Positions 1 to 64,000 of a stretch of 64,000 nt of DNA are shown here, one piece after another (positions within the stretch are counted from its first letter, which is position 1; each line of letters begins with the position of its first letter). The translations under genes and the position numbers were made by a program. The notes under the pieces were generated by a model. The model was not told where the DNA came from. It did no database searches and saw nothing but the letters and a program-made list of their open reading frames with translations. Source of the DNA: a virus. The stretch lies in UHGV virus genome UHGV-0038492, one strand, 5' to 3'.

Positions 1-2
1 GT

Positions 3-317
3 GTAAGTTATTTCAATGCATCAACAGAGTCCATGGTACTAGGAGTATCCACACACGCAATCAGTCAAACTGAAACGGAATCTAAACGTAACAGCAAAGG
101 CGGTAAAACGGTTAACCTTAACGACCGTACGAAGCACGCTTCTGCATCGCACCTCGAATGCGGTAACGTTTATTACATTCCGAAGTCGTCCCCATTCAAA
201 TGGGGTGTCCTTAACCCGTATATGAAAACTAACCGTCAATTAGTGATGGTTCGTAATCCAAAACTTGACGAGTTAATCCAAGCAACCGAAGAAGACATTG
301 CGAAGATTGGCCGTTAA
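3..317 (+). CDS. hypothetical protein, 3' fragment (ORF open to window start)
   Basis: Frame is open from base 3 to the stop at 315-317; no RBS before the internal ATG at 33, so the gene probably starts upstream of the window. Confidence 0.4.
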   Translation, partial: VSYFNASTESMVLGVSTHAISQTETESKRNSKGGKTVNLNDRTKHASASHLECGNVYYIPKSSPFKWGVLNPYMKTNRQLVMVRNPKLDELIQATEEDIAKIGR

Positions 318-356
318 CCACGAAAGACGTATTAAGACCTATTAGGAGAATTAAGA

Positions 357-1967
357 ATGGCAAGCTACAGCGAAACTCGTGAATTTATCTTGAAAGTTTT
401 TATGGCTAAACAGGATCAGCTGTTGAACTATCTCGTCGACGCGATGAATGCGAAAGGGATAAAAGAAGATCCGTTTGTTAATGCAGCGTGTATTGTGGGT
501 AACTGGTATCTGCAAAACCGTCGTCCTAGCGACCAGACTAACGTTGCGGTTATCGAAACCTTTAAGGCAACGCTCTATAGCCGTCTGTTAGGTTTAGGTC
601 TGACCCCGTTGCAGCCGGACATTCATAGCGCGTTAGAGAAAGCGTTTGTGCTGGCGAATCAGCTTGCAGAAGAAGCTCGTCGTGCCGGGCAGGGTGGCTT
701 CGGTGTACGTACTGAACCGGTTAACTTCGGTATTCAGAATTCGCAAAATGCGCAACCAACTGCACCGATTCAGGGTTCTTCTGTACCAATGGCCAGCTAT
801 ACTCCGGCCGGTGTAACAGTGCAACCTGTACAACCCGCTCCGGTATTCGGTGGTACTCAGCAACCTCAACCTCAACCGCAAACACAGCCTGCTATTATTC
901 AGCCGACTGTTCCGCAGGAAGTGATGAACAAAAGCAAGCCTGTGGATATGAATAAGGAAACGATGGATGATATCATTCAACGTGCTAACCGTCCTCACCA
1001 TGACATTTTGCGGGTAGAAATTGTGGAAGACTATTTAGATCACGAGCTGAAAGAAAAGATTCAGCAAAACGTTGTTTCGCCGAAAGAAGCCAACACACGC
1101 GTCAAGAATTCTGTGTATGCAGAACATCGTGACTGGGGTGATAAGGTTAGTGAACTGGTTGAAGATAACGACAAACAATATTGCTCGTATGACGATGCGG
1201 GTATCATGGTGAAAGTCGAAAGCGAATATCGTCTGTATCCGATGGCACAGACTGAAACTTCTGCGGTGTATCTCCAGGAGTTTTATAGTTCGGTTCGCCA
1301 GATTATCGACGATCTCGATACCGTACGTGATATTGACGATATTGAAAAGCTGATGGAGCGTGTTTCTAATGACGTCTTCAGACTGCGTGATCTTGCACAA
1401 CGTTTGTTAATGTACTTCCTCACCAAATCTGATGAGAATGAAACGTATCGTAGCGAATGTTCAGCGTTTACTCGTCGTTTCATTGCAACATTAACTGTGC
1501 TGGTTCACAACGCCATCTCCGTGGCATCTGCTTATGGTAAAGACGTTCCGGGTACGAAATTCGTACAGTTGGAATGCTGCCTGGATGACATGACCTACTT
1601 TAAAGAGACGGTGTACGGTCGTACCATCGGTGAAAACGGCGTGAGCAAGTCTGCGGATTATTTCCGTGAAATGTTCCTGCTGATCGCGCGTTCTCTGCGT
1701 AAGCTGCACATTCGACTGACCTGCGATAATAAAGCCATTGAACTGTCTCAGGTAACGTACACGATTTCTCTGCAAGCAGATTATCAATCCGCTAACGATC
1801 GCCACATCGTGGAAATCTCATCATTTGGTAATAGCTTCGAACCGATTGTTTCAATCTACGAAGTCATTAACCAGAAAGCACCAGAAGCGTTCATTAAACT
1901 TAAGACCCCGTCTCACGTTTATTCGCTACTGAGCACAGGTGACGTTACTGCACCGGTTCGTTATTAA
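357..1967 (+). CDS. hypothetical protein with central Pro/Gln-rich linker
   Basis: 536-aa ORF; AGGAG RBS about 10 nt upstream of ATG; low-complexity linker PQPQPQTQP between two ordered halves; no catalytic motif recognised. Confidence 0.8.
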   Translation: MASYSETREFILKVFMAKQDQLLNYLVDAMNAKGIKEDPFVNAACIVGNWYLQNRRPSDQTNVAVIETFKATLYSRLLGLGLTPLQPDIHSALEKAFVLANQLAEEARRAGQGGFGVRTEPVNFGIQNSQNAQPTAPIQGSSVPMASYTPAGVTVQPVQPAPVFGGTQQPQPQPQTQPAIIQPTVPQEVMNKSKPVDMNKETMDDIIQRANRPHHDILRVEIVEDYLDHELKEKIQQNVVSPKEANTRVKNSVYAEHRDWGDKVSELVEDNDKQYCSYDDAGIMVKVESEYRLYPMAQTETSAVYLQEFYSSVRQIIDDLDTVRDIDDIEKLMERVSNDVFRLRDLAQRLLMYFLTKSDENETYRSECSAFTRRFIATLTVLVHNAISVASAYGKDVPGTKFVQLECCLDDMTYFKETVYGRTIGENGVSKSADYFREMFLLIARSLRKLHIRLTCDNKAIELSQVTYTISLQADYQSANDRHIVEISSFGNSFEPIVSIYEVINQKAPEAFIKLKTPSHVYSLLSTGDVTAPVRY

Positions 1968-2011
1968 GTTTGGATTGGGGGTGGAAACATCCCCATTTTT
2001 AAGGAGTGCGT

Positions 2012-2260
2012 ATGGCCGCTTATGTTGATTACAGTAAAGCCAAGATAGAGCTAAACGTAATTGATACCGTAGAGCGTTTAAAGCAACAACTTTCTTTGGA
2101 GTTATATCAACTTCGCGTCCGTATTCACGAGCGTGAACAACTTATTGAGAAACGTCCATTATTTATCGACGAGAAGCAGGTAAAACTTATCACTGCGGAG
2201 TTAGAAGTTATGGCCGCAGAGAAACTGTTACTCGAAGAACGTATCGCTGCTATTGGTTAA
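2012..2260 (+). CDS. small coiled-coil protein
   Basis: AAGGAG RBS 5 nt upstream of ATG at 2012 (track start 2006 is a GTG inside the RBS); heptad-like Leu/Glu-rich sequence; followed by hairpin terminator. Confidence 0.6.
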   Translation: MAAYVDYSKAKIELNVIDTVERLKQQLSLELYQLRVRIHEREQLIEKRPLFIDEKQVKLITAELEVMAAEKLLLEERIAAIG

Positions 2261-2270
2261 TCACCACACA

Positions 2271-2302
2271 AGGAGAGCCTAGGCTCTCCTCCTTTCTTTT
2301 TT
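2271..2302 (+). terminator. intrinsic terminator
   Basis: AGGAGAGCCTAGGCTCTCCT stem-loop followed by a T-run. Confidence 0.7.
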
Positions 2303-2344
2303 ATTCCCAAATTTATTATAGTACCCACTCATTAGGGAATTAAG

Positions 2345-2644
2345 ATGATTAAGTATATTGCAATCAATGTAAACTACGAACGTAACCCACGTTTTCGTTT
2401 TGAGTTACCTGAAACCAAAGCAACCATGGAGTTTAATCGTTACCTGTTAGAACATTCAAACACCAAAATCAATCACGGTAGATACTGGCTTATCTACTAT
2501 AATGCCCGTAATGAGTTACTGAAAGCCGTCAAGAAATCAGGTCAGTCAGAACTGTTAGCGAAACTGATGGCGTTTGATGGCGATCCTTTAGCAATAGGAA
2601 TTATGTTAGACCTTGCTATCAATAAAGACGAAATAGCATGGTGA
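2345..2644 (+). CDS. hypothetical protein
   Basis: 99-aa ORF with ATG and weak GGGA RBS; followed by bidirectional terminator. Confidence 0.55.
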   Translation: MIKYIAINVNYERNPRFRFELPETKATMEFNRYLLEHSNTKINHGRYWLIYYNARNELLKAVKKSGQSELLAKLMAFDGDPLAIGIMLDLAINKDEIAW

Positions 2645-2657
2645 AAAAAAGAAAGCT

Positions 2658-2704
2658 ACTCCGACCCCAGAAGGGTCGGAGTAAGCTCGAATTATTTTTT
2701 TTTT
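2658..2704. terminator. bidirectional terminator between convergent genes
   Basis: CTCCGACCC-CAGAA-GGGTCGGAG hairpin flanked by an A-run upstream and T11 downstream. Confidence 0.7.
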
Positions 2705-2709
2705 GCTAT

Positions 2710-5379
2710 TTAGAGAGTTTCATCGGTGTTGTCGTCTGTACCGGTATCCGTCTCGTCCGTGCCCTCAGTTGAAACTTCTTCTTCCGTTGTCGTATCGGTT
2801 TCCGTCGTTTCATCATCGGTCATGTCCAAGTCTTCATCACCGCCCAGATCGTCGCCACCAAAGTCGTTGCCCCCGCCGAAGTTATTGGCGTCTTCAGGAT
2901 TCAAATCAGCCGCTTTTGCTATCGTCTGAACTTTACCGGTCGCACGTTTTGCTAACTGAATCAGCGTCTTCGATGCTGCTGCAATTTCATCAGAAATCAT
3001 CTTGACGTTTTCACCACGTTTATCTTCATCGTAGATCAAATCAAACAGATCGGTTTCGATGCCCTGATTACGTAGCCAGTTGCGCGCGTAGAAGGTCTTA
3101 ACCATCGTCTTGAGGTCATCAGGTGACATTTCAATACCTTCGTTCTGAAGCATATTAGCAATGTCGTCCGTGACCACCAGATCTGCAAGTTTCTCGATAA
3201 ATTCATAGCGTTTATCGAAGAGATCAGCTTGAGATGCTGTTGCAGAAGTATCAGGCGGCGGCAAGGTGACCTTCATACCGTTTATAAACTTCGCCATATA
3301 CTCTGACGTTTGTTTTGTCATCTCTTCGCTAGTTACATTCGGATTCTGCTCACGGATATACTCAACGATAATACGGATGAGTTCTGCTTGCAGTTTCGGT
3401 GAAGCTTGCAGACTGTTTGTAACGTAGCGCGTAAGCGGGGTTGAGAGGATTTCCTGTTTCTTCACAATCTGTTGAGTAACCAACAGCGATTTAGAATAAA
3501 TCTGAGAAGCAAACTCCAGGTTCTCCGGGGTAAGTACAAGGTCAGGATCAACACACGCGATGTGACATGTACGGCGTAACAGGTTCTCGTCAATTTGTTG
3601 ATCAGGAACTTTATACTCCGGCGTGGTATCAGACACAGATACTTTGTGGCTGGCGTAGTAATCGTTACCCGTTACGTTAAAGGCAATCCCCGCGTTAGCC
3701 CCCATTGACCAGGCGTCGTTGATATCACCCCACATCGGCAGGCGACGATTGTAGGAATTAAGGATATCTGATTTAACTTGGTCAACAGTTTTTTGACCGT
3801 TTGCATCATCTGGTGACAGCTCAATGTCGTACTGCATGTGACGTGCCGAGTTCAGTACAGATGAGTTCATCGTTGCGAACAGCAGCGCCATCCTGACAGT
3901 AGAGATAATAAAGGAGCGCTCAGTAATAGAAACCCCGATACCGTCTTCGTTAAAGTCCGTTGCAAAATAGCACAAGTTATTAACCGGAATGTAAACCACC
4001 TGAGTATGACGTTTTGCGAGATGCCGCGCTAACAGAATACGACCGAATGTTTCGGTAATATTCATGCTGATTTCTGCGCCACCTAGTGCCTGACTTAATG
4101 CGCGTGCAAATTCGTTTTCAGCGATTTCACCACAACGTGTACTTAAACGGTTGGCGATTTCCGGGGTAATACGAGAAGTGTTCCCTAAGCCCAGATTAGA
4201 ACGGTTAATGATGCTGTCCGTCATCCCGTCGTTATTCAGGTAGTTCATAAAGTTCGCATCGCCGTACAGCGAGGAGCGAGCATTGATGAAGTTACCCATG
4301 TCATCTACGATGGTCAGATAACCGATAGGGTTACGAACGTCATCGCCAATTACCAGTGGCAGCGTTGACTCTGCGGGCAGTAAACGTTCGATGTATTCGA
4401 TTTTGTTATTCTCATCCATTGAGATAATAGGAATATCACCGTACGTTTGTGTTTTCGGTGTTGACTTATACGCCTCGTTTAAATCACCCAAGTTAATGAA
4501 CCCTTTTTCAGCAGCGTCACGCTGACGGTCATCGAAAGATTGATTAGGGTCGAACGGACTGCCACCGTTTGGTGTAGACGGCTTTTCATATGCGGCTTGC
4601 TCTAATTGCCCGTACAATCCCGTACGTGCGTTCTCATGCGCAATACGACGATACAAATCCGGCAGCATGGTAATGCGCGGGTTATCGGTAATCGTGATTT
4701 CCATCTGGAATTTATCCGAGAACATCGAATCGTGCTTACCGAAATCGATTTTCAATGTTTGTGGACCAGTAACGGCTCCGCGTAAACGGTTGAGAATTGA
4801 TTCTACACCAACTCGCTGCCCTTCTTTCGGCGCATTAATAGGCCCGAGGATACCAAGCTGTTGTTCGAAGAACGCCGTTTGAGAACGACGAATAGATTCA
4901 GTAGCGACCTTTGTATTCAGACCGAATAATTGGTCGAAGCCGGTATCCGAGATTATCATCACTGGACTTGCGCCTTTGGTTTTTAACGCATCGTAAATCC
5001 ACTGATATAATTTCTTAGGTAGCTGACGAATGTTATCGTGATAATCACGGGTCGGTGTCAGTAGCGCGTTACGCAGATCAATGGGGATGTCCGCGAAGTT
5101 GTCGTAAATCAACGTCGTGTTGATTAAGTCTTTTGTTGATAGCAGGCTCGAAGTTGCAATAGTAACGATTGTTTCGAGTTCAGGTAACGCATCAAAGATA
5201 CGTTCCGCATTTTTGATAGTACGAATACGTGAACTCGCAATTGCCGTGAGTTCTTGACGTGTTGGCGTAGAACCACCCTCGCTACGCGTACCGCGTTGTT
5301 GCTGAGGTGCTGGGCCCGTAGTTTTACGAAGAATTGCAGCTACGGCGGGGTCGCCCGTTAATTTACTAATATCGTCCAT
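2710..5379 (-). CDS. large hypothetical protein with strongly acidic C-terminal tail (possible virion protein)
   Basis: 889-aa ORF; last ~55 residues almost entirely D/E/T/G; no P-loop seen; a virion/portal-like role is speculation only. Confidence 0.8.
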   Translation of the reverse strand: MDDISKLTGDPAVAAILRKTTGPAPQQQRGTRSEGGSTPTRQELTAIASSRIRTIKNAERIFDALPELETIVTIATSSLLSTKDLINTTLIYDNFADIPIDLRNALLTPTRDYHDNIRQLPKKLYQWIYDALKTKGASPVMIISDTGFDQLFGLNTKVATESIRRSQTAFFEQQLGILGPINAPKEGQRVGVESILNRLRGAVTGPQTLKIDFGKHDSMFSDKFQMEITITDNPRITMLPDLYRRIAHENARTGLYGQLEQAAYEKPSTPNGGSPFDPNQSFDDRQRDAAEKGFINLGDLNEAYKSTPKTQTYGDIPIISMDENNKIEYIERLLPAESTLPLVIGDDVRNPIGYLTIVDDMGNFINARSSLYGDANFMNYLNNDGMTDSIINRSNLGLGNTSRITPEIANRLSTRCGEIAENEFARALSQALGGAEISMNITETFGRILLARHLAKRHTQVVYIPVNNLCYFATDFNEDGIGVSITERSFIISTVRMALLFATMNSSVLNSARHMQYDIELSPDDANGQKTVDQVKSDILNSYNRRLPMWGDINDAWSMGANAGIAFNVTGNDYYASHKVSVSDTTPEYKVPDQQIDENLLRRTCHIACVDPDLVLTPENLEFASQIYSKSLLVTQQIVKKQEILSTPLTRYVTNSLQASPKLQAELIRIIVEYIREQNPNVTSEEMTKQTSEYMAKFINGMKVTLPPPDTSATASQADLFDKRYEFIEKLADLVVTDDIANMLQNEGIEMSPDDLKTMVKTFYARNWLRNQGIETDLFDLIYDEDKRGENVKMISDEIAAASKTLIQLAKRATGKVQTIAKAADLNPEDANNFGGGNDFGGDDLGGDEDLDMTDDETTETDTTTEEEVSTEGTDETDTGTDDNTDETL

Positions 5380-5390
5380 TGGGGTCTCCG

Positions 5391-7574
5391 ATGCAGAGAT
5401 TTAACATATTTCGTGAACAGAACATCGCGTTGGCGAAATCACTGATTATTAAATCAGAATCAATCGCACAACAGATGAATCTGGCAATAACCGAGAACGG
5501 CGGTTTCGTTTCCGATAACCGAAGTACGTGGCGATACTACCTGCATTTAGCAGGACAACGTCACGAATGGGATAAGCCCATTTACATAACGTCGCTCGAC
5601 ACGCAAGAGCAGATAGAATTAACGACAGCCAACCTGTCCCGTCATAAAAAGACCTCAAACGTATTTCGTTCGAACGGCGAGTACATTGAGGAGCTGATCA
5701 GAACGTATCCTGACTACGCGATTTATATCCGGGGTGTGTTTAATCCGGTGGATATAAACTACGCCATCCGTGTGGCTGACTGCTCTATCCTCTATTACGA
5801 CAGTTCATTAGTGGAGTCGCAAGAGACGTCGCTGATGTCGAGATTGGAAGACAGAATAAGGGCAGCTCACGTTCGCTATATGTCAGAAGGGTGGAAAGTT
5901 CACAACGATGCGTTCGTGTTAGCATTCTACTGTATTCTGTATCCGCAGCTACCCGGCATTATCGGCTATATCCGTTCTTCTTTACAGCATACCACGGAAA
6001 CACATTCTTTTTACGTGACCGAGTTCTTAGCATCACACCAAGAACTTCACGAGTTTATGCCTTATCTGACCCAGAAACAGAAATTCATTCTGTATCGGAA
6101 TATTCGTTACTGGGAGCGTAATTCAGGGAAAGAGGAGATTTTCGACTGGCAGATTGATGCGCTACTGACAGGTTGGGGGATGCCTGCGGTCGGGTATAAT
6201 GTTGCGCAGCAGATACACGAACCGAAGGATGATGACGATTCCACGTTAACACCGTTACCGATTGGTTATCAGCAATCGCTTAACTATACGGAAAAGGATT
6301 CTGGTCGAGACCTTGACATTGTAACGACGACGGACATTATCCAGAAGGAAGTCGCGTTAGCGTACAATAACCCGGCGTACGAACCGGAGTATCAAGAAGA
6401 CTTAGATACCCGTTTAAGTTTAACGCAATACCCTAACCTAAAAACCAAACTCATTGAAGTTACAGCAGTCGATCCAGAAGCGATTGAGCGCTTCGAGTAT
6501 CTGCATAACCTCTTTAACGAATGGGTACATCTCGTCGCGAAAGGGAAATACAACATTTACCACGAGATTCTTAACCCAACAAACGGGGATACCTTAAAGC
6601 TTAGCTCAAAAGAGTTATTGGCGCTGTTCTTGTACGCGGCGTATAAAGGGTATTCTGACGTTGCGTTAGAAGAGATTCCTGTGTTCAACGTATTCGGGGT
6701 GTTAATCAAACGCTGGGTTCCATTCGATGAAATGGAACAACATTTAATCCCGAGCTGGGAAAACCGTTTCGATGCGTTGATTAACTATTATACCGATACG
6801 CACACAGAAGTCGTCGGAACGATTCTTAGTGCTGATGAACTTTACGACACGGTTAATGAAATCATTACCCAGAAACGCCGTCGTTGGCGTTATAGCCAAA
6901 ACCGTCGGAAGATTCCTGACCGCGCTGCGGGCTTGATGCTGTTTAACTACCATTATCGTGATTATCGTTGCGATTTAAAACTGAACTACCGTAACTACGA
7001 TGAGTTCTTTAAAACGTTTGGGTTAGACTATACGTTGGTTTCGGCGGAGACGTGGCAAGACATTGCTATTGATGCGTTTAACACCGCAACTAACCTGGAA
7101 ACCCGCGCAACGATTTCACAGTCTGAGATTCAGCGTGCGATGGTACGACTGATGACGAAGCTGTCATCCTACACCGTACATTTTGCTGCACGAATGGGGT
7201 CAGATTCTTACGACGTTATGGACCCGCTCTGTCCTATCTTAGGGGATATCCCTATGAGTGGGGAGGGGACAATTACAATTATTGAACCCCTCTTAGGCGT
7301 ACAGCAAGTTACGCGTCACCAGTATATGTCCACCGACACTGTGTTACCGGCAGCGCCTGTTATTAAAGAACTGTCGATGCCACAGCACATCAAACTCAGG
7401 ATGAACATTTACATGGGTATCCGAGTGAAAGTAACACAGCAGGTTGTGGTGGATATTAACGAGCCGACTACCGGGGTTGTTAAAGTGAAATCTTCGCTTG
7501 ACGATTGGACGTTAAACGAACAGGTGAAAATTAACGATCTGGACGGCTTCACGCTTGACCAGCTACCTAAGTGA
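5391..7574 (+). CDS. hypothetical protein
   Basis: 727-aa ORF from ATG 5391 (track start 5379 is a TTG); diverges from the 889-aa gene with no intergenic space; no Walker motif seen. Confidence 0.75.
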   Translation: MQRFNIFREQNIALAKSLIIKSESIAQQMNLAITENGGFVSDNRSTWRYYLHLAGQRHEWDKPIYITSLDTQEQIELTTANLSRHKKTSNVFRSNGEYIEELIRTYPDYAIYIRGVFNPVDINYAIRVADCSILYYDSSLVESQETSLMSRLEDRIRAAHVRYMSEGWKVHNDAFVLAFYCILYPQLPGIIGYIRSSLQHTTETHSFYVTEFLASHQELHEFMPYLTQKQKFILYRNIRYWERNSGKEEIFDWQIDALLTGWGMPAVGYNVAQQIHEPKDDDDSTLTPLPIGYQQSLNYTEKDSGRDLDIVTTTDIIQKEVALAYNNPAYEPEYQEDLDTRLSLTQYPNLKTKLIEVTAVDPEAIERFEYLHNLFNEWVHLVAKGKYNIYHEILNPTNGDTLKLSSKELLALFLYAAYKGYSDVALEEIPVFNVFGVLIKRWVPFDEMEQHLIPSWENRFDALINYYTDTHTEVVGTILSADELYDTVNEIITQKRRRWRYSQNRRKIPDRAAGLMLFNYHYRDYRCDLKLNYRNYDEFFKTFGLDYTLVSAETWQDIAIDAFNTATNLETRATISQSEIQRAMVRLMTKLSSYTVHFAARMGSDSYDVMDPLCPILGDIPMSGEGTITIIEPLLGVQQVTRHQYMSTDTVLPAAPVIKELSMPQHIKLRMNIYMGIRVKVTQQVVVDINEPTTGVVKVKSSLDDWTLNEQVKINDLDGFTLDQLPK

Positions 7575-7581
7575 GAAAACC

Positions 7582-8109
7582 ATGGCATATCGCGTCGACT
7601 TAACGAAAACTCCGAAACAAATTCTGGTAGATCGTATTAACTACGTTTTCGGGGTATCCTATACCACTGATAACATCGATTTTAACGATAAAGGTGTGCA
7701 ACCACTGACGAAAGACGAAGCCCGTCGTTACGGACTGGAATCGAAAGTGGCCGCTGACTTTAAAAACGGTGTTACAGGGAACCAGGAATTCATCTTAACC
7801 CGTGTTGACCTGGCAACGTTCTTAGCTGACGAACCGGTTACGGTACCGAAAGGCGAAGTAACCAGCAGCCAAGAACTGGCAGACTATATCGTTGCCCAGA
7901 CCGGTATTGATTTGACCCAAGACGACATTATGATCGAGCCTATCAGTGAGGAACTCGATTCTTATGATGTTCGCTTAGTCCCGAATCACTTATCTTTTAA
8001 AGGAACGATTCCGGTCGTATTTACTGACCCCACACCACGCACGTTGGCGTCTCTCGTGACGAAACTTGCGCTGGACGGGTTCCGCCCTGGAGAATTAATC
8101 AATGTCTAA
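7582..8109 (+). CDS. hypothetical protein, distant member of the fibre-associated small-protein family
   Basis: ATG at 7582; contains the motif ELADYIVAQTGIDLTQDDI resembling the xNLxPxDL motif of ORFs at 27860, 38024, 47326 and 48188. Confidence 0.6.
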   Translation: MAYRVDLTKTPKQILVDRINYVFGVSYTTDNIDFNDKGVQPLTKDEARRYGLESKVAADFKNGVTGNQEFILTRVDLATFLADEPVTVPKGEVTSSQELADYIVAQTGIDLTQDDIMIEPISEELDSYDVRLVPNHLSFKGTIPVVFTDPTPRTLASLVTKLALDGFRPGELINV

Positions 8110-8989
8110 TGTCAAAGTTTACGACGGTAAACTCTCGACGGTAACACTTAATGCGATGCGTCTGGCTACCGCATTAATTACCGGTGCCGATGTGCAATAC
8201 CCACAGAAGTCCACACTGAATGAGTTTTATAAACTCATGCAAACCCCAGTGCCGGACGGTAAAGCACGTCCCCATTTGCAGTACATGGCGATTGGTAACC
8301 GTGGCCATATGGTCGACACATCAGACGTTGTTGCTGATGTTGTTCCTGTAGCTAAAGAACCTATCGCGTCCGGGATGTTTTCACGCGTTCCGTTTGTCCT
8401 GCGTACTAAAGACAACGATTTGTCTGATGAACAGCGTAAGAACTACGCTTTCCGTACTCTGGAAACCATCAACAAACGTGAGTATTGGGCGTACTACTTA
8501 AAACGCATTGACATGCGTGCAGTAAAAACTACCGACTACGACATTAAGCGTGAGAACGGTGTTGAAACTGTAGAAGACTTTGTCTATACGGATACTGAAC
8601 TGAACCCGGTACCGAAAGTGTTGCCGGACTACGATTACGATGATGACGGTACCGTTGCAATTCCTGACGGCCGTTATGTGGAATCAGGTGCAGACCTGGT
8701 TATTCCGTGGACGGACTTTGACGTTCAGGAGTACATGAACGTGACCAGCATTATGCGCGGTAGCCCTCGTAGTTCGATTATCTCTGAACTGGCACTGTGC
8801 TCTGGCTTAGACCAGGTAACGTCCGGTGACTCTGCTACAGGTTCGAAGTTCAGCTACACTGAAGCTATCGGTGTACAAGCCCTGTATTACATTTCGATGT
8901 TTACTAACCTGGCGCAGACGAACGATAAACTGTCACTGACAATCCGTATCGGTCAACCTGCACCGTTCTTCTTAGGGACAGCGAATTAA
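8102..8989 (+). CDS. hypothetical protein
   Basis: 295-aa ORF, GGAGAA RBS, start overlaps upstream stop. Confidence 0.7.
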   Translation: MSNVKVYDGKLSTVTLNAMRLATALITGADVQYPQKSTLNEFYKLMQTPVPDGKARPHLQYMAIGNRGHMVDTSDVVADVVPVAKEPIASGMFSRVPFVLRTKDNDLSDEQRKNYAFRTLETINKREYWAYYLKRIDMRAVKTTDYDIKRENGVETVEDFVYTDTELNPVPKVLPDYDYDDDGTVAIPDGRYVESGADLVIPWTDFDVQEYMNVTSIMRGSPRSSIISELALCSGLDQVTSGDSATGSKFSYTEAIGVQALYYISMFTNLAQTNDKLSLTIRIGQPAPFFLGTAN

Positions 8990-9633
8990 TGTTGATTCCT
9001 GAGCCGAGACTTCCCGATAAAATGGTCAGGATCGCGGCGATAGACCCCGGTACGAGCCATCTCGGGATGGCGGTGCTGGATTGGGAATATGGCAGCGACC
9101 AAGCCGAAGTGGTGTGGGCTGATACCATGCACGTATTAGACCCAACACATCCAAGTGCGTTTGCAGAGTGTGTCGGTAAACGCGACGATCGCTTAGTAAA
9201 ACTCGAAGCGTGCTACCGTGAGTTTCTTCGGATTGCGCGTCCGACGTTTGTTGCAACAGAAACGCCGTTTATGCGGCGGGCAAAACTCTCCGCGTATGAG
9301 TCTGGTGTAGAGTTACAGCTGATGTTAAGACGGGCGTTATGGGACGTGTTTCCAGAGAAAGTGTTACACGGGTTCAATCCGATTATTGTAAAATCATTCG
9401 TCGGTGTGGAAGCGAAAGGAACGGACAAAACAGATATGTTTCGTGCCGTAACGAAGTTGTATCGCGACCACGCGTTGTTTGACATTACAACGTTGGATGA
9501 GCACAGTATCGATGCCGTGGCGGTGGGGAATATCTTTGTCAGGGTAAACCTGTTAAACTTGAATAGTCTCCTACCGCCAAAACAAAAGTCTGCTAAGACA
9601 GCAAAACGGCGGAGAAGACGTCGGAGGAAATAG
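8989..9633 (+). CDS. RuvC/RNase-H-fold protein (putative Holliday-junction resolvase) with poly-Arg C-terminal tail
   Basis: N-terminal RIAAIDPGTSHLGMAVLD resembles the first catalytic strand of RuvC-family resolvases; C-terminus KRRRRRRRK. Confidence 0.5.
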   Translation: MLIPEPRLPDKMVRIAAIDPGTSHLGMAVLDWEYGSDQAEVVWADTMHVLDPTHPSAFAECVGKRDDRLVKLEACYREFLRIARPTFVATETPFMRRAKLSAYESGVELQLMLRRALWDVFPEKVLHGFNPIIVKSFVGVEAKGTDKTDMFRAVTKLYRDHALFDITTLDEHSIDAVAVGNIFVRVNLLNLNSLLPPKQKSAKTAKRRRRRRRK

Positions 9634-9635
9634 CG

Positions 9636-10214
9636 ATGTCGCAACCAACACAAGACGTGTCAGCCGCAATTCTTGACATTCTTATCCAAGCAGGGAACAG
9701 AAAGTTAAGTAAAGAGCAGTCCGAAGAACTGTCTAAGATTCTCAAAGACAACTTCGGTGATGATGTCTCTGTAGACGTAACGCGGTCGGGTACAAAGATT
9801 CTGTCGGAGCTACGCCCAACGCTTCTTGAGAACATTGGAAAGATGGCGGAAAACTTTCAGCAGCAAGCCACAAATGCTGTAGAGAGTTTAGGTGACGAAG
9901 TAAGCAAAGAAACGATGTTGACACTGTGGCCGAAACTTGCCGGTGCACAGAAGTTCATTATTGTTCTGCTTGCACTCGCCACTGTGGTCGTGACAGGCTT
10001 CTTAGCGTACGACACGCATCAGAACTATCCAACAGACAGTATGGAAGTGTTGTTTGTATCCTTACTTCCGCTGTTCGGACTGGTAGTATTTGCAACGTGG
10101 CCGATTAAAACGTTGGCTTACAAGTCGTTGGAGATTGCTACCAAAGTTGTCGAGAAGAAACTTGAGAAATCAGGTCAGGTCGTCGCGAAGACGGAAACAA
10201 AGACAACGAAATAA
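9636..10214 (+). CDS. membrane protein (two predicted TM helices)
   Basis: GGAGG RBS; hydrophobic segments FIIVLLALATVVVTGFLAY and LFVSLLPLFGLVVFATW; followed by terminator. Confidence 0.65.
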   Translation: MSQPTQDVSAAILDILIQAGNRKLSKEQSEELSKILKDNFGDDVSVDVTRSGTKILSELRPTLLENIGKMAENFQQQATNAVESLGDEVSKETMLTLWPKLAGAQKFIIVLLALATVVVTGFLAYDTHQNYPTDSMEVLFVSLLPLFGLVVFATWPIKTLAYKSLEIATKVVEKKLEKSGQVVAKTETKTTK

Positions 10215-10220
10215 AACCAA

Positions 10221-10255
10221 CCTCTACCTTCGGGTAGAGGTTTTCTTCTTTTTAT
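10221..10255 (+). terminator. intrinsic terminator (UUCG tetraloop)
   Basis: CCTCTACC-TTCG-GGTAGAGG followed by T-rich tract. Confidence 0.75.
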
Positions 10256-10302
10256 TTTACAATTTTTGATCATACTGTGAGACTTGAACAAGGAGACTTA
10301 TC

Positions 10303-10956
10303 ATGGAACCACTACGTTTAATGACCAGAACGCTACTGATTCCTATCTGGGAATTGAAGCTTGCCCCATTGTCTGCCTCTAATGGGGAGGTCATTGATTT
10401 TATTAAAGACGAAGAATTTGTGTTGACGGCTTTCCAGGAGACGCTGCATCGTTATTATAATGCAGTGCCTTTATCTGGCGGATTAGATTGCCCTGGTGTA
10501 GAAGGGAGTACGTCTGCGTTAATCGCAGAGTATTTAGAACAGAAAGGAATCGGGGTTGGGAAAGGCCGGGTTTATGTGGACGCCGATAAACTGAGGAGTT
10601 ACCAGATTGAGCTGACGTTTCAGATAAGAAAATTACTTACCCGCTACGGTCTTTTCTCGATTAACTGTAAGGTTGATGACGTACGGATGTTAGACCACGG
10701 TTTTACCACTGTCCTCAAAACCTGTCGCGGTAAAAGATTCGTACAGTTTGCGTGGTGGGTACCAGTATTGCGTGGTGAGAGAAAAACGGTGGAGGGGTTG
10801 TACGGCTGGGCGCTATGGAGCGAAGTTCCAGTAAATAAACTCGATGCAGTTATTCCAAAGCACCGAAACGTTCCGCTTAGCAGTTTATTTACTTCCGGCG
10901 AGAACACTACGTGGGCTGAATTCGTTAATAACGTTATGTCAATTGGGGAACAATAA
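10303..10956 (+). CDS. hypothetical protein
   Basis: 217-aa ORF, AAGGAG RBS. Confidence 0.65.
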   Translation: MEPLRLMTRTLLIPIWELKLAPLSASNGEVIDFIKDEEFVLTAFQETLHRYYNAVPLSGGLDCPGVEGSTSALIAEYLEQKGIGVGKGRVYVDADKLRSYQIELTFQIRKLLTRYGLFSINCKVDDVRMLDHGFTTVLKTCRGKRFVQFAWWVPVLRGERKTVEGLYGWALWSEVPVNKLDAVIPKHRNVPLSSLFTSGENTTWAEFVNNVMSIGEQ

Positions 10957-11432
10957 TGCAGCAATTAGATATTACCGAAGACAAAATCTCCGCTAAATTT
11001 CCACAATTACGTGAATACATCAAAGACTTAAATTCGATACGCGAAACACCGGTCCGCATTACCTTAGCGGTAGAAGATGACATTACACACGGTATTGCGA
11101 TTTGGGAACCGGGCAATCTTATCTATTTGGTGGTGGCGGAAGGTTCTCGACGTTTCGGTGTGGGTTCGTTCTTATTGCAGTACGTTCAGTTGAATTCCGA
11201 TCGTCAAATGGTGACGTGTCGTGTCCACCCTTCGAACATTGACGGCCTGTGTTTCTTTTCGAAAAAAGGCTACCAGATTGACCGTTGGTATATCGCCAGC
11301 GACTCTCGTCGGTATTTTCGTATGACGAACGGTAACGTTGTTTCGTCATACGCCCCGCCGGAAGAAGGATATTTGGTGGATTTTATCGAAAACACGCCCA
11401 TCTTTCTCTCTGTTGCGGATAAAATTTATTAA
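10956..11432 (+). CDS. hypothetical protein, possible GNAT-like fold
   Basis: 158-aa ORF; segment GIAIWEPGNLIYLVVAEGSRRFGVGSFLL loosely resembles a GNAT acetyl-CoA binding core. Confidence 0.45.
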   Translation: MQQLDITEDKISAKFPQLREYIKDLNSIRETPVRITLAVEDDITHGIAIWEPGNLIYLVVAEGSRRFGVGSFLLQYVQLNSDRQMVTCRVHPSNIDGLCFFSKKGYQIDRWYIASDSRRYFRMTNGNVVSSYAPPEEGYLVDFIENTPIFLSVADKIY

Positions 11433-11448
11433 CCGTTGAGAGTCTAAA

Positions 11449-11925
11449 ATGATACGTGTCGAATATGAGACGCGGTGCTTAGAAGACAATCGAGCAAAAG
11501 CATTACGTTGTGTTGAAATCGTCCCCGAGCACGAACTGGATATCCAAGCTGGTAAGGTTCGGGGCGTTCCGGTTAAGATCGTACAACATAGCCATTGTTC
11601 GCAATATAAAGAGAAAGCTGTCCCAGTAGTACGTTCCAGTAAACGAGAAGACTTTTCAGAACTCCGTAAGTGTTTTCAACGACACTACCGTCGGAGTAAA
11701 TGGAAAGTGTTGGTATTAATGTTAGTCGACGATTTCATTAAAGACCTGGTTTGGGAAGAAGTGCTTAAAGAGCGTGGTTTTCAACCCAAACCGTTCTCGT
11801 ATCACTGGGAACGTTTCAAAAAGAAATACCACGAGTCATTGCGTTGGTCTCCGAACACCCGGAATATGATGCCACGTTTGGAATCAATGCCTTGGCTTCG
11901 TGTTTATCTCGATGAGGTAAACTGA
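11449..11925 (+). CDS. hypothetical protein
   Basis: 158-aa ORF with ATG start. Confidence 0.6.
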   Translation: MIRVEYETRCLEDNRAKALRCVEIVPEHELDIQAGKVRGVPVKIVQHSHCSQYKEKAVPVVRSSKREDFSELRKCFQRHYRRSKWKVLVLMLVDDFIKDLVWEEVLKERGFQPKPFSYHWERFKKKYHESLRWSPNTRNMMPRLESMPWLRVYLDEVN

Positions 11926-12314
11926 TGAAACGTTTTATTACTCCATTTCTAATGTTACTTTCGTTTTCTGTATTAGCTGATTTTAAACCTTACGATATCA
12001 GTCGTTACGAACCCGCTGTCCCTGGCGATAAACCGGTTGTGTTTAAAGCAGACGACCAACCCGTCACTGCGGTTCAAAACGATGAGTTTGCAGTGGTGAA
12101 TTACGGCAAAACGGACTTATGTCCTGCGGGTGGATTTTATCTGGTGAACATCAAACGTCGGACTTACCAGTTTGTTGATCCGGGTAGCTGCTCTGCAATG
12201 GTTAAGGTGACGTTAGAAACCGTACCTTACACGAATAAAAACATTAATATACAACGTTTAACCTTTTATGCGGGTGATGAAATCACAGCACGTTATCCGT
12301 TATACGGGTATTAG
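11925..12314 (+). CDS. secreted protein with N-terminal signal peptide
   Basis: MKRFITPFLMLLSFSVLADF has the n/h/c organisation of a Sec signal peptide; ATG overlaps upstream stop. Confidence 0.6.
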   Translation: MKRFITPFLMLLSFSVLADFKPYDISRYEPAVPGDKPVVFKADDQPVTAVQNDEFAVVNYGKTDLCPAGGFYLVNIKRRTYQFVDPGSCSAMVKVTLETVPYTNKNINIQRLTFYAGDEITARYPLYGY

Positions 12315-12337
12315 TGATTAGCCCCCACGGAGTTCGT

Positions 12338-12976
12338 ATGTCTTTTGTAATTGATTTCGACGTTGGCCACAGACAGAACTTACTTAATCTCGTTAGTTAT
12401 TGTAACAGTGACAGTGTACGGAAAAAGCTTTCGGCTGAAAAGGTAGACGTTACGCTCGTCGGTGCCCCAACACCGGAAGGACGCTATAAGGTAAAGTTAA
12501 CGAACCGTAACGACATAAACGATGCGGTACTGATTACCTACACAAAGCTTCAACTGAACGACTTCCTTGAGATTCCTGCCAAGTATCTGGATTGGTTTGA
12601 TTTCGAAAACGGTCAACCTAAGAACTACGATACGTGGGCAGCTTCCGCTAAAGTCGCTGTAGAGAAAATGTGCCAAGACCGAGGTATGGTGATATCTCGC
12701 GCTTGGGACACCGGTTCACAGTGTCACATTGAGTTTGACGAGTCTATCGAACGGTATGTGGTTGTCTACGAGTGCGACTCTTTTATTTATAGTGCGAGAA
12801 ACCGATTCATCTTACCTCTACACTTAGGGCAGGTGATCAACGACACGACATTAGACGGTCTTGATTACAATAACGAACTGAACAAGAAACCATTGGCGGA
12901 TTTGGACGGTGAGTTAGAAGTGTGGATGGGTCAGGCGTTGGTTGAGACAGTCGTCTTAAGCGGCCTGGAAGTATAA
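12338..12976 (+). CDS. hypothetical protein
   Basis: GGAG RBS 6 nt upstream of ATG at 12338 (track start 12314 is a GTG without RBS); terminator downstream. Confidence 0.65.
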   Translation: MSFVIDFDVGHRQNLLNLVSYCNSDSVRKKLSAEKVDVTLVGAPTPEGRYKVKLTNRNDINDAVLITYTKLQLNDFLEIPAKYLDWFDFENGQPKNYDTWAASAKVAVEKMCQDRGMVISRAWDTGSQCHIEFDESIERYVVVYECDSFIYSARNRFILPLHLGQVINDTTLDGLDYNNELNKKPLADLDGELEVWMGQALVETVVLSGLEV

Positions 12977-12986
12977 TAGTAACGGC

Positions 12987-13030
12987 GGGTAGAGAGAGCT
13001 TTCGGGCTCTCTCTACTTTTCTTTTTTTTC
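12987..13030 (+). terminator. intrinsic terminator
   Basis: GGGTAGAGAGAGC...GCTCTCTCTAC hairpin then T9. Confidence 0.75.
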
Positions 13031-13059
13031 CATTATCGACGGTCTTTATGGAGGTGACC

Positions 13060-13614
13060 ATGAAAGACTATAGAATTGCAATCATCGGGTCTCGAGAAAC
13101 ACCGGAAGACGTTATGCAGGAAATGTTAGACACGTTACGGGAAGGGTTTCGAATCTTACGAAAGAAAGGCTACACGATTACCACCCGTTCTGGCGGGTGT
13201 TATAAAGGCCCAGACCAGCTTCAGTTTATGATAGCACGTACCGAGGACGTTAAGAGCGTTTGTTATCTGCCGGATGAAAAGAAAATGTGGTTAGGGAAAA
13301 TACACCCTAAGGTAGAGTTTCGTTATATCCCACAAGACGTTCAGTACCGAGCGATAGTTGCTTCACTTCACCCAAATCCAGATAAGCTCTCACCGATTGC
13401 CTGGGCGCTACACGGCCGTAATCTGAATATCATCGCAGGTGACTGCTTAGACGAACCGGTAGACGCAGTCTATTACTTTAGCGACCACGACAAACACGGA
13501 AACGCAAAAGGTGGTACTGCGATGGGTGTAAAATACGCGAAGTCAATCGACGTTCCTTGTTACTACCATACCGTCGATCGGGATAAGTGGTTGGAAAGTC
13601 TTCGTTTATTATGA
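13060..13614 (+). CDS. SLOG/DprA-like Rossmann-fold protein (tentative)
   Basis: GGAGG RBS 5 nt upstream of ATG at 13060; IAIIGSR followed by RSGGCYKG resembles the glycine-rich strand-loop of DprA/LOG-type Rossmann domains. Confidence 0.45.
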   Translation: MKDYRIAIIGSRETPEDVMQEMLDTLREGFRILRKKGYTITTRSGGCYKGPDQLQFMIARTEDVKSVCYLPDEKKMWLGKIHPKVEFRYIPQDVQYRAIVASLHPNPDKLSPIAWALHGRNLNIIAGDCLDEPVDAVYYFSDHDKHGNAKGGTAMGVKYAKSIDVPCYYHTVDRDKWLESLRLL

Positions 13615-13737
13615 ACTTGACTTTAACCGCGTAGTTGAGTTCAGCGATTCACCGTGCGATGGGAACAGAAGTTACTGTGTATCCGTTAGCAGGGTGAACT
13701 GGGTAAAAGTAAGATCAAAGCAAACGAGTAAATTATC

Positions 13738-14871
13738 ATGTCAACGTTAGATAGCGACTTAGAAGTGCTTTGTGACGATTACGACCGACTCGTAGCGTTA
13801 GAATCCATTGGAGTAAAAGACAATTATCCGGCTATCGTTGCTATCCGTAAACGTTGGCTTTTGGATGATGTGGTTGTTGCGTCAGAGTCTGCGGCCATGA
13901 TGCACCGTGCACAGTTTTTGTCAGACACGGAACCTGATAAAGGGATAGGCAAAGCGGCGGCACGACTCACCGGACGTGCGGTTCGTGGCGTAAGTCGGGT
14001 AGCAGGACGTGCTGCCAGTGCAGGTGCAAAAGCATCGGCGAACTTCGCAGGTAAACATTCCAAACAACTTGCTTTACGTTTTGTGGATTTTGCTGAGGCT
14101 GCGGGTAAAGAAGTCATTAAGGAATTAAAAGAAGCGACGTCTAAAGCGACGACCTTAGAGCGCAAACTGCAAAAGTTAAATGCACGTCTAAATTTAATCG
14201 GTGACAAAGACACCTTAAAACCGGTTGACTGCGACACGGGAAGCTGGACGACCAAAGTTTGTTTAGAAGACAAACCTAACGTAAAAGCGTGTATTGAGTT
14301 CAGTAAGAACCTGAACGCAATGGATGCGATGGTCAACGAGTATACCGTTAAAACGCGCACCATTATCGGTAAGAGCAAGAAAGTTACTGAGAGTGGCTTG
14401 GAGAAAGTAGGTCGCTCAACGAACTGGGCGATTAAACGTAGTGCAGGGCTGTTCGGTATTATCGATCCGTTTAAAACGGTGAAAGCGTATCCGTGGCCAG
14501 GTAACGTGGTGGTCGTTGAACACGACAACGGTAAGATTGAGTGGGCGATTGCCCGTGATGGTGATTTTGGCCACTCAATCAAATCTCTGAACTTACACGA
14601 AATCGGTTCGGCTCTCGAAGCCGTTGAAAAAATTATCCGAGCTTTACGTCAGCGTGGTACGAAGCGACGTAGCGTTGGTTATACCGGTATTTACGATGAA
14701 GTTCAGCGAATGAAAAAAGAGCTGAAGTCGTTAGACGGTCGTGAGTTACGCGATGCTACCGTTCGGTATAAGAACGCACTGCGTTTAGAAGATGCGTTTA
14801 CTACCTCGTTAGTGCGTGTTGCGGAAGGCTTACTGGAATGGTGCAGGTTGTCGCTGATTGAGGTTAAATAA
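13738..14871 (+). CDS. hypothetical protein
   Basis: 377-aa ORF; Ala/Arg-rich low-complexity segment near residue 80. Confidence 0.7.
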   Translation: MSTLDSDLEVLCDDYDRLVALESIGVKDNYPAIVAIRKRWLLDDVVVASESAAMMHRAQFLSDTEPDKGIGKAAARLTGRAVRGVSRVAGRAASAGAKASANFAGKHSKQLALRFVDFAEAAGKEVIKELKEATSKATTLERKLQKLNARLNLIGDKDTLKPVDCDTGSWTTKVCLEDKPNVKACIEFSKNLNAMDAMVNEYTVKTRTIIGKSKKVTESGLEKVGRSTNWAIKRSAGLFGIIDPFKTVKAYPWPGNVVVVEHDNGKIEWAIARDGDFGHSIKSLNLHEIGSALEAVEKIIRALRQRGTKRRSVGYTGIYDEVQRMKKELKSLDGRELRDATVRYKNALRLEDAFTTSLVRVAEGLLEWCRLSLIEVK

Positions 14872-15338
14872 TGCGTATTACTATTATTCTCAAACCCGAC
14901 AGTAAATACGGAAAGTTATACGGCGACCAGGTACTCAAACTGCACAACATGTTGTTCGCAGAAGAGAAAGTGCGTATTAGTCAGTTAACTGGACGTGACA
15001 CGTTCAACCCCATCGAACGTTTAGAAGAGATTTGGCCTCAAGACTATCTCTGTGCGTGTGCGGTGGGTGACAACGAACAGCTTCTGGGATTTATGACGTT
15101 CTCATTGGGTTCTTGCTCAAAAGACACGTTTGTTTACATCGGGAATTACTATGTGATTCCTGAAGCACGTTCTCAAGGGGTAGGGCGTGCGCTTATGGAC
15201 AAAGTCCGTGAATACGGAAAGTCCAAAGGTTGTGGTTGGATGAGTCTGGATGTGTTAGACAACAACGTTAAAGCTATCTCCTTGTATGAGAAAATGGGAT
15301 TCCGTACCGAATGCAGGGAAATGATAAAGGAAATCTAA
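14871..15338 (+). CDS. GNAT-family N-acetyltransferase
   Basis: YVIPEARSQGVGRALMDKVREYGKSKG matches the GNAT motif A (Q/RxxGxG/A acetyl-CoA loop); ATG overlaps upstream stop. Confidence 0.65.
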   Translation: MRITIILKPDSKYGKLYGDQVLKLHNMLFAEEKVRISQLTGRDTFNPIERLEEIWPQDYLCACAVGDNEQLLGFMTFSLGSCSKDTFVYIGNYYVIPEARSQGVGRALMDKVREYGKSKGCGWMSLDVLDNNVKAISLYEKMGFRTECREMIKEI

Positions 15339-15339
15339 A

Positions 15340-15972
15340 ATGGCTGCAAGATTCGTACCGTTTCATGACGGGTCTAGATATACTTTTGGTGTAGAGCGTT
15401 ACGCTGTGGGTTTTCGTCCTGGTTGGAGAGTGGTACGAATCGATAAAGCGTGTTGGTGTTTACCGACCGGCATTTTTGATTACTTTACGCCTGAAGCTTT
15501 AACGCGGTTTGTTTCTCTGGGTTCTCCCACGCAACGTGCTGCGTGGGAAAAGAATATTCGTTGCCGTTATTTGGGTAAAACACGAAACGCGACGGTACGT
15601 GGTGTTTATCACGTAGGGAGTCGTTGGTTACACGTTGAGCCAACACATCCCCGTTGTGCCGTCACACCCTTTAACGGTGAATATCGCGGTCAGGTGTACA
15701 CGGGGTTACATTTTGCGTTCCCGGATAACCCTGACCTTAATTATTTTCTGGCTACCCCGAAAGACGTTACATTAGCCACGTTCTATAAATACCTTTTGTT
15801 CTATCCTGCCTACGTCGTTGCAGAATACGAACACAAAGCATTTCCTCTGCCTTACGGTAGAGACAGGAGATTAGCAGGATGTTCTATCGAGAACTTCAGC
15901 AATACACCGACGCTCTCCGAAAAGCGACCATTGATGCTCACAACAACCTCAGAGATGTCGTTAGCGTTATAG
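15340..15972 (+). CDS. hypothetical protein
   Basis: 210-aa ORF; 3' end overlaps next ORF by 94 nt in another frame. Confidence 0.6.
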   Translation: MAARFVPFHDGSRYTFGVERYAVGFRPGWRVVRIDKACWCLPTGIFDYFTPEALTRFVSLGSPTQRAAWEKNIRCRYLGKTRNATVRGVYHVGSRWLHVEPTHPRCAVTPFNGEYRGQVYTGLHFAFPDNPDLNYFLATPKDVTLATFYKYLLFYPAYVVAEYEHKAFPLPYGRDRRLAGCSIENFSNTPTLSEKRPLMLTTTSEMSLAL

Positions 15973-16250
15973 AACAGTGTTCGGATGTATTGTATGCGGA
16001 AACGATTGAAACGCCAACCCACGACGGTGTGAAATCGCTCCAGCTACACGTTTGTAGTAAACACGGCAGTCTGTCGTTAAACTTCCGTGTAGGTTTAGAT
16101 TATTACATGGTTCGTAAGAGCTATTTAAGTTGTGACGGTGACCTTTATCCGGTTGTCTGGAACAACGATTATTCTAAGTTTGTTTATCCACTTGAAGAAC
16201 ACCGACGCACGGTTTATGAATTTGTGAAAGCTGTTCTCGAGGGGTTCTAA
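15879..16250 (+). CDS. hypothetical protein
   Basis: 123-aa ORF with GGAG-type RBS; overlaps upstream ORF by 94 nt. Confidence 0.5.
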   Translation: MFYRELQQYTDALRKATIDAHNNLRDVVSVIEQCSDVLYAETIETPTHDGVKSLQLHVCSKHGSLSLNFRVGLDYYMVRKSYLSCDGDLYPVVWNNDYSKFVYPLEEHRRTVYEFVKAVLEGF

Positions 16251-16263
16251 AGAGGGTATTGTG

Positions 16264-16869
16264 ATGTCAGAGATGATTCTCGACTCATTACTGCTGATTA
16301 CGGTGGCGTATATCAACAAAACCGGTAAGCTACCAAAGCGTGGGGTGACGATTGAACGGGAGGGGTTTAAGCACCGCTACCCGTTAACGAAAGTTCTCGA
16401 TTTGGCAGCGCGGTTAGCGAAGATGCGTAGACCGACGTCAGACGCAGCACCGAAGTACGTCTTAGTGGTACTCCAACGTGCGATTTCTGAAGTCCGTCGT
16501 GCGCGTCGTCGTGCCTCGTTTCGCTTTTATCCAAACTCTACGCAGCAGGTTGTGGGGGTCTATAACGAAATGGTTGTTGATTTACGTACCGAACACTGTA
16601 ACGTTACAGGACTTGCGTATAACCGCCTCAAACGCATTCTGGACGACTCAGACGCGTTTACCACACCGCAAGAAGGTCAAGCGGCTTTAGCGCTTCTACG
16701 AGGCGCTGAGCTCGTTATTGTGGACACCGCAGTACAGGCCGCAAGAATGCAGCACTATCTTGCTAAGCAAGGATTAGTTTTACTGTGTGTTCCGTCTGCA
16801 CAGGCTGCTAATCTTACCGCACCGGAAACGTCAGAAGTGTGGAGTGGTCCGATTGTTGACCATCAATAA
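16264..16869 (+). CDS. hypothetical protein
   Basis: GAGGG RBS before ATG at 16264; terminator downstream. Confidence 0.65.
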   Translation: MSEMILDSLLLITVAYINKTGKLPKRGVTIEREGFKHRYPLTKVLDLAARLAKMRRPTSDAAPKYVLVVLQRAISEVRRARRRASFRFYPNSTQQVVGVYNEMVVDLRTEHCNVTGLAYNRLKRILDDSDAFTTPQEGQAALALLRGAELVIVDTAVQAARMQHYLAKQGLVLLCVPSAQAANLTAPETSEVWSGPIVDHQ

Positions 16870-16874
16870 AACCT

Positions 16875-16911
16875 TACCCCTACCTATCGGTAGGGGCGGG
16901 TTTCTTTTTTT
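16875..16911 (+). terminator. intrinsic terminator
   Basis: CCCCTACC-TATC-GGTAGGGG then T-run. Confidence 0.75.
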
Positions 16912-17008
16912 ATCCTAAAATTTATTACAACCAATAGCTATTATGTGAACGCCGGTATGGAATAAAGAAGTATCGGTTTAAATTTTTGTGCGTAAAGGTA
17001 AAACGATA

Positions 17009-17632
17009 ATGCTTAAGACAGTGTCTATTGATGGCCCTGACTTTTCTGGGAAATCGACGTTGTGCAAAATAGTAAAAGGTATGCTGGAATCTGCGGGGTT
17101 AAAGGTCTGCATCCGTAATCACCCTACGACGGAGACCGAAGCGGGTATCCGCGCACGCAGTTTAGTCGTTCAGTCCGCAGCAAAAGCAAAAATTGCCGAA
17201 GCGATGTGCGACGATTTCCTTCACACGTTAGACCATGTTGTTGACGATTACGATGTTGTTATTTTCGACAGGTTCTGTCCCTCTACAATCGTTTACCAGG
17301 GTGTCGACGGTAAAGACGAAGTTTTCCGACGTAAGCTAACGCGTCATTTCCACGCACCAGATTTGTACGTTTGGACGGACGTGGATTACGACGGCGCAGT
17401 AGCACGCTTTAAGAAACGGGTAGAAGAACAAGGTAAGAATTGGGACGACGAGGTTCTTACCGTTAAGTATTTAAAAGACAACCAAAGTTGGGAAGCGTTA
17501 CGTGACCACTACCGCTTTGCCCACCACATCCTCACTGAAGGCGGTTGTCTGCACCATTTATTACCCGTGAAGCAAGACGACGATTACCGTTTGAAAGCGG
17601 CTGAAATCGTTGCTTGTATTTTAGAGAATTAA
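17009..17632 (+). CDS. P-loop nucleoside-monophosphate kinase (thymidylate-kinase-like)
   Basis: N-terminal IDGPDFSGKSTL matches the xDGxDGxGKST P-loop of thymidylate/dNMP kinases; start moved to ATG 17009. Confidence 0.6.
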   Translation: MLKTVSIDGPDFSGKSTLCKIVKGMLESAGLKVCIRNHPTTETEAGIRARSLVVQSAAKAKIAEAMCDDFLHTLDHVVDDYDVVIFDRFCPSTIVYQGVDGKDEVFRRKLTRHFHAPDLYVWTDVDYDGAVARFKKRVEEQGKNWDDEVLTVKYLKDNQSWEALRDHYRFAHHILTEGGCLHHLLPVKQDDDYRLKAAEIVACILEN

Positions 17633-17640
17633 TCACATAC

Positions 17641-17674
17641 CCCTACCTTCGGGTAGGGGATTATTTAATTTTTT
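17641..17674 (+). terminator. intrinsic terminator (UUCG tetraloop)
   Basis: CCCTACC-TTCG-GGTAGGG then T-rich tract; immediately upstream of promoter-like motif. Confidence 0.65.
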
Positions 17675-17715
17675 CTCAGATATATATTACCTTAGTGAGA
17701 TTACACAGTAATCTC
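17671..17715 (+). promoter_or_regulatory. promoter-like motif TTTTCTCAGATATATATTACCTTAG followed by hairpin (copy 1)
   Basis: Near-identical 20-nt AT-rich element recurs at 39209 and 43638; hairpin GAGATTA-CACAG-TAATCTC follows; sits just after a terminator and ~55 nt before the HTH gene. Confidence 0.55.
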
Positions 17716-17750
17716 TTTACGACTTGTTCTACAGATTAGGATTAAATATC

Positions 17751-18110
17751 ATGGCTTACAATCACAACTCTATTGTTTTAGCAAAACGTAAATTCGGTCT
17801 TCATCTTTCTTACGTGATTCGTCATTTGACAGCGAAAGACATTACACAGCGTGAACTTGCCCAGCTTGCGAAAGTTTCACAGCCGGTTATTTCATCTATT
17901 AAGAACGATCATAGCGAACGCCTGAGTCTACCAATAATGATGAAGGTTGCTGATGCAATTCGTCTGAAATATCAGATTACGTTTAATTCTGTTAAAGGGC
18001 GTTGCTCAGTAACGGTTCACGTAGAGTCTGCGTTGGACTACGTTGCAAATACGTCCCTTAAACGTACAGCGAAAAATATTCGTTTTGTTACTAACAGCGC
18101 AACACACTAA
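17751..18110 (+). CDS. helix-turn-helix DNA-binding protein (XRE/Cro-like)
   Basis: ITQRELAQLAKVSQPVISSIKN is a typical HTH; gene lies about 55 nt downstream of a promoter-like motif; ATG at 17751. Confidence 0.55.
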   Translation: MAYNHNSIVLAKRKFGLHLSYVIRHLTAKDITQRELAQLAKVSQPVISSIKNDHSERLSLPIMMKVADAIRLKYQITFNSVKGRCSVTVHVESALDYVANTSLKRTAKNIRFVTNSATH

Positions 18111-18131
18111 TCAACCTAAAGGAGTATTATC

Positions 18132-18815
18132 ATGGCACCGAAAACTAAGAAAACTGAAGTTAAAGAAACTGTAGAAAAGCCGACTGATACTAAGGAAGCG
18201 GAAGTTAAGCAGACTGGGCCTAGCAAGAAGCTTGCGCTTATGCCACCCACCACAGAAATACACGGGGATAAAATCTTAAGTTACACTCCGCGCGCGAGTT
18301 TAACGATGGATATTTACCATTACCCGGTATTCGACCTGTACACGCTTGTCTGTCGACTCGACGATGAGATACTGGCAGTCGTTCCAGGTATCCACAAAGA
18401 AAAACTGCTTACGGGTTCAGTCATTAGCGAGATTTTCCTGCGCTTGATGTTTAAATCAGACGATAAGATGATCAGCCAGATTGCTAGTAAATTGACTGAC
18501 TTCTTTGTTGAGGCTTCAACGTGGTTAGGCTTTCACCCAACGGCTTATTTCATTTTCGACACCAAAATGTTGTATGCTGAAATGGGCGATAGCGTTAAGT
18601 ATCCTATCTTGCTTAATGAAGAAGTCGTTCCGTTTTCCCTTACCAGTCCTAACAAACATCTTCGCTTTCATCCTGCGTTAGAAAACCTGATTGAATACAA
18701 TCGGTTGGAAAAATATTACGCTTATCATCGCATGTTCTTTGAACTTCTGCGTGATAAATTAAGAGGCAAAGTTCCAGATTCTAGTGCAGCATTCACTAGT
18801 TCTAAGCTTTGGTAG
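18132..18815 (+). CDS. hypothetical protein with basic Lys/Glu-rich N-terminus
   Basis: AAAGGAG RBS; 227-aa ORF; terminator downstream. Confidence 0.65.
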   Translation: MAPKTKKTEVKETVEKPTDTKEAEVKQTGPSKKLALMPPTTEIHGDKILSYTPRASLTMDIYHYPVFDLYTLVCRLDDEILAVVPGIHKEKLLTGSVISEIFLRLMFKSDDKMISQIASKLTDFFVEASTWLGFHPTAYFIFDTKMLYAEMGDSVKYPILLNEEVVPFSLTSPNKHLRFHPALENLIEYNRLEKYYAYHRMFFELLRDKLRGKVPDSSAAFTSSKLW

Positions 18816-18828
18816 TTTGTAACAAACA

Positions 18829-18856
18829 GGGAGCTTCGGCTCCCTTTTTCTTTTTA
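18829..18856 (+). terminator. intrinsic terminator (UUCG tetraloop)
   Basis: GGGAGC-TTCG-GCTCCC then T-run. Confidence 0.7.
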
Positions 18857-18901
18857 CAACTTTTTCTTTTGTTGTGAGGAAAGCCGATAAGGAGTATTAA
18901 A

Positions 18902-19888
18902 ATGGTATATCGTAAAACGATAGAAAGAACCTCTTCTGATTTAACCGTAGGACGCTTAACCCGTAGAGATATTCGCAATCCTCAGCTTCAGGCATGTTTA
19001 ACGGGGCCTAACGGTGCGGTGATTCGAGAAGCACTGTGTAATACCGAGCTGAATACGTTCTCTTTACAAAAAGGAAAAACAATCCAAGGGTTTATCATCA
19101 CAAAACACATTTACGGCGACCCAACGTTACACTGCTTGTATATGCACGAAATTGTACCTGGGTGTTTGAACAAACTGAGCCTTCTATTGGTACTTGACTA
19201 TACGGGTTTTACGTACCTTAACCGAATTGCCAGAGGTGTGGAAGAAATCGCCGAGCTTAACGATTTAGGGTTTAGACATACCCACACAGCATATCGTTTA
19301 GGTACACGTAAGTTACTGGATGTCACTTTACCGACGAACGTGAAGAACGTCTCCGACGACTTCTATAAAGACTTAACCGGAGCACAACGTGAACAGCTTA
19401 TGATGTTGCTTGGCACTAGCGTCGTTGAAAACATCAATGCTGACCCTGTAACGCGTTCTCGACAAATAATGCCACAAGTTGAAACATTGGTGGAATTAGT
19501 GCGGCACGTCAATCACTACACTTACGTTTGGATGGACGGTAATGACGTTGTGGGTGTGGTGCAAGTTAAATCACGCAATCTTAGCGAGTGCGAACTAAAA
19601 GCCATTGCGGTAAGTGAAACACACCGGGGCCGTGGGATTGGGCGTGCGTTGTTGTACCGTGCTTTACAGATTGCATCGACAACAGCGGCACCATTAGAAA
19701 TAGGGTGTTACAATAACAACCCAGCATTTAGACACCTGGCCGTAGATTTGTTTAAATTCCGTCCCTACGAGTACGAATTTGTTTTAGTGCGCGACGACGA
19801 TGTCGTCAGTTGGGAGCGTCGGAAAAACCGCGTCGAGTTAGTGTTAGGCGACGAAATGTCATCGTTACAAGGCGGAATTAATGCATAA
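18902..19888 (+). CDS. protein with C-terminal GNAT acetyltransferase domain
   Basis: AAGGAG RBS; C-terminal VVGVVQVKS...AIAVSETHRGRGIGRALLYRALQIA matches the GNAT acetyl-CoA loop. Confidence 0.6.
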   Translation: MVYRKTIERTSSDLTVGRLTRRDIRNPQLQACLTGPNGAVIREALCNTELNTFSLQKGKTIQGFIITKHIYGDPTLHCLYMHEIVPGCLNKLSLLLVLDYTGFTYLNRIARGVEEIAELNDLGFRHTHTAYRLGTRKLLDVTLPTNVKNVSDDFYKDLTGAQREQLMMLLGTSVVENINADPVTRSRQIMPQVETLVELVRHVNHYTYVWMDGNDVVGVVQVKSRNLSECELKAIAVSETHRGRGIGRALLYRALQIASTTAAPLEIGCYNNNPAFRHLAVDLFKFRPYEYEFVLVRDDDVVSWERRKNRVELVLGDEMSSLQGGINA

Positions 19889-20696
19889 ACCAATTATAAA
19901 GTGGATGGGTGGCAAATCGCGGATTATCGACACCTTACTACAAGTCTTACCTGAACGTACCACTTTCGTTGAACCGTTTGTTGGCGCAGGGTCAGTGTTT
20001 TTGAACACACGTTATAAACGTTACATTCTTGCTGACTCTAACCCTGACTTAATCCAGTTGCTGAATGTAGCGAAAGACCAACCTGAAGAACTTATCTTGA
20101 AGTCGAAACCGCTATTCGAAGACGGTAACGATTGTATTAAGTATATGGAGAGACGAGAACTGTTTAATCGCGAAACGGATATGGCTCCGTTAGACCGGGC
20201 AGCAATGTTTCTGTACTTAATGCGTCACGGTTTTAACGGGATGTGTCGTTACAACGGCAGCGGGGGTTTTAACGTTCCGTTTGGTCGCTATCCTAACGGT
20301 GTGTATTACCCGTTAGAAGAGATTCGTGGTTGGGCTAAACGTTGTCAAGAACCGGAATACTTAGAAATTGTTTGTGAAGATTTCCGAACAGTTTTAGAGC
20401 GTACGCCGGAAGACAGTGTGATTTACGCAGACCCACCGTATATACCGCTCTCAGAGACCGCTAAACACGCGCAATACCATCGGAAGGAGTTTTCCCAGGC
20501 CGACCATCGGGAACTCGCCAGAGCGCTGTTTAAGCAGGTTGAGAAGGGGAATAGCGTTGTGTTGTCCAATGCGGATACGTTACTAACGCGTGAGATTTAT
20601 TACGGGTTCGAATGGCGTTCTGTGGAAGTTGGCCGATACATGGGTGCGTCAGGTGCTGCTCGTAAAACGGTAACGGAATTGTTAGGAGTGCTCTAA
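19881..20696 (+). CDS. DNA N6-adenine methyltransferase (Dam/D12 class)
   Basis: N-terminal KWMGGK (SAM-binding motif I of Dam/T4 Dam) and catalytic DPPY in VIYADPPYIPL. Confidence 0.8.
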   Translation: MHKPIIKWMGGKSRIIDTLLQVLPERTTFVEPFVGAGSVFLNTRYKRYILADSNPDLIQLLNVAKDQPEELILKSKPLFEDGNDCIKYMERRELFNRETDMAPLDRAAMFLYLMRHGFNGMCRYNGSGGFNVPFGRYPNGVYYPLEEIRGWAKRCQEPEYLEIVCEDFRTVLERTPEDSVIYADPPYIPLSETAKHAQYHRKEFSQADHRELARALFKQVEKGNSVVLSNADTLLTREIYYGFEWRSVEVGRYMGASGAARKTVTELLGVL

Positions 20697-21469
20697 TGCG
20701 TATAGTGGATATCCACGATTATCGTAATGACCATTTAGCGATTGGTGTAGAAGGTAAGATGGTTTCGTTAACCCGTGTACGCAAAGGGTTAATGGAAAAG
20801 GAGATCATTCGGGAGTCCGAAGACCCTACCTTTATCATCCTTTCGAACACTAATCAGTTACAGGGCATCTTTTCAGGGCGTGCTGACGGTAAGATTTTCT
20901 ATATGTCCGCAATCGTTGTGTTTGCGAAGAAGAACATCAACTTTGCCCAACTCAAACGTTTGTTAAACGTGAAGATGTTTGATGTCACCTACCCTGCTAA
21001 TGACCTAAAACGTCGTGATCAGTTAATGGCGTTTTTGGGTATGCAGCCAACGTCAATCGATTATGACCTTACGATTACTGAAAAGCCGGAAGTACGTACT
21101 GACTTACCTGACGTGGTCGACGTTGAATCCCTAACGTTAGAAGAGACGTTTACGATTCCTAAGGTTGTTAATGTCAACCTGGACACGCACTGTTTAGGGT
21201 TGTTAGCCGTAGGTGCAGCAGAAGGGTTGTGTTGTCGTAAAGACGGTAAGGTTGAAGGAATCTTAGTCTATTCGAAAATCAACGAAAAGACGTTTGCCAC
21301 CGAAGGCTTTTTCTATAACGACTGTACTTACGGAAACGCACTACTAACCACGTATTTCCGTATTGCTTATCTGAAAGGCGCAACTGTACGCCTCACGTTT
21401 CCATACACAGCTCCACCGTCTATGGGTGGAGTTGAGGTAGAACCATTAACCGGCCACTTTATCTTTTAA
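20696..21469 (+). CDS. hypothetical protein
   Basis: 257-aa ORF, ATG overlaps upstream stop. Confidence 0.65.
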   Translation: MRIVDIHDYRNDHLAIGVEGKMVSLTRVRKGLMEKEIIRESEDPTFIILSNTNQLQGIFSGRADGKIFYMSAIVVFAKKNINFAQLKRLLNVKMFDVTYPANDLKRRDQLMAFLGMQPTSIDYDLTITEKPEVRTDLPDVVDVESLTLEETFTIPKVVNVNLDTHCLGLLAVGAAEGLCCRKDGKVEGILVYSKINEKTFATEGFFYNDCTYGNALLTTYFRIAYLKGATVRLTFPYTAPPSMGGVEVEPLTGHFIF

Positions 21470-21478
21470 GGATGATGA

Positions 21479-21706
21479 ATGGAAATCAAACGTATTGTAA
21501 CCAAAAACAAACAGATTGTTTACGTCGCAGGTGATAACGAATTCTCGGCGGTAATCAACAGCGAAAATGTGCTCGTTATCGGTTATCCGGGTAAAGTTAT
21601 TACGCGCAGTCACCAACGTGTGATTGACAAACTTATCGCAAAAGCGAAAGCGCGTGACGGTGTTGGTTCAGTACAAACCCACACGGGGTTAACGCTGGCC
21701 CTCTAG
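21479..21706 (+). CDS. small hypothetical protein
   Basis: 75-aa ORF with AAGGA RBS. Confidence 0.5.
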   Translation: MEIKRIVTKNKQIVYVAGDNEFSAVINSENVLVIGYPGKVITRSHQRVIDKLIAKAKARDGVGSVQTHTGLTLAL

Positions 21707-21745
21707 TCAGCAGGTAATATGACCTCTTAACTGGAGACTTTAATA

Positions 21746-22252
21746 ATGAGTGAGACTCTGGATTTTAATCAGCTCGAACAACACGATTTCGACCTCGGTG
21801 TTCGTGATATCGATGCTGATCATGAAACACGTTGTAAAGAGCTGTTTAACCGTTACGGTCAGCTCATCACCGGTGCCTCTGATGACACCGAATTCAGTTT
21901 AGATGAGTTTGAAAAAGTTCTGTCGTGTTTTATCACTGACTGTCTGGCGAAGAAAGCGTTGCTGGTCGAACTGAACTTAGACTCCGTCGAACCTACTGAT
22001 GCCCATGCGGTGTTGAAAGAATCCATTATCCCAACTGATGAGATTATGGACACTGTCGCAGGTATTCGCGGTACGTTTGAAACTGCCGTAGAAGAATACA
22101 CGGAACAGCTTCGTGAATCAGGACTGACGTTGTGTGCGCCAGCAGGTGAGCCTTTACCGTCCGACGAAGAAACTGAAGAAGCGCGTAGTCGCTTAGCGCG
22201 TTATGTTATTACGTCTATCTTGGTAGATGATCGCGAAGAGAATCTGCTATAA
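21746..22252 (+). CDS. acidic hypothetical protein
   Basis: 168-aa ORF, strongly acidic; terminator downstream. Confidence 0.6.
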   Translation: MSETLDFNQLEQHDFDLGVRDIDADHETRCKELFNRYGQLITGASDDTEFSLDEFEKVLSCFITDCLAKKALLVELNLDSVEPTDAHAVLKESIIPTDEIMDTVAGIRGTFETAVEEYTEQLRESGLTLCAPAGEPLPSDEETEEARSRLARYVITSILVDDREENLL

Positions 22253-22256
22253 GCTG

Positions 22257-22294
22257 CCCCTCTCTCCGTTTGGAGAGAGGGTGTATTTATTTTT
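22257..22294 (+). terminator. intrinsic terminator
   Basis: CCCCTCTCTCCG-TTT-GGAGAGAGGG then T-rich tract; near-identical to the hairpin at 23304. Confidence 0.7.
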
Positions 22295-22350
22295 ACGCGT
22301 ATAGCCGTAGTTATGCACAAGTAAACAAAATTAATTGAGGAAACAATCTG

Positions 22351-22668
22351 ATGTGGTTAAGTGCTATTCACCGTGATTTGCCAAAACGTGAAGTGTCGTT
22401 TACTGTTGAGGACGCACCGATTGAGGTAGGCGTCGCGAAATTCGAAAGAATCGAAGAAGGGCAGTTTGTTGTAATGGATGACAACGACAACGAATTTATG
22501 TTGTTCCATCCGGAAGTTGACACGTCTGAAATTTGTGACGGTGTTCTTTTGTTGTCTTGGCAAAACCCTGAAACCAAAGAATGGATGTGGTGTGTTGCTA
22601 AACCGACAAATGAAGCCGAAACTGCATACGTGTTTGGGGAAATTTATGTCGAGCCAGAACCGCACTAA
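22351..22668 (+). CDS. hypothetical protein
   Basis: GAGG RBS; 105-aa ORF. Confidence 0.55.
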   Translation: MWLSAIHRDLPKREVSFTVEDAPIEVGVAKFERIEEGQFVVMDDNDNEFMLFHPEVDTSEICDGVLLLSWQNPETKEWMWCVAKPTNEAETAYVFGEIYVEPEPH

Positions 22669-22957
22669 TACTGATGAGTCCAATATACAGCGCTTGCAAC
22701 GGGCACTAACTGCGCCTCTAGGCGGCGAGATTCACGATCGTTGGGTAATTGCGAGGGTGGTAGAGATTGATTATTCTCAGGGACAGTTAATGTTAAATAA
22801 CTGCTCGACGAACGTGCCTTTCACGTTACCGCGCGATATATTCCGTCTTACGCCCAACGTTGATGAAATACTGACAATTGACAGGAAACTTCTATCGATA
22901 GAACTTCAGCATTTCCCCCTGCCTGGTAAGTCGGTTAACATTGCTTTGTCCAGTTAA
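22646..22957 (+). CDS. hypothetical protein
   Basis: ATG at 22646 overlapping the end of the upstream gene; track start 22478 would overlap most of the upstream ORF. Confidence 0.5.
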   Translation: MSSQNRTNTDESNIQRLQRALTAPLGGEIHDRWVIARVVEIDYSQGQLMLNNCSTNVPFTLPRDIFRLTPNVDEILTIDRKLLSIELQHFPLPGKSVNIALSS

Positions 22958-22966
22958 CGGTCTAAA

Positions 22967-23003
22967 AAATTTAAGATATATTTCATCTATGTGAGAATTC
23001 TCA
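22967..23003 (+). promoter_or_regulatory. variant of the promoter-like motif (TTTAAGATATATTTCATCTATG) with palindrome GTGAGAATTCTCAC
   Basis: Shares AGATATAT and the downstream GTGAGA...CTCAC hairpin and CTCACTTAACTAAA leader with the copy at 43638. Confidence 0.4.
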
Positions 23004-23027
23004 CTTAACTAAATGGAGTAATCTAAA

Positions 23028-23297
23028 ATGGCTAAGATTTACATTGTTGAAAAACGTTCAGGTAATGTTATTTCTTATCACGAAGAAGGTAAACCTGAAA
23101 AAGTTAAAACACTCAAGCTTGAAGGTTTTGATGTGAAAAGCCTGCGTAAAGGCGTGAAGATTACTTTCAAAGGTTTGATTCGTGCAGGTAACTTACACAT
23201 CATCAAAACAGATGGAACGATGGTTGCGTTAGCACCGGCTACCGCTGCGAAAACGACAGCCGGTCGTGGTTGCTACGGCAGCAGTCGTAAGTTTTAA
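23028..23297 (+). CDS. small basic hypothetical protein
   Basis: 89-aa ORF about 25 nt after a promoter-like motif variant and hairpin; terminator downstream. Confidence 0.55.
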   Translation: MAKIYIVEKRSGNVISYHEEGKPEKVKTLKLEGFDVKSLRKGVKITFKGLIRAGNLHIIKTDGTMVALAPATAAKTTAGRGCYGSSRKF

Positions 23298-23303
23298 GCA
23301 GTG

Positions 23304-23342
23304 CCCCTCTCTCCGCTAGGAGAGAGGGTACTTTTATTTTTC
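23304..23342 (+). terminator. intrinsic terminator
   Basis: CCCCTCTCTCCG-CTA-GGAGAGAGGG then T-run. Confidence 0.7.
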
Positions 23343-23355
23343 TTCGAGGTGTGTG

Positions 23356-23844
23356 ATGACAACGGTATTAGTAACAAAGGATTACATTTTAGCCGATCGG
23401 TTGGTTGATTACGGCGGTACAGTTAAAGAGCTTCCTAAATTACACAAATACAAAAACAAATTCGTTGTTTACACTGGGGAACGTGTATTGGACTCTGATC
23501 TCTGGAAAACGATGATAATGTCCGCAGCAGAAAAATATTTAATTGAAGAAAAGCGAACTAAGGTTGAAGGGATATTTAAAGATCTTATCGAAAAAGAACG
23601 ACTTTTCGATCAGGTTATTATTTTTACAGCTAAGGAAACGTTTTGGCTAGGGTTGGTAGCAGATAAATTTGAAGCCCACACATTGAATAAAAACACGGTT
23701 TGGACAACGGGTTCAGGTCAAGGTTTTGCTCGAGCAGCATGGGCATCAGGCATAGCCGAAAAGAATATCGTCCCCTTAGTAGGTTCGATCGATACAGCGA
23801 CATCACAGTCTTACGACTTGTTTTACAGGAAGCATTTACGATGA
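23356..23844 (+). CDS. hypothetical protein
   Basis: 162-aa ORF; ATG at 23356. Confidence 0.6.
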   Translation: MTTVLVTKDYILADRLVDYGGTVKELPKLHKYKNKFVVYTGERVLDSDLWKTMIMSAAEKYLIEEKRTKVEGIFKDLIEKERLFDQVIIFTAKETFWLGLVADKFEAHTLNKNTVWTTGSGQGFARAAWASGIAEKNIVPLVGSIDTATSQSYDLFYRKHLR

Positions 23845-24362
23845 AAATAAATGCGGTTTTAATTGGCGAAGAAATATTCGTGAATACAAAAACACAATAC
23901 TTGTGCTACGAAGGCATTACTGTAATAGATGACTATTACGGTAAGTACGGTTGGTGGATTCCGTCACCTAACTCTTTGCGATTAGAAGAAGCAATAACTG
24001 CCGAAGAAAACAAACTGGATGATGAATGGACTTATATCAGCTCCGTAATTGACGTTAGCGGACGAATTAAAGACGTCTTCTGGGCTAAAGGTATAGGGTG
24101 GCGTGTTACGCTACATCAAGCCACACCGGTAAGATTGTTGTACGACCACACTGACACTTCGGAGTTAGCGTTTACCATTGAGACGCTCTCAGTGCGTAAA
24201 GATTTAGATAACGTAGGTAAAGGGAAGTGGTCGATTGAACGTATAGAGGAAATTCTCAGTCACTTTAAAGCCAACAACCAATTTAAACGTTGGTGTACGC
24301 TACCTGAGTTAGTAGAAGAGTTGAAAAAGCGGGATTGCAAGCCGCTACCTTTTAATCCGTAA
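23841..24362 (+). CDS. hypothetical protein
   Basis: ATGA start/stop overlap with upstream gene; 173 aa. Confidence 0.6.
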   Translation: MKINAVLIGEEIFVNTKTQYLCYEGITVIDDYYGKYGWWIPSPNSLRLEEAITAEENKLDDEWTYISSVIDVSGRIKDVFWAKGIGWRVTLHQATPVRLLYDHTDTSELAFTIETLSVRKDLDNVGKGKWSIERIEEILSHFKANNQFKRWCTLPELVEELKKRDCKPLPFNP

Positions 24363-24406
24363 CTTTTTACGAATGCAGCTATTTTAATGATTAGGAGAAT
24401 ATAGAG

Positions 24407-24802
24407 ATGACAGCAATACTAGGTGTAATGGCAAGAAAAGCCGACATCATTGAAACGTTTATTGAGCAATACAACAACTCGCCGTATACGCGTTTTAGAT
24501 TACATAAACCGAAGAATAGTACAGAATGGGTTCGCTGGTTCAGGATTTGGGATAAAACAATAAGTAAAATTGATCCGTTATTTAGAATAACGGTTGAACC
24601 TGCTTATTGGATTGTAATGGAAATTTCGCTATTACGTATTATCGAAAAACGTCCGATTGACACTATGACGATGTTTGGGAAAGATACGTATAAAATGTTG
24701 ACCAATGGTTTTGTGGGTAATGGGGAACACACGTTGTATCAGGCGATGCTGGAAATGTGTTTGTTCGATTTAGTTACTTACGAATTGGGGATTTCAAAAT
24801 GA
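24407..24802 (+). CDS. hypothetical protein
   Basis: GGAGAA RBS; 131 aa. Confidence 0.6.
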   Translation: MTAILGVMARKADIIETFIEQYNNSPYTRFRLHKPKNSTEWVRWFRIWDKTISKIDPLFRITVEPAYWIVMEISLLRIIEKRPIDTMTMFGKDTYKMLTNGFVGNGEHTLYQAMLEMCLFDLVTYELGISK

Positions 24803-25263
24803 ATTGCTTCGAATCTAAAGAAATTGTTGAGTTGTTTAAGCAACGTGAGAAAACAACATTCCGTGACCTGTACGATTCCGATTACCGTCCTCTGTTTGCG
24901 GTATTGTTGAAACTGGATAAAGAACCCGAAATCGCACTAGCAGAAGTTCAGCATCATCACATCAGTTTCGTGTTAACTGAAAACAAGGAACGTTGGGTAG
25001 ATGACATACTGGGTCGTATTGCGCTTTTGGAAACGCCGCATCGCTGGGAAGTGGTTATTCAGAAATCGTTGTTCCCGCGTGAAGACATTTTCAACAATTA
25101 TCGTCCGAAACAGTATTACAACCACGACGGGTCACCAAAACGTGCTTTTCTGGCACCCCAGCATTTCGTAACCTACGTAACGTTGCGTTACAAAGACACC
25201 GTGGTACCGTTTGACACCTACCTGGAAATGCGTGAGATAATTTTAGGGAAGAATCCAACATGA
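24799..25263 (+). CDS. hypothetical protein
   Basis: ATGA overlap coupling with upstream gene; 154 aa. Confidence 0.6.
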   Translation: MNCFESKEIVELFKQREKTTFRDLYDSDYRPLFAVLLKLDKEPEIALAEVQHHHISFVLTENKERWVDDILGRIALLETPHRWEVVIQKSLFPREDIFNNYRPKQYYNHDGSPKRAFLAPQHFVTYVTLRYKDTVVPFDTYLEMREIILGKNPT

Positions 25264-25742
25264 TTCAATTTTCTGTTGACGCAGAAAGACTGGCGTCGTT
25301 TAAAGAACGTGCTCAGTCTGCAACTAAAAACGGCTATATCGAGAAAGGTGTTCGTGATACCTGTAAACTAATTAACGACCATCCGCACCTGGCGACAATG
25401 TGGAGCTGTGAAGGTCACGGTATGTATTCTAAGTCACCTGGAAATCTGCATATCGTTTTTGCAACAGACGCTATTGGAAGTCAGATTCCAATGCAGGTTA
25501 TGTCCGAACTTGCAAAATCGGATTTACCTAATTTTTGGAATCTTAGTTTGTGTCGTCTTTATATACCAGATTCATACACGGATTTGGTATATCTTGAACC
25601 TGACTATGGGCTAAACACCGACGACACGTCTTACTGGGCTTGGAAAATCGGATACATGTGCTTGATTAATCGGCCAGCATTAATTGAGACACGTCAAGCT
25701 CTTTACAAAGCATTTCACACAGTATTAGTTGAGAATAAATAA
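25260..25742 (+). CDS. hypothetical protein
   Basis: ATGA overlap; 160 aa. Confidence 0.6.
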   Translation: MIQFSVDAERLASFKERAQSATKNGYIEKGVRDTCKLINDHPHLATMWSCEGHGMYSKSPGNLHIVFATDAIGSQIPMQVMSELAKSDLPNFWNLSLCRLYIPDSYTDLVYLEPDYGLNTDDTSYWAWKIGYMCLINRPALIETRQALYKAFHTVLVENK

Positions 25743-26434
25743 TGGCTACCAAACAAAAGAAACCTCGTAACAAAAAGTATAACCCGAAAGCGGCTGCTAA
25801 CCGTACTGCGCACACCATTGCTGAAAATGCGCTAAACCGTATTACTTTCGTCGGTAGCTCTATTCGTCCTATTGGTCCGTACGCAGGCCGTGGTTTCCAG
25901 TTCACAACGTCACCGCGTATGCGCATGGCAGCGACTGATATGTTAATCGGTGGTTTGTTTGACGAACCACGTAACTGGAAACTCTGGGTTGCGCATCTGT
26001 ACGAAACGGATAATGGTGTACAAGCAGAAACCGTCGTGGCAACGCTTGACGACTACACGTTAAGTGACTTCTGTCAACACGGCGACAAAATCATCAAGTC
26101 GTTACGTGAGACAGAAGAAAACTACTTCGGTTACGCTTTCGTTGCTGCACCTAACGAACGCTATGATTTCGACCAGGGAGAAGAACGCTTACTGGAAAAC
26201 TTCATGCATTCTGGACTGTTAGACAAATCCTTACACTTACCTGAAGAAGAACTGATGGTTTCGCGTAAGGATATGGTAACGTTGCTGTTAGCCGACCGTG
26301 GTCGTTTTGATATCACCGAGCCACATGTACGTAAGGTACAGAAACTCGTGGATAAGGTAGACGAAACTGACCTGGACACTAATGAAGTCGCAACGCGTAT
26401 TCAAAGTGTAGTAAACCAGATTGAGGATTACTAA
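25742..26434 (+). CDS. hypothetical protein
   Basis: 230-aa ORF, basic N-terminus, acidic C-terminal half. Confidence 0.65.
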   Translation: MATKQKKPRNKKYNPKAAANRTAHTIAENALNRITFVGSSIRPIGPYAGRGFQFTTSPRMRMAATDMLIGGLFDEPRNWKLWVAHLYETDNGVQAETVVATLDDYTLSDFCQHGDKIIKSLRETEENYFGYAFVAAPNERYDFDQGEERLLENFMHSGLLDKSLHLPEEELMVSRKDMVTLLLADRGRFDITEPHVRKVQKLVDKVDETDLDTNEVATRIQSVVNQIEDY

Positions 26435-26436
26435 AC

Positions 26437-26967
26437 GTGATAGCACGACTTGTGGGTTGGTTTAAGCAACGTCGTGCAAAGGCGGTCGAATGGCCGCCTA
26501 TTACGCATGACGAGAAAGTGGCTCTTTTTTTGGGGTATAACAAAGACTTGGGGAGATTAGGCGAGTTAATGCACTTAACGGAACGCCAGGTTTTTGCTAA
26601 GATTTCGAGCAGCGAGTTGCGTAAAGAAGTAATTCCCCACCTATCCTTTTTAGGGCAGGTTTATGCAAAGACGACAGAGGAATTTTTATCAACCCAAGGT
26701 AGCGAACGGCCACATATTCGGTTTTCCGTCGTAGGTGAACCTGATACGGTAGGTGAAATCGATTTTAAGATGCTGTATCGCAGAATAAAAGATGATGGGT
26801 TTATACATGTTAAACGATTATCAGAAACTTCTGTGGTGATTTATCATCGCACTGATCAGGATTTGTTAGGGTGTGTTATAAAGCTATCAAATTTACATAG
26901 TTTTTACGTTGATTTACTTACGGACTTTTATCCAGAACCTTGGTGCTTTATAGATGAAAATAAATGA
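26437..26967 (+). CDS. hypothetical protein
   Basis: 176-aa ORF with GTG start. Confidence 0.55.
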   Translation: MIARLVGWFKQRRAKAVEWPPITHDEKVALFLGYNKDLGRLGELMHLTERQVFAKISSSELRKEVIPHLSFLGQVYAKTTEEFLSTQGSERPHIRFSVVGEPDTVGEIDFKMLYRRIKDDGFIHVKRLSETSVVIYHRTDQDLLGCVIKLSNLHSFYVDLLTDFYPEPWCFIDENK

Positions 26968-27166
26968 CGGATATATCATTTCAGCAATCGTTTCAACTGC
27001 GTTGATTGTAGCGATGTTGATGTTCTACGTTAAGACGTCTGACGAATCACGTAGAGACTCCCTTTATCGTGAATGTATGTCAGGCACTACTGTAGATAGC
27101 CCACGTTACGCTGAATTAGTAATGGCGTGTACGGAATACGCTAATCGAATGGGAGGAGGGAAATGA
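26954..27166 (+). CDS. small membrane protein (single N-terminal TM helix)
   Basis: 70 aa; IISAIVSTALIVAMLMFYV hydrophobic helix; paralogous to next ORF. Confidence 0.5.
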   Translation: MKINDGYIISAIVSTALIVAMLMFYVKTSDESRRDSLYRECMSGTTVDSPRYAELVMACTEYANRMGGGK

Positions 27167-27360
27167 AAATTTGGTTGCCGATTGTAGTTTTTATCGTTAT
27201 TGCAGGGGCTTTAGCGAATGCCGAGTACGACTCTCGTACTTTAGAAACGAAACGTGAATTGTACCAGGACTGTATAAAGGATTATACACCGGGCACAGAA
27301 CTTCATGCGCAAGCTGTAAAAAGCTGTGCGCTGATGGCTGAATCGCAGACTCGTTCCTAA
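27163..27360 (+). CDS. small membrane protein, tandem paralog
   Basis: 65 aa; WLPIVVFIVIAGALA helix; shares RxxLYxxC...C pattern with the previous ORF. Confidence 0.5.
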   Translation: MKIWLPIVVFIVIAGALANAEYDSRTLETKRELYQDCIKDYTPGTELHAQAVKSCALMAESQTRS

Positions 27361-27734
27361 TGCGTATCTGGACGCTACAACTCGCTAAGTGGCGGTTAGC
27401 TAAGCAGAAAGGATTTCACGCAGTGGATATCACTGTGAAGTCAGGGCGGAAGGAACTCGCCCCCGACTGGGATTTCCTAATGGCGTATAAAAACTCTGCC
27501 CAAGACGCCGCCGCTGAGCGTGAATACACGATAAAGTATTTGTACAAGCTCGAACGACTGTTAGATGCCGATGCCGAAACGTTGGTCTCGTTGCTTAGAC
27601 ACGAAGATTTGGTTTTGATGTGTTATTGTCCCGCAGGTAAGTTTTGTCATCGTCACCTACTGGCGAGCAAACTTCAAGAAGTAGGAATGATGTTCGGTAT
27701 CGATGTTGAGTTGTGTGGCGAATTAACCGAATGA
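27360..27734 (+). CDS. hypothetical protein with Cys/His cluster
   Basis: 124 aa; CYCPAGKFCHRH could be a metal-binding site; terminator downstream. Confidence 0.55.
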   Translation: MRIWTLQLAKWRLAKQKGFHAVDITVKSGRKELAPDWDFLMAYKNSAQDAAAEREYTIKYLYKLERLLDADAETLVSLLRHEDLVLMCYCPAGKFCHRHLLASKLQEVGMMFGIDVELCGELTE

Positions 27735-27796
27735 AAAACTTTATCAAAACCTTCCGAAAATCACCAATCGTTCTTGATTTTTAAGTACAGAATAGT

Positions 27797-27843
27797 CTCC
27801 TACCGCCCGATTCTATGGGCGGTAGGTGTTTTATTTTTTTTTC
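27797..27843 (+). terminator. intrinsic terminator
   Basis: CTACCGCCC...GGGCGGTAG hairpin then T10. Confidence 0.75.
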
Positions 27844-27859
27844 GATCTTGGAGGGTTAA

Positions 27860-28423
27860 GTGGCCACATCTTACGTACCTGATTTGAGTCTGACCTCAGC
27901 AGAGCTAGTGGTCGCTTTAATCAATCATGATAACGGGTTACAGCTTACACTAAACGAAATCCGTATTAGCGGAACTGTAACAAACCCATCCCCAACAACT
28001 TCGCGACGTAACACTATCACCGAAATCAGTAAAATCAGAAAACCAGATGGTGCGTCTGTTGTGGTTTACTACGACAGACTTGACGCCGATGAGGTATTAA
28101 CGTCCGAACCTATTTTGATTTCGTTAGACGGTACCGAAGCGAACATTCGTGATGTGCTTAGTGTTGTAAATGAATACTGCGGTACGAATTTACAACCTGA
28201 GGACTTACGTGCCTCAGATATTACTTCAGGTAATGATCCTATTGCTATTAACGTTGCTGACGATTCTCCTGCCTGGATGAATGCGTTTATGGTGACGTTG
28301 TTTGATAAAACCGAACGTGCGTTAGCGAACGAAGAAGATGAAATCTTCTGCATCGGTGACGATAGCGTTCTTACATTCGAGGTTACAGATGGCGACAGCA
28401 CTGAAGAAGACGAGACTCCATGA
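27860..28423 (+). CDS. fibre-associated small protein, family member 1
   Basis: GTG start after GGAGGG; homologous to ORF 38024 (PDLSLTS..., ...NLQPEDL); directly precedes a fibre gene. Confidence 0.65.
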   Translation: MATSYVPDLSLTSAELVVALINHDNGLQLTLNEIRISGTVTNPSPTTSRRNTITEISKIRKPDGASVVVYYDRLDADEVLTSEPILISLDGTEANIRDVLSVVNEYCGTNLQPEDLRASDITSGNDPIAINVADDSPAWMNAFMVTLFDKTERALANEEDEIFCIGDDSVLTFEVTDGDSTEEDETP

Positions 28424-28850
28424 GCTCGAAAGCTACGCAGGCACACCCCAAGGCGGGGTACTGCTGTATAGCAAAGACAATAAAGAATATAAAATTGATG
28501 TTGATAAGTTAGCCCCGGTTGCGACAGTCACCACGGTTAACGGTTCGAATAATGCCGCCACGTTGGATTTCAATACCAGCACTGACATTATTCTGGTGTT
28601 AAACGATCCTAACACTACAGTGACGTTCGCAGCCCTTACCAACGTTGCAGAAAATACCCGTTTCGAAGTAATGCTAACGATTAAGCAAGGAACAGGGGCG
28701 AATAAAGTAACCTGGCCTGAAAACGTTAAATGGCCTCACGGTGCACAACCGGTTTTATCCTACGCGGCAAATGCGGAAGACACTCTGTCGCTTTATACCC
28801 TTGATGGGGGTGCCACCTGGAAAGGTTCTCTTCTTGCAGCGGGTTACTAA
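28389..28850 (+). CDS. short tail-fibre-like protein with conserved N-terminal anchor motif
   Basis: Internal ATG at 28389 with GAGG RBS gives MATALKKTRLHELESYAGTPQGGVLLYSKD, homologous to the N-termini of ORFs 31938 and 38539. Confidence 0.6.
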   Translation: MATALKKTRLHELESYAGTPQGGVLLYSKDNKEYKIDVDKLAPVATVTTVNGSNNAATLDFNTSTDIILVLNDPNTTVTFAALTNVAENTRFEVMLTIKQGTGANKVTWPENVKWPHGAQPVLSYAANAEDTLSLYTLDGGATWKGSLLAAGY

Positions 28851-31800
28851 ATGAGAAAACATTTTCAGCGTCACGCGATTAGCTACGCGTTATCGTTAGC
28901 TTACGGACACCAATCCTTCGTTACCCGGAATACGGGAACGACTCACGACGCGCACAACGAACACTATATTCAAAACGAAGAAGGTGTTCTGTCGAATAAC
29001 CGTCATTTCATTGCTGACACTATGGCGGAATACCAACCGAACGGGGATGCGACGACCGAGGGTCAGTCGTTACACGTTATTGGTTACTGCCACATGTATA
29101 TCGCGACGAAAGACGAAAGATGGTTAGATGCGGCGAAACGTGCCTGGGATGCGTACAACACGTACTTCTACGTCGGACAACCTATTCCGACCACACCCCA
29201 GCGTCGTATTTGTAACTGGTTGGTAAACGGGAAAGAACCGGTATTAGCACATTATCCAATACATCCTACAGAACCTACCCAAGGTGGGTATAAAAGCGTT
29301 CCTGTAAGGTTTACAAACGGACAGTGTAAAATACCGCATGGTGCACCGTTCTGGGGAGAGTATTTGGATACCTTTACGTTTGCGCATCGTGGTCACCCTG
29401 CCTGGGAAGCCATTAACGCAGACGTACAGATTATCAAGGAAGACAAAGAAGGGTCAATTAATTGGGAAGATGTTTTAACTCACGTTATTACCAATCCTGA
29501 TAAACCCTACGAGGCCAAAGCGTGGGTTGATTGGCCTACGTTATTAAACAACGCTACAGGGTACACCCCGCTTTGGGGTGGGAGCGCAACAAAAGCCCCT
29601 AAACACGACGTTGACTGGATAATTGCCTGGACAGGTAACAAAATCCAGGACAGTGAGATTATTGAAACAGGATTAGCAGATGCTGATAAAGGTACCGTAC
29701 AGTTAAAAGACACGCAGTTAAACGGTGTCTATTTGATTAACTACGCGGTAAAACTGCCTGTCGAACACGGTGGTTACGAGTTTAAACGTAACGAACCGTG
29801 GCACAACCGTCCAGTTCACACGCCGTTCTTAGGATCGAAAAACCAATACGGTAACGCCGCTGATGCTGAACTGTGGTTTATTGACGCCTGTTATTTGCTG
29901 TGGCGAATCACGGGTGAAGAGAAATACAAACAAGCATTAGACTGTACTTTCTACACAGCACACGAGTACACGTATATTGATGCGGTAGATAAATTCTTCC
30001 GTCGTTCTACCGCTGCGGAAACACCGTTTACGGACGGCATTTCGTACGACTTCAATTACCCGGACACCGTAAGTGCTACATACGGCCGTGATGAGAATGG
30101 GGATATTACCATCCATGTGCCTGAAGCGGCACAACACTTTATGGAGCAGAAAGCGGTTCGATTCAGGATTAACAAAGACTCCAAACTACGTGTCACGTAC
30201 GGCGGGGTTTGTAAGAACGGCGATCCTGTCTACTGTAAAGCAATGGTAAACATTAACCCTGTGAAAGCTGATACCGAGGAAGTAAACTGGTACGGTTTAA
30301 CTTTACCTCGGTCTACGGTAAATACCGTTAAGCAGTACGATGTTGACTTAGGCCAACTTGCCCGTATTAGCACCCCAGAAGGGGAAGATTACCTGATAGC
30401 TGATGACCGTGCGTGTTCGGACTATGGTGGTTGTACGTGGGAAGAACGTTTTGAGGACAGCATTTACGACGGTCGCGCGGGTACCGTTATAGAAGCTGAA
30501 TTTCCTGATGACGGTGCCGGGTTTATTATCGGGTTCTGGTTAACCGCTGAAGAGAAGGTAAAACCGGTTTCTATTGTCTACCGTGCGGACGCAGATTTTA
30601 ACCTGCGTTTAGCTGACAGCGATAAGTGGCGTTGGTGGTGGATGTTACCCAACACAAACAACGAATGGCGTCAGGTAACGTTAAATCCGGATGATGCCAC
30701 ACTTTCCAGTTATCAGCCGGACCACACAGACGACGACCCTAAACCGGCAGCGCCGAATTTCGATAAGGTGGATCAGGTCACGATTCTCCCTGACTCTACG
30801 GTTGACCATGCGCACTTTGCTTACTATTGTGTTAACGATGTTCCACCGCTCTTTAATAAAGACGACGGTTATATTCTCACCTTCCGTATTGGGTTACGCG
30901 GCGGTGGAGAGTTTGATGCGAAGGTCGGCGACTGTACGATCAAAGATTACCGTTTGGATTCGTTAGCGTATTGTCCGGGTACGATACCGTTCTCGAACAA
31001 CTATTCAGAAGGTTCAGAACAGTTAGGTGCTTGGCACGGGATGCCTTATCCGGGTTATCAGTATCCGTTTATGTACACTATCCACAAAGACGACCGGTAT
31101 AAGCTGTGGTTAGATAACCAGATTCAATTCATGTACGATTCGCAGTTGGCTTACCAACGGCAGCTCGGTGAATTAGGGCCTGGTTGTGCAGCTTATATTT
31201 GGAACCGTTGGGACAACTACACCTACGGAGAAGCGGATACCTGGACAACGTTCCATTGGAGCGACGACCATCCGTGGCCAGGGTATCAACCTCGTGCGTT
31301 TCATGCTGCGTGTCGTTGCTGGTACGAACTGAAACTAAGAGGTAAAGAGGTTCCTGAAGCGTTAACAAGCTATATTGAAAACTGGGTGAATTGGCTAGGT
31401 GGGTTTGTGGATCGGTTTAACGGACACACCCCTAACGAGTTTCCTACAGCACCGAATAAACCCGTTTGGGTGGAAGATGACTTCAACGCACATATGTGTG
31501 CGTTGTGGTTAGCAGGCTGTTGTTGGGCATTACTCGCTGGTGCAACGAATCCGAACTACGATAAGGTAGTTAATGCGGCAATTAAGGAGTTAGGTGAAGG
31601 GTTTACGATTACCTCAATTCCGAATAAGCCGATTAACGGGGCGTGGTCTCCAGCCGCTCGAGAGTCTTCCGATAACGGTATGGCTTTTGGGTTCTACAGT
31701 GGGGAAGCGTTCCGTGCGTTAGGTCTCTACGTTACTTACAAAACTTACGGAGCCAACGCTAATATTTATCGTGACTTAGCGATTACTGACCACAGTCAAG

Positions 31801-31856
31801 CGGTTTTAGACGTTACGTTAACGATAGAAGACGATGCATTAAAACCAGAGCAATAA
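28851..31856 (+). CDS. large tail-associated protein, possible glycan hydrolase/depolymerase
   Basis: 1001-aa ORF between two fibre genes; Trp/Tyr/Asp-rich composition typical of carbohydrate-active enzymes; no motif-level proof. Confidence 0.7.
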   Translation: MRKHFQRHAISYALSLAYGHQSFVTRNTGTTHDAHNEHYIQNEEGVLSNNRHFIADTMAEYQPNGDATTEGQSLHVIGYCHMYIATKDERWLDAAKRAWDAYNTYFYVGQPIPTTPQRRICNWLVNGKEPVLAHYPIHPTEPTQGGYKSVPVRFTNGQCKIPHGAPFWGEYLDTFTFAHRGHPAWEAINADVQIIKEDKEGSINWEDVLTHVITNPDKPYEAKAWVDWPTLLNNATGYTPLWGGSATKAPKHDVDWIIAWTGNKIQDSEIIETGLADADKGTVQLKDTQLNGVYLINYAVKLPVEHGGYEFKRNEPWHNRPVHTPFLGSKNQYGNAADAELWFIDACYLLWRITGEEKYKQALDCTFYTAHEYTYIDAVDKFFRRSTAAETPFTDGISYDFNYPDTVSATYGRDENGDITIHVPEAAQHFMEQKAVRFRINKDSKLRVTYGGVCKNGDPVYCKAMVNINPVKADTEEVNWYGLTLPRSTVNTVKQYDVDLGQLARISTPEGEDYLIADDRACSDYGGCTWEERFEDSIYDGRAGTVIEAEFPDDGAGFIIGFWLTAEEKVKPVSIVYRADADFNLRLADSDKWRWWWMLPNTNNEWRQVTLNPDDATLSSYQPDHTDDDPKPAAPNFDKVDQVTILPDSTVDHAHFAYYCVNDVPPLFNKDDGYILTFRIGLRGGGEFDAKVGDCTIKDYRLDSLAYCPGTIPFSNNYSEGSEQLGAWHGMPYPGYQYPFMYTIHKDDRYKLWLDNQIQFMYDSQLAYQRQLGELGPGCAAYIWNRWDNYTYGEADTWTTFHWSDDHPWPGYQPRAFHAACRCWYELKLRGKEVPEALTSYIENWVNWLGGFVDRFNGHTPNEFPTAPNKPVWVEDDFNAHMCALWLAGCCWALLAGATNPNYDKVVNAAIKELGEGFTITSIPNKPINGAWSPAARESSDNGMAFGFYSGEAFRALGLYVTYKTYGANANIYRDLAITDHSQAVLDVTLTIEDDALKPEQ

Positions 31857-31880
31857 TAACCCGCTTATAAAAAAAATATT

Positions 31881-31905
31881 GGGGGGGGGGTAAGCTACTC
31901 CCCCC
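31881..31905 (+). other. G10...C6 homopolymer hairpin upstream of the long fibre gene
   Basis: GGGGGGGGGG TAAGCTACT CCCCCC about 35 nt before ATG 31938. Confidence 0.6.
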
Positions 31906-31937
31906 GATCTTTAGCTCCCGATAGAGAACTTAATATC

Positions 31938-34900
31938 ATGGCAAAAGCGGTAAAGAAAATACGATTACATAATCTTAGACCATATACCGGTGATATCGGT
32001 GAAGGCGTTTTACTTTTCTCCAAGGATGAGAAAGATTATAAGTTACCAGTCCGTGAGATCATTGCGGATATTGACACCGTACGTAATGCGGTGGCTGAAG
32101 CACAGACAGCAGCAACACAATCACAAGAAGCTGCAACTCAGGCTACACAAGCAAAGAATTTAGCAGAAACAGCAAAACAACAAACTGACACCGTTGCAGC
32201 TACGGTTGCTCAACAAGCGCAAACTGTAACCGAAAAAGCAACTGAAGTCGGTACAAAACACACTGAAGTGTTAGCCGCGAAAACTGCGGTAGACGAAGTA
32301 TCAGTGTCGGTGAATGAGAAGGCTCAAGCTGTCGCCGCAAGCGAACAATCGGTGACGGCTGCTGCGGCTGATGTAACTAAGAAAGCAGAAACGGTTGCGC
32401 AACAGGCCGGACAAGTTCAACAGACGGCTACCAGCGTCGCAAATACTGCGGCATCAGTTGAGGCCAGTAAAGGTGCAGTGGAGAAAATTGCTGCGCAGGT
32501 CACGAAAGATAAAGAAACGTCGGAGGGCGCGGCTACCCGCTCAGAAGCGGCCGCACAACGTGCTGAGAAAATCGCCGCCCAAGGCTTAGTTGACGCTAGT
32601 ACGATCGGTAAAGGCATCGTTAAACTTAACGATACCCTGACTAGTGAATCCGTGACGGAGGCTGCCACGCCGTCCACGGTTAAACAGCTGAACGACGAAT
32701 TACAGTTAAAAGCCAATAAACATTCGCCGAATTTTACGGGTAAACCGACATCCCCAAAACCGCCGAAGGACTCGAATGACACGAGCATCTCCACAACGTC
32801 CTGGGTGCGTGACGCGATTGCTGAATTGGTTGGTTCCTCACCCGAGACGTTAAATACCTTAGCGGAATTAGCAGAGGCGTTAGGTAATGACCCTAACTTC
32901 GCAACAACGATCACTGAGGAGCTTGCGCAGAAGCAACCTATCAGCCCATTACTCACCGCAATCGCTGCGGTTACAAGTGCAGCAAACAAACTCCTGTATT
33001 TCACGGGCTCTAATAAAGTCGAGTTAACCGATTTTACAGAAACTGCCAGATCCTTGTTAGCGAAAGGGTCAACTGCGGATATTATTAACTTCCTGGGTTT
33101 GAAACCCACCGTTGATAAAGCAAACGGCGCACTACAGAAAAACTCTAACGGTGCTGATATCCCAAATAAAGAAACTTTTGCTCGCAACATCGGCCTATCT
33201 CCTGATACCTATCTGCGTTTCCGTGGCAAAATGCCTGTAGATGCTGATATTAACACATTTGCTCCAGATGCTAATTACACAGGAACGTGGTCTAAGTCGA
33301 CATCAACCAATGCGTCGATGGCAAAACACTTCCCAGAAGACGGTGCAGTCGGTTATCTGGAAGTGTATAAAGCGGGCAACTACAGTGGCGCGCAACGTTT
33401 TACCTGTCGTAATGGTAACGTGTACAACCGTATGTTGTCAGCCGCGTGGAACGGAACTAATGGCCCGTGGTCGCCGTGGAGAATGGTAACTACCGGTGTA
33501 CGCCCGTTATCTACATCGATTGATCTGAACTCTTTAGGCGGTGCCGAACACATGGGTAACTGGCGTAACTCGTCCAGTTCGTTAGCGGTGTTTGACAGAC
33601 ATTATCCTGAAGAGGGCGGTGGCGCTCAAGGTGTTCTGGAAGTCATGGAAGGTGGTCTTTACGGACGGTTGCAGCGATACACTACGCGTCGTGGCACAAT
33701 GTATGTCCGTGGTTTGACTGCAACATGGGATTCATCAAACCCACAATGGGAAGATTGGATTCAGGTTGGTTATCAGACTGACGGTGCTTTCTTTAAAGCC
33801 AATTTTAACGATCTCGTTAAACCGGGTCGTTTCAGTGTCACTGGTCAGGCAACTAACGGCCCACTTACCGGTTCTTCTGGCGAAACCATATTAGGCGTTT
33901 GTGAAGTTACCTTACGCTTAGACGGTACAGGGGTCGAACAGAATTATACCACATACGGCACGGGTGCAGAAACTAAAGGTCGTAAATTCCAACGTATCCG
34001 TACGGGTAACATTTGGAGCGATTGGCGTGAGGTTTTCACATCCTATTCGCTTCCGTTGGCCTTAGGTATCGGTGGGGTTGCTGCCAAGGTCGATCCGTTA
34101 GACTGGCAAACCTTCGACTTCGTTCCTGGCCAGATGATAAGCACACCGTTGAATACCATGAAAAACATTCCTGCGGGAATGGATTGGGGTGTTATTGACG
34201 GTAACTTGGTCACTATTCTTGTAGGGGCGTCGGAGGACACCGGTACTGGTCGGAGTATGTTGGTCTGGCGTGGTACAGTGTCTACTGCTAACTATCGCTT
34301 CTTTGCAGTACGTATCGCCGGTGAGAAGGGTAGCCGTACGATTACGCCACGACAGATGCCTGTGTTAAATGCAGCACACACTTGGGCCGAGAAACAAACG
34401 TTCTCTAAAGGCTTAGCGGGTGAATTGACAGGTAATGCGTCAACGGCAACGAAACTGAAAACAGCCCGTTTAATCGGTGGTGTAAGTTTCGACGGCACTA
34501 GCGACATTCCACTCCCTGGTGTTAACCAGCAAGGTAATCAAAACACCACTGGGAACGCGGGAACCGCAACCAAATTACAAACGGCTCGAAACATCAACGG
34601 TGTGAAATTCGATGGCTCTAGAGACATCAATATCAACACCTTGGTAGGACGTGGACGTGTTACTGCACTGACGGGATCAAACAAAGGTACGCCTGGTATT
34701 CAGATGTACGAAGTTTACAATAACGGTTATCCGACCGCTTATGGTAACTTATTGCATTTGGGTGGTGCTACTGCGCTAGGCGAAGGCGAGTTGTTAATCG
34801 GATGGTCGGGGACGAGTGGTGCGCACGCGCCAGTTTATATTCGTAGCCGACGTGATACGGCTGACGCGCCGTGGTCAGATTGGGCACAAGTTTATACTGC

Positions 34901-36497
34901 CCGTGACAGCATTCCTGGCGTAAATGCCACAGGTAATCAAGATACTACCGGCAATGCCGCTACCGCGACGAAACTGAAAACCGCTCGCAGAATTGGAGGC
35001 GTTACCTTTGACGGTACTGGGGATATCAATTTACCGGGGGTTAACCAAGCCGGTAACCAGAATACGTCAGGTAATGCTGCGACAGCGACTAAACTTCAGA
35101 CTGCGCGAAATATAGGCGGTGTGGCTTTTGATGGTACTAAAGACATCAGTTTACCTGGTGTAAACCAGACGGGTAATCAGTCGACTACCGGAAACGCAGC
35201 CACGGCCACAAAGTTGCAGACAGCTCGTACCATTAACGGTATCCCATTTGACGGCACTAGAAATATATCGTTAGGGCCTGCCGATATAGGTTGCCCGGCA
35301 TCACCTAGTGGTTGGTTAGAAACTGGCGCTGATGGCGCTGCAATAACTACAGCACAGCTAGTGACGTTATTGAAAAATAACGGCGCGTTTACCACAAGAT
35401 CGTGGGTTGCTCGCTGCGCATGGGCTTATGCCGCTAGTGCAAGTATACCTCATAGCGAGACGGGTTGTGGTGTTATTCCATTAGCTGGGGCTGTTATAGA
35501 AGTGATTAGTAACGGCAACAGCACAAACAACTACACGATCCGTATAACGACCGCCACAACGACGAGCGTCTCCGGCGCACTCACTAATGCGGAGTTTATC
35601 TACGTATTTAACGGCGATACTTACTCACCAGGTTGGCGTCGCGTGTACAATACGAGAAACAAGCCAACTGCTGCGGATGTTGGGGCGTTGCCATTATCTG
35701 GCGGTCAGTTGAATGGCGCGTTGGGTATTGGAACCACTAATGCTTTAGGTGGGAACTCCATAGTTTTAGGGGATAATGACACCGGCCTTAAGCAGAACGG
35801 GGATGGCGTTCTAGATGTTTACGCCAATAATGCTCATGTTTTACGCTTTACGAGTGGGGCTGTTCAAAGCAATAAACCTCTCAACGTTACCGGAGATATA
35901 AGAACCAATACTTGGGTTTATGCAAATAGATATTCTATTAACAGCAACTCAGGTTCTTGGATTAGCATGAGAGACCATAACGTTATTTTTGGTCTTAATC
36001 CGGTAGGAACTAGTTCTGCTCAGGCATTGTTAAGACAAGACCATGCTGATAGGAAATTTTTTGTTGGTGGTTTAGGTAACTATCAATTCGGCTTTTACAT
36101 GATAAACAACTCACGTACTGATAATGGCACCGATGCTAATGCTTATTTGCAAAACGACGGTACTTGGGTTTGTGGTGGGAACGGTAACTTTAACGACGTT
36201 TATATACGATCTGACGCCCGGCTGAAAAGTAATTTCTCTCCAATAACTAATGCATTGGAGAAGGTAAAGGAATTGTCAGGTTTAATATACGACAAAAAGG
36301 AGAACTTTAAATCCACTAATGTTCATCGTGAGGCTGGTGTTGTAGCGCAGACCTTACAAAAAGTGTTACCTGAAGCAGTTTCTACTTATAAAGACGCTAA
36401 TGGTGAGGACGTTTTGACGGTCTCTAACTCTGCACAAATAGCTCTACTTATTGAAGCAATAAAGGAGTTGGCGGAGATAATTGAGACCAAGTTATAA
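31938..36497 (+). CDS. long tail fibre protein with C-terminal intramolecular chaperone (peptidase S74-like) domain
   Basis: 1519 aa; conserved N-terminal anchor; Ala/Gln/Thr-rich helical stretch; four knob-like repeats ending W-x-x-W; five copies of the TGNAATATKLQTAR...FDG fibre repeat; C-terminal SDARLKSN motif of endosialidase/T5-fibre-type self-cleaving chaperones. Confidence 0.9.
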   Translation: MAKAVKKIRLHNLRPYTGDIGEGVLLFSKDEKDYKLPVREIIADIDTVRNAVAEAQTAATQSQEAATQATQAKNLAETAKQQTDTVAATVAQQAQTVTEKATEVGTKHTEVLAAKTAVDEVSVSVNEKAQAVAASEQSVTAAAADVTKKAETVAQQAGQVQQTATSVANTAASVEASKGAVEKIAAQVTKDKETSEGAATRSEAAAQRAEKIAAQGLVDASTIGKGIVKLNDTLTSESVTEAATPSTVKQLNDELQLKANKHSPNFTGKPTSPKPPKDSNDTSISTTSWVRDAIAELVGSSPETLNTLAELAEALGNDPNFATTITEELAQKQPISPLLTAIAAVTSAANKLLYFTGSNKVELTDFTETARSLLAKGSTADIINFLGLKPTVDKANGALQKNSNGADIPNKETFARNIGLSPDTYLRFRGKMPVDADINTFAPDANYTGTWSKSTSTNASMAKHFPEDGAVGYLEVYKAGNYSGAQRFTCRNGNVYNRMLSAAWNGTNGPWSPWRMVTTGVRPLSTSIDLNSLGGAEHMGNWRNSSSSLAVFDRHYPEEGGGAQGVLEVMEGGLYGRLQRYTTRRGTMYVRGLTATWDSSNPQWEDWIQVGYQTDGAFFKANFNDLVKPGRFSVTGQATNGPLTGSSGETILGVCEVTLRLDGTGVEQNYTTYGTGAETKGRKFQRIRTGNIWSDWREVFTSYSLPLALGIGGVAAKVDPLDWQTFDFVPGQMISTPLNTMKNIPAGMDWGVIDGNLVTILVGASEDTGTGRSMLVWRGTVSTANYRFFAVRIAGEKGSRTITPRQMPVLNAAHTWAEKQTFSKGLAGELTGNASTATKLKTARLIGGVSFDGTSDIPLPGVNQQGNQNTTGNAGTATKLQTARNINGVKFDGSRDININTLVGRGRVTALTGSNKGTPGIQMYEVYNNGYPTAYGNLLHLGGATALGEGELLIGWSGTSGAHAPVYIRSRRDTADAPWSDWAQVYTARDSIPGVNATGNQDTTGNAATATKLKTARRIGGVTFDGTGDINLPGVNQAGNQNTSGNAATATKLQTARNIGGVAFDGTKDISLPGVNQTGNQSTTGNAATATKLQTARTINGIPFDGTRNISLGPADIGCPASPSGWLETGADGAAITTAQLVTLLKNNGAFTTRSWVARCAWAYAASASIPHSETGCGVIPLAGAVIEVISNGNSTNNYTIRITTATTTSVSGALTNAEFIYVFNGDTYSPGWRRVYNTRNKPTAADVGALPLSGGQLNGALGIGTTNALGGNSIVLGDNDTGLKQNGDGVLDVYANNAHVLRFTSGAVQSNKPLNVTGDIRTNTWVYANRYSINSNSGSWISMRDHNVIFGLNPVGTSSAQALLRQDHADRKFFVGGLGNYQFGFYMINNSRTDNGTDANAYLQNDGTWVCGGNGNFNDVYIRSDARLKSNFSPITNALEKVKELSGLIYDKKENFKSTNVHREAGVVAQTLQKVLPEAVSTYKDANGEDVLTVSNSAQIALLIEAIKELAEIIETKL
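34428..35272 (+). repeat. in-frame tandem tail-fibre repeats (about 38 aa each), five copies interrupted by one knob-like domain
   Basis: Protein-level repeats GNQNTTGNAGTATKLQTARNINGVKFDGSRDI and variants; nucleotide copies are diverged. Confidence 0.8.
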
Positions 36498-36501
36498 TTA
36501 T

Positions 36502-36524
36502 CAGTGAGGGGTTCCCCCTCACTG
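36502..36524 (+). terminator. hairpin after the long fibre gene (no T-run)
   Basis: CAGTGAGGGG-TT-CCCCTCACTG perfect palindrome directly after the stop codon. Confidence 0.4.
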
Positions 36525-36544
36525 ACTCACAAGTACGTTATAAG

Positions 36545-37336
36545 GTGGTTATTTTGTCTGTATCAGCGACTCCCGGATGGATTGGTTCTTCAGCAAAAGC
36601 TGAAGCTGGTAATGGTTGGATGTCTGGCGCGATGCACACACTCGGTGTGCCAGTTCCAGGCTGGATGTCGCAATTGGCGGGAAAATCAAAAGAGGCTCAG
36701 TATTCGATCGGGGCTAATCACAATTACAATAAAGATACGCTTATTAACTATTTACGTTCCATAGGCTCTACTGCTGTCGTTGTGACCATTACAGGGGATT
36801 TAGTGTCTTATAGTAGCGGGGTTCCTTGTTTAGAGTTCCCTAGCAATCTTCCAAATTCGTATATTACCCTCATCATCAATCCTGGGGTTACAGTATACGG
36901 CAGAGGAGGCAACGGCGGTTCTAACTCACCAGGCGGTGCAGGTGGAACCGCAATACAGAACGGAATAGGAAACAGACTGCGTATAACCAACCGTGGCGCT
37001 ATTGCCGGAGGCGGTGGCGGCGGTGGCGGCGGTAACAGGGGTAGACTAATATTTGGTGGTGGCGGTGGTCGCCCATTCGGTGCTGGTGGGTCTTCCTCTC
37101 ATATGAGTTCCGGTGCGGCTGCTGGTACTATTTCCGCTCCTGGTAGAGGATCTGTTGGTGAGGGGTCTCTTAGTGCATATACAGGCGGTTCGGGTGGTAA
37201 TGTCGGTGCTGGTGGAGGAAGATGTAATACTCATGGTAACGGTACAGAATATAACGGCGGAGCAGCTGGTGCAGCTGTTACTGGTAATGCGCCAAGATGG
37301 GACGCAGTAGGTGCAATATACGGTTCACGTGTTTAA
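36545..37336 (+). CDS. glycine-rich fibre-associated protein
   Basis: 263 aa; run of nine Gly encoded by (GGN)9 and overall Gly/Ala/Ser-rich C-terminal part; N-terminus homologous to next ORF; start may be GTG 36545 or TTG 36554. Confidence 0.65.
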   Translation: MVILSVSATPGWIGSSAKAEAGNGWMSGAMHTLGVPVPGWMSQLAGKSKEAQYSIGANHNYNKDTLINYLRSIGSTAVVVTITGDLVSYSSGVPCLEFPSNLPNSYITLIINPGVTVYGRGGNGGSNSPGGAGGTAIQNGIGNRLRITNRGAIAGGGGGGGGGNRGRLIFGGGGGRPFGAGGSSSHMSSGAAAGTISAPGRGSVGEGSLSAYTGGSGGNVGAGGGRCNTHGNGTEYNGGAAGAAVTGNAPRWDAVGAIYGSRV

Positions 37337-37352
37337 TTAAAAAGGAGGGTAG

Positions 37353-37865
37353 ATGGGGGTAGCGTCAGGATGGGTCGGATCTTCAGCTAAGAATGAAACT
37401 GGCCAACAATGGATGAGCGCTGCGGGTAGTAAATTAGGATTGGGTAGACCTTTTATGATGAGCCAAATGGTAGGCAAGTCCGTAGGTTGCAAAATAGCAA
37501 CAGCTTATTATAAAACGTCAAATACTGATAAAGTAGAGAACTGGGGTGCTGTCGGAGCCGATTGGCCGTTGGTAGATAAGAACAAAGGAACGCTTTCTGG
37601 TGCCTCGAACTGTGGCTTAGGACGTTTAGTGGGGATCGTACTTACGCAAGCTCACTACATTTCTGGTGTTCCACCCACTGCGGCTTTATACATCGCAGGA
37701 GGAAGGGCAAGTAATATTACAGTAACAGTTGGTGGTGTTTCGCAAGCATTTACTTACGATAGTGTTATTAACGGTTTTCACTATTATTGGCAAGGAACGC
37801 CTAGTTCGGCCTTTATAGCGGCAATGAAGAAGACGGGTGTTACACAAGATTTGAAAGTTAGCTAA
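37353..37865 (+). CDS. paralog of the Gly-rich protein N-terminal domain
   Basis: AAAGGAGGG RBS; MGVASGWVGSSAKNETGQQWMSAAG aligns with SVSATPGWIGSSAKAEAGNGWMSGA of the upstream ORF. Confidence 0.65.
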   Translation: MGVASGWVGSSAKNETGQQWMSAAGSKLGLGRPFMMSQMVGKSVGCKIATAYYKTSNTDKVENWGAVGADWPLVDKNKGTLSGASNCGLGRLVGIVLTQAHYISGVPPTAALYIAGGRASNITVTVGGVSQAFTYDSVINGFHYYWQGTPSSAFIAAMKKTGVTQDLKVS

Positions 37866-38023
37866 CTAATTGGGGTAAAACGATAACTAAAACTAGTAAA
37901 ATAAGAGTTCGTGAATTCGTAATTCAATAATTTTTTATAGAAAGATTGATTTATTAGAATCGGAGGGGTGCGATGTTTTTAGCCAACATTTTACGTCTCC
38001 CCAATCATAGGAGGTAACCATAC

Positions 38024-38536
38024 GTGGAACAATTCACGCCAGATTTGTCGTTAACTTCACTTAACATGGTTATTTCACTGGTTAACCATGACCTCCAGCT
38101 TGACTTGCAAGAGAACGAGGTTGAAGTCAGCGACGTAAAGACCAGTAACGAAATGGATCGTGACACCACTGCTGTTGTAAAGATAAAACGTCCCGGTAAC
38201 AGAACGTTACAAATCTATTACAACCGTTTAACCGCAGAACGTTGGTTAAACCAGCAACCTATTCTGGTGCAAGTAACTGGAGAGGGGTTTAACACACACG
38301 ATTTAATCGATGCGATTAACGCAGCCTGTGGTAGTAACCTGCAACCCGAAGATCTTCAGGACGATTCATTTACAGTAGGAAAAGACGCTGTAACGTTACA
38401 GGTATCACCTAACTCCCTAAGTTATAAAGGCCAATTCTCTGTTTTGGTTTTTGGTAACGGCGAAGAGGCCGCAGTAACAAAAGATGACAACCTAATCGTT
38501 ACCGCAGATAATCGCGTCTTAACCTTTGGAGGTTAA
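38024..38536 (+). CDS. fibre-associated small protein, family member 2
   Basis: GTG start after AGGAGG; homologous to ORF 27860; precedes a fibre gene. Confidence 0.65.
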   Translation: MEQFTPDLSLTSLNMVISLVNHDLQLDLQENEVEVSDVKTSNEMDRDTTAVVKIKRPGNRTLQIYYNRLTAERWLNQQPILVQVTGEGFNTHDLIDAINAACGSNLQPEDLQDDSFTVGKDAVTLQVSPNSLSYKGQFSVLVFGNGEEAAVTKDDNLIVTADNRVLTFGG

Positions 38537-38538
38537 CA

Positions 38539-39159
38539 GTGGCTGAACTGGTAGGAAAGGTACGCATTCACGAGCTACCGTCACTTTCAGAAGACATTAC
38601 TGGTGTGGTGGTGTTAGCGTCTAAGGAACAAACCGAATACCAACTCCCGATTGAGAATTTAGGGGGTGGTGAGGTTACAGTGAGTCCGTCAGCGAATAAC
38701 ATCCTTAAGTCTAACAGCGATGGACTGTTTGTTGATGGCGCACATCCTATTGTACCGAAAATGGATGCAAAAACCTTATCGGGAAATATGGTGGTAGAAA
38801 AAACGCTGACAGGTGGTGCGGTAATCTGCAAAACAACGGTTGACGTTAATAATAGGCTGGGGATTTCGCAATTATCTGGGGTGTCAATTTATAGCCAGTG
38901 CCTGCTGGAAAATAAATTGGTTTACCTGGCAGAAGACGGCAGTATTATTGATGCGTACTTCTACATTAGTAATACAAAGAACACGGCCAGTACAATAACC
39001 CACACCATTCGGGTTGTCTTAGCGAAAGTACCTTCTAAAGTTGTCGATATCACCGATTTATCTGAAACTGAGGTGCAGTATCAGGATGCTAATTTGCCTG
39101 TTAAGATCGTTATTAAGCATCTTACAGGGACAACACTTTCCCAGAACGGAATGAAATAA
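38539..39159 (+). CDS. short tail-fibre-like protein with conserved N-terminal anchor motif
   Basis: GTG start after GGAGG; N-terminus MAELVGKVRIHELPSLSEDITGVVVLASKEQTEYQL homologous to ORFs 28389 and 31938; terminator downstream. Confidence 0.65.
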   Translation: MAELVGKVRIHELPSLSEDITGVVVLASKEQTEYQLPIENLGGGEVTVSPSANNILKSNSDGLFVDGAHPIVPKMDAKTLSGNMVVEKTLTGGAVICKTTVDVNNRLGISQLSGVSIYSQCLLENKLVYLAEDGSIIDAYFYISNTKNTASTITHTIRVVLAKVPSKVVDITDLSETEVQYQDANLPVKIVIKHLTGTTLSQNGMK

Positions 39160-39163
39160 GTTA

Positions 39164-39210
39164 TAGGTAGTAGGGGCTAAGCCCCTACTACCTTTCTTTT
39201 TTTTTATTTT
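39164..39210 (+). terminator. intrinsic terminator
   Basis: GTAGTAGGGGC-TAA-GCCCCTACTAC then T-run; ends the fibre module. Confidence 0.75.
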
Positions 39211-39258
39211 TTCTCAGATATATATTACCTAGAGGAGAGCGAAATTTACATTCGCTCT
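39209..39258 (+). promoter_or_regulatory. promoter-like motif TTTTCTCAGATATATATTACCTAG followed by hairpin (copy 2)
   Basis: Identical core to copy 1; hairpin AGAGCGAA...TTCGCTCT; sits after a terminator and ~50 nt before ORF 39286. Confidence 0.55.
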
Positions 39259-39285
39259 ATTAGTTATAGCCGAAAGGAGGATTAG

Positions 39286-40137
39286 ATGTATCACCCGTAT
39301 TATCTCCCGCACATTCTAGCAAATAGGGACCCTGATTACTACTACGAACAAACAAAAGGATCTTTTAATCGGCTCTACATTCGCGAATTTAATACCGATG
39401 AAATGACGGACGACCAGTATCTGGAGTATCTAAAAGACCTTTACGGTTTTTCAAAATCGAATAAAGGTGACTTTGGACGTTCCGCAGTCATTAGGGTTGG
39501 TGAATATCGACATTTGGCTAAGCCTGTTACGTATCCTATTGTTACACGCGCCTATACATCGGATAGGCAATATATTGCTGAACTAAAATTTCCTTTACGG
39601 ATAGACGGGCCCCAAATTAGCGCTATAGAAGTAGAGATTCAACCAATTGCTGAAGACTATATTGAAGACTACTTCAAGAAAGCTAAAGACGTACTCGAGG
39701 AGGGTTTAAGCTACTCTGAAGAAGGAACGATTTGTCTTCTCTCGTTACTCTCGAAGACTTATGTCACAGCAAATTTCCGTATCTCCGATTCCAGTAACTA
39801 CAATACACTTACCCCCTCTAAAACAAAACCTGTTTATTGGGACGATCGGTTAGTCGACAGACAACGCTGGCTTACTATCTTAGATAAAGTAAAATTCGAA
39901 CCCCCTAAACACACCGAAGACGATTTTATTTTATTGCACAACTTTGAACCAATTTATATTCCGACGCATTTTGATCAAGCCTTACGTCATCGGTTGAAGT
40001 ATGTGTTGGAATTACGGTACGGAAAGATAAACGGACTAACCTGTTCCGGTGAATTGGGTGAAGAAGAACGCGAGAAGATAAAAATCGTGTTTGATAAGTT
40101 GGTTGAAGATTACATTAAGAAGGAAGGACAAATATGA
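39286..40137 (+). CDS. hypothetical protein (first gene after promoter-like motif)
   Basis: AAAGGAGG RBS; 283 aa. Confidence 0.65.
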   Translation: MYHPYYLPHILANRDPDYYYEQTKGSFNRLYIREFNTDEMTDDQYLEYLKDLYGFSKSNKGDFGRSAVIRVGEYRHLAKPVTYPIVTRAYTSDRQYIAELKFPLRIDGPQISAIEVEIQPIAEDYIEDYFKKAKDVLEEGLSYSEEGTICLLSLLSKTYVTANFRISDSSNYNTLTPSKTKPVYWDDRLVDRQRWLTILDKVKFEPPKHTEDDFILLHNFEPIYIPTHFDQALRHRLKYVLELRYGKINGLTCSGELGEEEREKIKIVFDKLVEDYIKKEGQI

Positions 40138-40577
40138 AACCAAATACTACTAATGGCATTATGCTACTTTGTGATTCTGAAACGTTAGCAAACCGTATTC
40201 GTGGTTTGATGGAAGTACGTTGGAAGCAAAAGGTTCGCGTGGACTATGCTGCACCGTTTGTTCACGTTACTTGGTTACCAGAAGCTAACGATTTCAAAGA
40301 AAATATCACCACGAAAAGAATTAAAAATTGGTTAATGGCAATCATTAACAAACAGATTACCGTTATCAATTTCCAGTTGTTCGGTAGTAAAGAAGAACAT
40401 GAAACCTTAAAACGCTGTTTAAGGGGATTGGATCTTGCCTTTTCTGTTCGTGGAAACTGTTACACAGCGTTCTTCATCGGTTCTCTTGAGTTATTTCAGG
40501 GAACATTAAACATTCAACTAAAAGAAGATTACGGGATTGTAAATAAGATTGATTTCGAATTCCCAGCAATGATTTAA
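40134..40577 (+). CDS. hypothetical protein
   Basis: ATGA overlap; 147 aa. Confidence 0.6.
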   Translation: MKPNTTNGIMLLCDSETLANRIRGLMEVRWKQKVRVDYAAPFVHVTWLPEANDFKENITTKRIKNWLMAIINKQITVINFQLFGSKEEHETLKRCLRGLDLAFSVRGNCYTAFFIGSLELFQGTLNIQLKEDYGIVNKIDFEFPAMI

Positions 40578-40588
40578 GGAGTAGTAAC

Positions 40589-41431
40589 ATGTTTCAGTTC
40601 GAACTAACCGAAGAAGAAAAGGTTATCAACAAGTTTAAAATTTCCCCTATCCCTACTGAAGAACAAATTAAGGAAATCGCTGAGCTACAAAACACGTACA
40701 CGTTTTACTATAAAGTTAAATCAGAAGCGTTTAACATTTTCTGGGTAGAAGGCGAGGTCGATTTCCCTAACAAGCTCATTAGTGCGGTTATGGATATTTT
40801 AGTACGGCCTGTTGAGACGCCTAAAGATCCAGAAATTCCGGATCAAATGACTTGTAGGCTAAAAGACAAGCCAACTGCGAAAGACGTCGCTTACTTCACA
40901 GACGAGATTCTACTTACCCCAAAACAAGCAGGCAAAGTTGAACCAATAATAGACCTTTTTTTCAGTGACGAATTCACTTATGTGGCTGAAGACAACAAGC
41001 TAAAAGTGAGCTATGAGAGTGCTTGTTGTCACTCTCTTTTAAAAGATCTATTGGAAGACATAGAGGATGAAAGAATTCTGCTATTTACCGTTGAAAATAT
41101 TACCGAACTCGATGCTGATGTATTTATCCACGACGTGGATGATGAAATTGGACGTTTTGTAATGGCAATTTGTCAACAAAAATATCTTGAAGGTAACTTG
41201 CATCTCTTGGTCAAAAACGAACCACGGGTTCTTAAAGTTTTGAAGTCCCATGTACGGAAAATTAAGAGAAATAATGAATTATATAAACGTGTTTTCGAGA
41301 AATACGAAAAGGAAGTCAGACAACGTTTTTCACGCCATTGTTCCGGCTGGTTCGAAAATCACGGTGTGGAACTCGCCCAGCTGTTTGATCAGTTTTATAA
41401 TGAGATGAGGAAGATTCAAGATCTTAAATAA
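40589..41431 (+). CDS. hypothetical protein
   Basis: AAGGAG RBS; 280 aa. Confidence 0.65.
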   Translation: MFQFELTEEEKVINKFKISPIPTEEQIKEIAELQNTYTFYYKVKSEAFNIFWVEGEVDFPNKLISAVMDILVRPVETPKDPEIPDQMTCRLKDKPTAKDVAYFTDEILLTPKQAGKVEPIIDLFFSDEFTYVAEDNKLKVSYESACCHSLLKDLLEDIEDERILLFTVENITELDADVFIHDVDDEIGRFVMAICQQKYLEGNLHLLVKNEPRVLKVLKSHVRKIKRNNELYKRVFEKYEKEVRQRFSRHCSGWFENHGVELAQLFDQFYNEMRKIQDLK

Positions 41432-41465
41432 AGGGTTGAAACCCACTTTCGATAATTATTAAACA

Positions 41466-41487
41466 GGGGAATTTACCCCCCCCCTCC
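41466..41487 (+). other. GGGGA...C9 homopolymer hairpin
   Basis: GGGGAATTTACCCCCCCCC about 30 nt before ATG 41518. Confidence 0.5.
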
Positions 41488-41517
41488 ACATAGAGTAAAT
41501 CCCTAAAGGAGCATTAA

Positions 41518-42033
41518 ATGTCTGTAACAATCAACATGAATCTTTATACCAAACGTGAACGTCAAATCTTGGCTAATCAGCCAGGCGTTACTACTATCGA
41601 CGGTAAACCTATCGACCCATTAAAAGTCGTTGTCGCACACAACTGTTTCGAGAAAGACTGGGACATCATGTATTTCCGTTGCCGTTCTGTCGCAAACGCA
41701 CTTACCCAGCTCTCGAATTATCATCCTGGTCCAGTATTAAAAGACTGGGTTTGGTTAGTCCCTAAAACACCTTCAGCGATTGAGTATCCGTCGGGTATGG
41801 TCTATATTCGTCCTGTCGCTTATCCAGAACGTTTAAAAGAATATCTGGAGGTTATCTGGGACCGACCTCGTAAAGAGCTGGTGACGATTATCCGTTTACT
41901 TCAAATGTGCGATATCCCCAATGTTTCGAATCTGAAACTTACGTCTCGCGATGTTAACCAGGCTTACTGGGAACTGGAGTGGACTGAAATGAAATTCGAA
42001 AACACTAACCGCATTTTCTTGCACCGGGGGTAA
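41518..42033 (+). CDS. hypothetical protein
   Basis: AAAGGAG RBS; 171 aa. Confidence 0.65.
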   Translation: MSVTINMNLYTKRERQILANQPGVTTIDGKPIDPLKVVVAHNCFEKDWDIMYFRCRSVANALTQLSNYHPGPVLKDWVWLVPKTPSAIEYPSGMVYIRPVAYPERLKEYLEVIWDRPRKELVTIIRLLQMCDIPNVSNLKLTSRDVNQAYWELEWTEMKFENTNRIFLHRG

Positions 42034-42035
42034 AA

Positions 42036-42317
42036 ATGTTAGATTGGTTGTTGGGCTTAATTAACTCACGTCAACAGGAGCTTTATAAAGAAAACACGCG
42101 GTTACGGCAGCAGCTTAGTAACAATCGTCAAACCAAACGACAATTAATTCGGATGGTAAAACAACAGGCGCGCTGTATACGCGATATCGATTATCAGTAT
42201 CACCGTCTGAATACCTTAGACCCAACAACAAAAGCTTTAGGTAGTACGATTGGACACGCACGTAAAGTCAGTCACGATGCGTTAGTTCGAATCGATACAG
42301 TCGAAGAGAAACTGTGA
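42036..42317 (+). CDS. small coiled-coil protein
   Basis: 93 aa, Gln/Arg-rich helical; hairpin downstream. Confidence 0.55.
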   Translation: MLDWLLGLINSRQQELYKENTRLRQQLSNNRQTKRQLIRMVKQQARCIRDIDYQYHRLNTLDPTTKALGSTIGHARKVSHDALVRIDTVEEKL

Positions 42318-42321
42318 TTAG

Positions 42322-42348
42322 CTCTCCCTCGGGATTACCGAGGGAGAT
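42322..42348 (+). terminator. hairpin (no T-run)
   Basis: CTCTCCCTCGG-GATTA-CCGAGGGAGA. Confidence 0.35.
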
Positions 42349-42360
42349 AAGGCGATTTAC

Positions 42361-42750
42361 ATGATGCGTTTATCTTACATTAAAAGACGTTTGTTACTAA
42401 AAGCTCAACTGTATGCTAACGGGAAAGTTAAAAACTGGCTATGCGGTGAAAGGGTACAACGTATCGTTAGTGAGGGCGACTGGTATACAGAAATCGTGGT
42501 TTCACCAAACGGTGAGCTTATAAACGTTACTATTCGTGACGTTTTAGTTAAGATTGGCAGGGCAGGTGGCCTGCTGTTTGAATCGGAAACTACAAAAGTC
42601 GTTGCTAAACAATTGAAAGAAGGTCGGGTTATATTCAATGTCACCGCCCAGAAATATTACGACCATTTATTCGAATGTCAACGAGCTTTGGACAGAATGA
42701 CCCGTGAGATGCGAAGAATGCACATCACGGAGATCACTATAGGGGTTTAA
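42361..42750 (+). CDS. hypothetical protein
   Basis: 129-aa ORF. Confidence 0.6.
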   Translation: MMRLSYIKRRLLLKAQLYANGKVKNWLCGERVQRIVSEGDWYTEIVVSPNGELINVTIRDVLVKIGRAGGLLFESETTKVVAKQLKEGRVIFNVTAQKYYDHLFECQRALDRMTREMRRMHITEITIGV

Positions 42751-43061
42751 TGATGGAAAGTAAAATCACGAACACAACGACACCTGAGAACATTGTCAAC
42801 TACATTCTCAGTGGCGGGTTATTAGAAGACAACAAAGAAACGTGCGATAAACTCGTTTCTCAACTACTGCCGATTCGTTCAGAATACTGCGAAGTCGTTA
42901 TCCTGGGTTCTGAGTATTGCGTACGTTCCTACTGTCGTCGTTTCGAAGCCTTACGTGTTCCACGTACGTTAGGTGGCGTGATACTCTTAGTCTCTAACTT
43001 TCACAATGCACACGTTCGTGTTGCAACCTGGATTGCTAACGGTGGTGACAATGGTTTTTAA
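42750..43061 (+). CDS. hypothetical protein
   Basis: 103 aa; ATG overlaps upstream stop. Confidence 0.55.
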   Translation: MMESKITNTTTPENIVNYILSGGLLEDNKETCDKLVSQLLPIRSEYCEVVILGSEYCVRSYCRRFEALRVPRTLGGVILLVSNFHNAHVRVATWIANGGDNGF

Positions 43062-43359
43062 ATTGTTAGGTTTCGGAAAATGCAAAGAGTGCGCAAAGCA
43101 CGAAGAATATATCAAGTTATTAGAAGAAACGGTTGAAACGCAAAAAGAACTTATCTCTGAATACCGCGCGAAAACCGGTTCAGTGGAATATCTGACCATC
43201 CTTGTTTGTGCTATTGCTGAATTGGGTTGTGAGGGAAAATTACCTAAAGAAGAGATATTAAAATTATTAAAAGAAAAAACAGAGTTCTACCGTAAAGAAA
43301 TTGATGATTATAAACGTGAAGTTATAAGAGCGAATTGGGAGGTTATTAATGAAGCGTGA
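43051..43359 (+). CDS. hypothetical protein
   Basis: ATG at 43051 overlapping upstream gene end; 102 aa. Confidence 0.55.
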   Translation: MVFKLLGFGKCKECAKHEEYIKLLEETVETQKELISEYRAKTGSVEYLTILVCAIAELGCEGKLPKEEILKLLKEKTEFYRKEIDDYKREVIRANWEVINEA

Positions 43360-43630
43360 AACAGTTGTATTTCGTAGCAACGGTGATGTGGTTTTGTATC
43401 GTGGTAAGAAACGTATTCGTACGTTAGAATACCGAGAAGCAAAACGTTTTGTTGAAGAGTGTGCATGGTTAATGCATTACGAAGGGAACTATCGAGCTAT
43501 CTTAGAAGCACCGCGTTTAGAACGTGCGGTTGCACAGATGGCAATAGGTAATCCTAAGAACTGTTACCTGGCACGTAAGCCAAAATACCTACAGCGGCTT
43601 TCGTTAGGCAGCTTTATTGCTGGATTTTAA
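43349..43630 (+). CDS. hypothetical protein
   Basis: 93 aa; overlaps upstream gene end. Confidence 0.55.
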   Translation: MKRETVVFRSNGDVVLYRGKKRIRTLEYREAKRFVEECAWLMHYEGNYRAILEAPRLERAVAQMAIGNPKNCYLARKPKYLQRLSLGSFIAGF

Positions 43631-43637
43631 TAAAAAT

Positions 43638-43682
43638 AATTTCAGATATATATTACCTAGGTGAGAGTTCAGCTACTCTCAC
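43638..43682 (+). promoter_or_regulatory. promoter-like motif ATTTCAGATATATATTACCTAG followed by hairpin (copy 3)
   Basis: Identical 18-nt core; hairpin GTGAGAG...CTCTCAC; ~50 nt before ORF 43712. Confidence 0.55.
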
Positions 43683-43711
43683 TTAACTAAACCATTTTAG
43701 GAGCATATACC

Positions 43712-44206
43712 ATGAACTTCACTAGACTTGATTACACTAACGAATTAGTTGACAAAGAAAAATACAAATTCACCGTTGATTTGGGTTACGGATTACTGGA
43801 CGTAGAAAAAGATGTTCTGCACAAAGAATTCCGTGAGCAGTTCGGTGCTTTGTTCTGCGCAGGTTTCCGCAGAAACACTATTGATATCGGCTATAGCGCA
43901 ACAGCGTATACCGACGAAGAAATGTTTAAGCTGGTAACACAGATTGTCGGAACGCGTGGAGCCAAACGACTCAACTATTCCAATGAGCTTGTTTCGAAAG
44001 AACATTACAAGTTCACCGTTAGACTACCTGTTCACCTCACAGAAGAAGATAAGAACATCCTCTATAAAGCTCTTCAAACCGAATTCGGTAAAACGCTCAA
44101 AGTAGGGTTCCGTAGTCGTAGTATCGACATCGGGATTAGTGTAGACGTATGCAGTGACGATGACCTTTACGAACTAGTTTCGGAAGTTATCGGAAAACAT
44201 CTTTAA
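43712..44206 (+). CDS. hypothetical protein built from two tandem ~78-aa repeats
   Basis: Two halves align (YTNELVDKEKYKFTVDLGYGLL...FRRNTIDIGYS versus YSNELVSKEHYKFTVRLPVHL...FRSRSIDIGIS); preceded by promoter-like motif. Confidence 0.65.
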   Translation: MNFTRLDYTNELVDKEKYKFTVDLGYGLLDVEKDVLHKEFREQFGALFCAGFRRNTIDIGYSATAYTDEEMFKLVTQIVGTRGAKRLNYSNELVSKEHYKFTVRLPVHLTEEDKNILYKALQTEFGKTLKVGFRSRSIDIGISVDVCSDDDLYELVSEVIGKHL

Positions 44207-44250
44207 CGTAAATTAACACTTCGACTTGTAAATCTAAAAGGAAAAATAAA

Positions 44251-45042
44251 ATGGCTACTTTAACTATTGCTAATACTCTTACTCCTCGTAAAATGAAACG
44301 TCTTACGACTTTTATCTCTCGCTGCACACCTAGCGTCAAATTGGAAACGACCTCTGACAAAATCACGTTTTGGACTTATAGTGACGTAGAACTTGAAACT
44401 GTGAAAGGGTTTGTTAATGGGCTAGTTGAAAATACCGCATCATCGCTCGTTATTAGCTTCACTAGCGAAAATAGCGAGATGAACGAAGCAACAATTTCGG
44501 ATGCAATCTATTACGCGACTGGCAATAATTTTGATACCGCCGACAGACTTAATCTTTCTAATAACCTTTGTAAAATCGACGACAAGACTTACATCCTATA
44601 TTTTAATAGTCCGTTCCCACAAATCGGAGGTTTTAAACATTATCTTTCAATGAAACCTATCTTGGGTATAGAAGTTTTCTCTACGGATCTTGAAGACAAT
44701 GTACAGCTAAACCGTATTCGTTATCGCGGTAAACGTCCAACCGAAACAGATTCTGAATACGGTGCTTGTGCTGAATATATTCTGGTTCATAAAGATCGCT
44801 TCGCTTACTACAACCAAGACGATATTGAACGTCTTGTAGAAGCCGTCAATTTATACACTCGTGATTTTGCATTCCGATTGGTTTATAACACTTATCCGAA
44901 TGGTGTAACGGCTTTCTATATCCCTCCCTACCTTTTCGACAAGGTTTATTGTATTCTGTCTAAAGAACTGGAAAAAATTAAACCGGTTTTCGTGGGCGAA
45001 GACGCTATGGCTTATATCAGGAGTGGTGCTAATGTCCTCTAA
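44251..45042 (+). CDS. hypothetical protein
   Basis: 263-aa ORF. Confidence 0.65.
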   Translation: MATLTIANTLTPRKMKRLTTFISRCTPSVKLETTSDKITFWTYSDVELETVKGFVNGLVENTASSLVISFTSENSEMNEATISDAIYYATGNNFDTADRLNLSNNLCKIDDKTYILYFNSPFPQIGGFKHYLSMKPILGIEVFSTDLEDNVQLNRIRYRGKRPTETDSEYGACAEYILVHKDRFAYYNQDDIERLVEAVNLYTRDFAFRLVYNTYPNGVTAFYIPPYLFDKVYCILSKELEKIKPVFVGEDAMAYIRSGANVL

Positions 45043-45463
45043 ACTTAAAGATGAATTGCGTGATTACATTCGTAAATACCCAGCCAGTATTCCGGTACTG
45101 GCTTCACTCTCTTTATCGGGTATGGACCTTAATACCTTAACGGTAGAAAAATTCCACGAAGTGGTAAAATCGTCGTATCAAATTGTTACCGATATGTCAG
45201 TGCGGAAACGTGCTGACTACCCAGACGGTGATTTCGGTACAGAGATGTTCACAGACTACGCAGTTGCGTATCTGATGGGACGTCACTTTATCGATAAGCT
45301 CAATACAGCTGTAGAAGGAGAAACCGTTACGGAAATTGTCAATGCTTGGCAACAACGTATTGTGAGTGACGCTTACTGTCGTCAAGCCTTAAAGAAAATG
45401 TCGGCGGTAGCATTAACCAACGACCAACGTGCTTTAGAGTTCCTTAAGCACAATTACGAATAA
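45032..45463 (+). CDS. hypothetical protein, paralog A
   Basis: GGAG RBS; paralogous to ORF 46727 (shared N-terminal L-K-D-x-(L/I)-R-(D/N)-Y-I-R-K/N motif). Confidence 0.6.
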   Translation: MSSKLKDELRDYIRKYPASIPVLASLSLSGMDLNTLTVEKFHEVVKSSYQIVTDMSVRKRADYPDGDFGTEMFTDYAVAYLMGRHFIDKLNTAVEGETVTEIVNAWQQRIVSDAYCRQALKKMSAVALTNDQRALEFLKHNYE

Positions 45464-45484
45464 TTTACCAAAAGGAAAAGTACC

Positions 45485-46657
45485 ATGTTTAATATTGAGA
45501 TTACACCGCTCGTTAAAACTGAAATCCGTCCGGTTCCTGAAGCACAGTTACTCGATCAACTTTATCGTATATTCCTGGATAAAGGTGTGCATTTCCGTGT
45601 AGAACAGGTCAATGACGAAAGCATCGTGTTCTACTGGACTCACAGCAACGATTATCTTTGCGATACTATCGCGAAAGAAATTGGTGAGTTGCTCAACCCA
45701 GCAGCCACGAACGCCAAGGTAGAAACGACCGAGACTGAACAACCGAAAGTCGAAGAACAGCAGTGGCCTGAAACCAGCGCCGACAACCCGCTCGTCTATC
45801 GGTATGGTGCCGAAACGAATGAGAAAATTAAAGAAACATTAGAGGCTCTCTATCCTGATTATTTAACCATCAGTCAACAATGCGACGTGTTAGTTATCTG
45901 GATGAATGATTTCGAACCCAAGCTCATTAAAGCTATTCGCATCACCGTTGCACTGATCGTCAAAGACGCCGTTCGCCTTATTTCGTTTGAAGGTATCGGT
46001 CGACGTGACGCGGATGATTTCATGCGTGATGTCGTTCACGAACACAAGGAGAAAATTCTTCGGTCTAATTATGTTGGTGACACTCTAATTGTGCTTGTTG
46101 ATAATGATCCCGTTATTATTAATCAGCTGAACATCCGTATGCGTAAGTTAACAAAGAAAATTTTTCTTAAAGGGGAGCAATCGCTTGAAGAGTCCAAAGT
46201 GTCTAAAGTCTTTACTTACACTGGTCCAGATGCCAAAGCGATTAACGATACTTTGGCAGCTTTCTATTCTAGCAAAGTAGAGACTAAACTCGAGGGCGAA
46301 GAACTCACCATTAAATGGAAATGGTGGGACATTGCTCTTGAAGAAGAAATTCATAGTCTTATTAAAGAGATTGTTGACAATCGTCTACGTCTTCTAACAA
46401 TCACTACTATCGGTGGAGAAGATGCCGATGCGTTTATAAGCGGGGTTCTTCGCGCGTATCCTGAGAAAGTCCGTCAATGGACTTACAATGACGATACACT
46501 TATCATCCTGCTCAACTATGAACCTGGCCTTATTGGGAAATTGAAGGATCGTCTACGCGATCTGTGGTACAAACGATTTCTTAAGGATGGGTCGAAAGAG
46601 CTCATTAAACGATTGTTTTCTGATTGCAACTGTCCTATATGTCAGAAGCATCGCTAA
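45485..46657 (+). CDS. hypothetical protein
   Basis: 390-aa ORF; C-terminal CNCPICQKH. Confidence 0.65.
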   Translation: MFNIEITPLVKTEIRPVPEAQLLDQLYRIFLDKGVHFRVEQVNDESIVFYWTHSNDYLCDTIAKEIGELLNPAATNAKVETTETEQPKVEEQQWPETSADNPLVYRYGAETNEKIKETLEALYPDYLTISQQCDVLVIWMNDFEPKLIKAIRITVALIVKDAVRLISFEGIGRRDADDFMRDVVHEHKEKILRSNYVGDTLIVLVDNDPVIINQLNIRMRKLTKKIFLKGEQSLEESKVSKVFTYTGPDAKAINDTLAAFYSSKVETKLEGEELTIKWKWWDIALEEEIHSLIKEIVDNRLRLLTITTIGGEDADAFISGVLRAYPEKVRQWTYNDDTLIILLNYEPGLIGKLKDRLRDLWYKRFLKDGSKELIKRLFSDCNCPICQKHR

Positions 46658-46674
46658 TTAACTAAATTCGTACA

Positions 46675-46710
46675 AGGGGTGGTTTACCACCCCTCTATTA
46701 TTGTATTTAC
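46675..46710 (+). terminator. intrinsic terminator (weak T tract)
   Basis: AGGGGTGG-TTTA-CCACCCCT. Confidence 0.5.
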
Positions 46711-46726
46711 CTAAAGGAGTATTAAA

Positions 46727-47158
46727 ATGTTTTTCGTATTAAAAGATGATATTCGTAACTACATTCGTAACAATCCGATTGCTCTAGGCGTTTTAGCAGG
46801 TTTCTGTCGTCCAAATACTGACTTCGATTTAGTTAAGTTAGAAGAATATCAAGAAATTGTGAATACTACCTACCTGCACATCTGTAGCTGGGGTAAACGT
46901 CCTCGTGAAGAGTACCCTGTGGGTGAGTTAGGTGACACCATGCACCGTGACCAGAATCTGATGCACGAATTCGTTGAATACACACTGGAAAATCTTAACT
47001 ATCCGCTCCTGGTCGACACTGTACCAGAAATGGTTGACGAATGGTTAAAACGTGTTTATAGCGATCCTACCGCCAACAAGTTACTGAGCCAGATGTCACA
47101 AACTTCTCGTGACATCGACACTCGTACGCTGATGTACTTAGCACATAATGTTCGCTAA
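46727..47158 (+). CDS. hypothetical protein, paralog B
   Basis: AAAGGAG RBS; paralog of ORF 45032; terminator downstream. Confidence 0.6.
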   Translation: MFFVLKDDIRNYIRNNPIALGVLAGFCRPNTDFDLVKLEEYQEIVNTTYLHICSWGKRPREEYPVGELGDTMHRDQNLMHEFVEYTLENLNYPLLVDTVPEMVDEWLKRVYSDPTANKLLSQMSQTSRDIDTRTLMYLAHNVR

Positions 47159-47165
47159 CCTCTTT

Positions 47166-47220
47166 CCGCTATAGGCTTCGGTCTATAGCGGAATTAATTT
47201 TCTTCCCCTTTTCTTTTTTT
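47166..47220 (+). terminator. intrinsic terminator
   Basis: CCGCTATAG...CTATAGCGG hairpin then T-rich tract. Confidence 0.6.
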
Positions 47221-47325
47221 GTTATTTTGACACCACTTTACTTACACCCTACCCGACTATTCCTATGCTGGCTGAGGGATGTAAAACGACCTCTTAAACC
47301 TTTTTACTTACTGTGAGTTAACGCG

Positions 47326-48174
47326 ATGTCTCTTACGTCAAAACAGAAACTGCTAAAACTCATCAACACTGAAAACAATATTATTCCACCGTTGACTTTC
47401 AGTGATGTTGAAATCGGGGAACCTACCGGTACTGGGGTTGATACCCAGGTGGTTCTGACCTCTAAACTTAAAGGCGATGAGTCTACTACTTTAACAGTGA
47501 CTTACCACCGTCGTAACTTACCTGACTACCTAACCGGTGAGTTGGTATTCGGTAACGACAGTGTGGTAACCGCATCAGATTTGCTTAATGCGATTAACGC
47601 AAAATACAACCTAAATATTTTACCCTCGGATATCGTTGACGCAAAAGTTGAAGGCGAAACCCATCAGCTTACCGCTAACGAGAAATCTTACGAGTGGTGC
47701 GGTGTAGTAACGCTTACGCTGCGCGATCCTATTGACCTGACTGAACTGTTACCGGTTACTCAATTAGAGAATCTGGTAGAGTATCCGTCCACGAAGAAAG
47801 GTAACGCGGCGGTTTATTCTCACCCGATTGATTTCACCGCAGAAAAAGATTACCTTGACCCGATTACTATCAACGACGCTGTAGACTTGGTAGAATTAGC
47901 TACTAAACTGGATAGCGTCGTTGACGAGAAATGGGTAAGCGTACCTAAGAACGCGGCTAACAACCTGTACGGAGCGAAGATTATTTACGATGGTCCAACC
48001 GCAGGTTACGAAGGCGCAAATACGAAGTTCACTCGTGTGTTGGTGCTAACACTCAGCCCGCTGTGTTCTAACCTGACCGGTAACCTGTTAATTCACTTTA
48101 ACGGGACCGATCGTCCGAAGTCGAAGATTGAATTAGCACAGACTAATCCGGTCTTACCGGGATTCTTAGATTAA
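47326..48174 (+). CDS. hypothetical protein, fibre-associated small-protein family (extended)
   Basis: 282 aa; contains SDLLNAINAKYNLNILPSDI matching the family motif. Confidence 0.65.
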   Translation: MSLTSKQKLLKLINTENNIIPPLTFSDVEIGEPTGTGVDTQVVLTSKLKGDESTTLTVTYHRRNLPDYLTGELVFGNDSVVTASDLLNAINAKYNLNILPSDIVDAKVEGETHQLTANEKSYEWCGVVTLTLRDPIDLTELLPVTQLENLVEYPSTKKGNAAVYSHPIDFTAEKDYLDPITINDAVDLVELATKLDSVVDEKWVSVPKNAANNLYGAKIIYDGPTAGYEGANTKFTRVLVLTLSPLCSNLTGNLLIHFNGTDRPKSKIELAQTNPVLPGFLD

Positions 48175-48187
48175 GAGGATTACAGTA

Positions 48188-48667
48188 ATGGCCAATCAAG
48201 AAACTATCTTCGACCTTATTAAAAAGGCTAACCCGGACGCTGAGTTCGACACCACCAAAGTCACACTGGGTGAACCGGTTGTGACCACCGGTACTTACAA
48301 TACCGAAATTACGGTTGCGTCGATTAAGAATCTCGGTTATGTTAATAAGCAAACGTTCCAGTATAACCGCATTGACGCAGGTTTGTATTTCCTGAACGTA
48401 TTACCGAAATTGTTGGTAGAATCTGCAACGACTACCGCTGACTTACTGCCCGTCATTAACGAGCAGTACAGCCTAACCCTTACAGAAGACGACGTGTGGG
48501 TAGAACAGGTTGGTGAGTTACCGTTAGACGGTAGCGCAATCGAACACGGTATTTTCTTCCGTCCTGAGTGTCTGACCTGGGTTGGTGGTTTTACAGTGCG
48601 TGTTGCGCGTAAACCGGCTGACGCCACACCGCCAAAGACGGCGTCTCGCGCTAAAAAGAAAAAATAA
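48188..48667 (+). CDS. hypothetical protein, same family
   Basis: 159 aa; ADLLPVINEQYSLTLTEDDV motif; Lys-rich C-terminus; terminator downstream. Confidence 0.6.
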   Translation: MANQETIFDLIKKANPDAEFDTTKVTLGEPVVTTGTYNTEITVASIKNLGYVNKQTFQYNRIDAGLYFLNVLPKLLVESATTTADLLPVINEQYSLTLTEDDVWVEQVGELPLDGSAIEHGIFFRPECLTWVGGFTVRVARKPADATPPKTASRAKKKK

Positions 48668-48671
48668 TCAC

Positions 48672-48706
48672 AGGGTGGGGTAATCCCCACCCTCTTTTCT
48701 TTTTTG
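48672..48706 (+). terminator. intrinsic terminator
   Basis: AGGGTGGGG-TAAT-CCCCACCCT then T-run. Confidence 0.75.
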
Positions 48707-48729
48707 TGTAAAATAGGAGTTAAACGAAA

Positions 48730-49320
48730 ATGGCCGAACGTTGGACTAAAGAAGGTATTATTGAATCCAAAACCGATTTGGAAGGTGGGTACGTCAACGA
48801 CCCTGACGACAAAGGTGGAGAAACCTGTCACGGGGTAACACTGACAACTGCACGCGAATACGGGTACAAAGGAAGAATGAAAGATCTGACCCGTGCGCAA
48901 GCGTTTGACATTTACGATCGTGGTTGGTGGAAGAAACTTAAACTCGATGAGATTTTCGCTATCTCGCCGATACTCGCCGACCGGATGTTTGATTTTGCTA
49001 TTAACTCTGGCCGTGTTAACTGTGTGAAGTCATTACAACGTATTCTCAACGTTTTAAATAACGAAGGGAAACTTTACGCAGATATTGACACCGACGGTGG
49101 TATGGGACCTAAAACACTAGGTGCTCTGAATGCTTATCTAAATTACCGTAAAGGCGAGGGATTAGGCATCTTAATCTTTGCGTTAATCTCACACCAGGTA
49201 ACCTACTACACGGAAATCTCCGAAAAGCGTAAGAAGAATGAAAAATTCGCTTACGGCTGGTACGGACGTGTGTACAGGGAAATGCCGGATTATGTAGTGA
49301 AGGCGGGGTTAGTAAAATGA
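48730..49320 (+). CDS. endolysin-like peptidoglycan hydrolase (GH108-type N-acetylmuramidase)
   Basis: N-terminal EGGYVNDPDDKGGETCHGVT matches the conserved GH108 signature (EGGYxNDPxDxGGxTxxG). Confidence 0.7.
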   Translation: MAERWTKEGIIESKTDLEGGYVNDPDDKGGETCHGVTLTTAREYGYKGRMKDLTRAQAFDIYDRGWWKKLKLDEIFAISPILADRMFDFAINSGRVNCVKSLQRILNVLNNEGKLYADIDTDGGMGPKTLGALNAYLNYRKGEGLGILIFALISHQVTYYTEISEKRKKNEKFAYGWYGRVYREMPDYVVKAGLVK

Positions 49321-49421
49321 ATTGGTTTGCTAAACTCTTAGCGTTATTGTGGAAAGCGTTAACGTCTGGTCGAAAACGTAAAGACGAAAAACGTGGGCAA
49401 GAATTCTTCTGGTTTTTGTAA
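49317..49421 (+). CDS. 34-aa amphipathic peptide (possible lysis accessory)
   Basis: ATGA overlap with endolysin stop; MNWFAKLLALLWKALTSGRKRKDEKRGQEFFWFL; too short for the ORF track. Confidence 0.3.
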   Translation: MNWFAKLLALLWKALTSGRKRKDEKRGQEFFWFL

Positions 49422-49436
49422 GGAAAGGTGTGGGTA

Positions 49437-50102
49437 ATGGAAAAGCTTCAATATAAACGTTTAGATGATAAGTGGTTTGTATTAACGGAGGATTACCATT
49501 ATCCGTTTACGTTACGTGAGATTTATCACGACCACGTACACTTAGACCGTGCGGTTTATTTAACCGGTGTATTACCTGACACGCAACTGTGGTTAACCGC
49601 TCCGAAAGGGTTCGTAACGGACTTAGCGTCGATACCCGAACACTTACAGGGAATTTTCCATCCTGACGGGCCTTGGGCACCGGCTGCGTGTATTCACGAC
49701 TTGTTATACCAGAAATGCAGTACGGAACGTAGCTACCCTATGACGCCCGGTGGAAACGTTTCTCGCATTATCGATAAAGAGTTCGCTGACTTAACGTTTC
49801 TGCGTATTATGCAGTCGTTAGAAATCTCACCGTATATCTGCCAAACGTTTTATAAAGCCGTTGTAGGATTCGGTTGGGATGCTTACGTAGACCCTAACGC
49901 GAAACCGTCTTATACCACTAACGACTACCGTACGTTAGATTACAATCGAAACTATTTGTTCGTTCGCGAGTTTAAGGAGCCTGCTATTCCTGACCACGAA
50001 CGAGTTGATATCACCACAGGTTGTCCCGTTAATGTCAAATACCTGAACATTAAACGGGCTTTTCTGTCTGGGAGGGAAGATGTTTCATCCAAATCCGAGT
50101 AA
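49437..50102 (+). CDS. hypothetical protein (DUF1353-like, tentative)
   Basis: AAGGAAAGG RBS before ATG 49437; segment GFVTDLASIP resembles DUF1353-type phage proteins. Confidence 0.55.
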   Translation: MEKLQYKRLDDKWFVLTEDYHYPFTLREIYHDHVHLDRAVYLTGVLPDTQLWLTAPKGFVTDLASIPEHLQGIFHPDGPWAPAACIHDLLYQKCSTERSYPMTPGGNVSRIIDKEFADLTFLRIMQSLEISPYICQTFYKAVVGFGWDAYVDPNAKPSYTTNDYRTLDYNRNYLFVREFKEPAIPDHERVDITTGCPVNVKYLNIKRAFLSGREDVSSKSE

Positions 50103-50595
50103 CTTTAAAATCAAAGAGTTAGTACCGCAATCGTACATCACCAAATACGGTGATTCTGCAATTCGGTTTATGAACCCGCTGTTAATGATTTCGCTACAGC
50201 AGATTCGTAACCGTTTCGGCAGAATGGTAATTAACTCGTCTGCTGCGCAACAACGTGGTTTAAGAACCTTAGACTTTTTCATCAACCAAGAAAAGCCTAA
50301 GGGTGGTAACTATAAACAACGTGCTTTACAACTCTATTCCGATTCAGGAAGTCAGCACAAGTTCGGTAACGCGTTCGACGCAACATTGTTAGATTCAACG
50401 GTAAAACAAGTCCACGATTACATCGCCGCCAATCCTGATGAGTTTCCGTTTATTCACTTTATTGAATGCGACATCAGTTGGTTACATATCGATGTTCGTA
50501 ACCAACCGAATATCACGTTCTGGTCACCGAATCGGGGTACTGTGAAAGTCGCGAAACAAAGCCCTATCGATTGGAGCGCCTTAGTTAAAATCTAA
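50080..50595 (+). CDS. peptidase M15-like (LAS-type zinc peptidoglycan peptidase)
   Basis: SQHKFGNAFD fits the SxHxxGxAxD zinc-binding motif and a later WLHID provides the second His. Confidence 0.5.
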   Translation: MFHPNPSNFKIKELVPQSYITKYGDSAIRFMNPLLMISLQQIRNRFGRMVINSSAAQQRGLRTLDFFINQEKPKGGNYKQRALQLYSDSGSQHKFGNAFDATLLDSTVKQVHDYIAANPDEFPFIHFIECDISWLHIDVRNQPNITFWSPNRGTVKVAKQSPIDWSALVKI

Positions 50596-50679
50596 GCGCA
50601 TATTCCTTAACTTAGGGTGATTGTACCTTATTTTGTATAAACCGTCTTAGAACGCGTTCTAGCGCGCTCTACGGACAAA

Positions 50680-50718
50680 ATAAACCTACCCTCCTGCTTA
50701 GCAGGAGGGTATTTATTA
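50680..50718. terminator. bidirectional terminator between convergent genes
   Basis: ACCCTCCTGC-TTA-GCAGGAGGGT flanked by A-rich and T-rich tracts. Confidence 0.7.
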
Positions 50719-51195
50719 TTCTACCGGGTGCAGCATAGTGCCGGTATCTGGAATGCTGCCTTCGTGACATCTGAAGAACGTTACACCTTTACCTTCACCT
50801 GTTTTGTAGTTGATGGTAGAATACGCAAACGTTGGGGTTTTCGACAGTAACCCGTTTACACGGTAATAGCGCTCACCGGTAACAACGTTTAAGTTACCGT
50901 CCACTTTACCTAACAGGTCTTTATAAAGTTGCGGAGATTCAATTTTACCTTCGTCCCATGTAGCGACCCAATTCGCTCCTGTATCCATGACTAACACCGA
51001 AAGGGGCATCAGTTTTAGGCTAGACGGTACCGGTTTAAAATCAGCGAATTCTTGAGAAGCACCTGTACAGGTGTAAATGACCATATCGTGTTGGTCAACA
51101 GGTACGGTGGAGAACTGACCTTCTGCGTTCGGCTGAATAGCACAACTTGCCAATGTCATTACAAAAGCAACGACCACGAGAATGCGTTTTAGCAT
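50716..51195 (-). CDS. lipoprotein (signal peptide with lipobox LASC)
   Basis: AAGGATGAG RBS before ATG at 51195; MLKRILVVVAFVMTLASC; lone minus-strand gene between two plus-strand blocks with terminators on both sides. Confidence 0.65.
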   Translation of the reverse strand: MLKRILVVVAFVMTLASCAIQPNAEGQFSTVPVDQHDMVIYTCTGASQEFADFKPVPSSLKLMPLSVLVMDTGANWVATWDEGKIESPQLYKDLLGKVDGNLNVVTGERYYRVNGLLSKTPTFAYSTINYKTGEGKGVTFFRCHEGSIPDTGTMLHPVE

Positions 51196-51334
51196 AATCT
51201 CATCCTTATTAAAATTAAGAAAAATTAATTTTTTCAGGTTAGCGCTTACTGCCAACCGTCATATCTATATTTTAGGAAATGTCTAAAATAACATTCTTAT
51301 GCAATCCACCCCTGCCACTTACGAGGTAAAAACG

Positions 51335-51871
51335 ATGGCTAAAGCCTTCAAACAGCAGCTCATCGAAGCTGTAATTGCTAAAAACTCAGAAACCGCTTCT
51401 AATCTGACGGTTGCTGATGTTGATTTTGGCGCTGTTGCTGAGTTCAGCGGAGACGCTGGCCGCAACACTAAAATTACCCTGACCGCCAAGGCAGAAAGCC
51501 AGAACTTCAAAGGCGAGAAAGAATTCCACTACATTCGTCTGGCTTCTCAAGACCTGATCGGTGCTAAAGCTTACGAACAAGCCGGTAGCCTCGATCTGGA
51601 AAACTCTGCCATTGTAACCAAACTGAACGAAGAAATGGTTACTAAAGGTTATGTCGATGACGAGTTTGCAGAGAGCGAACTGTCCATTGAGAAATCCGAA
51701 GGCGACAGCGGTGCTAAAGTTTACACTGTCAAAGTAAGCGAAGGTCACATCAAATTCCTGGCTGGTACCATTGCCACCTTCACTTATTCCAACCCAGCTC
51801 CTGAGAAGGTAGCACTGAGCGGTCTGGAAGGTGAACTTGATGGCTTCACTGCGCCGGGTGTCGGTGGCTAA
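51335..51871 (+). CDS. hypothetical protein, paralog 1 (C-terminal GELDGFTA motif)
   Basis: GAGGT RBS before ATG 51335; host-like high-expression codon choice; paralogous to ORF 51943. Confidence 0.65.
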   Translation: MAKAFKQQLIEAVIAKNSETASNLTVADVDFGAVAEFSGDAGRNTKITLTAKAESQNFKGEKEFHYIRLASQDLIGAKAYEQAGSLDLENSAIVTKLNEEMVTKGYVDDEFAESELSIEKSEGDSGAKVYTVKVSEGHIKFLAGTIATFTYSNPAPEKVALSGLEGELDGFTAPGVGG

Positions 51872-51883
51872 GTAAGTTAAATC

Positions 51884-51904
51884 GGGGGGGGGGTGACCTC
51901 CCCC
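51884..51904 (+). other. G10...C5 homopolymer hairpin between the GELDGFTA paralogs
   Basis: ATCGGGGGGGGGG TGACCT CCCCCGAT about 40 nt before ATG 51943. Confidence 0.6.
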
Positions 51905-51942
51905 GATATTTCTTTAACTCGTATTATTAAGGACCTAAGATA

Positions 51943-52473
51943 ATGGCCGCTACTAACCAGATGATGTTGGTCGCGCTTTATAATGCTGCTAACACTGAGC
52001 TACCGCATCAGATTACAGATAAAGAAGTGTCCTTTGGTTTGCCTGCTGCGCTGGAAGGCGAAGGTAAGAATACCAAAGTTACCATGACCGCACTACCGGG
52101 TTCTGAGAATTTCAAAGGCGAAATCGAACTGCATTACGATCGTCTGGAGCCAGGTGTTGTAGGACGGATTGAACTAACTGACGATCTGTCTCGCTGGGTT
52201 CAAGAAAATGAACTCCGTGCTTGGTTACAGTATTACATCAACAAAGTAAAACCTGACGACGCTATCGCACCAGGCGACGTTGTGTACAACACCGAAGACC
52301 AGAAAGACGAACATGAAAACGTCACTCTGCGTACCGTGACGTGCACCGTTACTGAAAAGAACCTCCGTTATAAACCAGGTGTAATGGCAACTTTCGTAAT
52401 TACACCGAAGGTTGTCGATAATCGTATTGACCTGGCCACCACCAACGGTGAGTTGGACGGCTTTACTGCTTAA
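51943..52473 (+). CDS. hypothetical protein, paralog 2 (C-terminal GELDGFTA motif)
   Basis: AAGGA RBS; shares TK(I/V)T(L/M)TA...ENFKGE and the C-terminal motif with ORF 51335. Confidence 0.65.
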   Translation: MAATNQMMLVALYNAANTELPHQITDKEVSFGLPAALEGEGKNTKVTMTALPGSENFKGEIELHYDRLEPGVVGRIELTDDLSRWVQENELRAWLQYYINKVKPDDAIAPGDVVYNTEDQKDEHENVTLRTVTCTVTEKNLRYKPGVMATFVITPKVVDNRIDLATTNGELDGFTA

Positions 52474-52510
52474 TCGCTAAGTCAACTACTATAACAAAAA
52501 ATAATAAGTT

Positions 52511-52546
52511 TACCTACCTCCGTAAAGGAGGTAGGTATTTTTTTTT
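52511..52546. terminator. bidirectional terminator between convergent genes
   Basis: TACCTACCTCC-GTAAA-GGAGGTAGGTA flanked by an A-run and T9. Confidence 0.75.
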
Positions 52547-52554
52547 GCCGCTAA

Positions 52555-53226
52555 TTACAGCCCTTGCTCTAATGCAAACGCTTTAATTGAATCGTAATCA
52601 CGGGCTTCGGCCCAAGCTCTGACTTCTTTTTTCTGTTCCGTCATTGCCTGATGCAGTTGCTGGTCGCGTTGCACAATAGCACCCAGCAGTGTTTTGCACT
52701 GCTCTAACGTAAACGGTTCGATACGGGTGTTGTTGGCCGTTAACCAATACGCTGGCGCGGTTTCTGACTGAATATAACGACTCAGTGCTACCTGTGACTT
52801 CTCATCTGCCTGGAAAGTGAAATCACCCACTTGAATCTCGGCATACCGCGCATCCTGATAACGGAATTCCAATGCGCTTAGGATTTTCTGAACATCGGTA
52901 AAGATATACCGCACAGTGGAGCGTAAACCCGTACGAATCTCTTCCAGGTCAATTCCCAACGTGTCGTTAACAAAGTCTTTCGCTTTCTGTAACGTAAATC
53001 GTGCTTCGATTTCAGACATGTCGTAGTTACGCATTTGTTCCAATGCTTCACGATCGGACATCCCATCAATCAATTTATAGTGCAGTAACGCACAAAAACC
53101 CGTACGACCATGATCTTCGCTACCGATTTTTTCCATATAGTTACCATGGCGGTCAATCGGTAAATCGTGCTCAAAATAACGACGACGGATTTCTTCTTTC
53201 GTTAAGCCTTCACCAGTAGCAGACAT
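52555..53226 (-). CDS. hypothetical protein, last gene of the fibre/radical-SAM operon
   Basis: 223-aa ORF overlapping the upstream gene by 25 nt; terminator downstream. Confidence 0.6.
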   Translation of the reverse strand: MSATGEGLTKEEIRRRYFEHDLPIDRHGNYMEKIGSEDHGRTGFCALLHYKLIDGMSDREALEQMRNYDMSEIEARFTLQKAKDFVNDTLGIDLEEIRTGLRSTVRYIFTDVQKILSALEFRYQDARYAEIQVGDFTFQADEKSQVALSRYIQSETAPAYWLTANNTRIEPFTLEQCKTLLGAIVQRDQQLHQAMTEQKKEVRAWAEARDYDSIKAFALEQGL

Positions 53227-53774
53227 TCATCGTCTCCTTTAATCAATCCTAATTCGATTAACAGTTCAAAATCGATATGACGGAATCTTGTATCAAAATC
53301 CGATTCCCAATCGATGCGGATACCCTGGCACTCTTCTGATGTTAGCTCGGGAAAAATTACGGTATTAAATTTCTCACGCTCATCGTAAAACCCATCAATC
53401 GGTGAGTTCGGGTTACGCGTTGCGAAAATAGTAATACCAGGGAAAGATAATGCTAACACAGTGATAGATTCTGCGCTGGGCTCACTTAAAGAGCGGCGTA
53501 GAAACGCAATTTTGTGGCGTGGGAAGTCCAATACGCGTTCTTCAAACCCTGGATTACGTTTTTCGATTTCCGCTACCGACAGGTCAGTAAGTTCGGTGCA
53601 ATACATTGGGATGATTACAGTCACGCCGTGGCGAATCAGTAAACGTTTTACGTCATCGGTAAAATCTTCGCCGTTAATCATCACGTAACAACCGAACAGC
53701 TTACTGTTTTCCAGAAACTTATCCAGAAGTCGAATTCTACGCTTCGTAATATTGTTGATCAGAATTGGTTTCAT
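53202..53774 (-). CDS. hypothetical protein co-operonic with radical-SAM enzymes
   Basis: 190-aa ORF overlapping both neighbours. Confidence 0.6.
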   Translation of the reverse strand: MKPILINNITKRRIRLLDKFLENSKLFGCYVMINGEDFTDDVKRLLIRHGVTVIIPMYCTELTDLSVAEIEKRNPGFEERVLDFPRHKIAFLRRSLSEPSAESITVLALSFPGITIFATRNPNSPIDGFYDEREKFNTVIFPELTSEECQGIRIDWESDFDTRFRHIDFELLIELGLIKGDDECLLLVKA

Positions 53775-55059
53775 CTTTGGCTTCTCTTAATAATTTTTCC
53801 TTTTGGGCGCGTTCACGAACACAGCGTGGGCAATAACACATACTCGTGTCGTGGAACGCTTTTGCTGACGTCGTACCCATCTTCTGTTTCCAGTATTCCG
53901 CCACCATCAGTTTCGCTGTCGTCCACCCGCACTGACGTCGCTCAGCGTGATACGCTTTACGGTCTTCCAGTGTCCCTTCACCGTTTTCGTAAGAAGCCGC
54001 AGCGCAGCTACCACAAGCGTGTTTCATCGGACAACCTAAGCACGTCTCTGGATAGTTGGTATATTGTGTTTGAATCTCTTCTAACAATTTACCGTTGTCC
54101 AGGCTGACGAATTCCCGACCTACCAACTCAAATACCGCAGAACGTGATGTTACGGTTGACATAAAGCGATTGCAACCGAAGATCTTACGGTCAAAACCTA
54201 AACACGTCATGTGTGTTAATGTCCCACAGAACGGACGTAAACGTTCTGGGTTCAACCGCACCGTGTCATTATAAAGTAATTGATCACGCCAGTTCGGTTC
54301 CCAAATCGTATCGAAATCCAACCCTTCTGGGATGATGTGCGATAAGATATTACGTGGGTTGGTGTGTAATCCTTTCTCGACCCAATAATCAATCACATCC
54401 ATCATCTGCAATGCAATTGAAGTAGCCATCCCACGTGGCATAATGTCTTCGAAGGTTACGTTGCCGGAGATAGTTCCGCCACCAGTAATATCAATTAATG
54501 ACTTCATTCCGGCAGCATAGTACGGTAACGTTTCTAACGTAAAGGTCGCCTTTACGCCAAGCTCTGCAATGCCAACCTCTTTTAAGTAGTTATAGCCTCG
54601 TACTGCGGCTTCGTAAGAACCCTGGCGCGTCGTTGTAAAGATACGATAACGGTCATGGGACTCAGGTAAGCCGTCAATTGAAACCCCAACCGAAAGTTTG
54701 TCTTTCCAACGCTCTACGATCTCACGGTTCAACGGGCGATCTAACAACGTCCCGTTTGTGGAAATACTAAACATAAACGGCCGATTATGTTCTTTACACA
54801 ACTGCTCGGCGGTTTCAAATGCAGCCAGCAGCAACTTAGGCTGCATGAACGGTTCACCACCGATAATGTCAATAATAACTTCAACATTCGGTTCGTTTTT
54901 ATCGCGTTCAAAACAGGCGTGCAAGAAATCAACAATATCTGCCGCTTTGTTGTTACGCGGGTACTTACGTTCGTAACAATATTCGCAGTCCAGGTTACAC
55001 GAAAGGTTCGTTACAATCTGATACGTTAGCTGCTTAGGGAATTCATTTACCTGACTCAT
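53737..55059 (-). CDS. radical SAM enzyme with C-terminal SPASM-like Cys cluster (anSME/peptide-maturase-like)
   Basis: N-terminal CNLDCEYC (CxxxCxxC), GGEPFM SAM-binding motif, and C-terminal cysteines (CLGCPMKHACGSC...CYCPRC) typical of auxiliary Fe-S clusters. Confidence 0.75.
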   Translation of the reverse strand: MSQVNEFPKQLTYQIVTNLSCNLDCEYCYERKYPRNNKAADIVDFLHACFERDKNEPNVEVIIDIIGGEPFMQPKLLLAAFETAEQLCKEHNRPFMFSISTNGTLLDRPLNREIVERWKDKLSVGVSIDGLPESHDRYRIFTTTRQGSYEAAVRGYNYLKEVGIAELGVKATFTLETLPYYAAGMKSLIDITGGGTISGNVTFEDIMPRGMATSIALQMMDVIDYWVEKGLHTNPRNILSHIIPEGLDFDTIWEPNWRDQLLYNDTVRLNPERLRPFCGTLTHMTCLGFDRKIFGCNRFMSTVTSRSAVFELVGREFVSLDNGKLLEEIQTQYTNYPETCLGCPMKHACGSCAAASYENGEGTLEDRKAYHAERRQCGWTTAKLMVAEYWKQKMGTTSAKAFHDTSMCYCPRCVRERAQKEKLLREAKDETNSDQQYYEA

Positions 55060-55966
55060 TTGCCGCCCCTCTATTACGACCTGCCATCACTACGCGACGA
55101 ATATATTCGTACGCCTCTACACCGATAGAGAAGGCCAGTTGGTTACACCCGGATTCCAGTACGTTAGGTGCGTTCTGGAGCTGGTGCTCACCACCGTCTG
55201 CATTAATCCAGAGACTTTCGCTGCAAACGTTACACCCTTCTTCAAACACTTTACTTACCGTAAAACCACATTCACGACTGTTTACTACATTCAGTCGTTC
55301 AATGTTGTCCTGAACCCGATAGTAGCCGTAAATAAAGTTCATGACGTGGTCAGGTGATAAAGGCTTTGGCATTTTCGCATCTAAGAGTAACGTCATTGCT
55401 CGGAAACCGTAATGGTAAATCGCGCTGTGCAGCTGAATAATATCTTCATGCCAACGTTTATCCCCCAAACGGTCCCGTGTCAAGACACCCCAAGTCTGGA
55501 CATTATCCAGCTCGTAGATCGTTTCCAGTGCTTCGTAACAGCCTTCGTCAATAAAGCGCATAAATGGACGCTCAGACGACTTAAACCCATCGATGCTAAC
55601 GTAGACATTGTCAAACTGTTTTAGCAACGGGAGATGCGATTTACGCATCTTTAAGCCATTGGTATACAACTGGTGTTTGAGTTCTGGACGAATCACTTTT
55701 AATTCGTCAACAAACGCCTCAATTTTACGGGTTGCCAATAGTGGCTCACCACCCGTCCACTGAATTTCGGTAATGGTTGGATTAGCTTCCAGCGCTTCCA
55801 AAATTCGCTCACGTTGAAACTCTCGCGGAGAATCTTCACGATTCATGTAATAGGCTCCACCGCAGAAGCTACAATCCAGGTTACACTTGGACGTAGCGAC
55901 TACGGACAATACGGTGGGTTTATCGTATAAACGATTCGATAACCTTGGTTCTGCATTGGTTGTCAT
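55043..55966 (-). CDS. radical SAM enzyme, paralog of the 440-aa enzyme
   Basis: CNLDCSFC and GGEPLL motifs; C-terminal Cys pairs (CGFTVSKVFEEGCNVC...GC); overlaps downstream gene by 17 nt. Confidence 0.75.
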   Translation of the reverse strand: MTTNAEPRLSNRLYDKPTVLSVVATSKCNLDCSFCGGAYYMNREDSPREFQRERILEALEANPTITEIQWTGGEPLLATRKIEAFVDELKVIRPELKHQLYTNGLKMRKSHLPLLKQFDNVYVSIDGFKSSERPFMRFIDEGCYEALETIYELDNVQTWGVLTRDRLGDKRWHEDIIQLHSAIYHYGFRAMTLLLDAKMPKPLSPDHVMNFIYGYYRVQDNIERLNVVNSRECGFTVSKVFEEGCNVCSESLWINADGGEHQLQNAPNVLESGCNQLAFSIGVEAYEYIRRVVMAGRNRGAANESGK

Positions 55967-55987
55967 TGCAGGTGACTCCGGTCGTTT

Positions 55988-56887
55988 TTAAATATAATCA
56001 ATGGCGAACAAAGGATCGTCGTCTACGTTAGCACCAGGGGTTAACAAGAATGGAGAGTTATACGCTTCCAAAATACGGTTAAGGTCTTTATAACGGACAT
56101 TTAAACGTTCTAAATCCGCTAACGTTACGTTACGGTCCAACACCGCCGACACTGCTGCTTTCTCTTCGTCAGTTAACGTGACTTTCGTCATTAAGAAACT
56201 AACGAGTTTTGCCAGATCCGCTTCTGTTGACGGATGCTCGCCGATACGCGTTTGAATCAAATGCTGCATCCATGGTTTACGGATGCGTTTTGTGATCTCA
56301 TGTTCATCCGTTAGGGCAACCCACACGGAACGTTCACGATCCCACACGAACTTATAGCTATACGCCATTAAATCCGCTAAACAATTAATCCCTAAGGCTT
56401 CGTACCCTTCAATTTCAATATACGATTCCGTATCGAAATAGTTCTTCGTTTCTGGTGTTACCAGGGTAAAGAAATACGGGAACGAGCCCAAGTAATCTGG
56501 TGACCACCAACGACGGGCAACCGGTTTTGCACCCATTTCTTCAAACGGGGTAAAGAACAATTCCATATCCACGGAGTTATTCAAAATCCCATCACTAAAG
56601 AAATATTTACCTGCAACCAATTTACCACGCAACTCAGAGTCACCGGTAAATACCACTACACTTTCTGCCGTCAGATCACGAATCTTAAACGTATTTTCTA
56701 CACGATAGTTTTTACGATCGGTAAAGAAACGTCCGCGCACTTTAGGCCATTCGCCTGGCAATTGCGTCAGCAGACGAACTTCATCTGCTAAGTGTGCACG
56801 TACGGAATCAGGGGAAGAAATGTGAAGTGGATGATTGAAAATCGTTTTGTACGCTAAATGTAAATCATTCTTCATTGATTGCTCCAA
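55988..56887 (-). CDS. hypothetical protein between Cys-rich proteins and radical-SAM enzymes
   Basis: 299-aa ORF; no motif recognised. Confidence 0.6.
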   Translation of the reverse strand: MEQSMKNDLHLAYKTIFNHPLHISSPDSVRAHLADEVRLLTQLPGEWPKVRGRFFTDRKNYRVENTFKIRDLTAESVVVFTGDSELRGKLVAGKYFFSDGILNNSVDMELFFTPFEEMGAKPVARRWWSPDYLGSFPYFFTLVTPETKNYFDTESYIEIEGYEALGINCLADLMAYSYKFVWDRERSVWVALTDEHEITKRIRKPWMQHLIQTRIGEHPSTEADLAKLVSFLMTKVTLTDEEKAAVSAVLDRNVTLADLERLNVRYKDLNRILEAYNSPFLLTPGANVDDDPLFAIDYI

Positions 56888-56910
56888 CTATTTTACGGTC
56901 AAACGGACGT

Positions 56911-57120
56911 TCAGGGTATAGAACCCACCCCGCCATTGTCTGCCGGTAACTTGAAACTCAGCAGTAAACCCATTCGATTTACTCGGTTGCTGGTTAATCG
57001 CCATACTACCGCCGGAATTCTTAAAACCTCTAAAGAGATAGAAGCAGAAGTCGCATTACCGATTGAGTCTATCTTAAAACTAGCCGCATCTGTAAAATTG
57101 ACAGTAATACCATCACCCAT
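56911..57120 (-). CDS. possible small ORF filling the gap in the operon
   Basis: 69-aa ORF spaced about 22 nt from both neighbours in a tightly packed operon; weak RBS. Confidence 0.3.
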   Translation of the reverse strand: MGDGITVNFTDAASFKIDSIGNATSASISLEVLRIPAVVWRLTSNRVNRMGLLLSFKLPADNGGVGSIP

Positions 57121-57142
57121 CGCAACTCGGGGAAAGGCTTAC

Positions 57143-57349
57143 TTACCGCCCCCCTGCTCCCTTACTACAGCTACCGCTGCACGACCAGCTACATCCACCG
57201 TTACAGTTGTAGTGGCTTAAAGGTAAACCGGCAAGGTTATTGGTTGAAGACACGGTACCCTGGTTTGCAATATAGTTGTTTGCGTTAGCGGTCGTAATAT
57301 ACCCTTCCGCTGTTACTAAACGATCACGAAGGTTCTTAAGGCTAATCAC
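57143..57349 (-). CDS. Cys-rich protein, short copy 3
   Basis: GTG start 6 nt after GGGAGG (which is also the last two codons of the upstream gene); leader ISLKNLRDRL... then NCNGGCSWSCSGSCSKGAGGR. Confidence 0.55.
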   Translation of the reverse strand: MISLKNLRDRLVTAEGYITTANANNYIANQGTVSSTNNLAGLPLSHYNCNGGCSWSCSGSCSKGAGGR

Positions 57350-57351
57350 AA

Positions 57352-57750
57352 TTACCTCCCAGAACACCCACCGGAACAAGAACCTGAACAGCCTGAAGAA
57401 CAGTTCCCTGTACACGCGTTAGAACAGCTCCCCGTGCAACTTCCTGAACACCCACCGGAGCAGGTATTCGAACATCCGCTACAGCCCGCGCTACAACCTG
57501 ATACGCAGTTTGCAGAACACGAGGAACCACAACCACCGGATGCGTTTCCTGTGCAGCCACCAGAACAACTCGAACACGTCCAGCTACAACTACCTCCGCA
57601 GTCGTAGTGATTGCGGGCCTGTCCTCCGAATAAGTCTGCGTTGTTTGTCGCTTTCCCGCGAATATAGTTTTGTACTGCACCCGTATTCTTCAATGCAGTG
57701 CTGTCAATGTTATTTAACCGCGCTTGTAGCGCAGGTAATCCAATTGCCAT
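57352..57750 (-). CDS. Cys/Gly/Ser-rich protein, copy 2
   Basis: 132 aa; ~50-aa N-terminal leader-like region ending DCGG, then about 80 residues with 20 Cys in a C-x2-3 periodicity. Confidence 0.7.
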   Translation of the reverse strand: MAIGLPALQARLNNIDSTALKNTGAVQNYIRGKATNNADLFGGQARNHYDCGGSCSWTCSSCSGGCTGNASGGCGSSCSANCVSGCSAGCSGCSNTCSGGCSGSCTGSCSNACTGNCSSGCSGSCSGGCSGR

Positions 57751-57760
57751 TTTTCACCTC

Positions 57761-58156
57761 TTAGGTTGGGCCAGAACAGCCGCCAGAGCAGGCACCAGAA
57801 CAACCCGTAGAACAACGGCCTGAGCAAGCACCCCCACAGGTTCCGCTACAACCTGAACACCCACCTGAACACGTTGAGCTACATCCAGTACATTGGTTAC
57901 CGCACGCAGAGGAGCAGCTGCCTACACACACAGACGTACAAGTACCCGAACAGCTCGTACAACCATGCGTACAGCCGTTTGAGCACGTCCAGCTACAACT
58001 ACCTCCGCAGTCTAACCGGTTTGGCGTCCAACCCGAAAATGTGTCGGCTGCATTATGTGCTTTCGACGCAACTTGCGGATCAACACGTGGGCCAGTTGCC
58101 ATTTGGTTCTCTACGTTGGTGATTCGGTCACGTACGTTTTTAACACTGATCGCCAT
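57761..58156 (-). CDS. Cys/Gly/Ser-rich protein, copy 1
   Basis: AAGGA RBS before ATG 58156; leader MAISVKNVRDRITNV...LDCGG then 21 Cys in about 80 residues. Confidence 0.7.
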   Translation of the reverse strand: MAISVKNVRDRITNVENQMATGPRVDPQVASKAHNAADTFSGWTPNRLDCGGSCSWTCSNGCTHGCTSCSGTCTSVCVGSCSSACGNQCTGCSSTCSGGCSGCSGTCGGACSGRCSTGCSGACSGGCSGPT

Positions 58157-58223
58157 CACGTATCCTTAAAATAAAAAAGAATGGAGGACTACGTCCATAA
58201 ACATAGTTCCTCCTGTAATTAAA

Positions 58224-59429
58224 TTATTTCGTACCCGCTTCCGCCTGTACGTCATCACGAGACGTCAGGTTAGCGTTAACGTGTACTGCGGCCTGAACCA
58301 CGCCACCGTATTTCTTGTGGAGATAACCGGTGTGTGGGTTATCTGCCGCAATGTGGTTTTGTAGGTTTTGGTTCGCTTGACTGATTGCGTTCGTGTTATT
58401 GTTAACCTGCTGTTTAAGCGCATCCAGGCTTTGTTGTACCTGATTGATTTTCTGATCGGTTTCTTGACCCTGTTGCTCTAACGCGTCAACACGCTGAATA
58501 ACCTGATTCAGTTTTGTGTTTAAATCGTTGATGTTCTTTTGCAGCTGTAACACTAACGAGTTCAGGTTCGCTAACGCTAAGGCCATTTTCTGGTAGTTTT
58601 GAGCAACCACGTTAAGTTGGTCGTTCCACGCTTCCAGAGAGTTGACAACAGCGTCAATACGTTTACCTAAAGCTTCGTCCGCTTTCTTCAGTGCATTGAT
58701 TTCCGTAATCGTTGCATCGATAGCAGACTGAACGTCACGAATAAGCGCACGGATTTCAGTTTCTCTTAACCCGTTAACCTGGTGAATATCAAGATGGTGA
58801 ACGTTACCCGTTGCGTTGATGTGTGCATTTAAAGCATCTAAGAAGTCATTTTTCAGACTTTCTAAAATCGCTTTAATGTTCTCTAACTGTACCGCGTCAC
58901 CAGAACTGATCGCATCTTTAATCCCCGCCAATACGGTGATGATATATTCAAAACCGTAGATGTCACCCACGTCTTTATACGTCGGTGCAGACGGGAATGT
59001 ATCCGGTACGTTACGTAAGTCTTTAAACGCAATCGTACGGTTATCGAGGTTTAACTCAGCAATCGCCTGTTCGATAGCCACGATGTTCGCAGACTGTGGA
59101 CCACCAACGACCTGCGCAGATACCGTAATATCTGTTGGAATCGCTGTGTTAGTGACCACCACCGCCATAACAATCTCGCGGTTTTTAGTCAGCTTTTCAT
59201 AAGTCGGGTGTGCAAAAATCAACTCATAATCGGTACCACGTTCGTAGGTTGCTTCCGGTCGGTTAGCAACGCGTAAACGGAACGTGTCCGCAAAGAACGG
59301 ACCATCAGGAAAAGCAAAAGCACGGTTTACTTTACCTGTACCTAACGTAATCTGACGCTCCACAGCGTTAGACGTTAGCGAGCCCGTTAAATCTAAAGGA
59401 TATTGATAAACAATGGAGGCCATGGCCAC
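58224..59429 (-). CDS. tail fibre protein with long coiled-coil
   Basis: 401 aa; central heptad-rich Asn/Gln/Leu region typical of fibre shafts. Confidence 0.7.
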   Translation of the reverse strand: MAMASIVYQYPLDLTGSLTSNAVERQITLGTGKVNRAFAFPDGPFFADTFRLRVANRPEATYERGTDYELIFAHPTYEKLTKNREIVMAVVVTNTAIPTDITVSAQVVGGPQSANIVAIEQAIAELNLDNRTIAFKDLRNVPDTFPSAPTYKDVGDIYGFEYIITVLAGIKDAISSGDAVQLENIKAILESLKNDFLDALNAHINATGNVHHLDIHQVNGLRETEIRALIRDVQSAIDATITEINALKKADEALGKRIDAVVNSLEAWNDQLNVVAQNYQKMALALANLNSLVLQLQKNINDLNTKLNQVIQRVDALEQQGQETDQKINQVQQSLDALKQQVNNNTNAISQANQNLQNHIAADNPHTGYLHKKYGGVVQAAVHVNANLTSRDDVQAEAGTK

Positions 59430-59463
59430 TCTCCTTTATTCGAGACGTCCTTGTCCCGAGTCA

Positions 59464-62400
59464 TTAAGATGTAAACATAAGATTGAACTGGAGTTTGTCG
59501 ATATCGCGAGTTTCTGCTGGATTCACACCATCGTACGCGGTCGCTACGTAAACCGTTAGCGTGCCGTTAGCGTAAGACGATTTCACCGGTGGGTTAGTTC
59601 CAGTCTGACCATCTCGCACAATGAGTGTAGGTTCACTTGGGAGATTATCAAACTGACCCTTGACCGCTTTATACACCAAACCAGATTGCGCAGACAGTTC
59701 AGTGTCCGTAAAGACAAAGAACGGTGTGTCGATATCAGCCTGTTTAATCGTGGTACCGGTCTCGACGTCAATCAACTGTACCGCCCCAAACTTCGTACGA
59801 TAACTTTCATACTCGTTCTTCGGAATAACGAACGTGACGTGAACGCGAACCTCCTCGGCAGGTTTAAACCCAGCGTGCTCTTTTTCCAGGTACTGGTTGG
59901 CGGTTAACGTGACGTCCTGCTCTTTCATCGTACCACCGGCCTGGTTTAATGCATAGCGAGCTTCAACAATACCGGTTGGCGCAGCAAGTCGCAGTTTCAG
60001 AGCACGATTTGCCGTTCCTGGATTACCTGGCACCTGAACGCGCAAACTCAATGCTAAGTAAACATTCGTTCCGGTAGTCGGTTTCGTATACGCACCAATC
60101 CATTTCATGTTCGCAGACGCTGCCTGCGTGTTCTCAGAAGCAGTGGCTGTCGCAATGTTAGCAGCTACCGCTTTCTGCCAGAATTGGTCAGCGCAGTTCT
60201 CATACGCTACCCTGGCCACGCTCTTATAACCCGAATACGTTTCCTGAATTGGTAACTTAGGACGCGTCGTAATACCAGACAATGAACCCCATTTTTGACC
60301 GTCAACATACCCTTCGCCCTTCGACGCAGACGCCGTAGGCGCTTTAACGGGTTTGTTAACCAGTGTTAATAGAGGACCCGTCTTTCTGTCAAACGCTGCT
60401 GCAACATCATGTTGGTCGATAATTGCTGCGTGGTCTTCCAGTTCTTTCACACGACCCAAACGTTTTACTTTGTCGATGTTGATACCAGTAATACGGCTGG
60501 AATCGGTGGTTACTGACCCGACGAACAGTCTTGTTGAAGTGTCAGCTAACTGCTCCAAACCGATACGGTATTGCGCAGTAGAACCTGACACCTCAGCGTG
60601 CACGTAGAACGTCTGGTTAGCGTGGTTAGACGGGAATTCGCTGCTTAAATCCACAGACCACGTTGGGAGTGTGTAACTGCTGCTACCGAAGTCTAACTTG
60701 ACTTCTTCTGTCAAATACAGAATCCAGCCTTCTGCTGTCTCCACACCGGCAATAATAACAGCCTGACCTCCGGTTGAGAACCTCGTGTCGTTAACGAACT
60801 CTGCGGCTGTATACGCGTTACCTGAACAGAAAACACGGTCAGCTTTAGAGTAAATCAACGCCATCTTGTCCCAATTACCCGCACCCATATAGCACCCAGA
60901 TTCTGGGTTATGTGCAGGGGCCATCTGTCGTAACTGTGACTTACCAGGAACGCGAGACCAACCTGAACCTGGGTCGTAGGTATACTTCGCGGCGTAACCT
61001 AGTGCATTTAAGTCCCCGATATTTCGGATAGTTAACGTATAAGGTAGCCAAATACCGAAGTTTACACCGTCGGCAGAAGCAAAAATTGGCTGACCGACAC
61101 GTCGTGTTTTATTACCCGCTTCTTCCCTCAGAGACTGATAACTTAAACCATAATCGAGGTCTAAGAACCAGTCCACCAACTTAAAGGTGGCTGAGTTGAA
61201 ACGTAAGTAGCCGTTCTCTTTAGATGGACTCACCATGAAGTAATAGATGTCAAGAATTCGACGTCCGTTACTTGAGGTTTTCATGCACGAAACTTGCAAC
61301 AAGTCAAATTCGCACACGGTGTTGATACCCAACATCCAAAGAGCAAACAGTGCATTACCGGTTTGATGTGCAGCACTGATGCGCTCATTCGCGTAACCAT
61401 TTGCTTGACCAGATGGCGCACCGTCAACGATCATCCGAATCATTTTCTGACGATCGGCTTCTTCTAGCGTTAAGCGTTCGGAAGACAATGCGAAATTACC
61501 GTAGATGTTACGATACGGGAACGTTTCTGCTTTGGTCAAATACCAACCGTTTAGCTGCCCGTGACGCTCCTCAGGAGTCATGCACGCAGCCATACAGCTA
61601 AGCTGCTCGTAGAGCGTTGGATCGACTTCACGACGGTTGTTGTTCGGACCGTATCCGCTATAACCCGGAACATCGTAAGGTTTGTTCGGATCAACTTCTA
61701 CTTCGATGGTGTAACGGTTACGTGGGTTAGACAACCACACTTTATTCGAACCGCCTATTCCGACAGGATGGGAAAGACCGATGGTGTAAATAGAACCGCG
61801 ACCTTTATCCCAGGTAAACGTTCCTTCGCCCGAGGTGTTGTTTGGGTTATCGTAACGCAGATAATCGAAAAGCTCTTTGCCTTGTGTACCCTTAATAGAA
61901 ACATTAGGCATTTGGTCCGCATCGTTAATCTGCCAGCAGGAAAGCATCATTCCTGTACCGTTAGGTTTTGCATACGTCGCGAAACAACGGTTGTTTGCCT
62001 GACCACCACCCCACTTACGACTGGTTTCTACAGTTGAACCATCCGCGAACGAGAGTGCAGTAGCATCAGCCTTGATGGGGAAGCGTTCGCGGCCTTCTAA
62101 CGTAACCTTGCCCGTCAACGTATCGATTGTAAAACTTGTTGCCCATTGACGAAAGTTAATTTGTGAGCTGTCGGCCGCTGCAAACCACACAGTAGGCATA
62201 TGGTTCACACGAATCACGCTTTCGCGTACCGCACACGCGTGGTTACATTCTGGCCCGTGAACAAAGTTGTGGCCAATTGTCCATTTAGCCCGTGCTTCCG
62301 GCGTCAAATACGTAAAGAATTGACCCGTCTGCGACTCTTCGGTTTTCTGGCCAATACGTAGGCAGAGGTTATCTCCGAATTGTCCCATTTCACCGGTTAG

Positions 62401-64000
62401 TGTTACACGTTCAAATTCTAACGTAGTGTTAGTAGACAAATCGTCTTTACGTAAGCGCCATGCTGCAACAGCGTAAGCAGAGTTATTTACCGTGGAGCGG
62501 AGAAGATAAACATAGTCCTCAACCAACACAACGTCATCGGCTTCTGGCCACGGATTCCAGGTTTGTTCTGTAGTACCGCTGGGGTTACCGTTACGGTACA
62601 TAGGCATCGTGACACGACATACCACCGTGTGTTTAGTGTGGTCCATCGAACCATTAAACAGCACCAAATAACGATTATTGTCAGAACCCAGGCAAATAAT
62701 CGCTTCCTGACCACCGATCAATATCGCTTTTAGGGTCACTCCAGGATATTTACTCATCCCGGCAGGGTGATATTTCACTGAGGTCTGCTGCGGATTTACA
62801 AACGCGTTTGAGGTGTTAATGTCCGCGTAGCCGTAATAAATGGCTTCTGTACCCGGCACGCCATTAGAACCGTTACGTAGCGAATAAACCTTACCCTGCT
62901 GATACCCAACAACCCCTTTCTGGTAAGACTGGTTTTTGGTATAGCCCGCGTAGTTACCTAACGCTGGGATAGGTAAGAAGTTCTTATTACCGAACTTCGC
63001 ACCGCCTACCGTCCATGCCGGTAAGATGGTATTCAGTTTATCAGAGACTTTCTTAATCTCTTTTGCGAACAACCACCCTTGACGTGACGTGACAGCTTTA
63101 TCATTAGTGGTGTCAATTGCATCCCACAGCTGTAAGACACCGTCAACCGTTGCACTACCAATTGGGACGTTATCCAAGTCAGCAGTGGTGTGGGTGTGCG
63201 TTTTCAAACTCTTGTTTTTCAACACGTTCGTTAACGCTTTTGTCACAGGCTTAGCACTCGGTATGGTGTTATCCATCTTATCGATACCGAAATCGGTTTT
63301 CGTTAAGGTTAACACCATCTTGTCGCCCGTCTTAACAAACCCTTTACCGTTAACGGTATAGTCATCGTCAACGTACAGGTCCAAACGGTCTTTTAGTTCG
63401 GTTACGGCTTTCTGGGAGATGGCAGTACCTAACGCCGCAGACGTAGAGATGTTCGTAATCGAGAACAACCCATAAACTGATTCGGACGCTGTGGGAATAT
63501 TCGCGTTTAACGTGACCGGGTTAGTCTGTTTTGCAGTACCGTACGGTTTTACGGTGTCTGACGCTTTGAAATACGCGTTTGCTTCAAGCAACGTTACTGA
63601 CGTCAGATACATGTTCACCATTTCTGGCGTGACCAGGTACACGGAGTTATAAACCGGTGCTAATACATCCTGTTCTGACCCCGAGTGAACCCAAAGCGTA
63701 TTCAGACCCGCACTAAACTCCACCGCTAAACCTGATTCGTTATTGTCCTGGTCTGCTTTAATCACTAACGGTTGCGGTGAGGTAATTAACCACTTATCAC
63801 CACGAATACTGATGATGTGACCACCTGACGTTTTAAACGTTAATTCATTACCGTTCGTGGTACCCCATCGACCGTAAACAGTACCGAGGGCTTCACCCAT
63901 TAACTGATCAACGTCGGATTGCTCGATACCCGCTGAACCCATCAGCGTAGCCAATTCGTCAATCGTCAACCCAAATGCTTTTGTGGCGTCAACAGCGCGT
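59464..64000 (-). CDS. very large tail fibre/receptor-binding protein, 5' end outside window
   Basis: More than 1500 codons open to the window edge (track start at 63969 is a TTG and the frame stays open); Thr/Ser/Gly/Asn-rich beta-type composition. Confidence 0.8.
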   Translation of the reverse strand, partial: RAVDATKAFGLTIDELATLMGSAGIEQSDVDQLMGEALGTVYGRWGTTNGNELTFKTSGGHIISIRGDKWLITSPQPLVIKADQDNNESGLAVEFSAGLNTLWVHSGSEQDVLAPVYNSVYLVTPEMVNMYLTSVTLLEANAYFKASDTVKPYGTAKQTNPVTLNANIPTASESVYGLFSITNISTSAALGTAISQKAVTELKDRLDLYVDDDYTVNGKGFVKTGDKMVLTLTKTDFGIDKMDNTIPSAKPVTKALTNVLKNKSLKTHTHTTADLDNVPIGSATVDGVLQLWDAIDTTNDKAVTSRQGWLFAKEIKKVSDKLNTILPAWTVGGAKFGNKNFLPIPALGNYAGYTKNQSYQKGVVGYQQGKVYSLRNGSNGVPGTEAIYYGYADINTSNAFVNPQQTSVKYHPAGMSKYPGVTLKAILIGGQEAIICLGSDNNRYLVLFNGSMDHTKHTVVCRVTMPMYRNGNPSGTTEQTWNPWPEADDVVLVEDYVYLLRSTVNNSAYAVAAWRLRKDDLSTNTTLEFERVTLTGEMGQFGDNLCLRIGQKTEESQTGQFFTYLTPEARAKWTIGHNFVHGPECNHACAVRESVIRVNHMPTVWFAAADSSQINFRQWATSFTIDTLTGKVTLEGRERFPIKADATALSFADGSTVETSRKWGGGQANNRCFATYAKPNGTGMMLSCWQINDADQMPNVSIKGTQGKELFDYLRYDNPNNTSGEGTFTWDKGRGSIYTIGLSHPVGIGGSNKVWLSNPRNRYTIEVEVDPNKPYDVPGYSGYGPNNNRREVDPTLYEQLSCMAACMTPEERHGQLNGWYLTKAETFPYRNIYGNFALSSERLTLEEADRQKMIRMIVDGAPSGQANGYANERISAAHQTGNALFALWMLGINTVCEFDLLQVSCMKTSSNGRRILDIYYFMVSPSKENGYLRFNSATFKLVDWFLDLDYGLSYQSLREEAGNKTRRVGQPIFASADGVNFGIWLPYTLTIRNIGDLNALGYAAKYTYDPGSGWSRVPGKSQLRQMAPAHNPESGCYMGAGNWDKMALIYSKADRVFCSGNAYTAAEFVNDTRFSTGGQAVIIAGVETAEGWILYLTEEVKLDFGSSSYTLPTWSVDLSSEFPSNHANQTFYVHAEVSGSTAQYRIGLEQLADTSTRLFVGSVTTDSSRITGINIDKVKRLGRVKELEDHAAIIDQHDVAAAFDRKTGPLLTLVNKPVKAPTASASKGEGYVDGQKWGSLSGITTRPKLPIQETYSGYKSVARVAYENCADQFWQKAVAANIATATASENTQAASANMKWIGAYTKPTTGTNVYLALSLRVQVPGNPGTANRALKLRLAAPTGIVEARYALNQAGGTMKEQDVTLTANQYLEKEHAGFKPAEEVRVHVTFVIPKNEYESYRTKFGAVQLIDVETGTTIKQADIDTPFFVFTDTELSAQSGLVYKAVKGQFDNLPSEPTLIVRDGQTGTNPPVKSSYANGTLTVYVATAYDGVNPAETRDIDKLQFNLMFTS

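Follow-up and report, generated by a model that had tools for sequence, protein, structure and literature searches.

Do the T-rich elements that recur directly downstream of terminators in this viral DNA mark a promoter class of their own, and which polymerase would read them? The window analysed here (the whole stretch of 64,000 nucleotides from UHGV virus genome UHGV-0038492) belongs to a phiKZ-like jumbo phage (Chimalliviridae) near Erwinia phage Asesino and Salmonella phage SPN3US. Its proteins are about 75% identical to those of the Erwinia phages Asesino and phiEaH2 and of SPN3US-like phages, and full synteny is observed with Asesino and SPN3US-like phages. An earlier note on this DNA had described a recurring TTTTACAA(T/C)TTTTT element at two main sites, both followed by TGTGAG, together with two weaker relatives, and had suggested that it might represent a second class of phage promoters.

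A two-part motif at fixed spacing

The recurrence is real, although its conserved unit is not TTTTACAA(T/C)TTTTT but a motif of two parts, (T/A)TTTTAC-R, 14 nt and T-R-T-G, the TGTGAG of the earlier note being the second of these. If the start is placed at the G of TRTG, as predicted, the upstream box (T/A)TTTTAC-R covers approximately -25 to -18, with TTAC at -22 to -19, and the initiator, located 15 nt past the C of the box, reads T(-3) R(-2) T(-1) G(+1). Conservation extends to positions that were not used for site selection: among 30 sites, T is found at -3 in 25, a purine at -2 in 26 and a purine at -18 in 28. Across the same 30 sites, G is as frequent as A at -2 and TTTACG is as frequent as TTTACA among the boxes, while the upstream flank from -23 to -27 is mostly T (T in 16-22 and A in 4-9 of the 30 sites), part of this T-rich flank being supplied by the T-run of the terminator.

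Enrichment in intergenic DNA, which the earlier note had proposed to check, depends on the unit that is counted. In the 64-kb window the 8-mer TTTTACAA alone does not exceed expectation (5 found, 6.06 expected) and the 14-mer is not enriched either, whereas the pairing of box and initiator is strongly enriched: TTAC-N15-T[AG]TG is observed 5 times in the intergenic DNA of the window against 0.08 expected, and TTAC-N15-TRTG 13 times in the whole Asesino genome against 0.32 expected. None of 2000 dinucleotide-preserving shuffles matched the observed count in the window or in Asesino, and a spacing scan gave N15 as the sole peak. A TG exactly 17 nt past the C of TTTAC is found for 6 of 16 intergenic occurrences in the window and for 14 of 32 in Asesino (start-codon artefacts accounting for one and two cases, respectively), compared with 3-9% in coding DNA. 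Antisense matches to TTAC-N15-TRTG number 0 in the window and 1 in Asesino. In addition, a position weight matrix (PWM) trained on Asesino and Lh1B sites only, with the window sites left out, had its four best matches in the 64-kb window at 10279, 22315, 18876 and 24389, all of them intergenic and on the sense strand, and returned 4 scores above 16 in the window against about 0.2 in shuffled windows. A chance resemblance in AT- or T-rich intergenic DNA would fit the lack of enrichment of the 8-mer and the 14-mer, as well as the mere handful of sites that the window holds. It is extremely improbable, being effectively refuted by the single spacing peak, the conservation at unselected positions and the shuffles of the two genomes, and both the orientation bias and the orthologous-position conservation across lineages described below argue against it too.

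Sites in the window

The window contains four strong sites, at which transcription would start at the G of TRTG (predicted starts G10279, G16947, G18876 and G22315). Every one of them lies directly past a terminator and 24-62 nt ahead of a gene.

10219..10252 (+), terminator-like hairpin (AACCTCTACC-TTCG-GGTAGAGGTT, hairpin 10219-10242) with a T-rich tail running into the box of promoter 1 (terminator scan, sequence)
10253..10281 (+), predicted promoter 1, gene 10303-10956: TTTTAC 10255-10260, TGTG 10276-10279, G10279, 24-nt leader
16877..16917 (+), terminator-like hairpin (CCCCTACC-TATC-GGTAGGGG) and T-run before promoter 2 (terminator scan, sequence)
16918..16949 (+), predicted promoter 2, thymidylate kinase (Tmk): TTATTAC 16922-16928, TGTG 16944-16947, G16947
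18828..18849 (+), terminator-like hairpin (AGGGAGC-TTCG-GCTCCCT, hairpin 18828-18845) and T-run before promoter 3 (terminator scan, sequence)
18850..18878 (+), predicted promoter 3, gene 18902-19888 (acyltransferase-like): TTTTTAC 18851-18857, TGTG 18873-18876, G18876, 26-nt leader
22258..22318 (+), terminator hairpin 22258-22281 and predicted promoter 4, ORF 22351-22668: TTTTTAC 22290-22296, TATG 22312-22315, G22315, 36-nt leader
24362..24392 (+), weak candidate promoter 5, gene 24407-24802: TTTTTAC 24364-24370, AATG 24386-24389 with A for T at -3, G24389
58196..58219 (-), doubtful match TAATTAC-N15-TATG
2309..2325 (+), AAATTTATTATAGTACC, rejected as a member of the class

The two sites on which the earlier note had centred are promoters 1 and 3 of this list. 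The terminator scan bears out their position right past the hairpins at 10219-10242 and 18828-18845; they stand about 45 nt ahead of the next start codon, close to the 40 nt of the earlier description, and TGTGAG does follow both of them, 13 nt past ACAA. With regard to coordinates, CTTTTTACAACTTTTTCTT at 18850-18868 was exact, but TATTTTACAATTTTTGAT occupies 10253-10270 instead of beginning at 10252, and the two weaker relatives begin slightly farther on than reported, AAATTTATTACAACC at 16918 (not 16917) and AAATTTATTATAGTACC at 2309 (not 2306). These relatives have different fates. The one at 16918 belongs fully to the class, sharing its TTAC-N15-TGTG register, and its true start codon is likely ATG 17009, as judged from alignment, which would give it a 62-nt leader. 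The one at 2309 is not a member, since it carries TTAT instead of TTAC and has no TRTG at the right distance; its GTGAGG is a ribosome-binding site in the relatives, 7-9 nt ahead of ATG. This site is a degenerate version of another conserved element, composed of TTATTATAG, a short palindrome and (A/G)TGAGG, whose GAGG serves as the ribosome-binding site.

Two further sites had been missed, a strong one at 22290-22315 and a weak one at 24364-24389. The sites of the window thus total 4-5, all within 10-25 kb. Promoter 1 gives the top PWM match of the window (21.9), followed by promoter 4 (21.4) and promoter 3 (20.8); the Tmk site reaches just 10.7 with this small PWM. Candidate promoter 5 scores 16.4; no terminator precedes it, and its box is absent from the orthologous intergenic regions of Asesino and Lh1B. 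The minus-strand match at 58196..58219 has its TATG in a terminator hairpin loop and a PWM score of 12.9, within the null range, and is probably due to chance.

Conservation in related phages

Asesino and the SPN3US-like phage Lh1B both retain the four strong sites at orthologous positions. The counterparts of promoter 1 are AATTACAA-N13-TGTGAT in Asesino and TATTACGT-N13-TGTGTA in Lh1B, and the site is kept although the protein encoded downstream is just 23% identical. At the Tmk site, TAC-N15-TGTGA is retained with differing spacers in six lineages (window, L014, L015, Lh1B, L016 and L017). Promoter 3 corresponds to TTTTTACAA-N13-TGTGAAA in Asesino and to TTTTTACGC-N13-TGTGACA in Lh1B and L015, and is also found in L017. 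Promoter 4 has its equivalents upstream of Asesino gp126 and upstream of 26101 in Lh1B, both with TTTAC-N15-TATGTGAA. At orthologous sites across lineages, therefore, box and initiator are retained and the spacers have diverged, and such sites persist in phages whose proteins are merely 23-75% identical to those of the window.

The genes that follow the approximately 15 Asesino sites include none with a virion-structural annotation. Several sites precede genes of nucleotide or DNA metabolism, namely Tmk, a methyltransferase (in the window, the DNA methyltransferase gene comes after the acyltransferase-like gene 18902-19888) and blocks with UvsX and ThyA.

Relation to known promoter classes

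The two-part layout and an upstream hexamer that resembles TTGACA (TTTACA agrees with it at 5 of 6 positions) recall host sigma-70 promoters, with TTTACA as the -35 element, and a TG does lie upstream of the position that a -10 hexamer would occupy. However, spacers of 16-18 nt yield GAGACT, GAACGC, GAGGAA and GCACAA as "-10" sequences, so that no -10 hexamer exists at the allowed spacings, and the downstream element overlaps the predicted start rather than -10. TTTACG is also as common as TTTACA, and phiKZ infection resists rifampicin and does not depend on the host polymerase. In agreement with the earlier note, which had seen no sigma-70 fit, a consensus scan placed no promoter on the sites, its total of 21 calls standing against a shuffle mean of 23.1. 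A host promoter is thus very improbable here.

The closest known counterpart is found among the middle promoters of phiKZ. Their motif, AAanTTACc, in which TTAC/TACT is centred near -22 to -24 (as in P78M and P62M), is conserved in 201phi2-1, and reviews describe it in phiKZ as weak and as not allowing bioinformatic prediction. The mapped middle promoter P78M, AAAATTACC...TATATG, has the geometry TTAC-N17-TG, with TATG and the G as +1, and the window sites are identical to it in form, with TTAC at -22 to -19 when the G of TRTG is taken as the start. As in the phiKZ class, the C of the TTAC box lies about 19-21 nt before the start (predicted in the window); the sites also occur within the same phage family, under a host-independent transcription programme, often upstream of non-structural genes, and are kept between genera. 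The sites are, then, probably promoters that serve the phage-encoded multisubunit RNA polymerase, the counterpart of the phiKZ middle class in Asesino/SPN3US-related jumbo phages. The suggestion of a second phage promoter class is in this way supported by spacing, orientation, position between terminator and gene, orthologous conservation and the P78M geometry; the type itself is already known from the middle class of phiKZ and 201phi2-1 and is not a new kind. From this evidence we infer promoter activity, the exact start base, the reading polymerase and middle timing.

There are differences from phiKZ nonetheless. The window class rigidly couples the box to T-R-T-G at one spacing, whereas no rigid coupling of TTAC to TRTG at N15 is seen over the initial 140 kb of phiKZ, P78M being the only case; the equivalence rests therefore on the position of the box and on P78M, loosely also on P62M, and not on the whole phiKZ class. 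The sequence before TTAC is A-rich in phiKZ and T-rich in the window class (with Lh1B AAAAATTAC and Asesino AAAATTAC as exceptions), and -2 can be A or G in the window class. It should also be considered that purified phiKZ non-virion polymerase (nvRNAP) does not transcribe from middle promoters in vitro, and that a TTAC box inserted into a late promoter reduces its transcription.

The initiator also invites comparison with the late promoters of phiKZ, which carry T(-3) A T G(+1) over the start. The beta-like subunit of nvRNAP, GP123, binds this TATG, in which every substitution is deleterious; in the polymerase-promoter structure GP123 sits on TATG and GP68 touches the DNA at -22/-23 and -18/-19. 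With the start as predicted, the window initiator matches this in make-up and placement (T, a purine, T and G at -3, -2, -1 and +1), and a GP123 homologue is encoded in the window too: its C-terminus lies at 1-317, where 3-317 shares 82% identity with the C-terminal end of Asesino gp94, itself homologous to phiKZ GP123 (E = 5e-20). The sites could accordingly be imagined as late-type nvRNAP promoters set by T-R-T-G alone, TTTAC being the conserved end of a terminator T-run or a negative element. Most boxes do directly extend a terminator T-run, phiKZ nvRNAP has been shown to need just one element in vitro, the TATG-type initiator, and adding a TTAC box to a phiKZ late promoter lowered transcription 3-fold. 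Against this, many terminators of the window and Asesino have no AC after them (for example at 12987, 23305, 27800 and 48690), and some boxes have neither hairpin nor T-run in front (Lh1B AAAAATTAC, those upstream of the Asesino genes starting at 23807, 178699 and 200496, and 24364 in the window). A terminator tail would not hold an exact 15-nt distance to TRTG. Furthermore, phiKZ late promoters lack a conserved box upstream, require A at -2 and drive structural and lysis genes, whereas the window class carries TTTAC-R at a fixed distance (-23 to -18), has G equally often at -2 and lies upstream of non-structural genes. We consider this explanation quite unlikely.

Early promoters, read by the virion RNA polymerase, constitute the last class to be compared. 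In chimalliviruses they display an AT-rich TATATTAC block of about 10 nt centred near -10, and in the window and its relatives the early motif is CAGATATATATTAC-CTnG-GTGAG. It occurs in the window as separate features:

17677-17699, early motif
39215-39237, early motif
43643-43665, early motif

The two classes have in common a TTAC core, a GTGA(G/A) start region, an intergenic position, often past terminators, and their phage-specific character. One could hence think of an early-promoter variant with its box shifted 12 bp, about one helical turn, upstream: TTAC and (G)TGA(G/A) are shared by both classes in the window and in relatives, and a modified virion polymerase reading middle promoters was considered by the phiKZ authors. 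Yet the distance from TTAC to TG takes two sharp values, 5 nt in the early class and 17 nt in the second, with no intermediates. Early promoters are marked by an extended, almost invariant GATATATATTAC block, then a 5'-leader hairpin, and by R-G-T-G with no T at -3, as opposed to the T at -3 of most second-class sites; the latter lack the GATATA block of the early class, and their TTAC is 12 nt farther from TG. Moreover, both elements stand in tandem as separate units upstream of Asesino gp93 and upstream of 19949 in Lh1B, and the phiKZ virion polymerase is kept out of the phage nucleus, where the DNA sits later in infection. An early-promoter variant is for us unlikely.

Proposed mode of action

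As middle-type promoters, the sites would be read by the non-virion polymerase, which by analogy with phiKZ may act inside the phage nucleus. The beta-like subunit, the GP123 homologue, would bind T-R-T-G on the non-template strand, and the TTAC box would fall where the sigma-like subunit contacts the upstream DNA, at -18 to -23; the box might be read by this subunit or by another phage factor that sets the timing. Placed directly past a terminator in every case, each promoter is proposed to restart transcription for the next block of genes, among them those for thymidylate kinase, the DNA methyltransferase and small proteins of no assigned function.

Recognition of a two-part element

A recurring T-rich block, lying right after terminator hairpins and shortly before the next gene, had been proposed in an earlier note as a possible second class of phage promoter. 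All the sequences quoted for it were found, 0-3 nt off the positions given, and a terminator scan places a terminator-like hairpin directly before the copies at 10253 and 18850, both of which are followed by TGTGAG 13 nt past ACAA. Taken as one block, the motif shows no enrichment in the window (TTTTACAA 5 observed vs 6.06 expected; the 14-mer TTTTACAAYTTTTT likewise). The copies at 10253, 16918 and 18850 share one exact register, TTAC, 15 nt, TGTG, and for this reason the single-block description was dropped for a two-part one. Of the two weaker relatives previously suggested, the one at 16918 thus belongs to the series, while the one at 2306 (exact start 2309) is a different conserved element. 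Recast in this way the observation is real, and the sequence evidence supports reading it as a second class of phage promoter. The predicted starts in the window, all intergenic and in sense orientation, are the following.

Predicted transcription starts of the two-part class
G10279: strong; predicted leader of 24 nt to gene 10303
G16947: strong; predicted leader of 62 nt to the thymidylate kinase gene (Tmk), if ATG 17009 is its true start
G18876: strong; predicted leader of 26 nt to gene 18902
G22315: strong; predicted leader of 36 nt to gene 22351
G24389: weak, non-conserved candidate

Spacing between box and initiator

Intergenic regions, delimited by the Asesino annotation and, in the window, by a curated list of genes, were read in the orientation of the downstream gene. 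TG begins exactly 17 nt past the C of TTTAC in 6 of 16 cases in the window and in 14 of 32 across the whole Asesino genome, whereas in coding DNA TG follows TTTAC in 3-9% at every distance. Three cases, one in the window and two in Asesino, have the TG within a start codon behind the conserved ribosome-site context TTACCTAAAGGAG and were excluded as artefacts. When the initiator was written as T[AG]TG, five TTAC-N15-T[AG]TG matches were counted in the 3.0 kb of window intergenic DNA (0.08 expected) and 13 in the 11.8 kb of Asesino (0.32 expected), counts matched by none of 2000 dinucleotide-preserving shuffles; antisense matches numbered zero and one, respectively. Among spacings of 0-30 the sole peak was at 15. 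Besides these two sequences, the scan covered 35 kb of the E. coli phage Lh1B and 140 kb of phiKZ. Anchoring on GTGA gave merely a modest TAC-N16-GTGA peak in Asesino, and TG or TRTG served better as anchors. The window phage, like its relatives infecting Erwinia, Salmonella and E. coli, has about 13-18 copies of the element per genome.

When 30 TTAC-N17-TG sites were aligned across the window, Asesino and Lh1B, conservation was seen at positions that had not been selected for: T at -3 in 25 sites, a purine at -2 in 26 and a purine right behind TTAC in 28, with the five positions before the box rich in T/A. This yields the consensus (T/A)TTTTAC-R-N14-T-R-T-G. A weight matrix was then built from the Asesino and Lh1B sites alone and run over both strands of the 64-kb window. 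Its four best matches there were 10279, 22315, 18876 and 24389; four scores exceeded 16, as against about 0.2 in shuffled windows. The Tmk site scored 10.7, a low value because the spacer columns of the 20-sequence matrix are noisy. A minus-strand match at 58160-58223 (TAATTAC-N15-TATG, score 12.9) overlaps a terminator hairpin, with TATG in the loop. It is probably a chance match; if real, transcripts begun there would be missing the hairpin's 5' arm and so escape termination.

Several other identities were considered for these sites. A sigma-70 promoter, whose spacing had been judged not to fit, was indeed called at none of them by a consensus scan, and sigma-70 matches in the region showed no excess (21 vs 23.1 expected). 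Nor is the T-rich box just the tail of a preceding terminator: many terminators do not end in AC, some boxes have no terminator before them, and a fixed distance to TRTG is not expected of a tail. The resemblance of TGTGA to a CRP half-site was rejected because the second half-site has no match.

Phage identity and conservation of the sites

Near-identical DNA is absent from the phage collection, where megablast with 3 kb of the window had no match, and relatives were identified by protein-level searches. By family, the window proteins are those of phiKZ-like jumbo phages. An 889-aa virion protein shares about 75% identity with its counterparts in three Erwinia phages (Asesino, phiEaH2 and Stratton) and in SPN3US-like phages of Salmonella and E. 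coli, and gene order is collinear with Asesino and with Lh1B (Seoulvirus). At the DNA level, two IMG/VR contigs are 97-98% identical to the window. One further feature bears on transcription.

1-317: last 104 aa (C-terminus) of a protein homologous to Asesino gp94 and phiKZ GP123

GP123 is the beta-like subunit of the phiKZ non-virion RNA polymerase (nvRNAP) and binds the TATG initiator in that phage. Protein kinship, collinearity and this homologue therefore identify the window phage as a chimallivirus. By analogy with phiKZ, for which this is established, it would transcribe its genes with two phage-encoded multisubunit polymerases and without the host enzyme.

The four strong sites are kept at orthologous positions in Asesino and Lh1B, whose intergenic DNA has greatly diverged from that of the window. 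They precede gene 10303, thymidylate kinase, an acyltransferase/methyltransferase block and ORF 22351. Upstream of the orthologue of gene 10303, Asesino has AATTACAA..TGTGAT and Lh1B TATTACGT..TGTGTA, and the proteins encoded downstream share only 23% identity. When the Tmk upstream regions were compared as register-anchored listings, TAC-N15-TGTGA was found in six lineages with differing spacers. In three contigs (L002, L011 and L013) a 204-aa ORF is inserted right after the Tmk box, bringing its own TGTG one base farther (N16) from the box. In L002 this insertion, at 17429-18154, corresponds to window 16929-16988, between the box of the putative Tmk promoter and Tmk, and is followed by its own hairpin; its carriers are close relatives of the window phage, and no function has been assigned to it.

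Comparison with phiKZ promoters

In phiKZ, middle promoters have been described as AAanTTACc centred near -24, or, by Wicke et al., as TACT centred 22 nt upstream with A-rich sequence before it; late promoters carry T(-3)ATG(+1) alone. The middle motif, which is weak in phiKZ, is also conserved in 201phi2-1. [quoted passage not shown] In vitro, the purified enzyme did not transcribe from middle promoters. Reviews have regarded bioinformatic prediction of middle and late promoters in such phages as impossible.

The mapped phiKZ middle promoter P78M reads AAAATTACC followed by TATATG in the phiKZ genome, that is, TTAC-N17-TG with G as +1, a geometry identical to that of the window sites. Scanning TTAC-Nx-TRTG over the initial 140 kb of phiKZ gave no N15 peak, P78M being the one fit; a 50-kb sample likewise lacked the coupling. 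Rigid coupling of box and initiator accordingly belongs to the Asesino/SPN3US-like branch, and equivalence with phiKZ is limited to the position of the box and to P78M and P62M, another middle promoter. Upstream of the phiKZ DNA polymerase gene gp50 (the L009 579 upstream region), TTTTATTTTTACTTACTTACATCATCTAATGTGAATG contains a T-rich TTAC box, and TAATGTGAA lies at the distance from it that is seen at the window Tmk site. A search of the literature library found no published promoter or transcription start analysis of SPN3US- or Erwinia-type phages.

Proposed function

The two-part element is most likely, judging from its sequence and from phiKZ, a promoter for a phage polymerase that restarts transcription right after a terminator. 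The GP123 homologue may bind its initiator, and either the sigma-like subunit or another factor could recognize the TTAC box. Middle timing is suggested by the kinds of downstream genes and by the Asesino sites, downstream of which no annotated structural gene is found.

It is possible, if somewhat doubtful, that the middle promoter of enterobacterial Chimalliviridae (here Asesino, phiEaH2, SPN3US-like phages and the window phage) is a rigid composite of a middle-type TTAC box and a late-type T-R-T-G initiator at one exact spacing. If so, the same nvRNAP would serve both middle and late promoters by way of its beta-lobe pocket. The timing switch would be the box, which would lie at -22 to -19, at the DNA contact of the sigma-like subunit, and be read by that subunit or a phage factor. 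Of all steps in the gene expression of nucleus-forming jumbo phages, middle transcription is the one understood least, and such a composite would offer a sequence-predictable, genetically tractable system for asking who transcribes the middle genes of chimalliviruses.

Middle-type promoters appear to be predictable from sequence alone in the Asesino/SPN3US-like branch. So sharp a signal supplies exact candidate starts for annotation and a defined template for finding the polymerase or factor that recognizes TTAC. It also aids operon annotation in uncultivated relatives, which are many and include the IMG/VR contigs. The exact coupling of a middle-type box to a late-type initiator is a feature of moderate interest; the principle is not new, as the same architecture is seen in phiKZ P78M.

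Neighbouring elements

Other elements were noted elsewhere in the window.

2300-2344: TTATTATAG, a short palindrome (TATAGnnnnCTATA) and (A/G)TGAGG, just before gene 2345
17677-17699, 39215-39237 and 43643-43665: early-type motif CAGATATATATTACCTnGnGAG
22974-22995: degenerate copy of CAGATATATATTACCTnGnGAG

The TTATTATAG element is what stands at 2306/2309. It is present in Asesino, Lh1B and two relatives' contigs (L001 and L002), and its GAGG serves as ribosome-binding site. The copy in the window is decayed: a 3-nt deletion and substitutions have removed the palindrome. On the reverse strand the site resembles the core of a T7 promoter, a likeness put down to chance.

The motif CAGATATATATTACCTnGnGAG, probably the first motif of the earlier note, also recurs across Asesino and Lh1B and is of the early type (early, virion RNA polymerase promoters being the class of TATATTAC starts). 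Each copy is followed by a short leader hairpin starting at GTGAG. TTAC and GTGA are common to this motif and the second class, but in the early type TTAC stands 5 nt from TG, 12 nt closer than in the second class, and T at -3 is missing. In some relatives the two elements occur in tandem.

A candidate late-type TATG promoter is formed by TATGCTGGC and the following sequence (about 47255-47275). It has no TTAC box, lies upstream of gene 47326, a virion structural gene, and is kept upstream of Asesino gp155. Unusual, terminator-like intergenic hairpins of 8-10 G and C runs, such as GGGGGGGGGGTAAGCTACTCCCCCC, occur at about 31885-31915, 41470-41500 and 51885-51915. Finally, the 97-98% identical relatives carry an extra 294-aa gene (L001 13346-14230), apparently a paralogue of the adjoining internal head protein, where a 123-nt spacer alone remains in the window (13615-13737).

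Follow-up and report, generated by a model that had tools for sequence, protein, structure and literature searches.

In bacteria, overlapping divergent (face-to-face) promoters give mutually antisense 5' UTRs. In the jumbo phage phiKZ (NC_004629), PHIKZ128 (128154..130328, minus strand) and PHIKZ129 (130364..133054, plus strand) lie head to head. The protein gp129 was named as the portal and gp128 was assigned to the baseplate wedge, of which its N-terminus makes up the three-helix bundle (PMC13250141). The late promoter of this phage is the 4-bp motif TATG (PMC4666361), and gp123 is the TATG-binding subunit of its non-virion RNA polymerase, nvRNAP (PMC12809450). Start sites and transcription units of phiKZ were taken from ONT-cappable-seq data (bioRxiv supplement). 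In these data, P070 is a late promoter of the TATG type with a start site at 130258 on the plus strand, 70 nt inside gp128, and its upstream sequence ends in ...TTTTATGA. The unit TU100 consists of PHIKZ129 alone and is monocistronic, the divergent start sites P072 and P073 have a 9-nt overlap, and neither a start site nor a transcription unit is listed for PHIKZ128 or PHIKZ127.

The window analysed here comprises 64,000 nucleotides of an uncultivated jumbo phage (UHGV-0038492) with ~74% nucleotide identity to the Erwinia phages phiEaH2 and Asesino and to Salmonella SPN3US-like phages. Its coordinates are collected in Table 1. The minus-strand gene encodes a portal protein, as phrog_3004 aligns over residues 2-886 (1017 bits), PHIKZ129 (PDB 9xpe_M) matches with an E value of 1.3e-40 and two further portal chains from the PDB match over residues 10-667. 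The plus-strand gene encodes a baseplate-wedge protein, with phrog_3222 aligning over residues 1-725 (E = 2.9e-282) and PHIKZ128 (PDB 9xqs_C) over residues 4-634 (E = 2.9e-81); the wedge role is that described for gp128 (PMC13250141). The portal gene is the sole clear minus-strand gene amid >45 kb of plus-strand genes, and the wedge gene heads a five-gene plus-strand block, the order of the four downstream genes being kept in phiEaH2, Asesino, ChrisDB and Kwan.

The head-to-head portal/wedge pair was present in 20 of 20 other genomes inspected across the phiKZ-like clade, phiKZ included, and because of this occurrence the arrangement is judged to be more than chance. Real gaps between the two genes range from 11 to 74 bp in these genomes. 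Two larger annotated gaps among the relatives were traced to mis-called starts, and PhiPA3 gp148 and JM-2012 TSMG0043 are examples of such starts exposed by the pair. The original prediction had called the arrangement atypical, which holds for sigma-70 genes but not for the phiKZ-like family, of which it is typical. Only one strand switch, that of the portal/wedge pair, occurs in the first 50 kb of phiEaH2. An invertible segment bearing the portal gene was also considered and was rejected, as boundary inverted repeats are missing and a single orientation of the pair was seen among the relatives examined.

Table 1. Coordinates of genes, candidate signals and terminators around the portal/wedge junction.
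Feature	Position	Strand	Remarks
Hairpin terminator	2656..2684		Between convergent gene 2345..2644 (+) and portal gene (-)
Portal protein gene, 889 aa	2710..5379	-	Homologue of phiKZ gp129 and SPN3US gp81
Candidate wedge promoter box, AT-rich TTAATTTACTAATAT	5358..5372	+	19-33 nt upstream of ATG 5391
Spacer tGGGGTCTCCg	5380..5390		Two opposed ribosome-binding sites
Baseplate-wedge protein gene, 727 aa	5391..7574	+	Homologue of phiKZ gp128
Candidate portal transcription start, TATG	5408..5405	-	G at 5405, 26 nt upstream of portal ATG
Virion protein gene, DUF7941	7582..8109	+	Tightly packed downstream of wedge gene
DUF7208 gene	8102..8989	+	Tightly packed downstream of wedge gene
RuvC-like gene	8989..9633	+	Tightly packed downstream of wedge gene
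Fourth gene downstream of wedge gene	9636..10214	+	
Terminator, hairpin and T-run	10219..10242	+	10-bp stem, tail TTCTTCTTTT; closes wedge-headed block

Positions 5377-5393 read CAT tggggtctccg ATG, with an 11-nt spacer between the two start codons. The 889-aa ORF starting at 5379 and the 727-aa ORF starting at 5391 were both verified in the sequence and in the ORF list, and the plus gene has no further in-frame ATG before Met29 at 5475, as originally predicted. Starts further upstream are ruled out by in-frame stops: the plus frame, open from TTG 5379 onwards, has a TAA at 5367-5369, and in the minus frame the stretch between a TAA at 5403-5401 and the start at 5379 holds no start codon. Starts further downstream are ruled out by N-terminal conservation, as the N-termini MDDISKLT... 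and MQRFNIF... are kept across nine relatives and wedge codons 1-10 have an amino-acid identity of 0.87. PHROG profile alignments begin at residues 1-2 in both proteins, and in the wedge protein the alignments with solved phiKZ-family chains start at residues 4-5; two of the three matched solved portal chains align from residue 10, and the best-matching stretch against phiKZ gp129 itself comprises residues 333-856. By the bounding stops, the profile and structure alignments, the conserved N-termini and the detected propeptide of the SPN3US portal, the annotated start codons of both genes are shown to be the real ones.

N-terminal proteomics, which had been put forward as a means of refuting these starts, would be misleading for the portal in virions. 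In SPN3US, the prohead protease removes a 254-residue N-terminal propeptide from the portal, the mature form of which begins at residue 255, and peptides of the propeptide were detected by mass spectrometry. The portal of the window retains the cleavage motifs ATE-161 and AHE-249, common to SPN3US, and such cleavage would therefore falsely point to a downstream start.

Within the spacer, GGGG on the plus strand (5381-5384) lies 6 nt before ATG 5391 and GGAG on the minus strand (5389..5386) lies 6 nt before ATG 5379. The spacer would thus serve as a double ribosome-binding cassette only, with one Shine-Dalgarno sequence per strand, and since it holds just these two opposed elements, each mRNA carrying one would have to begin inside the partner ORF, within the first codons of the opposite gene. 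The interpretation favoured here, with a probability of roughly 0.8, is that the locus is the conserved divergent portal/wedge pair of phiKZ-like jumbo phages, which have their own multisubunit RNA polymerases, and that the promoters lie inside the partner genes. The portal and wedge transcripts would then have complementary 5' ends overlapping by at least ~10 nt. No intergenic space for -35/-10 elements would be needed with promoters as short as those of the phage-encoded polymerases (for phiKZ late promoters TATG, with +1 at the G). The portal unit would be monocistronic, running from a promoter inside the 5' codons of the wedge gene to the hairpin at 2656-2684, and the wedge-headed block would end at the terminator at 10219-10242. 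The hairpin at the portal end has a 13-bp stem (inverted repeat I6, 11 nt, 100% complementary), followed on the minus strand by the T-run tail CTTTCTTTTT; its plus-strand T-run starts ~8 nt past the stem. Interleaving of these signals with essential coding sequence may be what has held the pair together.

A phage-encoded polymerase is consistent with the left edge of the window, where positions 3..317 encode the C-terminus of a protein of the phiEaH2 gp002 family (phrog_2943, E = 3e-35), of which the C-terminal 104 residues fall inside the window. Full-length phiEaH2 gp002 matches PHIKZ123 (PDB 7ogp_E) with an E value of 8e-16, and by this homology the lineage encodes a gp123-like nvRNAP subunit. 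Early-promoter-like boxes in the window match the consensus of the phiKZ virion RNA polymerase (vRNAP). The original prediction had reasoned that promoters must lie inside the partner genes unless both genes are fed by read-through, and this logic is supported by a spacer holding two opposed Shine-Dalgarno sequences only and by P070 inside phiKZ gp128. The compact promoter elements at which it hinted are known biology of the clade, in the form of the 4-bp TATG late promoter (PMC4666361).

The best candidate for the portal transcription start is the TATG at 5408..5405, inside wedge codons 5-6 (AAC ATA). TATG is under-represented across the window (observed/expected 0.60), its antisense density is 1.04 per kb and the chance expectation of a copy at -26 is ~6%. 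The site is kept in the group of the window, phiEaH2 and Asesino, and is absent from SPN3US-like phages (AATG), ChrisDB, Kwan and Phobos, i.e. from four of six lineages. Upstream of genes (-70 to -20), 19 TATG copies were observed against ~6.6 expected on a both-strand background, an enrichment that is marginal against the sense-strand background (p = 0.058). A phiKZ late-promoter matrix was built from 26 mapped promoters, in which only AT at -7/-6 is informative beyond TATG. The TATG site of the window does not match this AT: the extended motif ATNNTATG, of which 64 kb hold only three copies, is not matched at 5405, where the site reads GAAATATG. For the wedge gene, no TATG was found in the 200 nt upstream. 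The most likely place of its promoter, tentatively assigned, is the AT-rich box at 5358-5372, which sits on the antisense strand inside portal codons 3-8. Among hexamers enriched upstream of genes, AATTTA ranks second (9 of 75 genes, 1.5 expected), and four of six copies of AATTTAYTA are found no more than 90 nt ahead of plus genes, both of which hint at such a role.

The window shares its spacer, letter for letter, with phiEaH2, Asesino and SPN3US-like phages, and these four lineages are ~74% identical overall at the nucleotide level. GTCTCC does not vary among six lineages, and a perfect GGAGttgtCTCC is present in Phobos. Portal codons 1-10 have a synonymous identity of 0.74 versus a mean of 0.47 (rank 9 of 957 windows); synonymous constraint in wedge codons 1-10 is not significant (rank 132 of 726). 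In the wedge gene, rare codons are retained at position 3 (AGA/AGG) and at position 6 (ATA, the rare codon for Ile, with 10% of usage). Constraint close to a start codon may also stem from translation initiation instead of promoters. The description of the junction as ultraconserved was rejected, as it ranks fourth among the 40-nt windows of the two-gene region in the three closest lineages and, when six lineages are compared, is not among the top six. Four candidate 5' UTR segments were folded as RNA and gave no significant structure (Z-scores -0.69 to +0.38), with only small hairpins over the ribosome-binding and AUG regions.

The alternative that survives best, although unlikely, is that the wedge gene has no promoter of its own and is transcribed by read-through from the plus genes at 357..2644, past the 2656-2684 hairpin and antisense over the 2.7-kb portal gene. 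It would account for PHIKZ128 and PHIKZ127 being without a start site or unit in the ONT-cappable-seq list, and it is compatible with the minus-strand 3' end T058 after phiKZ gp126, with a plus-strand T-run so far from the stem that termination may be leaky and with gp128 being a low-copy virion protein. However, the corresponding upstream unit of phiKZ, TU103, stops at T059, with its longest reads going no further than 132946, and read-through would produce antisense RNA over 2.7 kb of the portal gene. The phiKZ and SPN3US-like groups also have different upstream neighbours, yet the junction is conserved, and the first portal codons combine strong synonymous constraint with the upstream-enriched AT-rich motif. 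For the portal gene, read-through is implausible because the nearest convincing minus-strand gene upstream is ~45 kb away; of the read-through option raised in the original prediction, only the part concerning the wedge gene therefore stands.

Far less probable is transcription of both genes by the host sigma-70 RNA polymerase from -35/-10 promoters embedded in the partner coding sequences. Independence from the host RNAP has been demonstrated for phiKZ only, not for SPN3US-like phages, and a scan of 2300-8200 for -35/-10 elements with 16-18 nt spacing identified plus-strand matches inside the portal gene at 4983-5011 (10/12 with TG) and 5136-5163. However, matches were not enriched (8 versus 10.4 expected) and none lay on the correct strand within 200 nt of either start, the nearest plus-strand match being 380 nt upstream and the minus strand having none in 5380-5700; the gp123 homologue of the lineage and the boxes fitting the vRNAP consensus also argue against this mode of transcription. 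Finally, a mis-called start, with the wedge gene beginning at Met29 (5475) or the portal far downstream so as to leave a conventional intergenic region, is already largely refuted, since, although ORF lists by themselves cannot fix start codons and mature SPN3US portal begins at residue 255, that N-terminus is a prohead-protease product whose propeptide is detected, the first ten wedge codons are conserved, alignments to profiles and solved chains begin within residues 1-10, each ATG is preceded at 6 nt by a Shine-Dalgarno sequence and the gp128 N-terminus is part of the wedge structure in phiKZ.

With promoters placed inside the partner genes, the locus would be a clean natural example of expression signals written wholly inside coding sequence, with intergenic space made dispensable by the minimal promoters of jumbo-phage RNA polymerases. 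For engineering, changes within the first ~25 codons of one gene may disable expression of the other. For annotation, the divergent pair serves as a reliable synteny marker of phiKZ-like phages and reveals mis-called starts in deposited genomes. A more speculative and doubtful extension is that the forced 5'-end overlap is a conserved regulatory module rather than simple compaction, the mRNAs being mutually antisense at their ribosome-binding sites and interfering with initiation. Such a module, if real, could adjust when, or in what amounts, head-vertex and baseplate components are made relative to each other, and the pair would be genetically locked in a family otherwise noted for rampant inversions. 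The locus adds no new kind of element; its arrangement is typical of the family and is explained by known compact promoters.

As with bacterial face-to-face promoters, the geometry of the pair forces complementary 5' ends, but here the polymerase would be phage-encoded and the candidate signals lie in coding sequence. The phiKZ gp128/gp129 genes are homologous to those of the window and have the same head-to-head orientation, separated by 35 bp rather than 11 bp, and their upstream neighbours differ. In both phages the portal gene stands alone in its reversed orientation and ends at a hairpin terminator common to the convergent neighbour, and the 2656-2684 hairpin mirrors the bidirectional T059/T060 adjoining gp129. 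The portal promoter of phiKZ lies antisense within the 5' coding part of the wedge gene. Its TATG is found at wedge codon 24, 106-107 nt before the portal ATG, whereas the only nearby TATG of the window is at -26 and the codons homologous to the phiKZ site (LIIK, 5442-5453) contain none. Compared with phiKZ nvRNAP late promoters (TATG, +1 at G), the window has a TATG upstream of the portal on the correct strand, but the candidate lacks the extended ATNNTATG and the site is not conserved in sister genera. Portal length is 889 aa in the window versus 907-913 aa in the SPN3US, phiEaH2 and Asesino relatives. The loci of these relatives (SPN3US gp81 and its neighbour, phiEaH2 gp005/gp006 and Asesino gp97/gp98) share the spacer of the window exactly, with almost identical flanks, and have the same downstream gene order and portal propeptide cleavage motifs.

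On the plus strand, positions 5377-5393 are CAT tggggtctccg ATG, so that the start codons of the minus-strand portal gene and the plus-strand baseplate-wedge gene stand back to back. The wedge frame is open from TTG 5379, with the ATG at 5391 yielding 727 aa and the next in-frame ATG found only at 5475 (Met29), as had been stated. Upstream starts are impossible for both genes, given an in-frame TAA at 5367-5369 on the plus strand and another at 5403-5401 on the minus strand, the latter without a start codon between it and 5379. Downstream starts were contradicted by PHROG profile alignments beginning at residue 1-2 in both proteins, by solved family chains whose alignment opens at residues 4-5 in the wedge protein and, for two of three that match the portal, at residue 10, by conservation of both N-termini among nine relatives (amino-acid identity of 0.87 over wedge codons 1-10) and by Shine-Dalgarno sequences placed exactly 6 nt before each ATG. 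Sequence, bounding stops, N-terminal alignments and Shine-Dalgarno sites together confirm the divergent starts of the original prediction.

The 889-aa protein was matched to phiKZ gp129 (PDB 9xpe_M, E 1.3e-40; best stretch residues 333-856) and to two further portal chains. The phiKZ structural atlas identifies gp129 as the dodecameric portal (PMC13250141), and its homologue in SPN3US is gp81 (PMC5105663). The 727-aa protein matched phiKZ gp128 (PDB 9xqs_C, E 2.9e-81), a baseplate-wedge protein whose N-terminal region is part of a three-helix bundle (PMC13250141). The wedge-gene locus was identical to IMG/VR contig IMGVR_UViG_3300045988_078609 (224.8 kb) over the stretch compared, and the window shares ~74% nucleotide identity with Erwinia phiEaH2 and Asesino (Erskinevirus) and also with Salmonella SPN3US-like phages. 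phiEaH2 gp002, whose family is represented at the left edge, matches phiKZ gp123, the beta-like nvRNAP (non-virion RNA polymerase) subunit (PDB 7ogp_E, E 8e-16). The phrog_8185 gene corresponds by position to SPN3US gp78, which is essential and was proposed to be regulatory since virion proteins are no longer produced in the knock-out (PMC5105663).

Positions of the features discussed in the text
Feature	Position	Strand	Remarks
phiEaH2 gp002 family, C-terminus	3..317		left edge of the window
phrog_8185 gene	357-1967	+	536 aa; between nvRNAP beta-like gene and portal
Hairpin	2656-2684		13 bp
Portal gene	2710..5379	-	ATG start, 889 aa
Best candidate wedge promoter	5358-5372		AT-rich box TTAATTTACTAATAT
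Wedge Shine-Dalgarno	5381-5384	+	GGGG
Portal Shine-Dalgarno	5389..5386	-	GGAG
Near-palindrome	5386-5399	both	TCTCCG-ATG-CAGAGA; encloses wedge ATG
Candidate portal start	5408..5405	-	TATG; 26 nt upstream of portal ATG
ATATATTACCT, three exact copies	17682-17692, 39220-39230, 43648-43658	+	within ..cAGATATATATTACCTaG..GAG
Tail-fibre protein gene	31938-36497	+	1519 aa
Radical SAM domain protein gene	53737-55059	-	phrog_1802, E 8e-116; minus-strand block at right end of the window

In SPN3US a 254-residue N-terminal propeptide is removed from the portal by cleavages at ATE-161 and AQE-254, and propeptide peptides are still detected (PMC5694885, PMC10052503). The window portal carries ATE-161 (residues 159-161) and AHE-249 (residues 247-249) in alignment with these sites, which predicts removal of a ~249-residue propeptide by the prohead protease. 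N-terminal proteomics of virions would therefore show a portal 'start' ~250 residues downstream and be uninformative on the start codon.

The head-to-head pair was found in each genome examined, sampled evenly down a ranked list of 290 records with a gp128 homologue, and is thus a family-wide feature. Annotated gaps were 11 bp (phiEaH2, Asesino, SEGD1, RSL2), 12 bp (Kwan), 15 bp (ChrisDB, Phobos, SNUABM_38), 22 bp (EL), 25 bp (SPLA10), 26 bp (Aeromonas PS2), 28 bp (N1M2), 32 bp (Desertfox), 35 bp (phiKZ, KEN19), 64 bp (KpLz-2_45) and 74 bp (pTD1). The gaps annotated in PhiPA3 (254 bp; L005 3231-3486) and JM-2012 (172 bp; L025 3278-3451) are false, the starts of gp148 and TSMG0043 being mis-called too far downstream; the true CAT and ATG are about 36-37 bp and 13 bp apart, respectively. 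The SEGD1 portal (KU726251, 749-3489) is annotated as two CDS, its ORF being broken after 177 codons. In the window and phiEaH2, plus-strand genes fill at least 45-50 kb in which the portal alone clearly runs the other way, and a search for inverted repeats bounding it, the hallmark of an invertible segment, found none. The arrangement itself was correctly observed in the original prediction but is not atypical: phiKZ-like jumbo phages normally carry it at this locus, and it is deeply conserved.

The window group, phiEaH2, Asesino and SPN3US-like phages share an identical tGGGGTCTCCg spacer, six lineages have an invariant GTCTCC (complementary to portal GGAGAC) and Phobos has a perfect GGAGttgtCTCC; the spacer thus consists of two opposed ribosome-binding sites and nothing more. 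Nucleotide-level constraint reaches into both genes. Synonymous identity averages 0.47 over the portal gene but is 0.74 in codons 1-10, which rank 9th of 957 windows. Constraint over the ten wedge codons was not significant overall (rank 132 of 726); a rare Arg AGA/AGG at position 3 is kept in all nine sequences (AGR makes up 13% of Arg codons) and a rare ATA at position 6 (10% of Ile codons) in four of six lineages. Among 40-nt windows of the two-gene region the junction ranked fourth for conservation in the three closest lineages, and so is no unique outlier. The near-palindrome around the wedge ATG can fold, in the portal 5' UTR, into a 6-bp hairpin (UCUCUG/CGGAGA) across the portal Shine-Dalgarno, and in the wedge mRNA a 6-bp stem (CAUUGG/CCGAUG) overlaps the wedge Shine-Dalgarno and AUG; neither was significant against shuffles, and folding of the candidate 5' UTRs gave no significant structure.

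As each mRNA needs to include its own Shine-Dalgarno, the portal transcript has to start at or beyond ~5390, inside the wedge ORF, and the wedge transcript at or before ~5380, inside the portal ORF, so that the two RNAs are predicted to overlap at their 5' ends. This obligatory antisense overlap may have a regulatory or synteny-locking role. Sigma-70-like sites numbered 8, with 10.4 expected, so that there was no enrichment, and near the junction the right strand had none. Supply of the portal by read-through is implausible: upstream of it, no convincing minus-strand gene occurs before 50716..51195.

For the portal, the candidate TATG start is favoured by the scarcity of TATG/CATA, the third most under-represented tetranucleotide in the window (O/E 0.60, after CTAG at 0.44 and GATC at 0.47), by its rarity antisense to genes (1.04 per kb across the plus-gene block, versus 2.46 in the sense direction), by its requirement for a rare ATA codon of the wedge gene and by its presence in phiEaH2 and Asesino. 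The scarcity and strand bias of TATG would fit avoidance of a promoter-like signal. Counting against the candidate are AATG at the homologous site in SPN3US-like phages and no TATG there in ChrisDB, Kwan and Phobos, the shifted TATG of ChrisDB (-111 from the portal ATG) and phiKZ (-107), the absence of the phiKZ flanking preference ATNNTATG and a chance expectation of ~6%.

No TATG occurs within 200 nt upstream of the wedge gene. The AT-rich box proposed as its promoter lies in a 20-nt stretch (5357-5376) of 75% A+T, against 55% overall, and falls on the synonymously constrained portal codons. Upstream of genes, AATTTA ranks second among enriched hexamers (9 of 75 versus 1.5 expected, p ~2e-5), and four of six AATTTAYTA copies lie within 90 nt upstream of plus-strand genes. 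Transcription of the wedge gene by read-through is a live but less likely alternative to this embedded promoter; the ONT-cappable-seq tables report no phiKZ start site or unit for gp128 or gp127, though the 3' end T058 follows gp126. A TTACC/TTAACC-like box lies 45-60 nt upstream of the gp128-like ATG, inside the first portal codons, in phiKZ-like, PhiPA3, EL, SPLA10, Desertfox and N1M2 genomes; it resembles the phiKZ middle-promoter element AAAATTACC, and may alternatively be just a conserved portal Gly codon.

Elsewhere in the window, each ATATATTACCT copy directly follows a hairpin and T-run, ~60 nt before a small gene. Its core matches mapped phiKZ early (virion RNA polymerase) promoters, e.g. 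..GATATATATTAC.., which makes it likely that the copies act as early promoters in this phage. The tail-fibre protein, with 61 PHROG families matched in separate segments, is apparently a mosaic fibre. Its gene is preceded by a G10/C-rich hairpin near 31880, and another G10 hairpin of similar kind is found near 51885.

Late promoters of phiKZ consist of TATG with +1 at the G, all four bases being needed in vitro (PMC4666361; PMC7598289), and the motif is bound by gp123 (PMC12809450). Putzeys et al. (bioRxiv 10.1101/2023.10.13.562163) mapped phiKZ start sites and units by ONT-cappable-seq, and their tables supply the decisive precedent: the late-class promoter P070 starts at 130258 (+), its upstream sequence ending ...AAATTTTATGA, and unit TU100 runs from P070 to T060 (133099) with PHIKZ129 alone. 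Since PHIKZ128 occupies 128154..130328 (-) and PHIKZ129 begins at 130364, the portal transcript starts 106 nt before the portal ATG, at a point 70 nt within the wedge gene, exactly the situation deduced in the original prediction. Its expectation of promoters inside the partner gene, or read-through, was thus right in substance, and the compact elements it anticipated are borne out by the TATG of P070. The same tables give divergent starts overlapping by 9 nt at P072 (134420, +) and P073 (134428, -), and a bidirectional terminator, T059 and T060, after the portal, which the 13-bp hairpin beside the window portal resembles. The biology of the family thus accounts for a divergent pair without intergenic space: its phage-encoded RNA polymerases use minimal promoters that can lie within coding sequence, as has already been shown for the homologous portal gene of phiKZ.

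Follow-up and report, generated by a model that had tools for sequence, protein, structure and literature searches.

A stretch of 64,000 nucleotides of the viral genome UHGV-0038492 (the window) encodes on its minus strand a protein of 889 residues that ends in an extremely acidic, Thr-rich tail. What is this protein, and what may such a tail do for it? The preliminary description of this DNA had a large-phage portal as its leading guess, with an inner-capsid protein as the alternative, and compared the tail with those of SSB and DNA-mimic proteins.

The gene (2710..5379, minus strand; 889 codons and the stop codon) encodes the portal protein of an SPN3US/Asesino-like, phiKZ-related jumbo phage, and is orthologous to the genes of SPN3US gp81, phiKZ gp129 and Goslar gp36. 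A PHROG search matched it to PHROG 3004 with E = 0 across residues 2–886, and tblastn showed identities of 72.5% to SPN3US, 75% to Asesino and 24.7% to phiKZ. Sequence matches in the PDB were 9xpe_M (phiKZ gp129, 12 chains; E = 1e-40) and 11ed_J, the 'Portal Protein gp36' of Goslar (E = 1e-27). Since a Pfam search of the protein gave no significant family, and no OB or SSB match, the protein is identified from PHROGs, PDB sequences and phage records; among the proteins encoded in 50,697 searched phage records, none exceeds about 75% identity to the portal. The AF2 model is of moderate confidence (mean pLDDT 61.5, pTM 0.48) and better in the core, and with that qualification the predicted fold is that of a portal, with wing, stem, clip and crown. 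With this model, the best Foldseek match was again 9xpe_M (E = 9e-20, probability 1.0), and the 49 matches after it were exclusively portals or portal-containing assemblies. SPN3US gp81 was identified as the portal by proteomics and is taken to be present in 12 copies per virion (PMC5694885, PMC10052503), the phiKZ portal is dodecameric with a T4-like core (PMC13250141), and the Goslar portal is a dodecameric ring (preprint 10.64898/2026.04.21.720040). Orthology to gp81, the phiKZ and Goslar sequence matches and the portal-only fold search thus bear out the guess of a large-phage portal, and the inner-capsid option falls away. Moreover, structure prediction of the globular part led to portals only and to no unrelated enzyme fold, and the orthologue is a portal found in virions.

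The surroundings of the gene agree with this assignment. On one side lie a divergent gene for a 727-residue structural protein and the DUF7941, DUF7208 and RuvC-like genes, and on the other side, towards the major capsid gene, lie genes for proteins of 99, 83 and 536 residues; order and sizes of the ORFs around the portal are those of SPN3US and of two metagenomic loci (L003 and L004). A terminator-like hairpin of 13 pairs followed by a T-run (2656..2684, minus strand) lies a short way past the portal stop codon, between convergent genes. Two plus-strand ORFs that overlie the tail (2703..3005 and 2726..2929) were rejected as genes, since their Ser/Pro/Val-rich translations simply mirror the acidic codons.

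At the other end of the protein, alignment with SPN3US indicates a long putative N-terminal propeptide of about 249 residues bounded by A-x-E sites. The prohead-protease site A-T-E (residues 159–161; 4897..4905, minus strand) aligns with ATE-161 of SPN3US, and its E161 is nearly invariant, while A-H-E (residues 247–249; 4633..4641, minus strand) aligns with the SPN3US maturation site AQE-254, with A247 and E249 invariant. SPN3US gp81 is cleaved at both ATE-161 and AQE-254 (PMC5694885, PMC10052503), and by alignment the mature portal of the window would start at N250. A-x-E occurs in this portal only at residues 159, 247, 263 and 289, and nowhere after residue 291; S/G-x-E triplets (G-D-E and S-T-E) are present in the acidic tail. 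Neutralization of the portal's own N-terminal propeptide by the tail was considered and rejected, because this propeptide carries little charge (net +2 here, with a median of −1 over 36 homologues).

The C-terminus of the portal reads ...DFGGDDLGGDEDLDMTDDETTETDTTTEEEVSTEGTDETDTGTDDNTDETL, exactly as quoted in the preliminary description. Residues 833–889 (57 residues) contain 14 Asp, 9 Glu, 14 Thr and 9 Gly with no Lys, Arg or His, and carry a net charge of −23; K822 is the last basic residue of the portal. Compared with the composition of the protein itself, the enrichments are significant by hypergeometric test for Asp/Glu (P = 1e-6) and Thr (3e-4), as is the lack of Lys and Arg in the last 67 residues (8e-4). 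When the protein was shuffled 2000 times, no stretch of 57 residues contained more than 22 Asp and Glu, against 23 observed. Sequence entropy is 2.76 bits in the tail and averages 3.86 bits over the remainder of the portal, and the most acidic 30-residue segment (−15) among the 75 ORFs of the window lies in this tail. The span given earlier, 2710–2880, corresponds on the minus strand to residues 834–889 plus the stop codon, and low complexity starts slightly before it, at about residues 826–833. We therefore delimit the polyanionic, predicted-disordered tail as residues 826–889 (2713..2904, minus strand), with a net charge of −25, and 12 copies would give about −300 charges per portal.

Four parts follow one another within the tail, all on the minus strand. 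A Gly-rich hinge with two FGG motifs, NFGGGNDFGGDDLG (residues 833–846; 2842..2883), is followed by EDLDMT, an acid-flanked hydrophobic-x-hydrophobic motif found by motif scan (residues 849–854; 2818..2835), then by a Thr/Asp/Glu-rich run (residues 855–886; 2722..2817), and finally by the tip E-T-L with its hydrophobic last residue (2713..2721). DNA alignment with L003 and L004 shows that 48 nt have been lost cleanly and in frame, with the junction at 2853..2854 (minus strand), between GGTGGC and GGCGGT. Relative to 97%-identical relatives of 905 residues, this deletion removes 16 residues, a GSEGDGDLGGDEDLGG-type repeat. Tandem Repeats Finder reported no tandem repeats in the tail-coding DNA, and the repetitiveness of the tail is at the level of peptide and composition.

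Disorder of this tail is predicted throughout: residues 824–889 form a non-helical coil without predicted secondary structure, and tail pLDDT is 31–34. The tail emerges from the last predicted crown-region helix (AF2 secondary structure; residues 785–823, 39 residues; 2911..3027, minus strand), and in the monomer model it is not docked onto the portal body. Because that model is only of moderate confidence, the exit of the tail from the crown is taken from homologues. Portal residues 692–880 align by HMMER to residues 761–965 of Goslar gp36. The crown domain of gp36 (residues 778–923 of 969) forms the top of the portal, and the ~46 acidic residues after it belong to no assigned domain (preprint 10.64898/2026.04.21.720040). 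In 9xpe_M, 633 of the 896 residues of phiKZ gp129 are modelled, and the tail is invisible in both the phiKZ and the Goslar cryo-EM maps. [quoted passage not shown]

The tail is conserved across the family in composition and not in sequence. All of ~55 close homologues have a tail of 80–110 residues without, or nearly without, Lys and Arg. In a wider search the tail was removed from the query, which gave 1111 matches, and 113 of 138 diverse full-length representatives had an acidic tail of 50 residues or more, with lengths from about 50 to 250 residues across the family. The last 60 residues of 142 representatives consist of 20% Asp, 17% Glu and 13% Gly, with 0.3% Arg and 0.1% His, and the Arg frequency is 0.07 times that of the portal body. 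Nucleotide similarity to other phages ends at position 2986, before the tail. Family tails have a median of 5 Thr, and the Thr-rich acidic run is missing from most members; runs similar to that of the window occur in SPN3US gp81 and Goslar gp36. Thus the acidic, Thr-rich tail of the preliminary description stands in sequence and composition, but its Thr-richness is limited to some lineages and is not a property of the family.

Short hydrophobic motifs are enriched over composition-preserving shuffles, with statistics computed on representatives of 50%-identity clusters that are still phylogenetically related. Of 142 family tails, 35 contain [FWY]GG (10.8 ± 2.9 after shuffling) and 56 an acid-flanked hydrophobic-x-hydrophobic motif (22.1 ± 4.2). 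A hydrophobic last residue is present in 54 of these representatives, where 25.6 ± 4.4 are expected from tail composition. No single tip is shared: homologues end in ...DDDIPL, ...EDIPQ or ...DDIPL, among others, and the window portal ends in ...DETL.

Acidic disordered C-terminal tails with a hydrophobic tip are known from E. coli SSB (...DDDIPF) and T7 gp2.5. The portal tail is likewise disordered and acidic with a hydrophobic tip, but the likeness is one of charge pattern only, because the protein has a portal fold and no OB fold, and its tail is much longer. A DNA mimic of the Ocr/ArdA type, in which a rigid folded scaffold presents carboxylates at the spacing of B-DNA, was rejected too, as the tail is predicted coil with pLDDT of 31–34 and is unconserved in length and sequence. 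The earlier comparison with SSB and DNA-mimic proteins hence describes a resemblance in charge, not membership. A P22-type coiled-coil barrel does not fit either, since the portal is predicted to have only helix 785–823 where such a barrel takes a helix of ~100 residues or more, and the P22 C-terminus is not acidic. Membership in the class of protease-removed C-terminal propeptides, of which SPN3US gp245 is an example, is improbable because no A-x-E lies between the globular domain and the tail, although a less strict protease might cut at the S/G-x-E triplets.

Portal identity, the composition of the tail, its conservation in the family and its predicted disorder are established, and they invite hypotheses on DNA repulsion, channel gating and partner docking. 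Selection on composition (~37% Asp/Glu, Gly-rich, Arg and His excluded), and not on sequence or length, suggests an electrostatic, brush-like role. Our preferred reading, which we consider about equally likely to be right or wrong, is that the tail is retained on the mature portal, forms a polyanionic brush where the portal channel opens into the capsid, and also docks internal proteins. Such tails could stop packaged DNA and other polyanions from adhering to, or blocking, the inner face and the unusually wide channel of the portal, and would add to the negative charge that has been noted on the upper surface of other portals. The few hydrophobic motifs within the tail (FGG, EDLDMT and the terminal Leu) may act as weak docking sites for internal head proteins. 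Pure DNA repulsion leaves the enriched hydrophobic motifs without explanation, and 12 tails cannot serve as general receptors for internal proteins that are present in hundreds to thousands of copies. Since the portals of T7, lambda and P22 function although they lack such a tail, portals in general do not require it.

Whether the tail stays in the virion is judged from cleavage sites. Virion mass spectrometry, the check suggested in the preliminary description, cannot detect this tail with trypsin because it has no Lys or Arg, and the SPN3US supplement lists no tail peptide and no peptide-level mass-spectrometry data; retention is therefore inferred from the missing cleavage motif. As the tail has no A-x-E site, it most likely remains on the mature portal, unlike the N-terminal propeptide, and the mass of the mature SPN3US portal from residue 255 to the C-terminus, 72.3 kDa, fits its migration in gels (PMC5694885). 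It is improbable, in our judgment, that the tail acts in the prohead only, being cut off at maturation like the N-terminal 249 residues, and has no role in the virion. Such removal would explain why the tail is never seen in cryo-EM maps and why no peptide of it has been reported by mass spectrometry, but disorder and the lack of Lys and Arg already account for this invisibility. According to cited literature, phiKZ-type proteases accept S/A/G-x-E, to which G-D-E and S-T-E in the tail would conform, and SPN3US gp245 itself loses a C-terminal propeptide (PMC10052503). [quoted passage not shown] An equally improbable reading is that the tail is a slippage-prone, indifferent appendage, tolerated because it points into free space. 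The unconserved sequence, the variable length of the family tails (about 50 to 250 residues), the repeat-flanked 48-nt in-frame deletion against 97%-identical relatives, and the fact that no nucleotide similarity to other phages reaches into the tail are all in keeping with neutrality. However, the trait is kept in over 100 lineages despite identities of only 22–50%, drift would not maintain ~37% Asp/Glu with Arg and His nearly excluded (0.07 times the body), and the motifs exceed shuffled expectation.

Other readings give the tail a binding partner. It is rather unlikely that the tails are mainly an assembly platform, whose motifs recruit or nucleate the scaffold candidate, the prohead protease and ejection or inner-body proteins in the prohead, with the acidic stretches as a soluble, flexible spacer only. 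This is favored by the 2- to 3-fold enrichment of the motifs over shuffled tails, by the disordered C-terminus of T7 gp8, proposed to order on core proteins (PMC6702177), by C-terminal GFP fusions of T4 gp20 that alter prohead expansion behaviour (PMC9958956), and by the hundreds to thousands of internal proteins packaged in Goslar (preprint 10.64898/2026.04.21.720040) and SPN3US. However, no motif is universal (56 of 142 for hydrophobic-x-hydrophobic, 35 of 142 for [FWY]GG), charge together with exclusion of Arg and His is the strongest and most general constraint, and the partners are candidates, without docking of the motifs in the monomer model. It is very improbable that the tails thread the channel before DNA entry and bind basic packaging partners outside, such as the resolvase, the terminase or nuclear-shell docking factors, although a tail of 64 residues would have a contour length of about 23 nm and the Goslar channel is 60–74 Å wide. 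A scan of the window for strongly basic partners found one striking case, the RuvC-like resolvase encoded at 8989..9633 (phrog_159, E = 9e-39), four genes from the portal, which ends in ...KRRRRRRRK; its full-length homologues all (50 of 50) carry a net charge of +10 to +15 in their last 25 residues, and the T4 resolvase gp49 is portal-bound (PMC9958956, citing Golz & Kemper 1999). However, the crown faces the capsid interior whereas a resolvase can only work on DNA that lies outside, a polybasic nuclease tail is most simply a DNA-binding element, and ChmB is absent outside Pseudomonas phages, whereas the acidic tail is family-wide. Contact between portal and resolvase is proposed from sequence and analogy, and because topology argues against a simple interaction we keep this pair as a low-probability case: that the tails are a flexible, charge-based gate or brush in the wide channel and also a docking site for the poly-Arg/Lys tail of the resolvase is quite improbable. 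If true, this would be a charge-complementary portal–resolvase pair, like gp20–gp49 of T4, that removes branched DNA while genomes are packaged at the phage nucleus.

As a portal the protein is ordinary; its tail is what deserves recording, as a family-wide, composition-conserved appendage of phiKZ-related portals. Across the family such tails would bring ~300 to 600 negative charges to the inner portal mouth, and they are invisible to cryo-EM and to tryptic proteomics; our search of the literature for an acidic C-terminal tail of a portal found nothing relevant. In these phages thousands of internal proteins and 200–300 kb of DNA pass a very wide portal channel, and a charged brush with docking motifs, as in the preferred reading, could plausibly contribute to assembling the head, retaining the DNA or ejecting it.

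Among the known portals compared with that of the window, gp81 of Salmonella phage SPN3US (YP_009153375.1) has 72.5% identity over residues 1–834 and a shared gene order. The gp81 tail, on which we found nothing published in the SPN3US papers, is likewise free of Lys and Arg, with Gly followed by Thr/Asp/Glu (...TGETTESTETTDTTTEGTEGAEDEGTTDDNPDNVL), but gp81 has 913 residues instead of 889 and the two tails cannot be aligned residue by residue. The homologous gp129 of Pseudomonas phage phiKZ (9XPE; E = 1e-40), the best structural match, has a charge of −21 over its last 60 residues, although it is only ~25% identical and its tail, not discussed in the phiKZ portal paper (PMC13250141), is rich in Ser, Glu, Asp and Ala instead of Thr. 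The gp36 of E. coli phage Goslar (11ED), of 969 residues and also ~25% identical, has a crown followed by an acidic Thr-rich end (...DDFGGGDDFGDTDFDTETMEETSTEETTTSEETTTDTTSEDDTS) with the same layout of FGG, hydrophobic-x-hydrophobic and Thr/Glu/Asp; its wing domain is reported from residue 5, hence N-terminal processing may differ from that of the window portal. Its channel narrows from 74 to 60 Å (preprint 10.64898/2026.04.21.720040), against 44 to 28 Å in T4 (PMC4493910). Acidic crown ends are also present in gp6 of Bacillus phage SPP1 (...LLDDEGGDDDLEEDDPNAG..., −17 over the last 60 residues) and T4 gp20 (...EEESKEARFQDPDQEQEDF, −11 over the last 30 residues, with a hydrophobic last residue), but neither stretch is nearly as long or as extreme, and neither protein has detectable homology to the window family. 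In T4 the stretch is mostly helical crown with just 8 disordered residues, and the upper surfaces of the portal reportedly carry negative charge that keeps them from binding packaged DNA (PMC4493910). The portals of T7, lambda and P22 do not have the acidic-tail trait. The C-terminal extensions of T7 gp8 and the P22 portal point into the capsid, as the tail should; that of P22 is a long helical barrel, whereas the window portal has a 39-residue helix and then a non-helical tail. In T7 gp8 the last 42 residues are disordered and proposed to order on core proteins (PMC6702177), and although this end is not acidic (−4 over the last 60 residues), it offers a functional analogy for the docking of internal proteins.

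The 889-aa protein encoded by the ORF at 2710..5379 (minus strand) is almost certainly a portal, one more member of a family of portals that is already known. The preliminary description had guessed a large-phage portal from the sequence alone, and the guess was right, with homology to SPN3US gp81, phiKZ gp129 and Goslar gp36 and with fold matches to portals only. A Pfam search of the protein returned no family; in PHROGs, phrog_3004 ('virion structural protein', head and packaging) covers residues 2-886 (E=0). By tblastn against 50,697 phage records the protein matched 256 records, all of jumbo phages, with Erwinia phage Asesino (75%) and Salmonella phage SPN3US (72.5%) as best matches and a series reaching down to phiKZ gp129 (24.7%). 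Three homologues were found in the PDB: phiKZ gp129 in the portal-adaptor structure 9XPE (12 chains, E 1e-40) (PMC13250141), 'Portal Protein gp36' of phage Goslar (11ED, E 1e-27) and another 12-chain entry. An AlphaFold2 model built from 36 homologues was of moderate quality (mean pLDDT 61.5), and a fold search with this model gave 9xpe_M at the top (E 9e-20), followed only by portals (among them HFTV1, T4, SU10, crAss001 and N4). The window is not from a deposited phage, its best nucleotide match being 73% identity over 52% of the query, and metagenomes hold portal proteins at 97% identity. In the Salmonella phages SPFM1 to SPFM20, proteins P0059-P0065 are annotated as 'hypothetical proteins' of 512-828 aa and align to the portal as 25-34 short segments of ~75% identity; these look like portal genes broken up by frameshifts or errors in the SPFM genome records.

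Gene order around the portal is the same in SPN3US and in two metagenomic contigs. The portal ATG (5377-5379, minus strand) lies 11 nt from the likely ATG (5391, plus strand) of a divergent 727-aa structural gene, as it does in SPN3US and in a related metagenomic locus, so any promoters of both genes must lie inside coding sequence. Downstream, 3' of the portal stop codon, a GC-rich, terminator-like hairpin of 13 bp (2656-2684), bordered by an A-run and, opposite, by a T-run, separates the portal gene from a convergent 99-aa gene (2345..2644, plus strand) and resembles an intrinsic terminator that acts in both directions. A 536-aa protein (357..1967, plus strand; phrog_8185), encoded between the portal and the major capsid gene region, carries a Gln/Pro-rich low-complexity stretch, ...QQPQPQPQTQPAIIQPTVPQ..., at residues ~150-190. 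The operon divergent from the portal includes a DUF7941 protein (7555..8109, plus strand; E 7e-14), of a family linked to self-assembling filaments and host recognition (Goslar preprint), and a DUF7208 protein (8102..8989, plus strand; E 1e-100).

The acidic, Thr-rich C-terminus reported earlier is present unchanged at the end of this minus-strand ORF (...AKAADLNPEDANNFGGGNDFGGDDLGGDEDLDMTDDETTETDTTTEEEVSTEGTDETDTGTDDNTDETL), but the start of its low-complexity part is moved to about residues 826-833. The last basic residue is K822, and residues 833-889 contain 14 D, 9 E, 14 T and 9 G with no K, R or H, giving a net charge of -25 from residue 826 onward. Against the composition of the portal itself, hypergeometric P is 1e-6 for the surplus of D/E, 3e-4 for that of T and 8e-4 for a run of 67 residues free of K/R, and 23 acidic residues were reached in no 57-aa window of 2000 shuffles of the portal. 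The tail is also the most acidic 30-aa segment among 75 ORFs of the window. Two small, very acidic proteins are encoded elsewhere on the plus strand, one of 168 aa (21746..22252; pI 4.2, net -26) and one of 187 aa (27860..28423; pI 4.1), whose C-terminal segment has a charge of -13 over 30 aa.

The acidic tail is real and conserved, and as judged from the homologues compared, what the family shares in it is composition rather than sequence. In all of some 55 full-length homologues (44-97% identity), the tail measures 80-110 aa, includes 24-53 acidic residues and is free or nearly free of K/R, and these tails cannot be aligned with each other. To prevent circularity, residues 1-825 alone were then used to search 1.84 billion cluster representatives. 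This tail-less query gave 1111 matches at E<=1e-3. Among the 138 full-length representatives, the acidic tail runs unbroken for at least 50 aa in 113 (medians 80 aa, 28 D/E and 2 K/R); in most of the others, a Ser/Thr- or Lys-rich extension comes after an acidic block. Over the C-terminal 60 residues of 142 representatives, D, E and G make up 20%, 17% and 13%, and R (0.3%) and H (0.1%) each fall to 0.07x their frequency in the protein body. Acidity thus holds across the family, whereas the Thr-richness of the preliminary description does not: T is only 1.3-fold enriched in the same residues, so Thr-richness is lineage-specific, occurring in the window portal, SPN3US, Goslar and scattered other lineages.

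The last helix of the AlphaFold2 model ends at residue 823, and residues 824-889 are coil with pLDDT 31-34. In the tail, a Gly-rich hinge with two FGG motifs (833-846) is followed by EDLDMT (849-854), an acid-flanked hydrophobic-x-hydrophobic motif, then by a Thr/Asp/Glu run (855-886) and a hydrophobic tip, ETL, at the C-terminal end; the final residues are ...DETL, and those of the SPN3US portal ...DNVL. At the nucleotide level, the resemblance to other phages breaks off at 2986, just ahead of the tail. Compared with two 97%-identical metagenomic relatives of 905 aa (L003 and L004), the tail has a clean 48-nt (16-aa) in-frame deletion at 2853/2854 (minus strand), flanked by GGTGGC and GGCGGT and removing one GGDEDL-type repeat, which argues that tail length is tolerant. 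[quoted passage not shown] Since portals have the crown as their innermost part (PMC4493910), the tail should leave the portal within the capsid, where the channel has its inner mouth.

In SPN3US, gp81 is a portal of 12 copies, which the prohead protease gp245 cuts at ATE-161 and AQE-254, so that a 254-residue N-terminal propeptide is lost (PMC5694885, PMC10052503). The corresponding sites are kept in the window portal as ATE 159-161 and AHE 247-249, and neither A247 nor E249 varies among 36 sequences. However, the wing domain of Goslar gp36 is reported to start at residue 5 (Goslar preprint), and N-terminal portal processing may therefore vary in the family. At the other end, the tail is probably retained in the mature portal, since the protease motif A-x-E does not occur after residue 291 and the mature SPN3US portal mass of 72.3 kDa includes the C-terminus (PMC5694885). 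The SPN3US supplement contains no tail peptides, the tail itself being without tryptic sites. A C-terminal propeptide, cut off on maturation, is improbable. We consider a neutral low-complexity appendage just as improbable, because Arg and His are almost totally excluded across >100 lineages, and we infer that the constraint on the tail is one of charge and disorder.

We put at about even chances that the tail acts by charge and in the capsid interior. Twelve retained tails would form a polyanionic brush of about -300 charges in this phage, which may prevent DNA from adhering to the inner mouth of a very wide channel or from blocking it. Such a brush is favored by the constraint on charge and disorder, by the published rationale that negative upper portal surfaces avoid binding packaged DNA (PMC4493910), by the channel width of Goslar (74 to 60 A, compared with 44 to 28 A in T4; Goslar preprint; PMC4493910), and by the hundreds to thousands of internal proteins that these phages eject (Goslar preprint). 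Internal proteins could also dock weakly on the hydrophobic motifs, a role like the one that has been proposed for the disordered T7 gp8 C-terminus (PMC6702177). In 142 family tails, [FWY]GG (35 observed; 10.8 +/- 2.9 in composition-preserving shuffles), the acid-flanked hydrophobic-x-hydrophobic motif (56; 22.1 +/- 4.2) and a hydrophobic last residue (54; 25.6 +/- 4.4) all exceed expectation. That the tail is instead an assembly platform, acting through its motifs, seems to us doubtful.

Four genes from the portal, with its tail of opposite charge, lies a 214-aa RuvC-like Holliday-junction resolvase (8989..9633, plus strand; phrog_159, E 9e-39), which ends in ...KTAKRRRRRRRK, with the poly-Arg tail ...PPKQKSAKTAKRRRRRRRK. 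A net charge of +10 to +15 in the final 25 residues is common to all 50 full-length homologues (37-96% identical), and this basic tail could serve DNA binding, phage-nucleus targeting or partner binding. The charge complementarity is suggestive of a portal tail that threads outward as a tether for packaging factors, and a passage of PMC9958956, citing Golz & Kemper 1999, describes the T4 resolvase gp49 as portal-bound. However, the portal C-terminus faces inward whereas the resolvase must work outside the capsid, and the basic tail of a nuclease is most simply explained by DNA binding, making such a tether very unlikely.

In the literature searched we found no discussion of an acidic portal tail, and the word 'acidic' occurs zero times in the Goslar text. 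Among other portals, milder acidic C-termini are found in SPP1 gp6 (-17 over the last 60 aa) and T4 gp20 (-11 over the last 30 aa, ending QEQEDF), but T7 gp8, lambda gpB and P22 gp1 are without one. The tail of the chimallivirus group is thus the extreme form of a sporadic portal trait.
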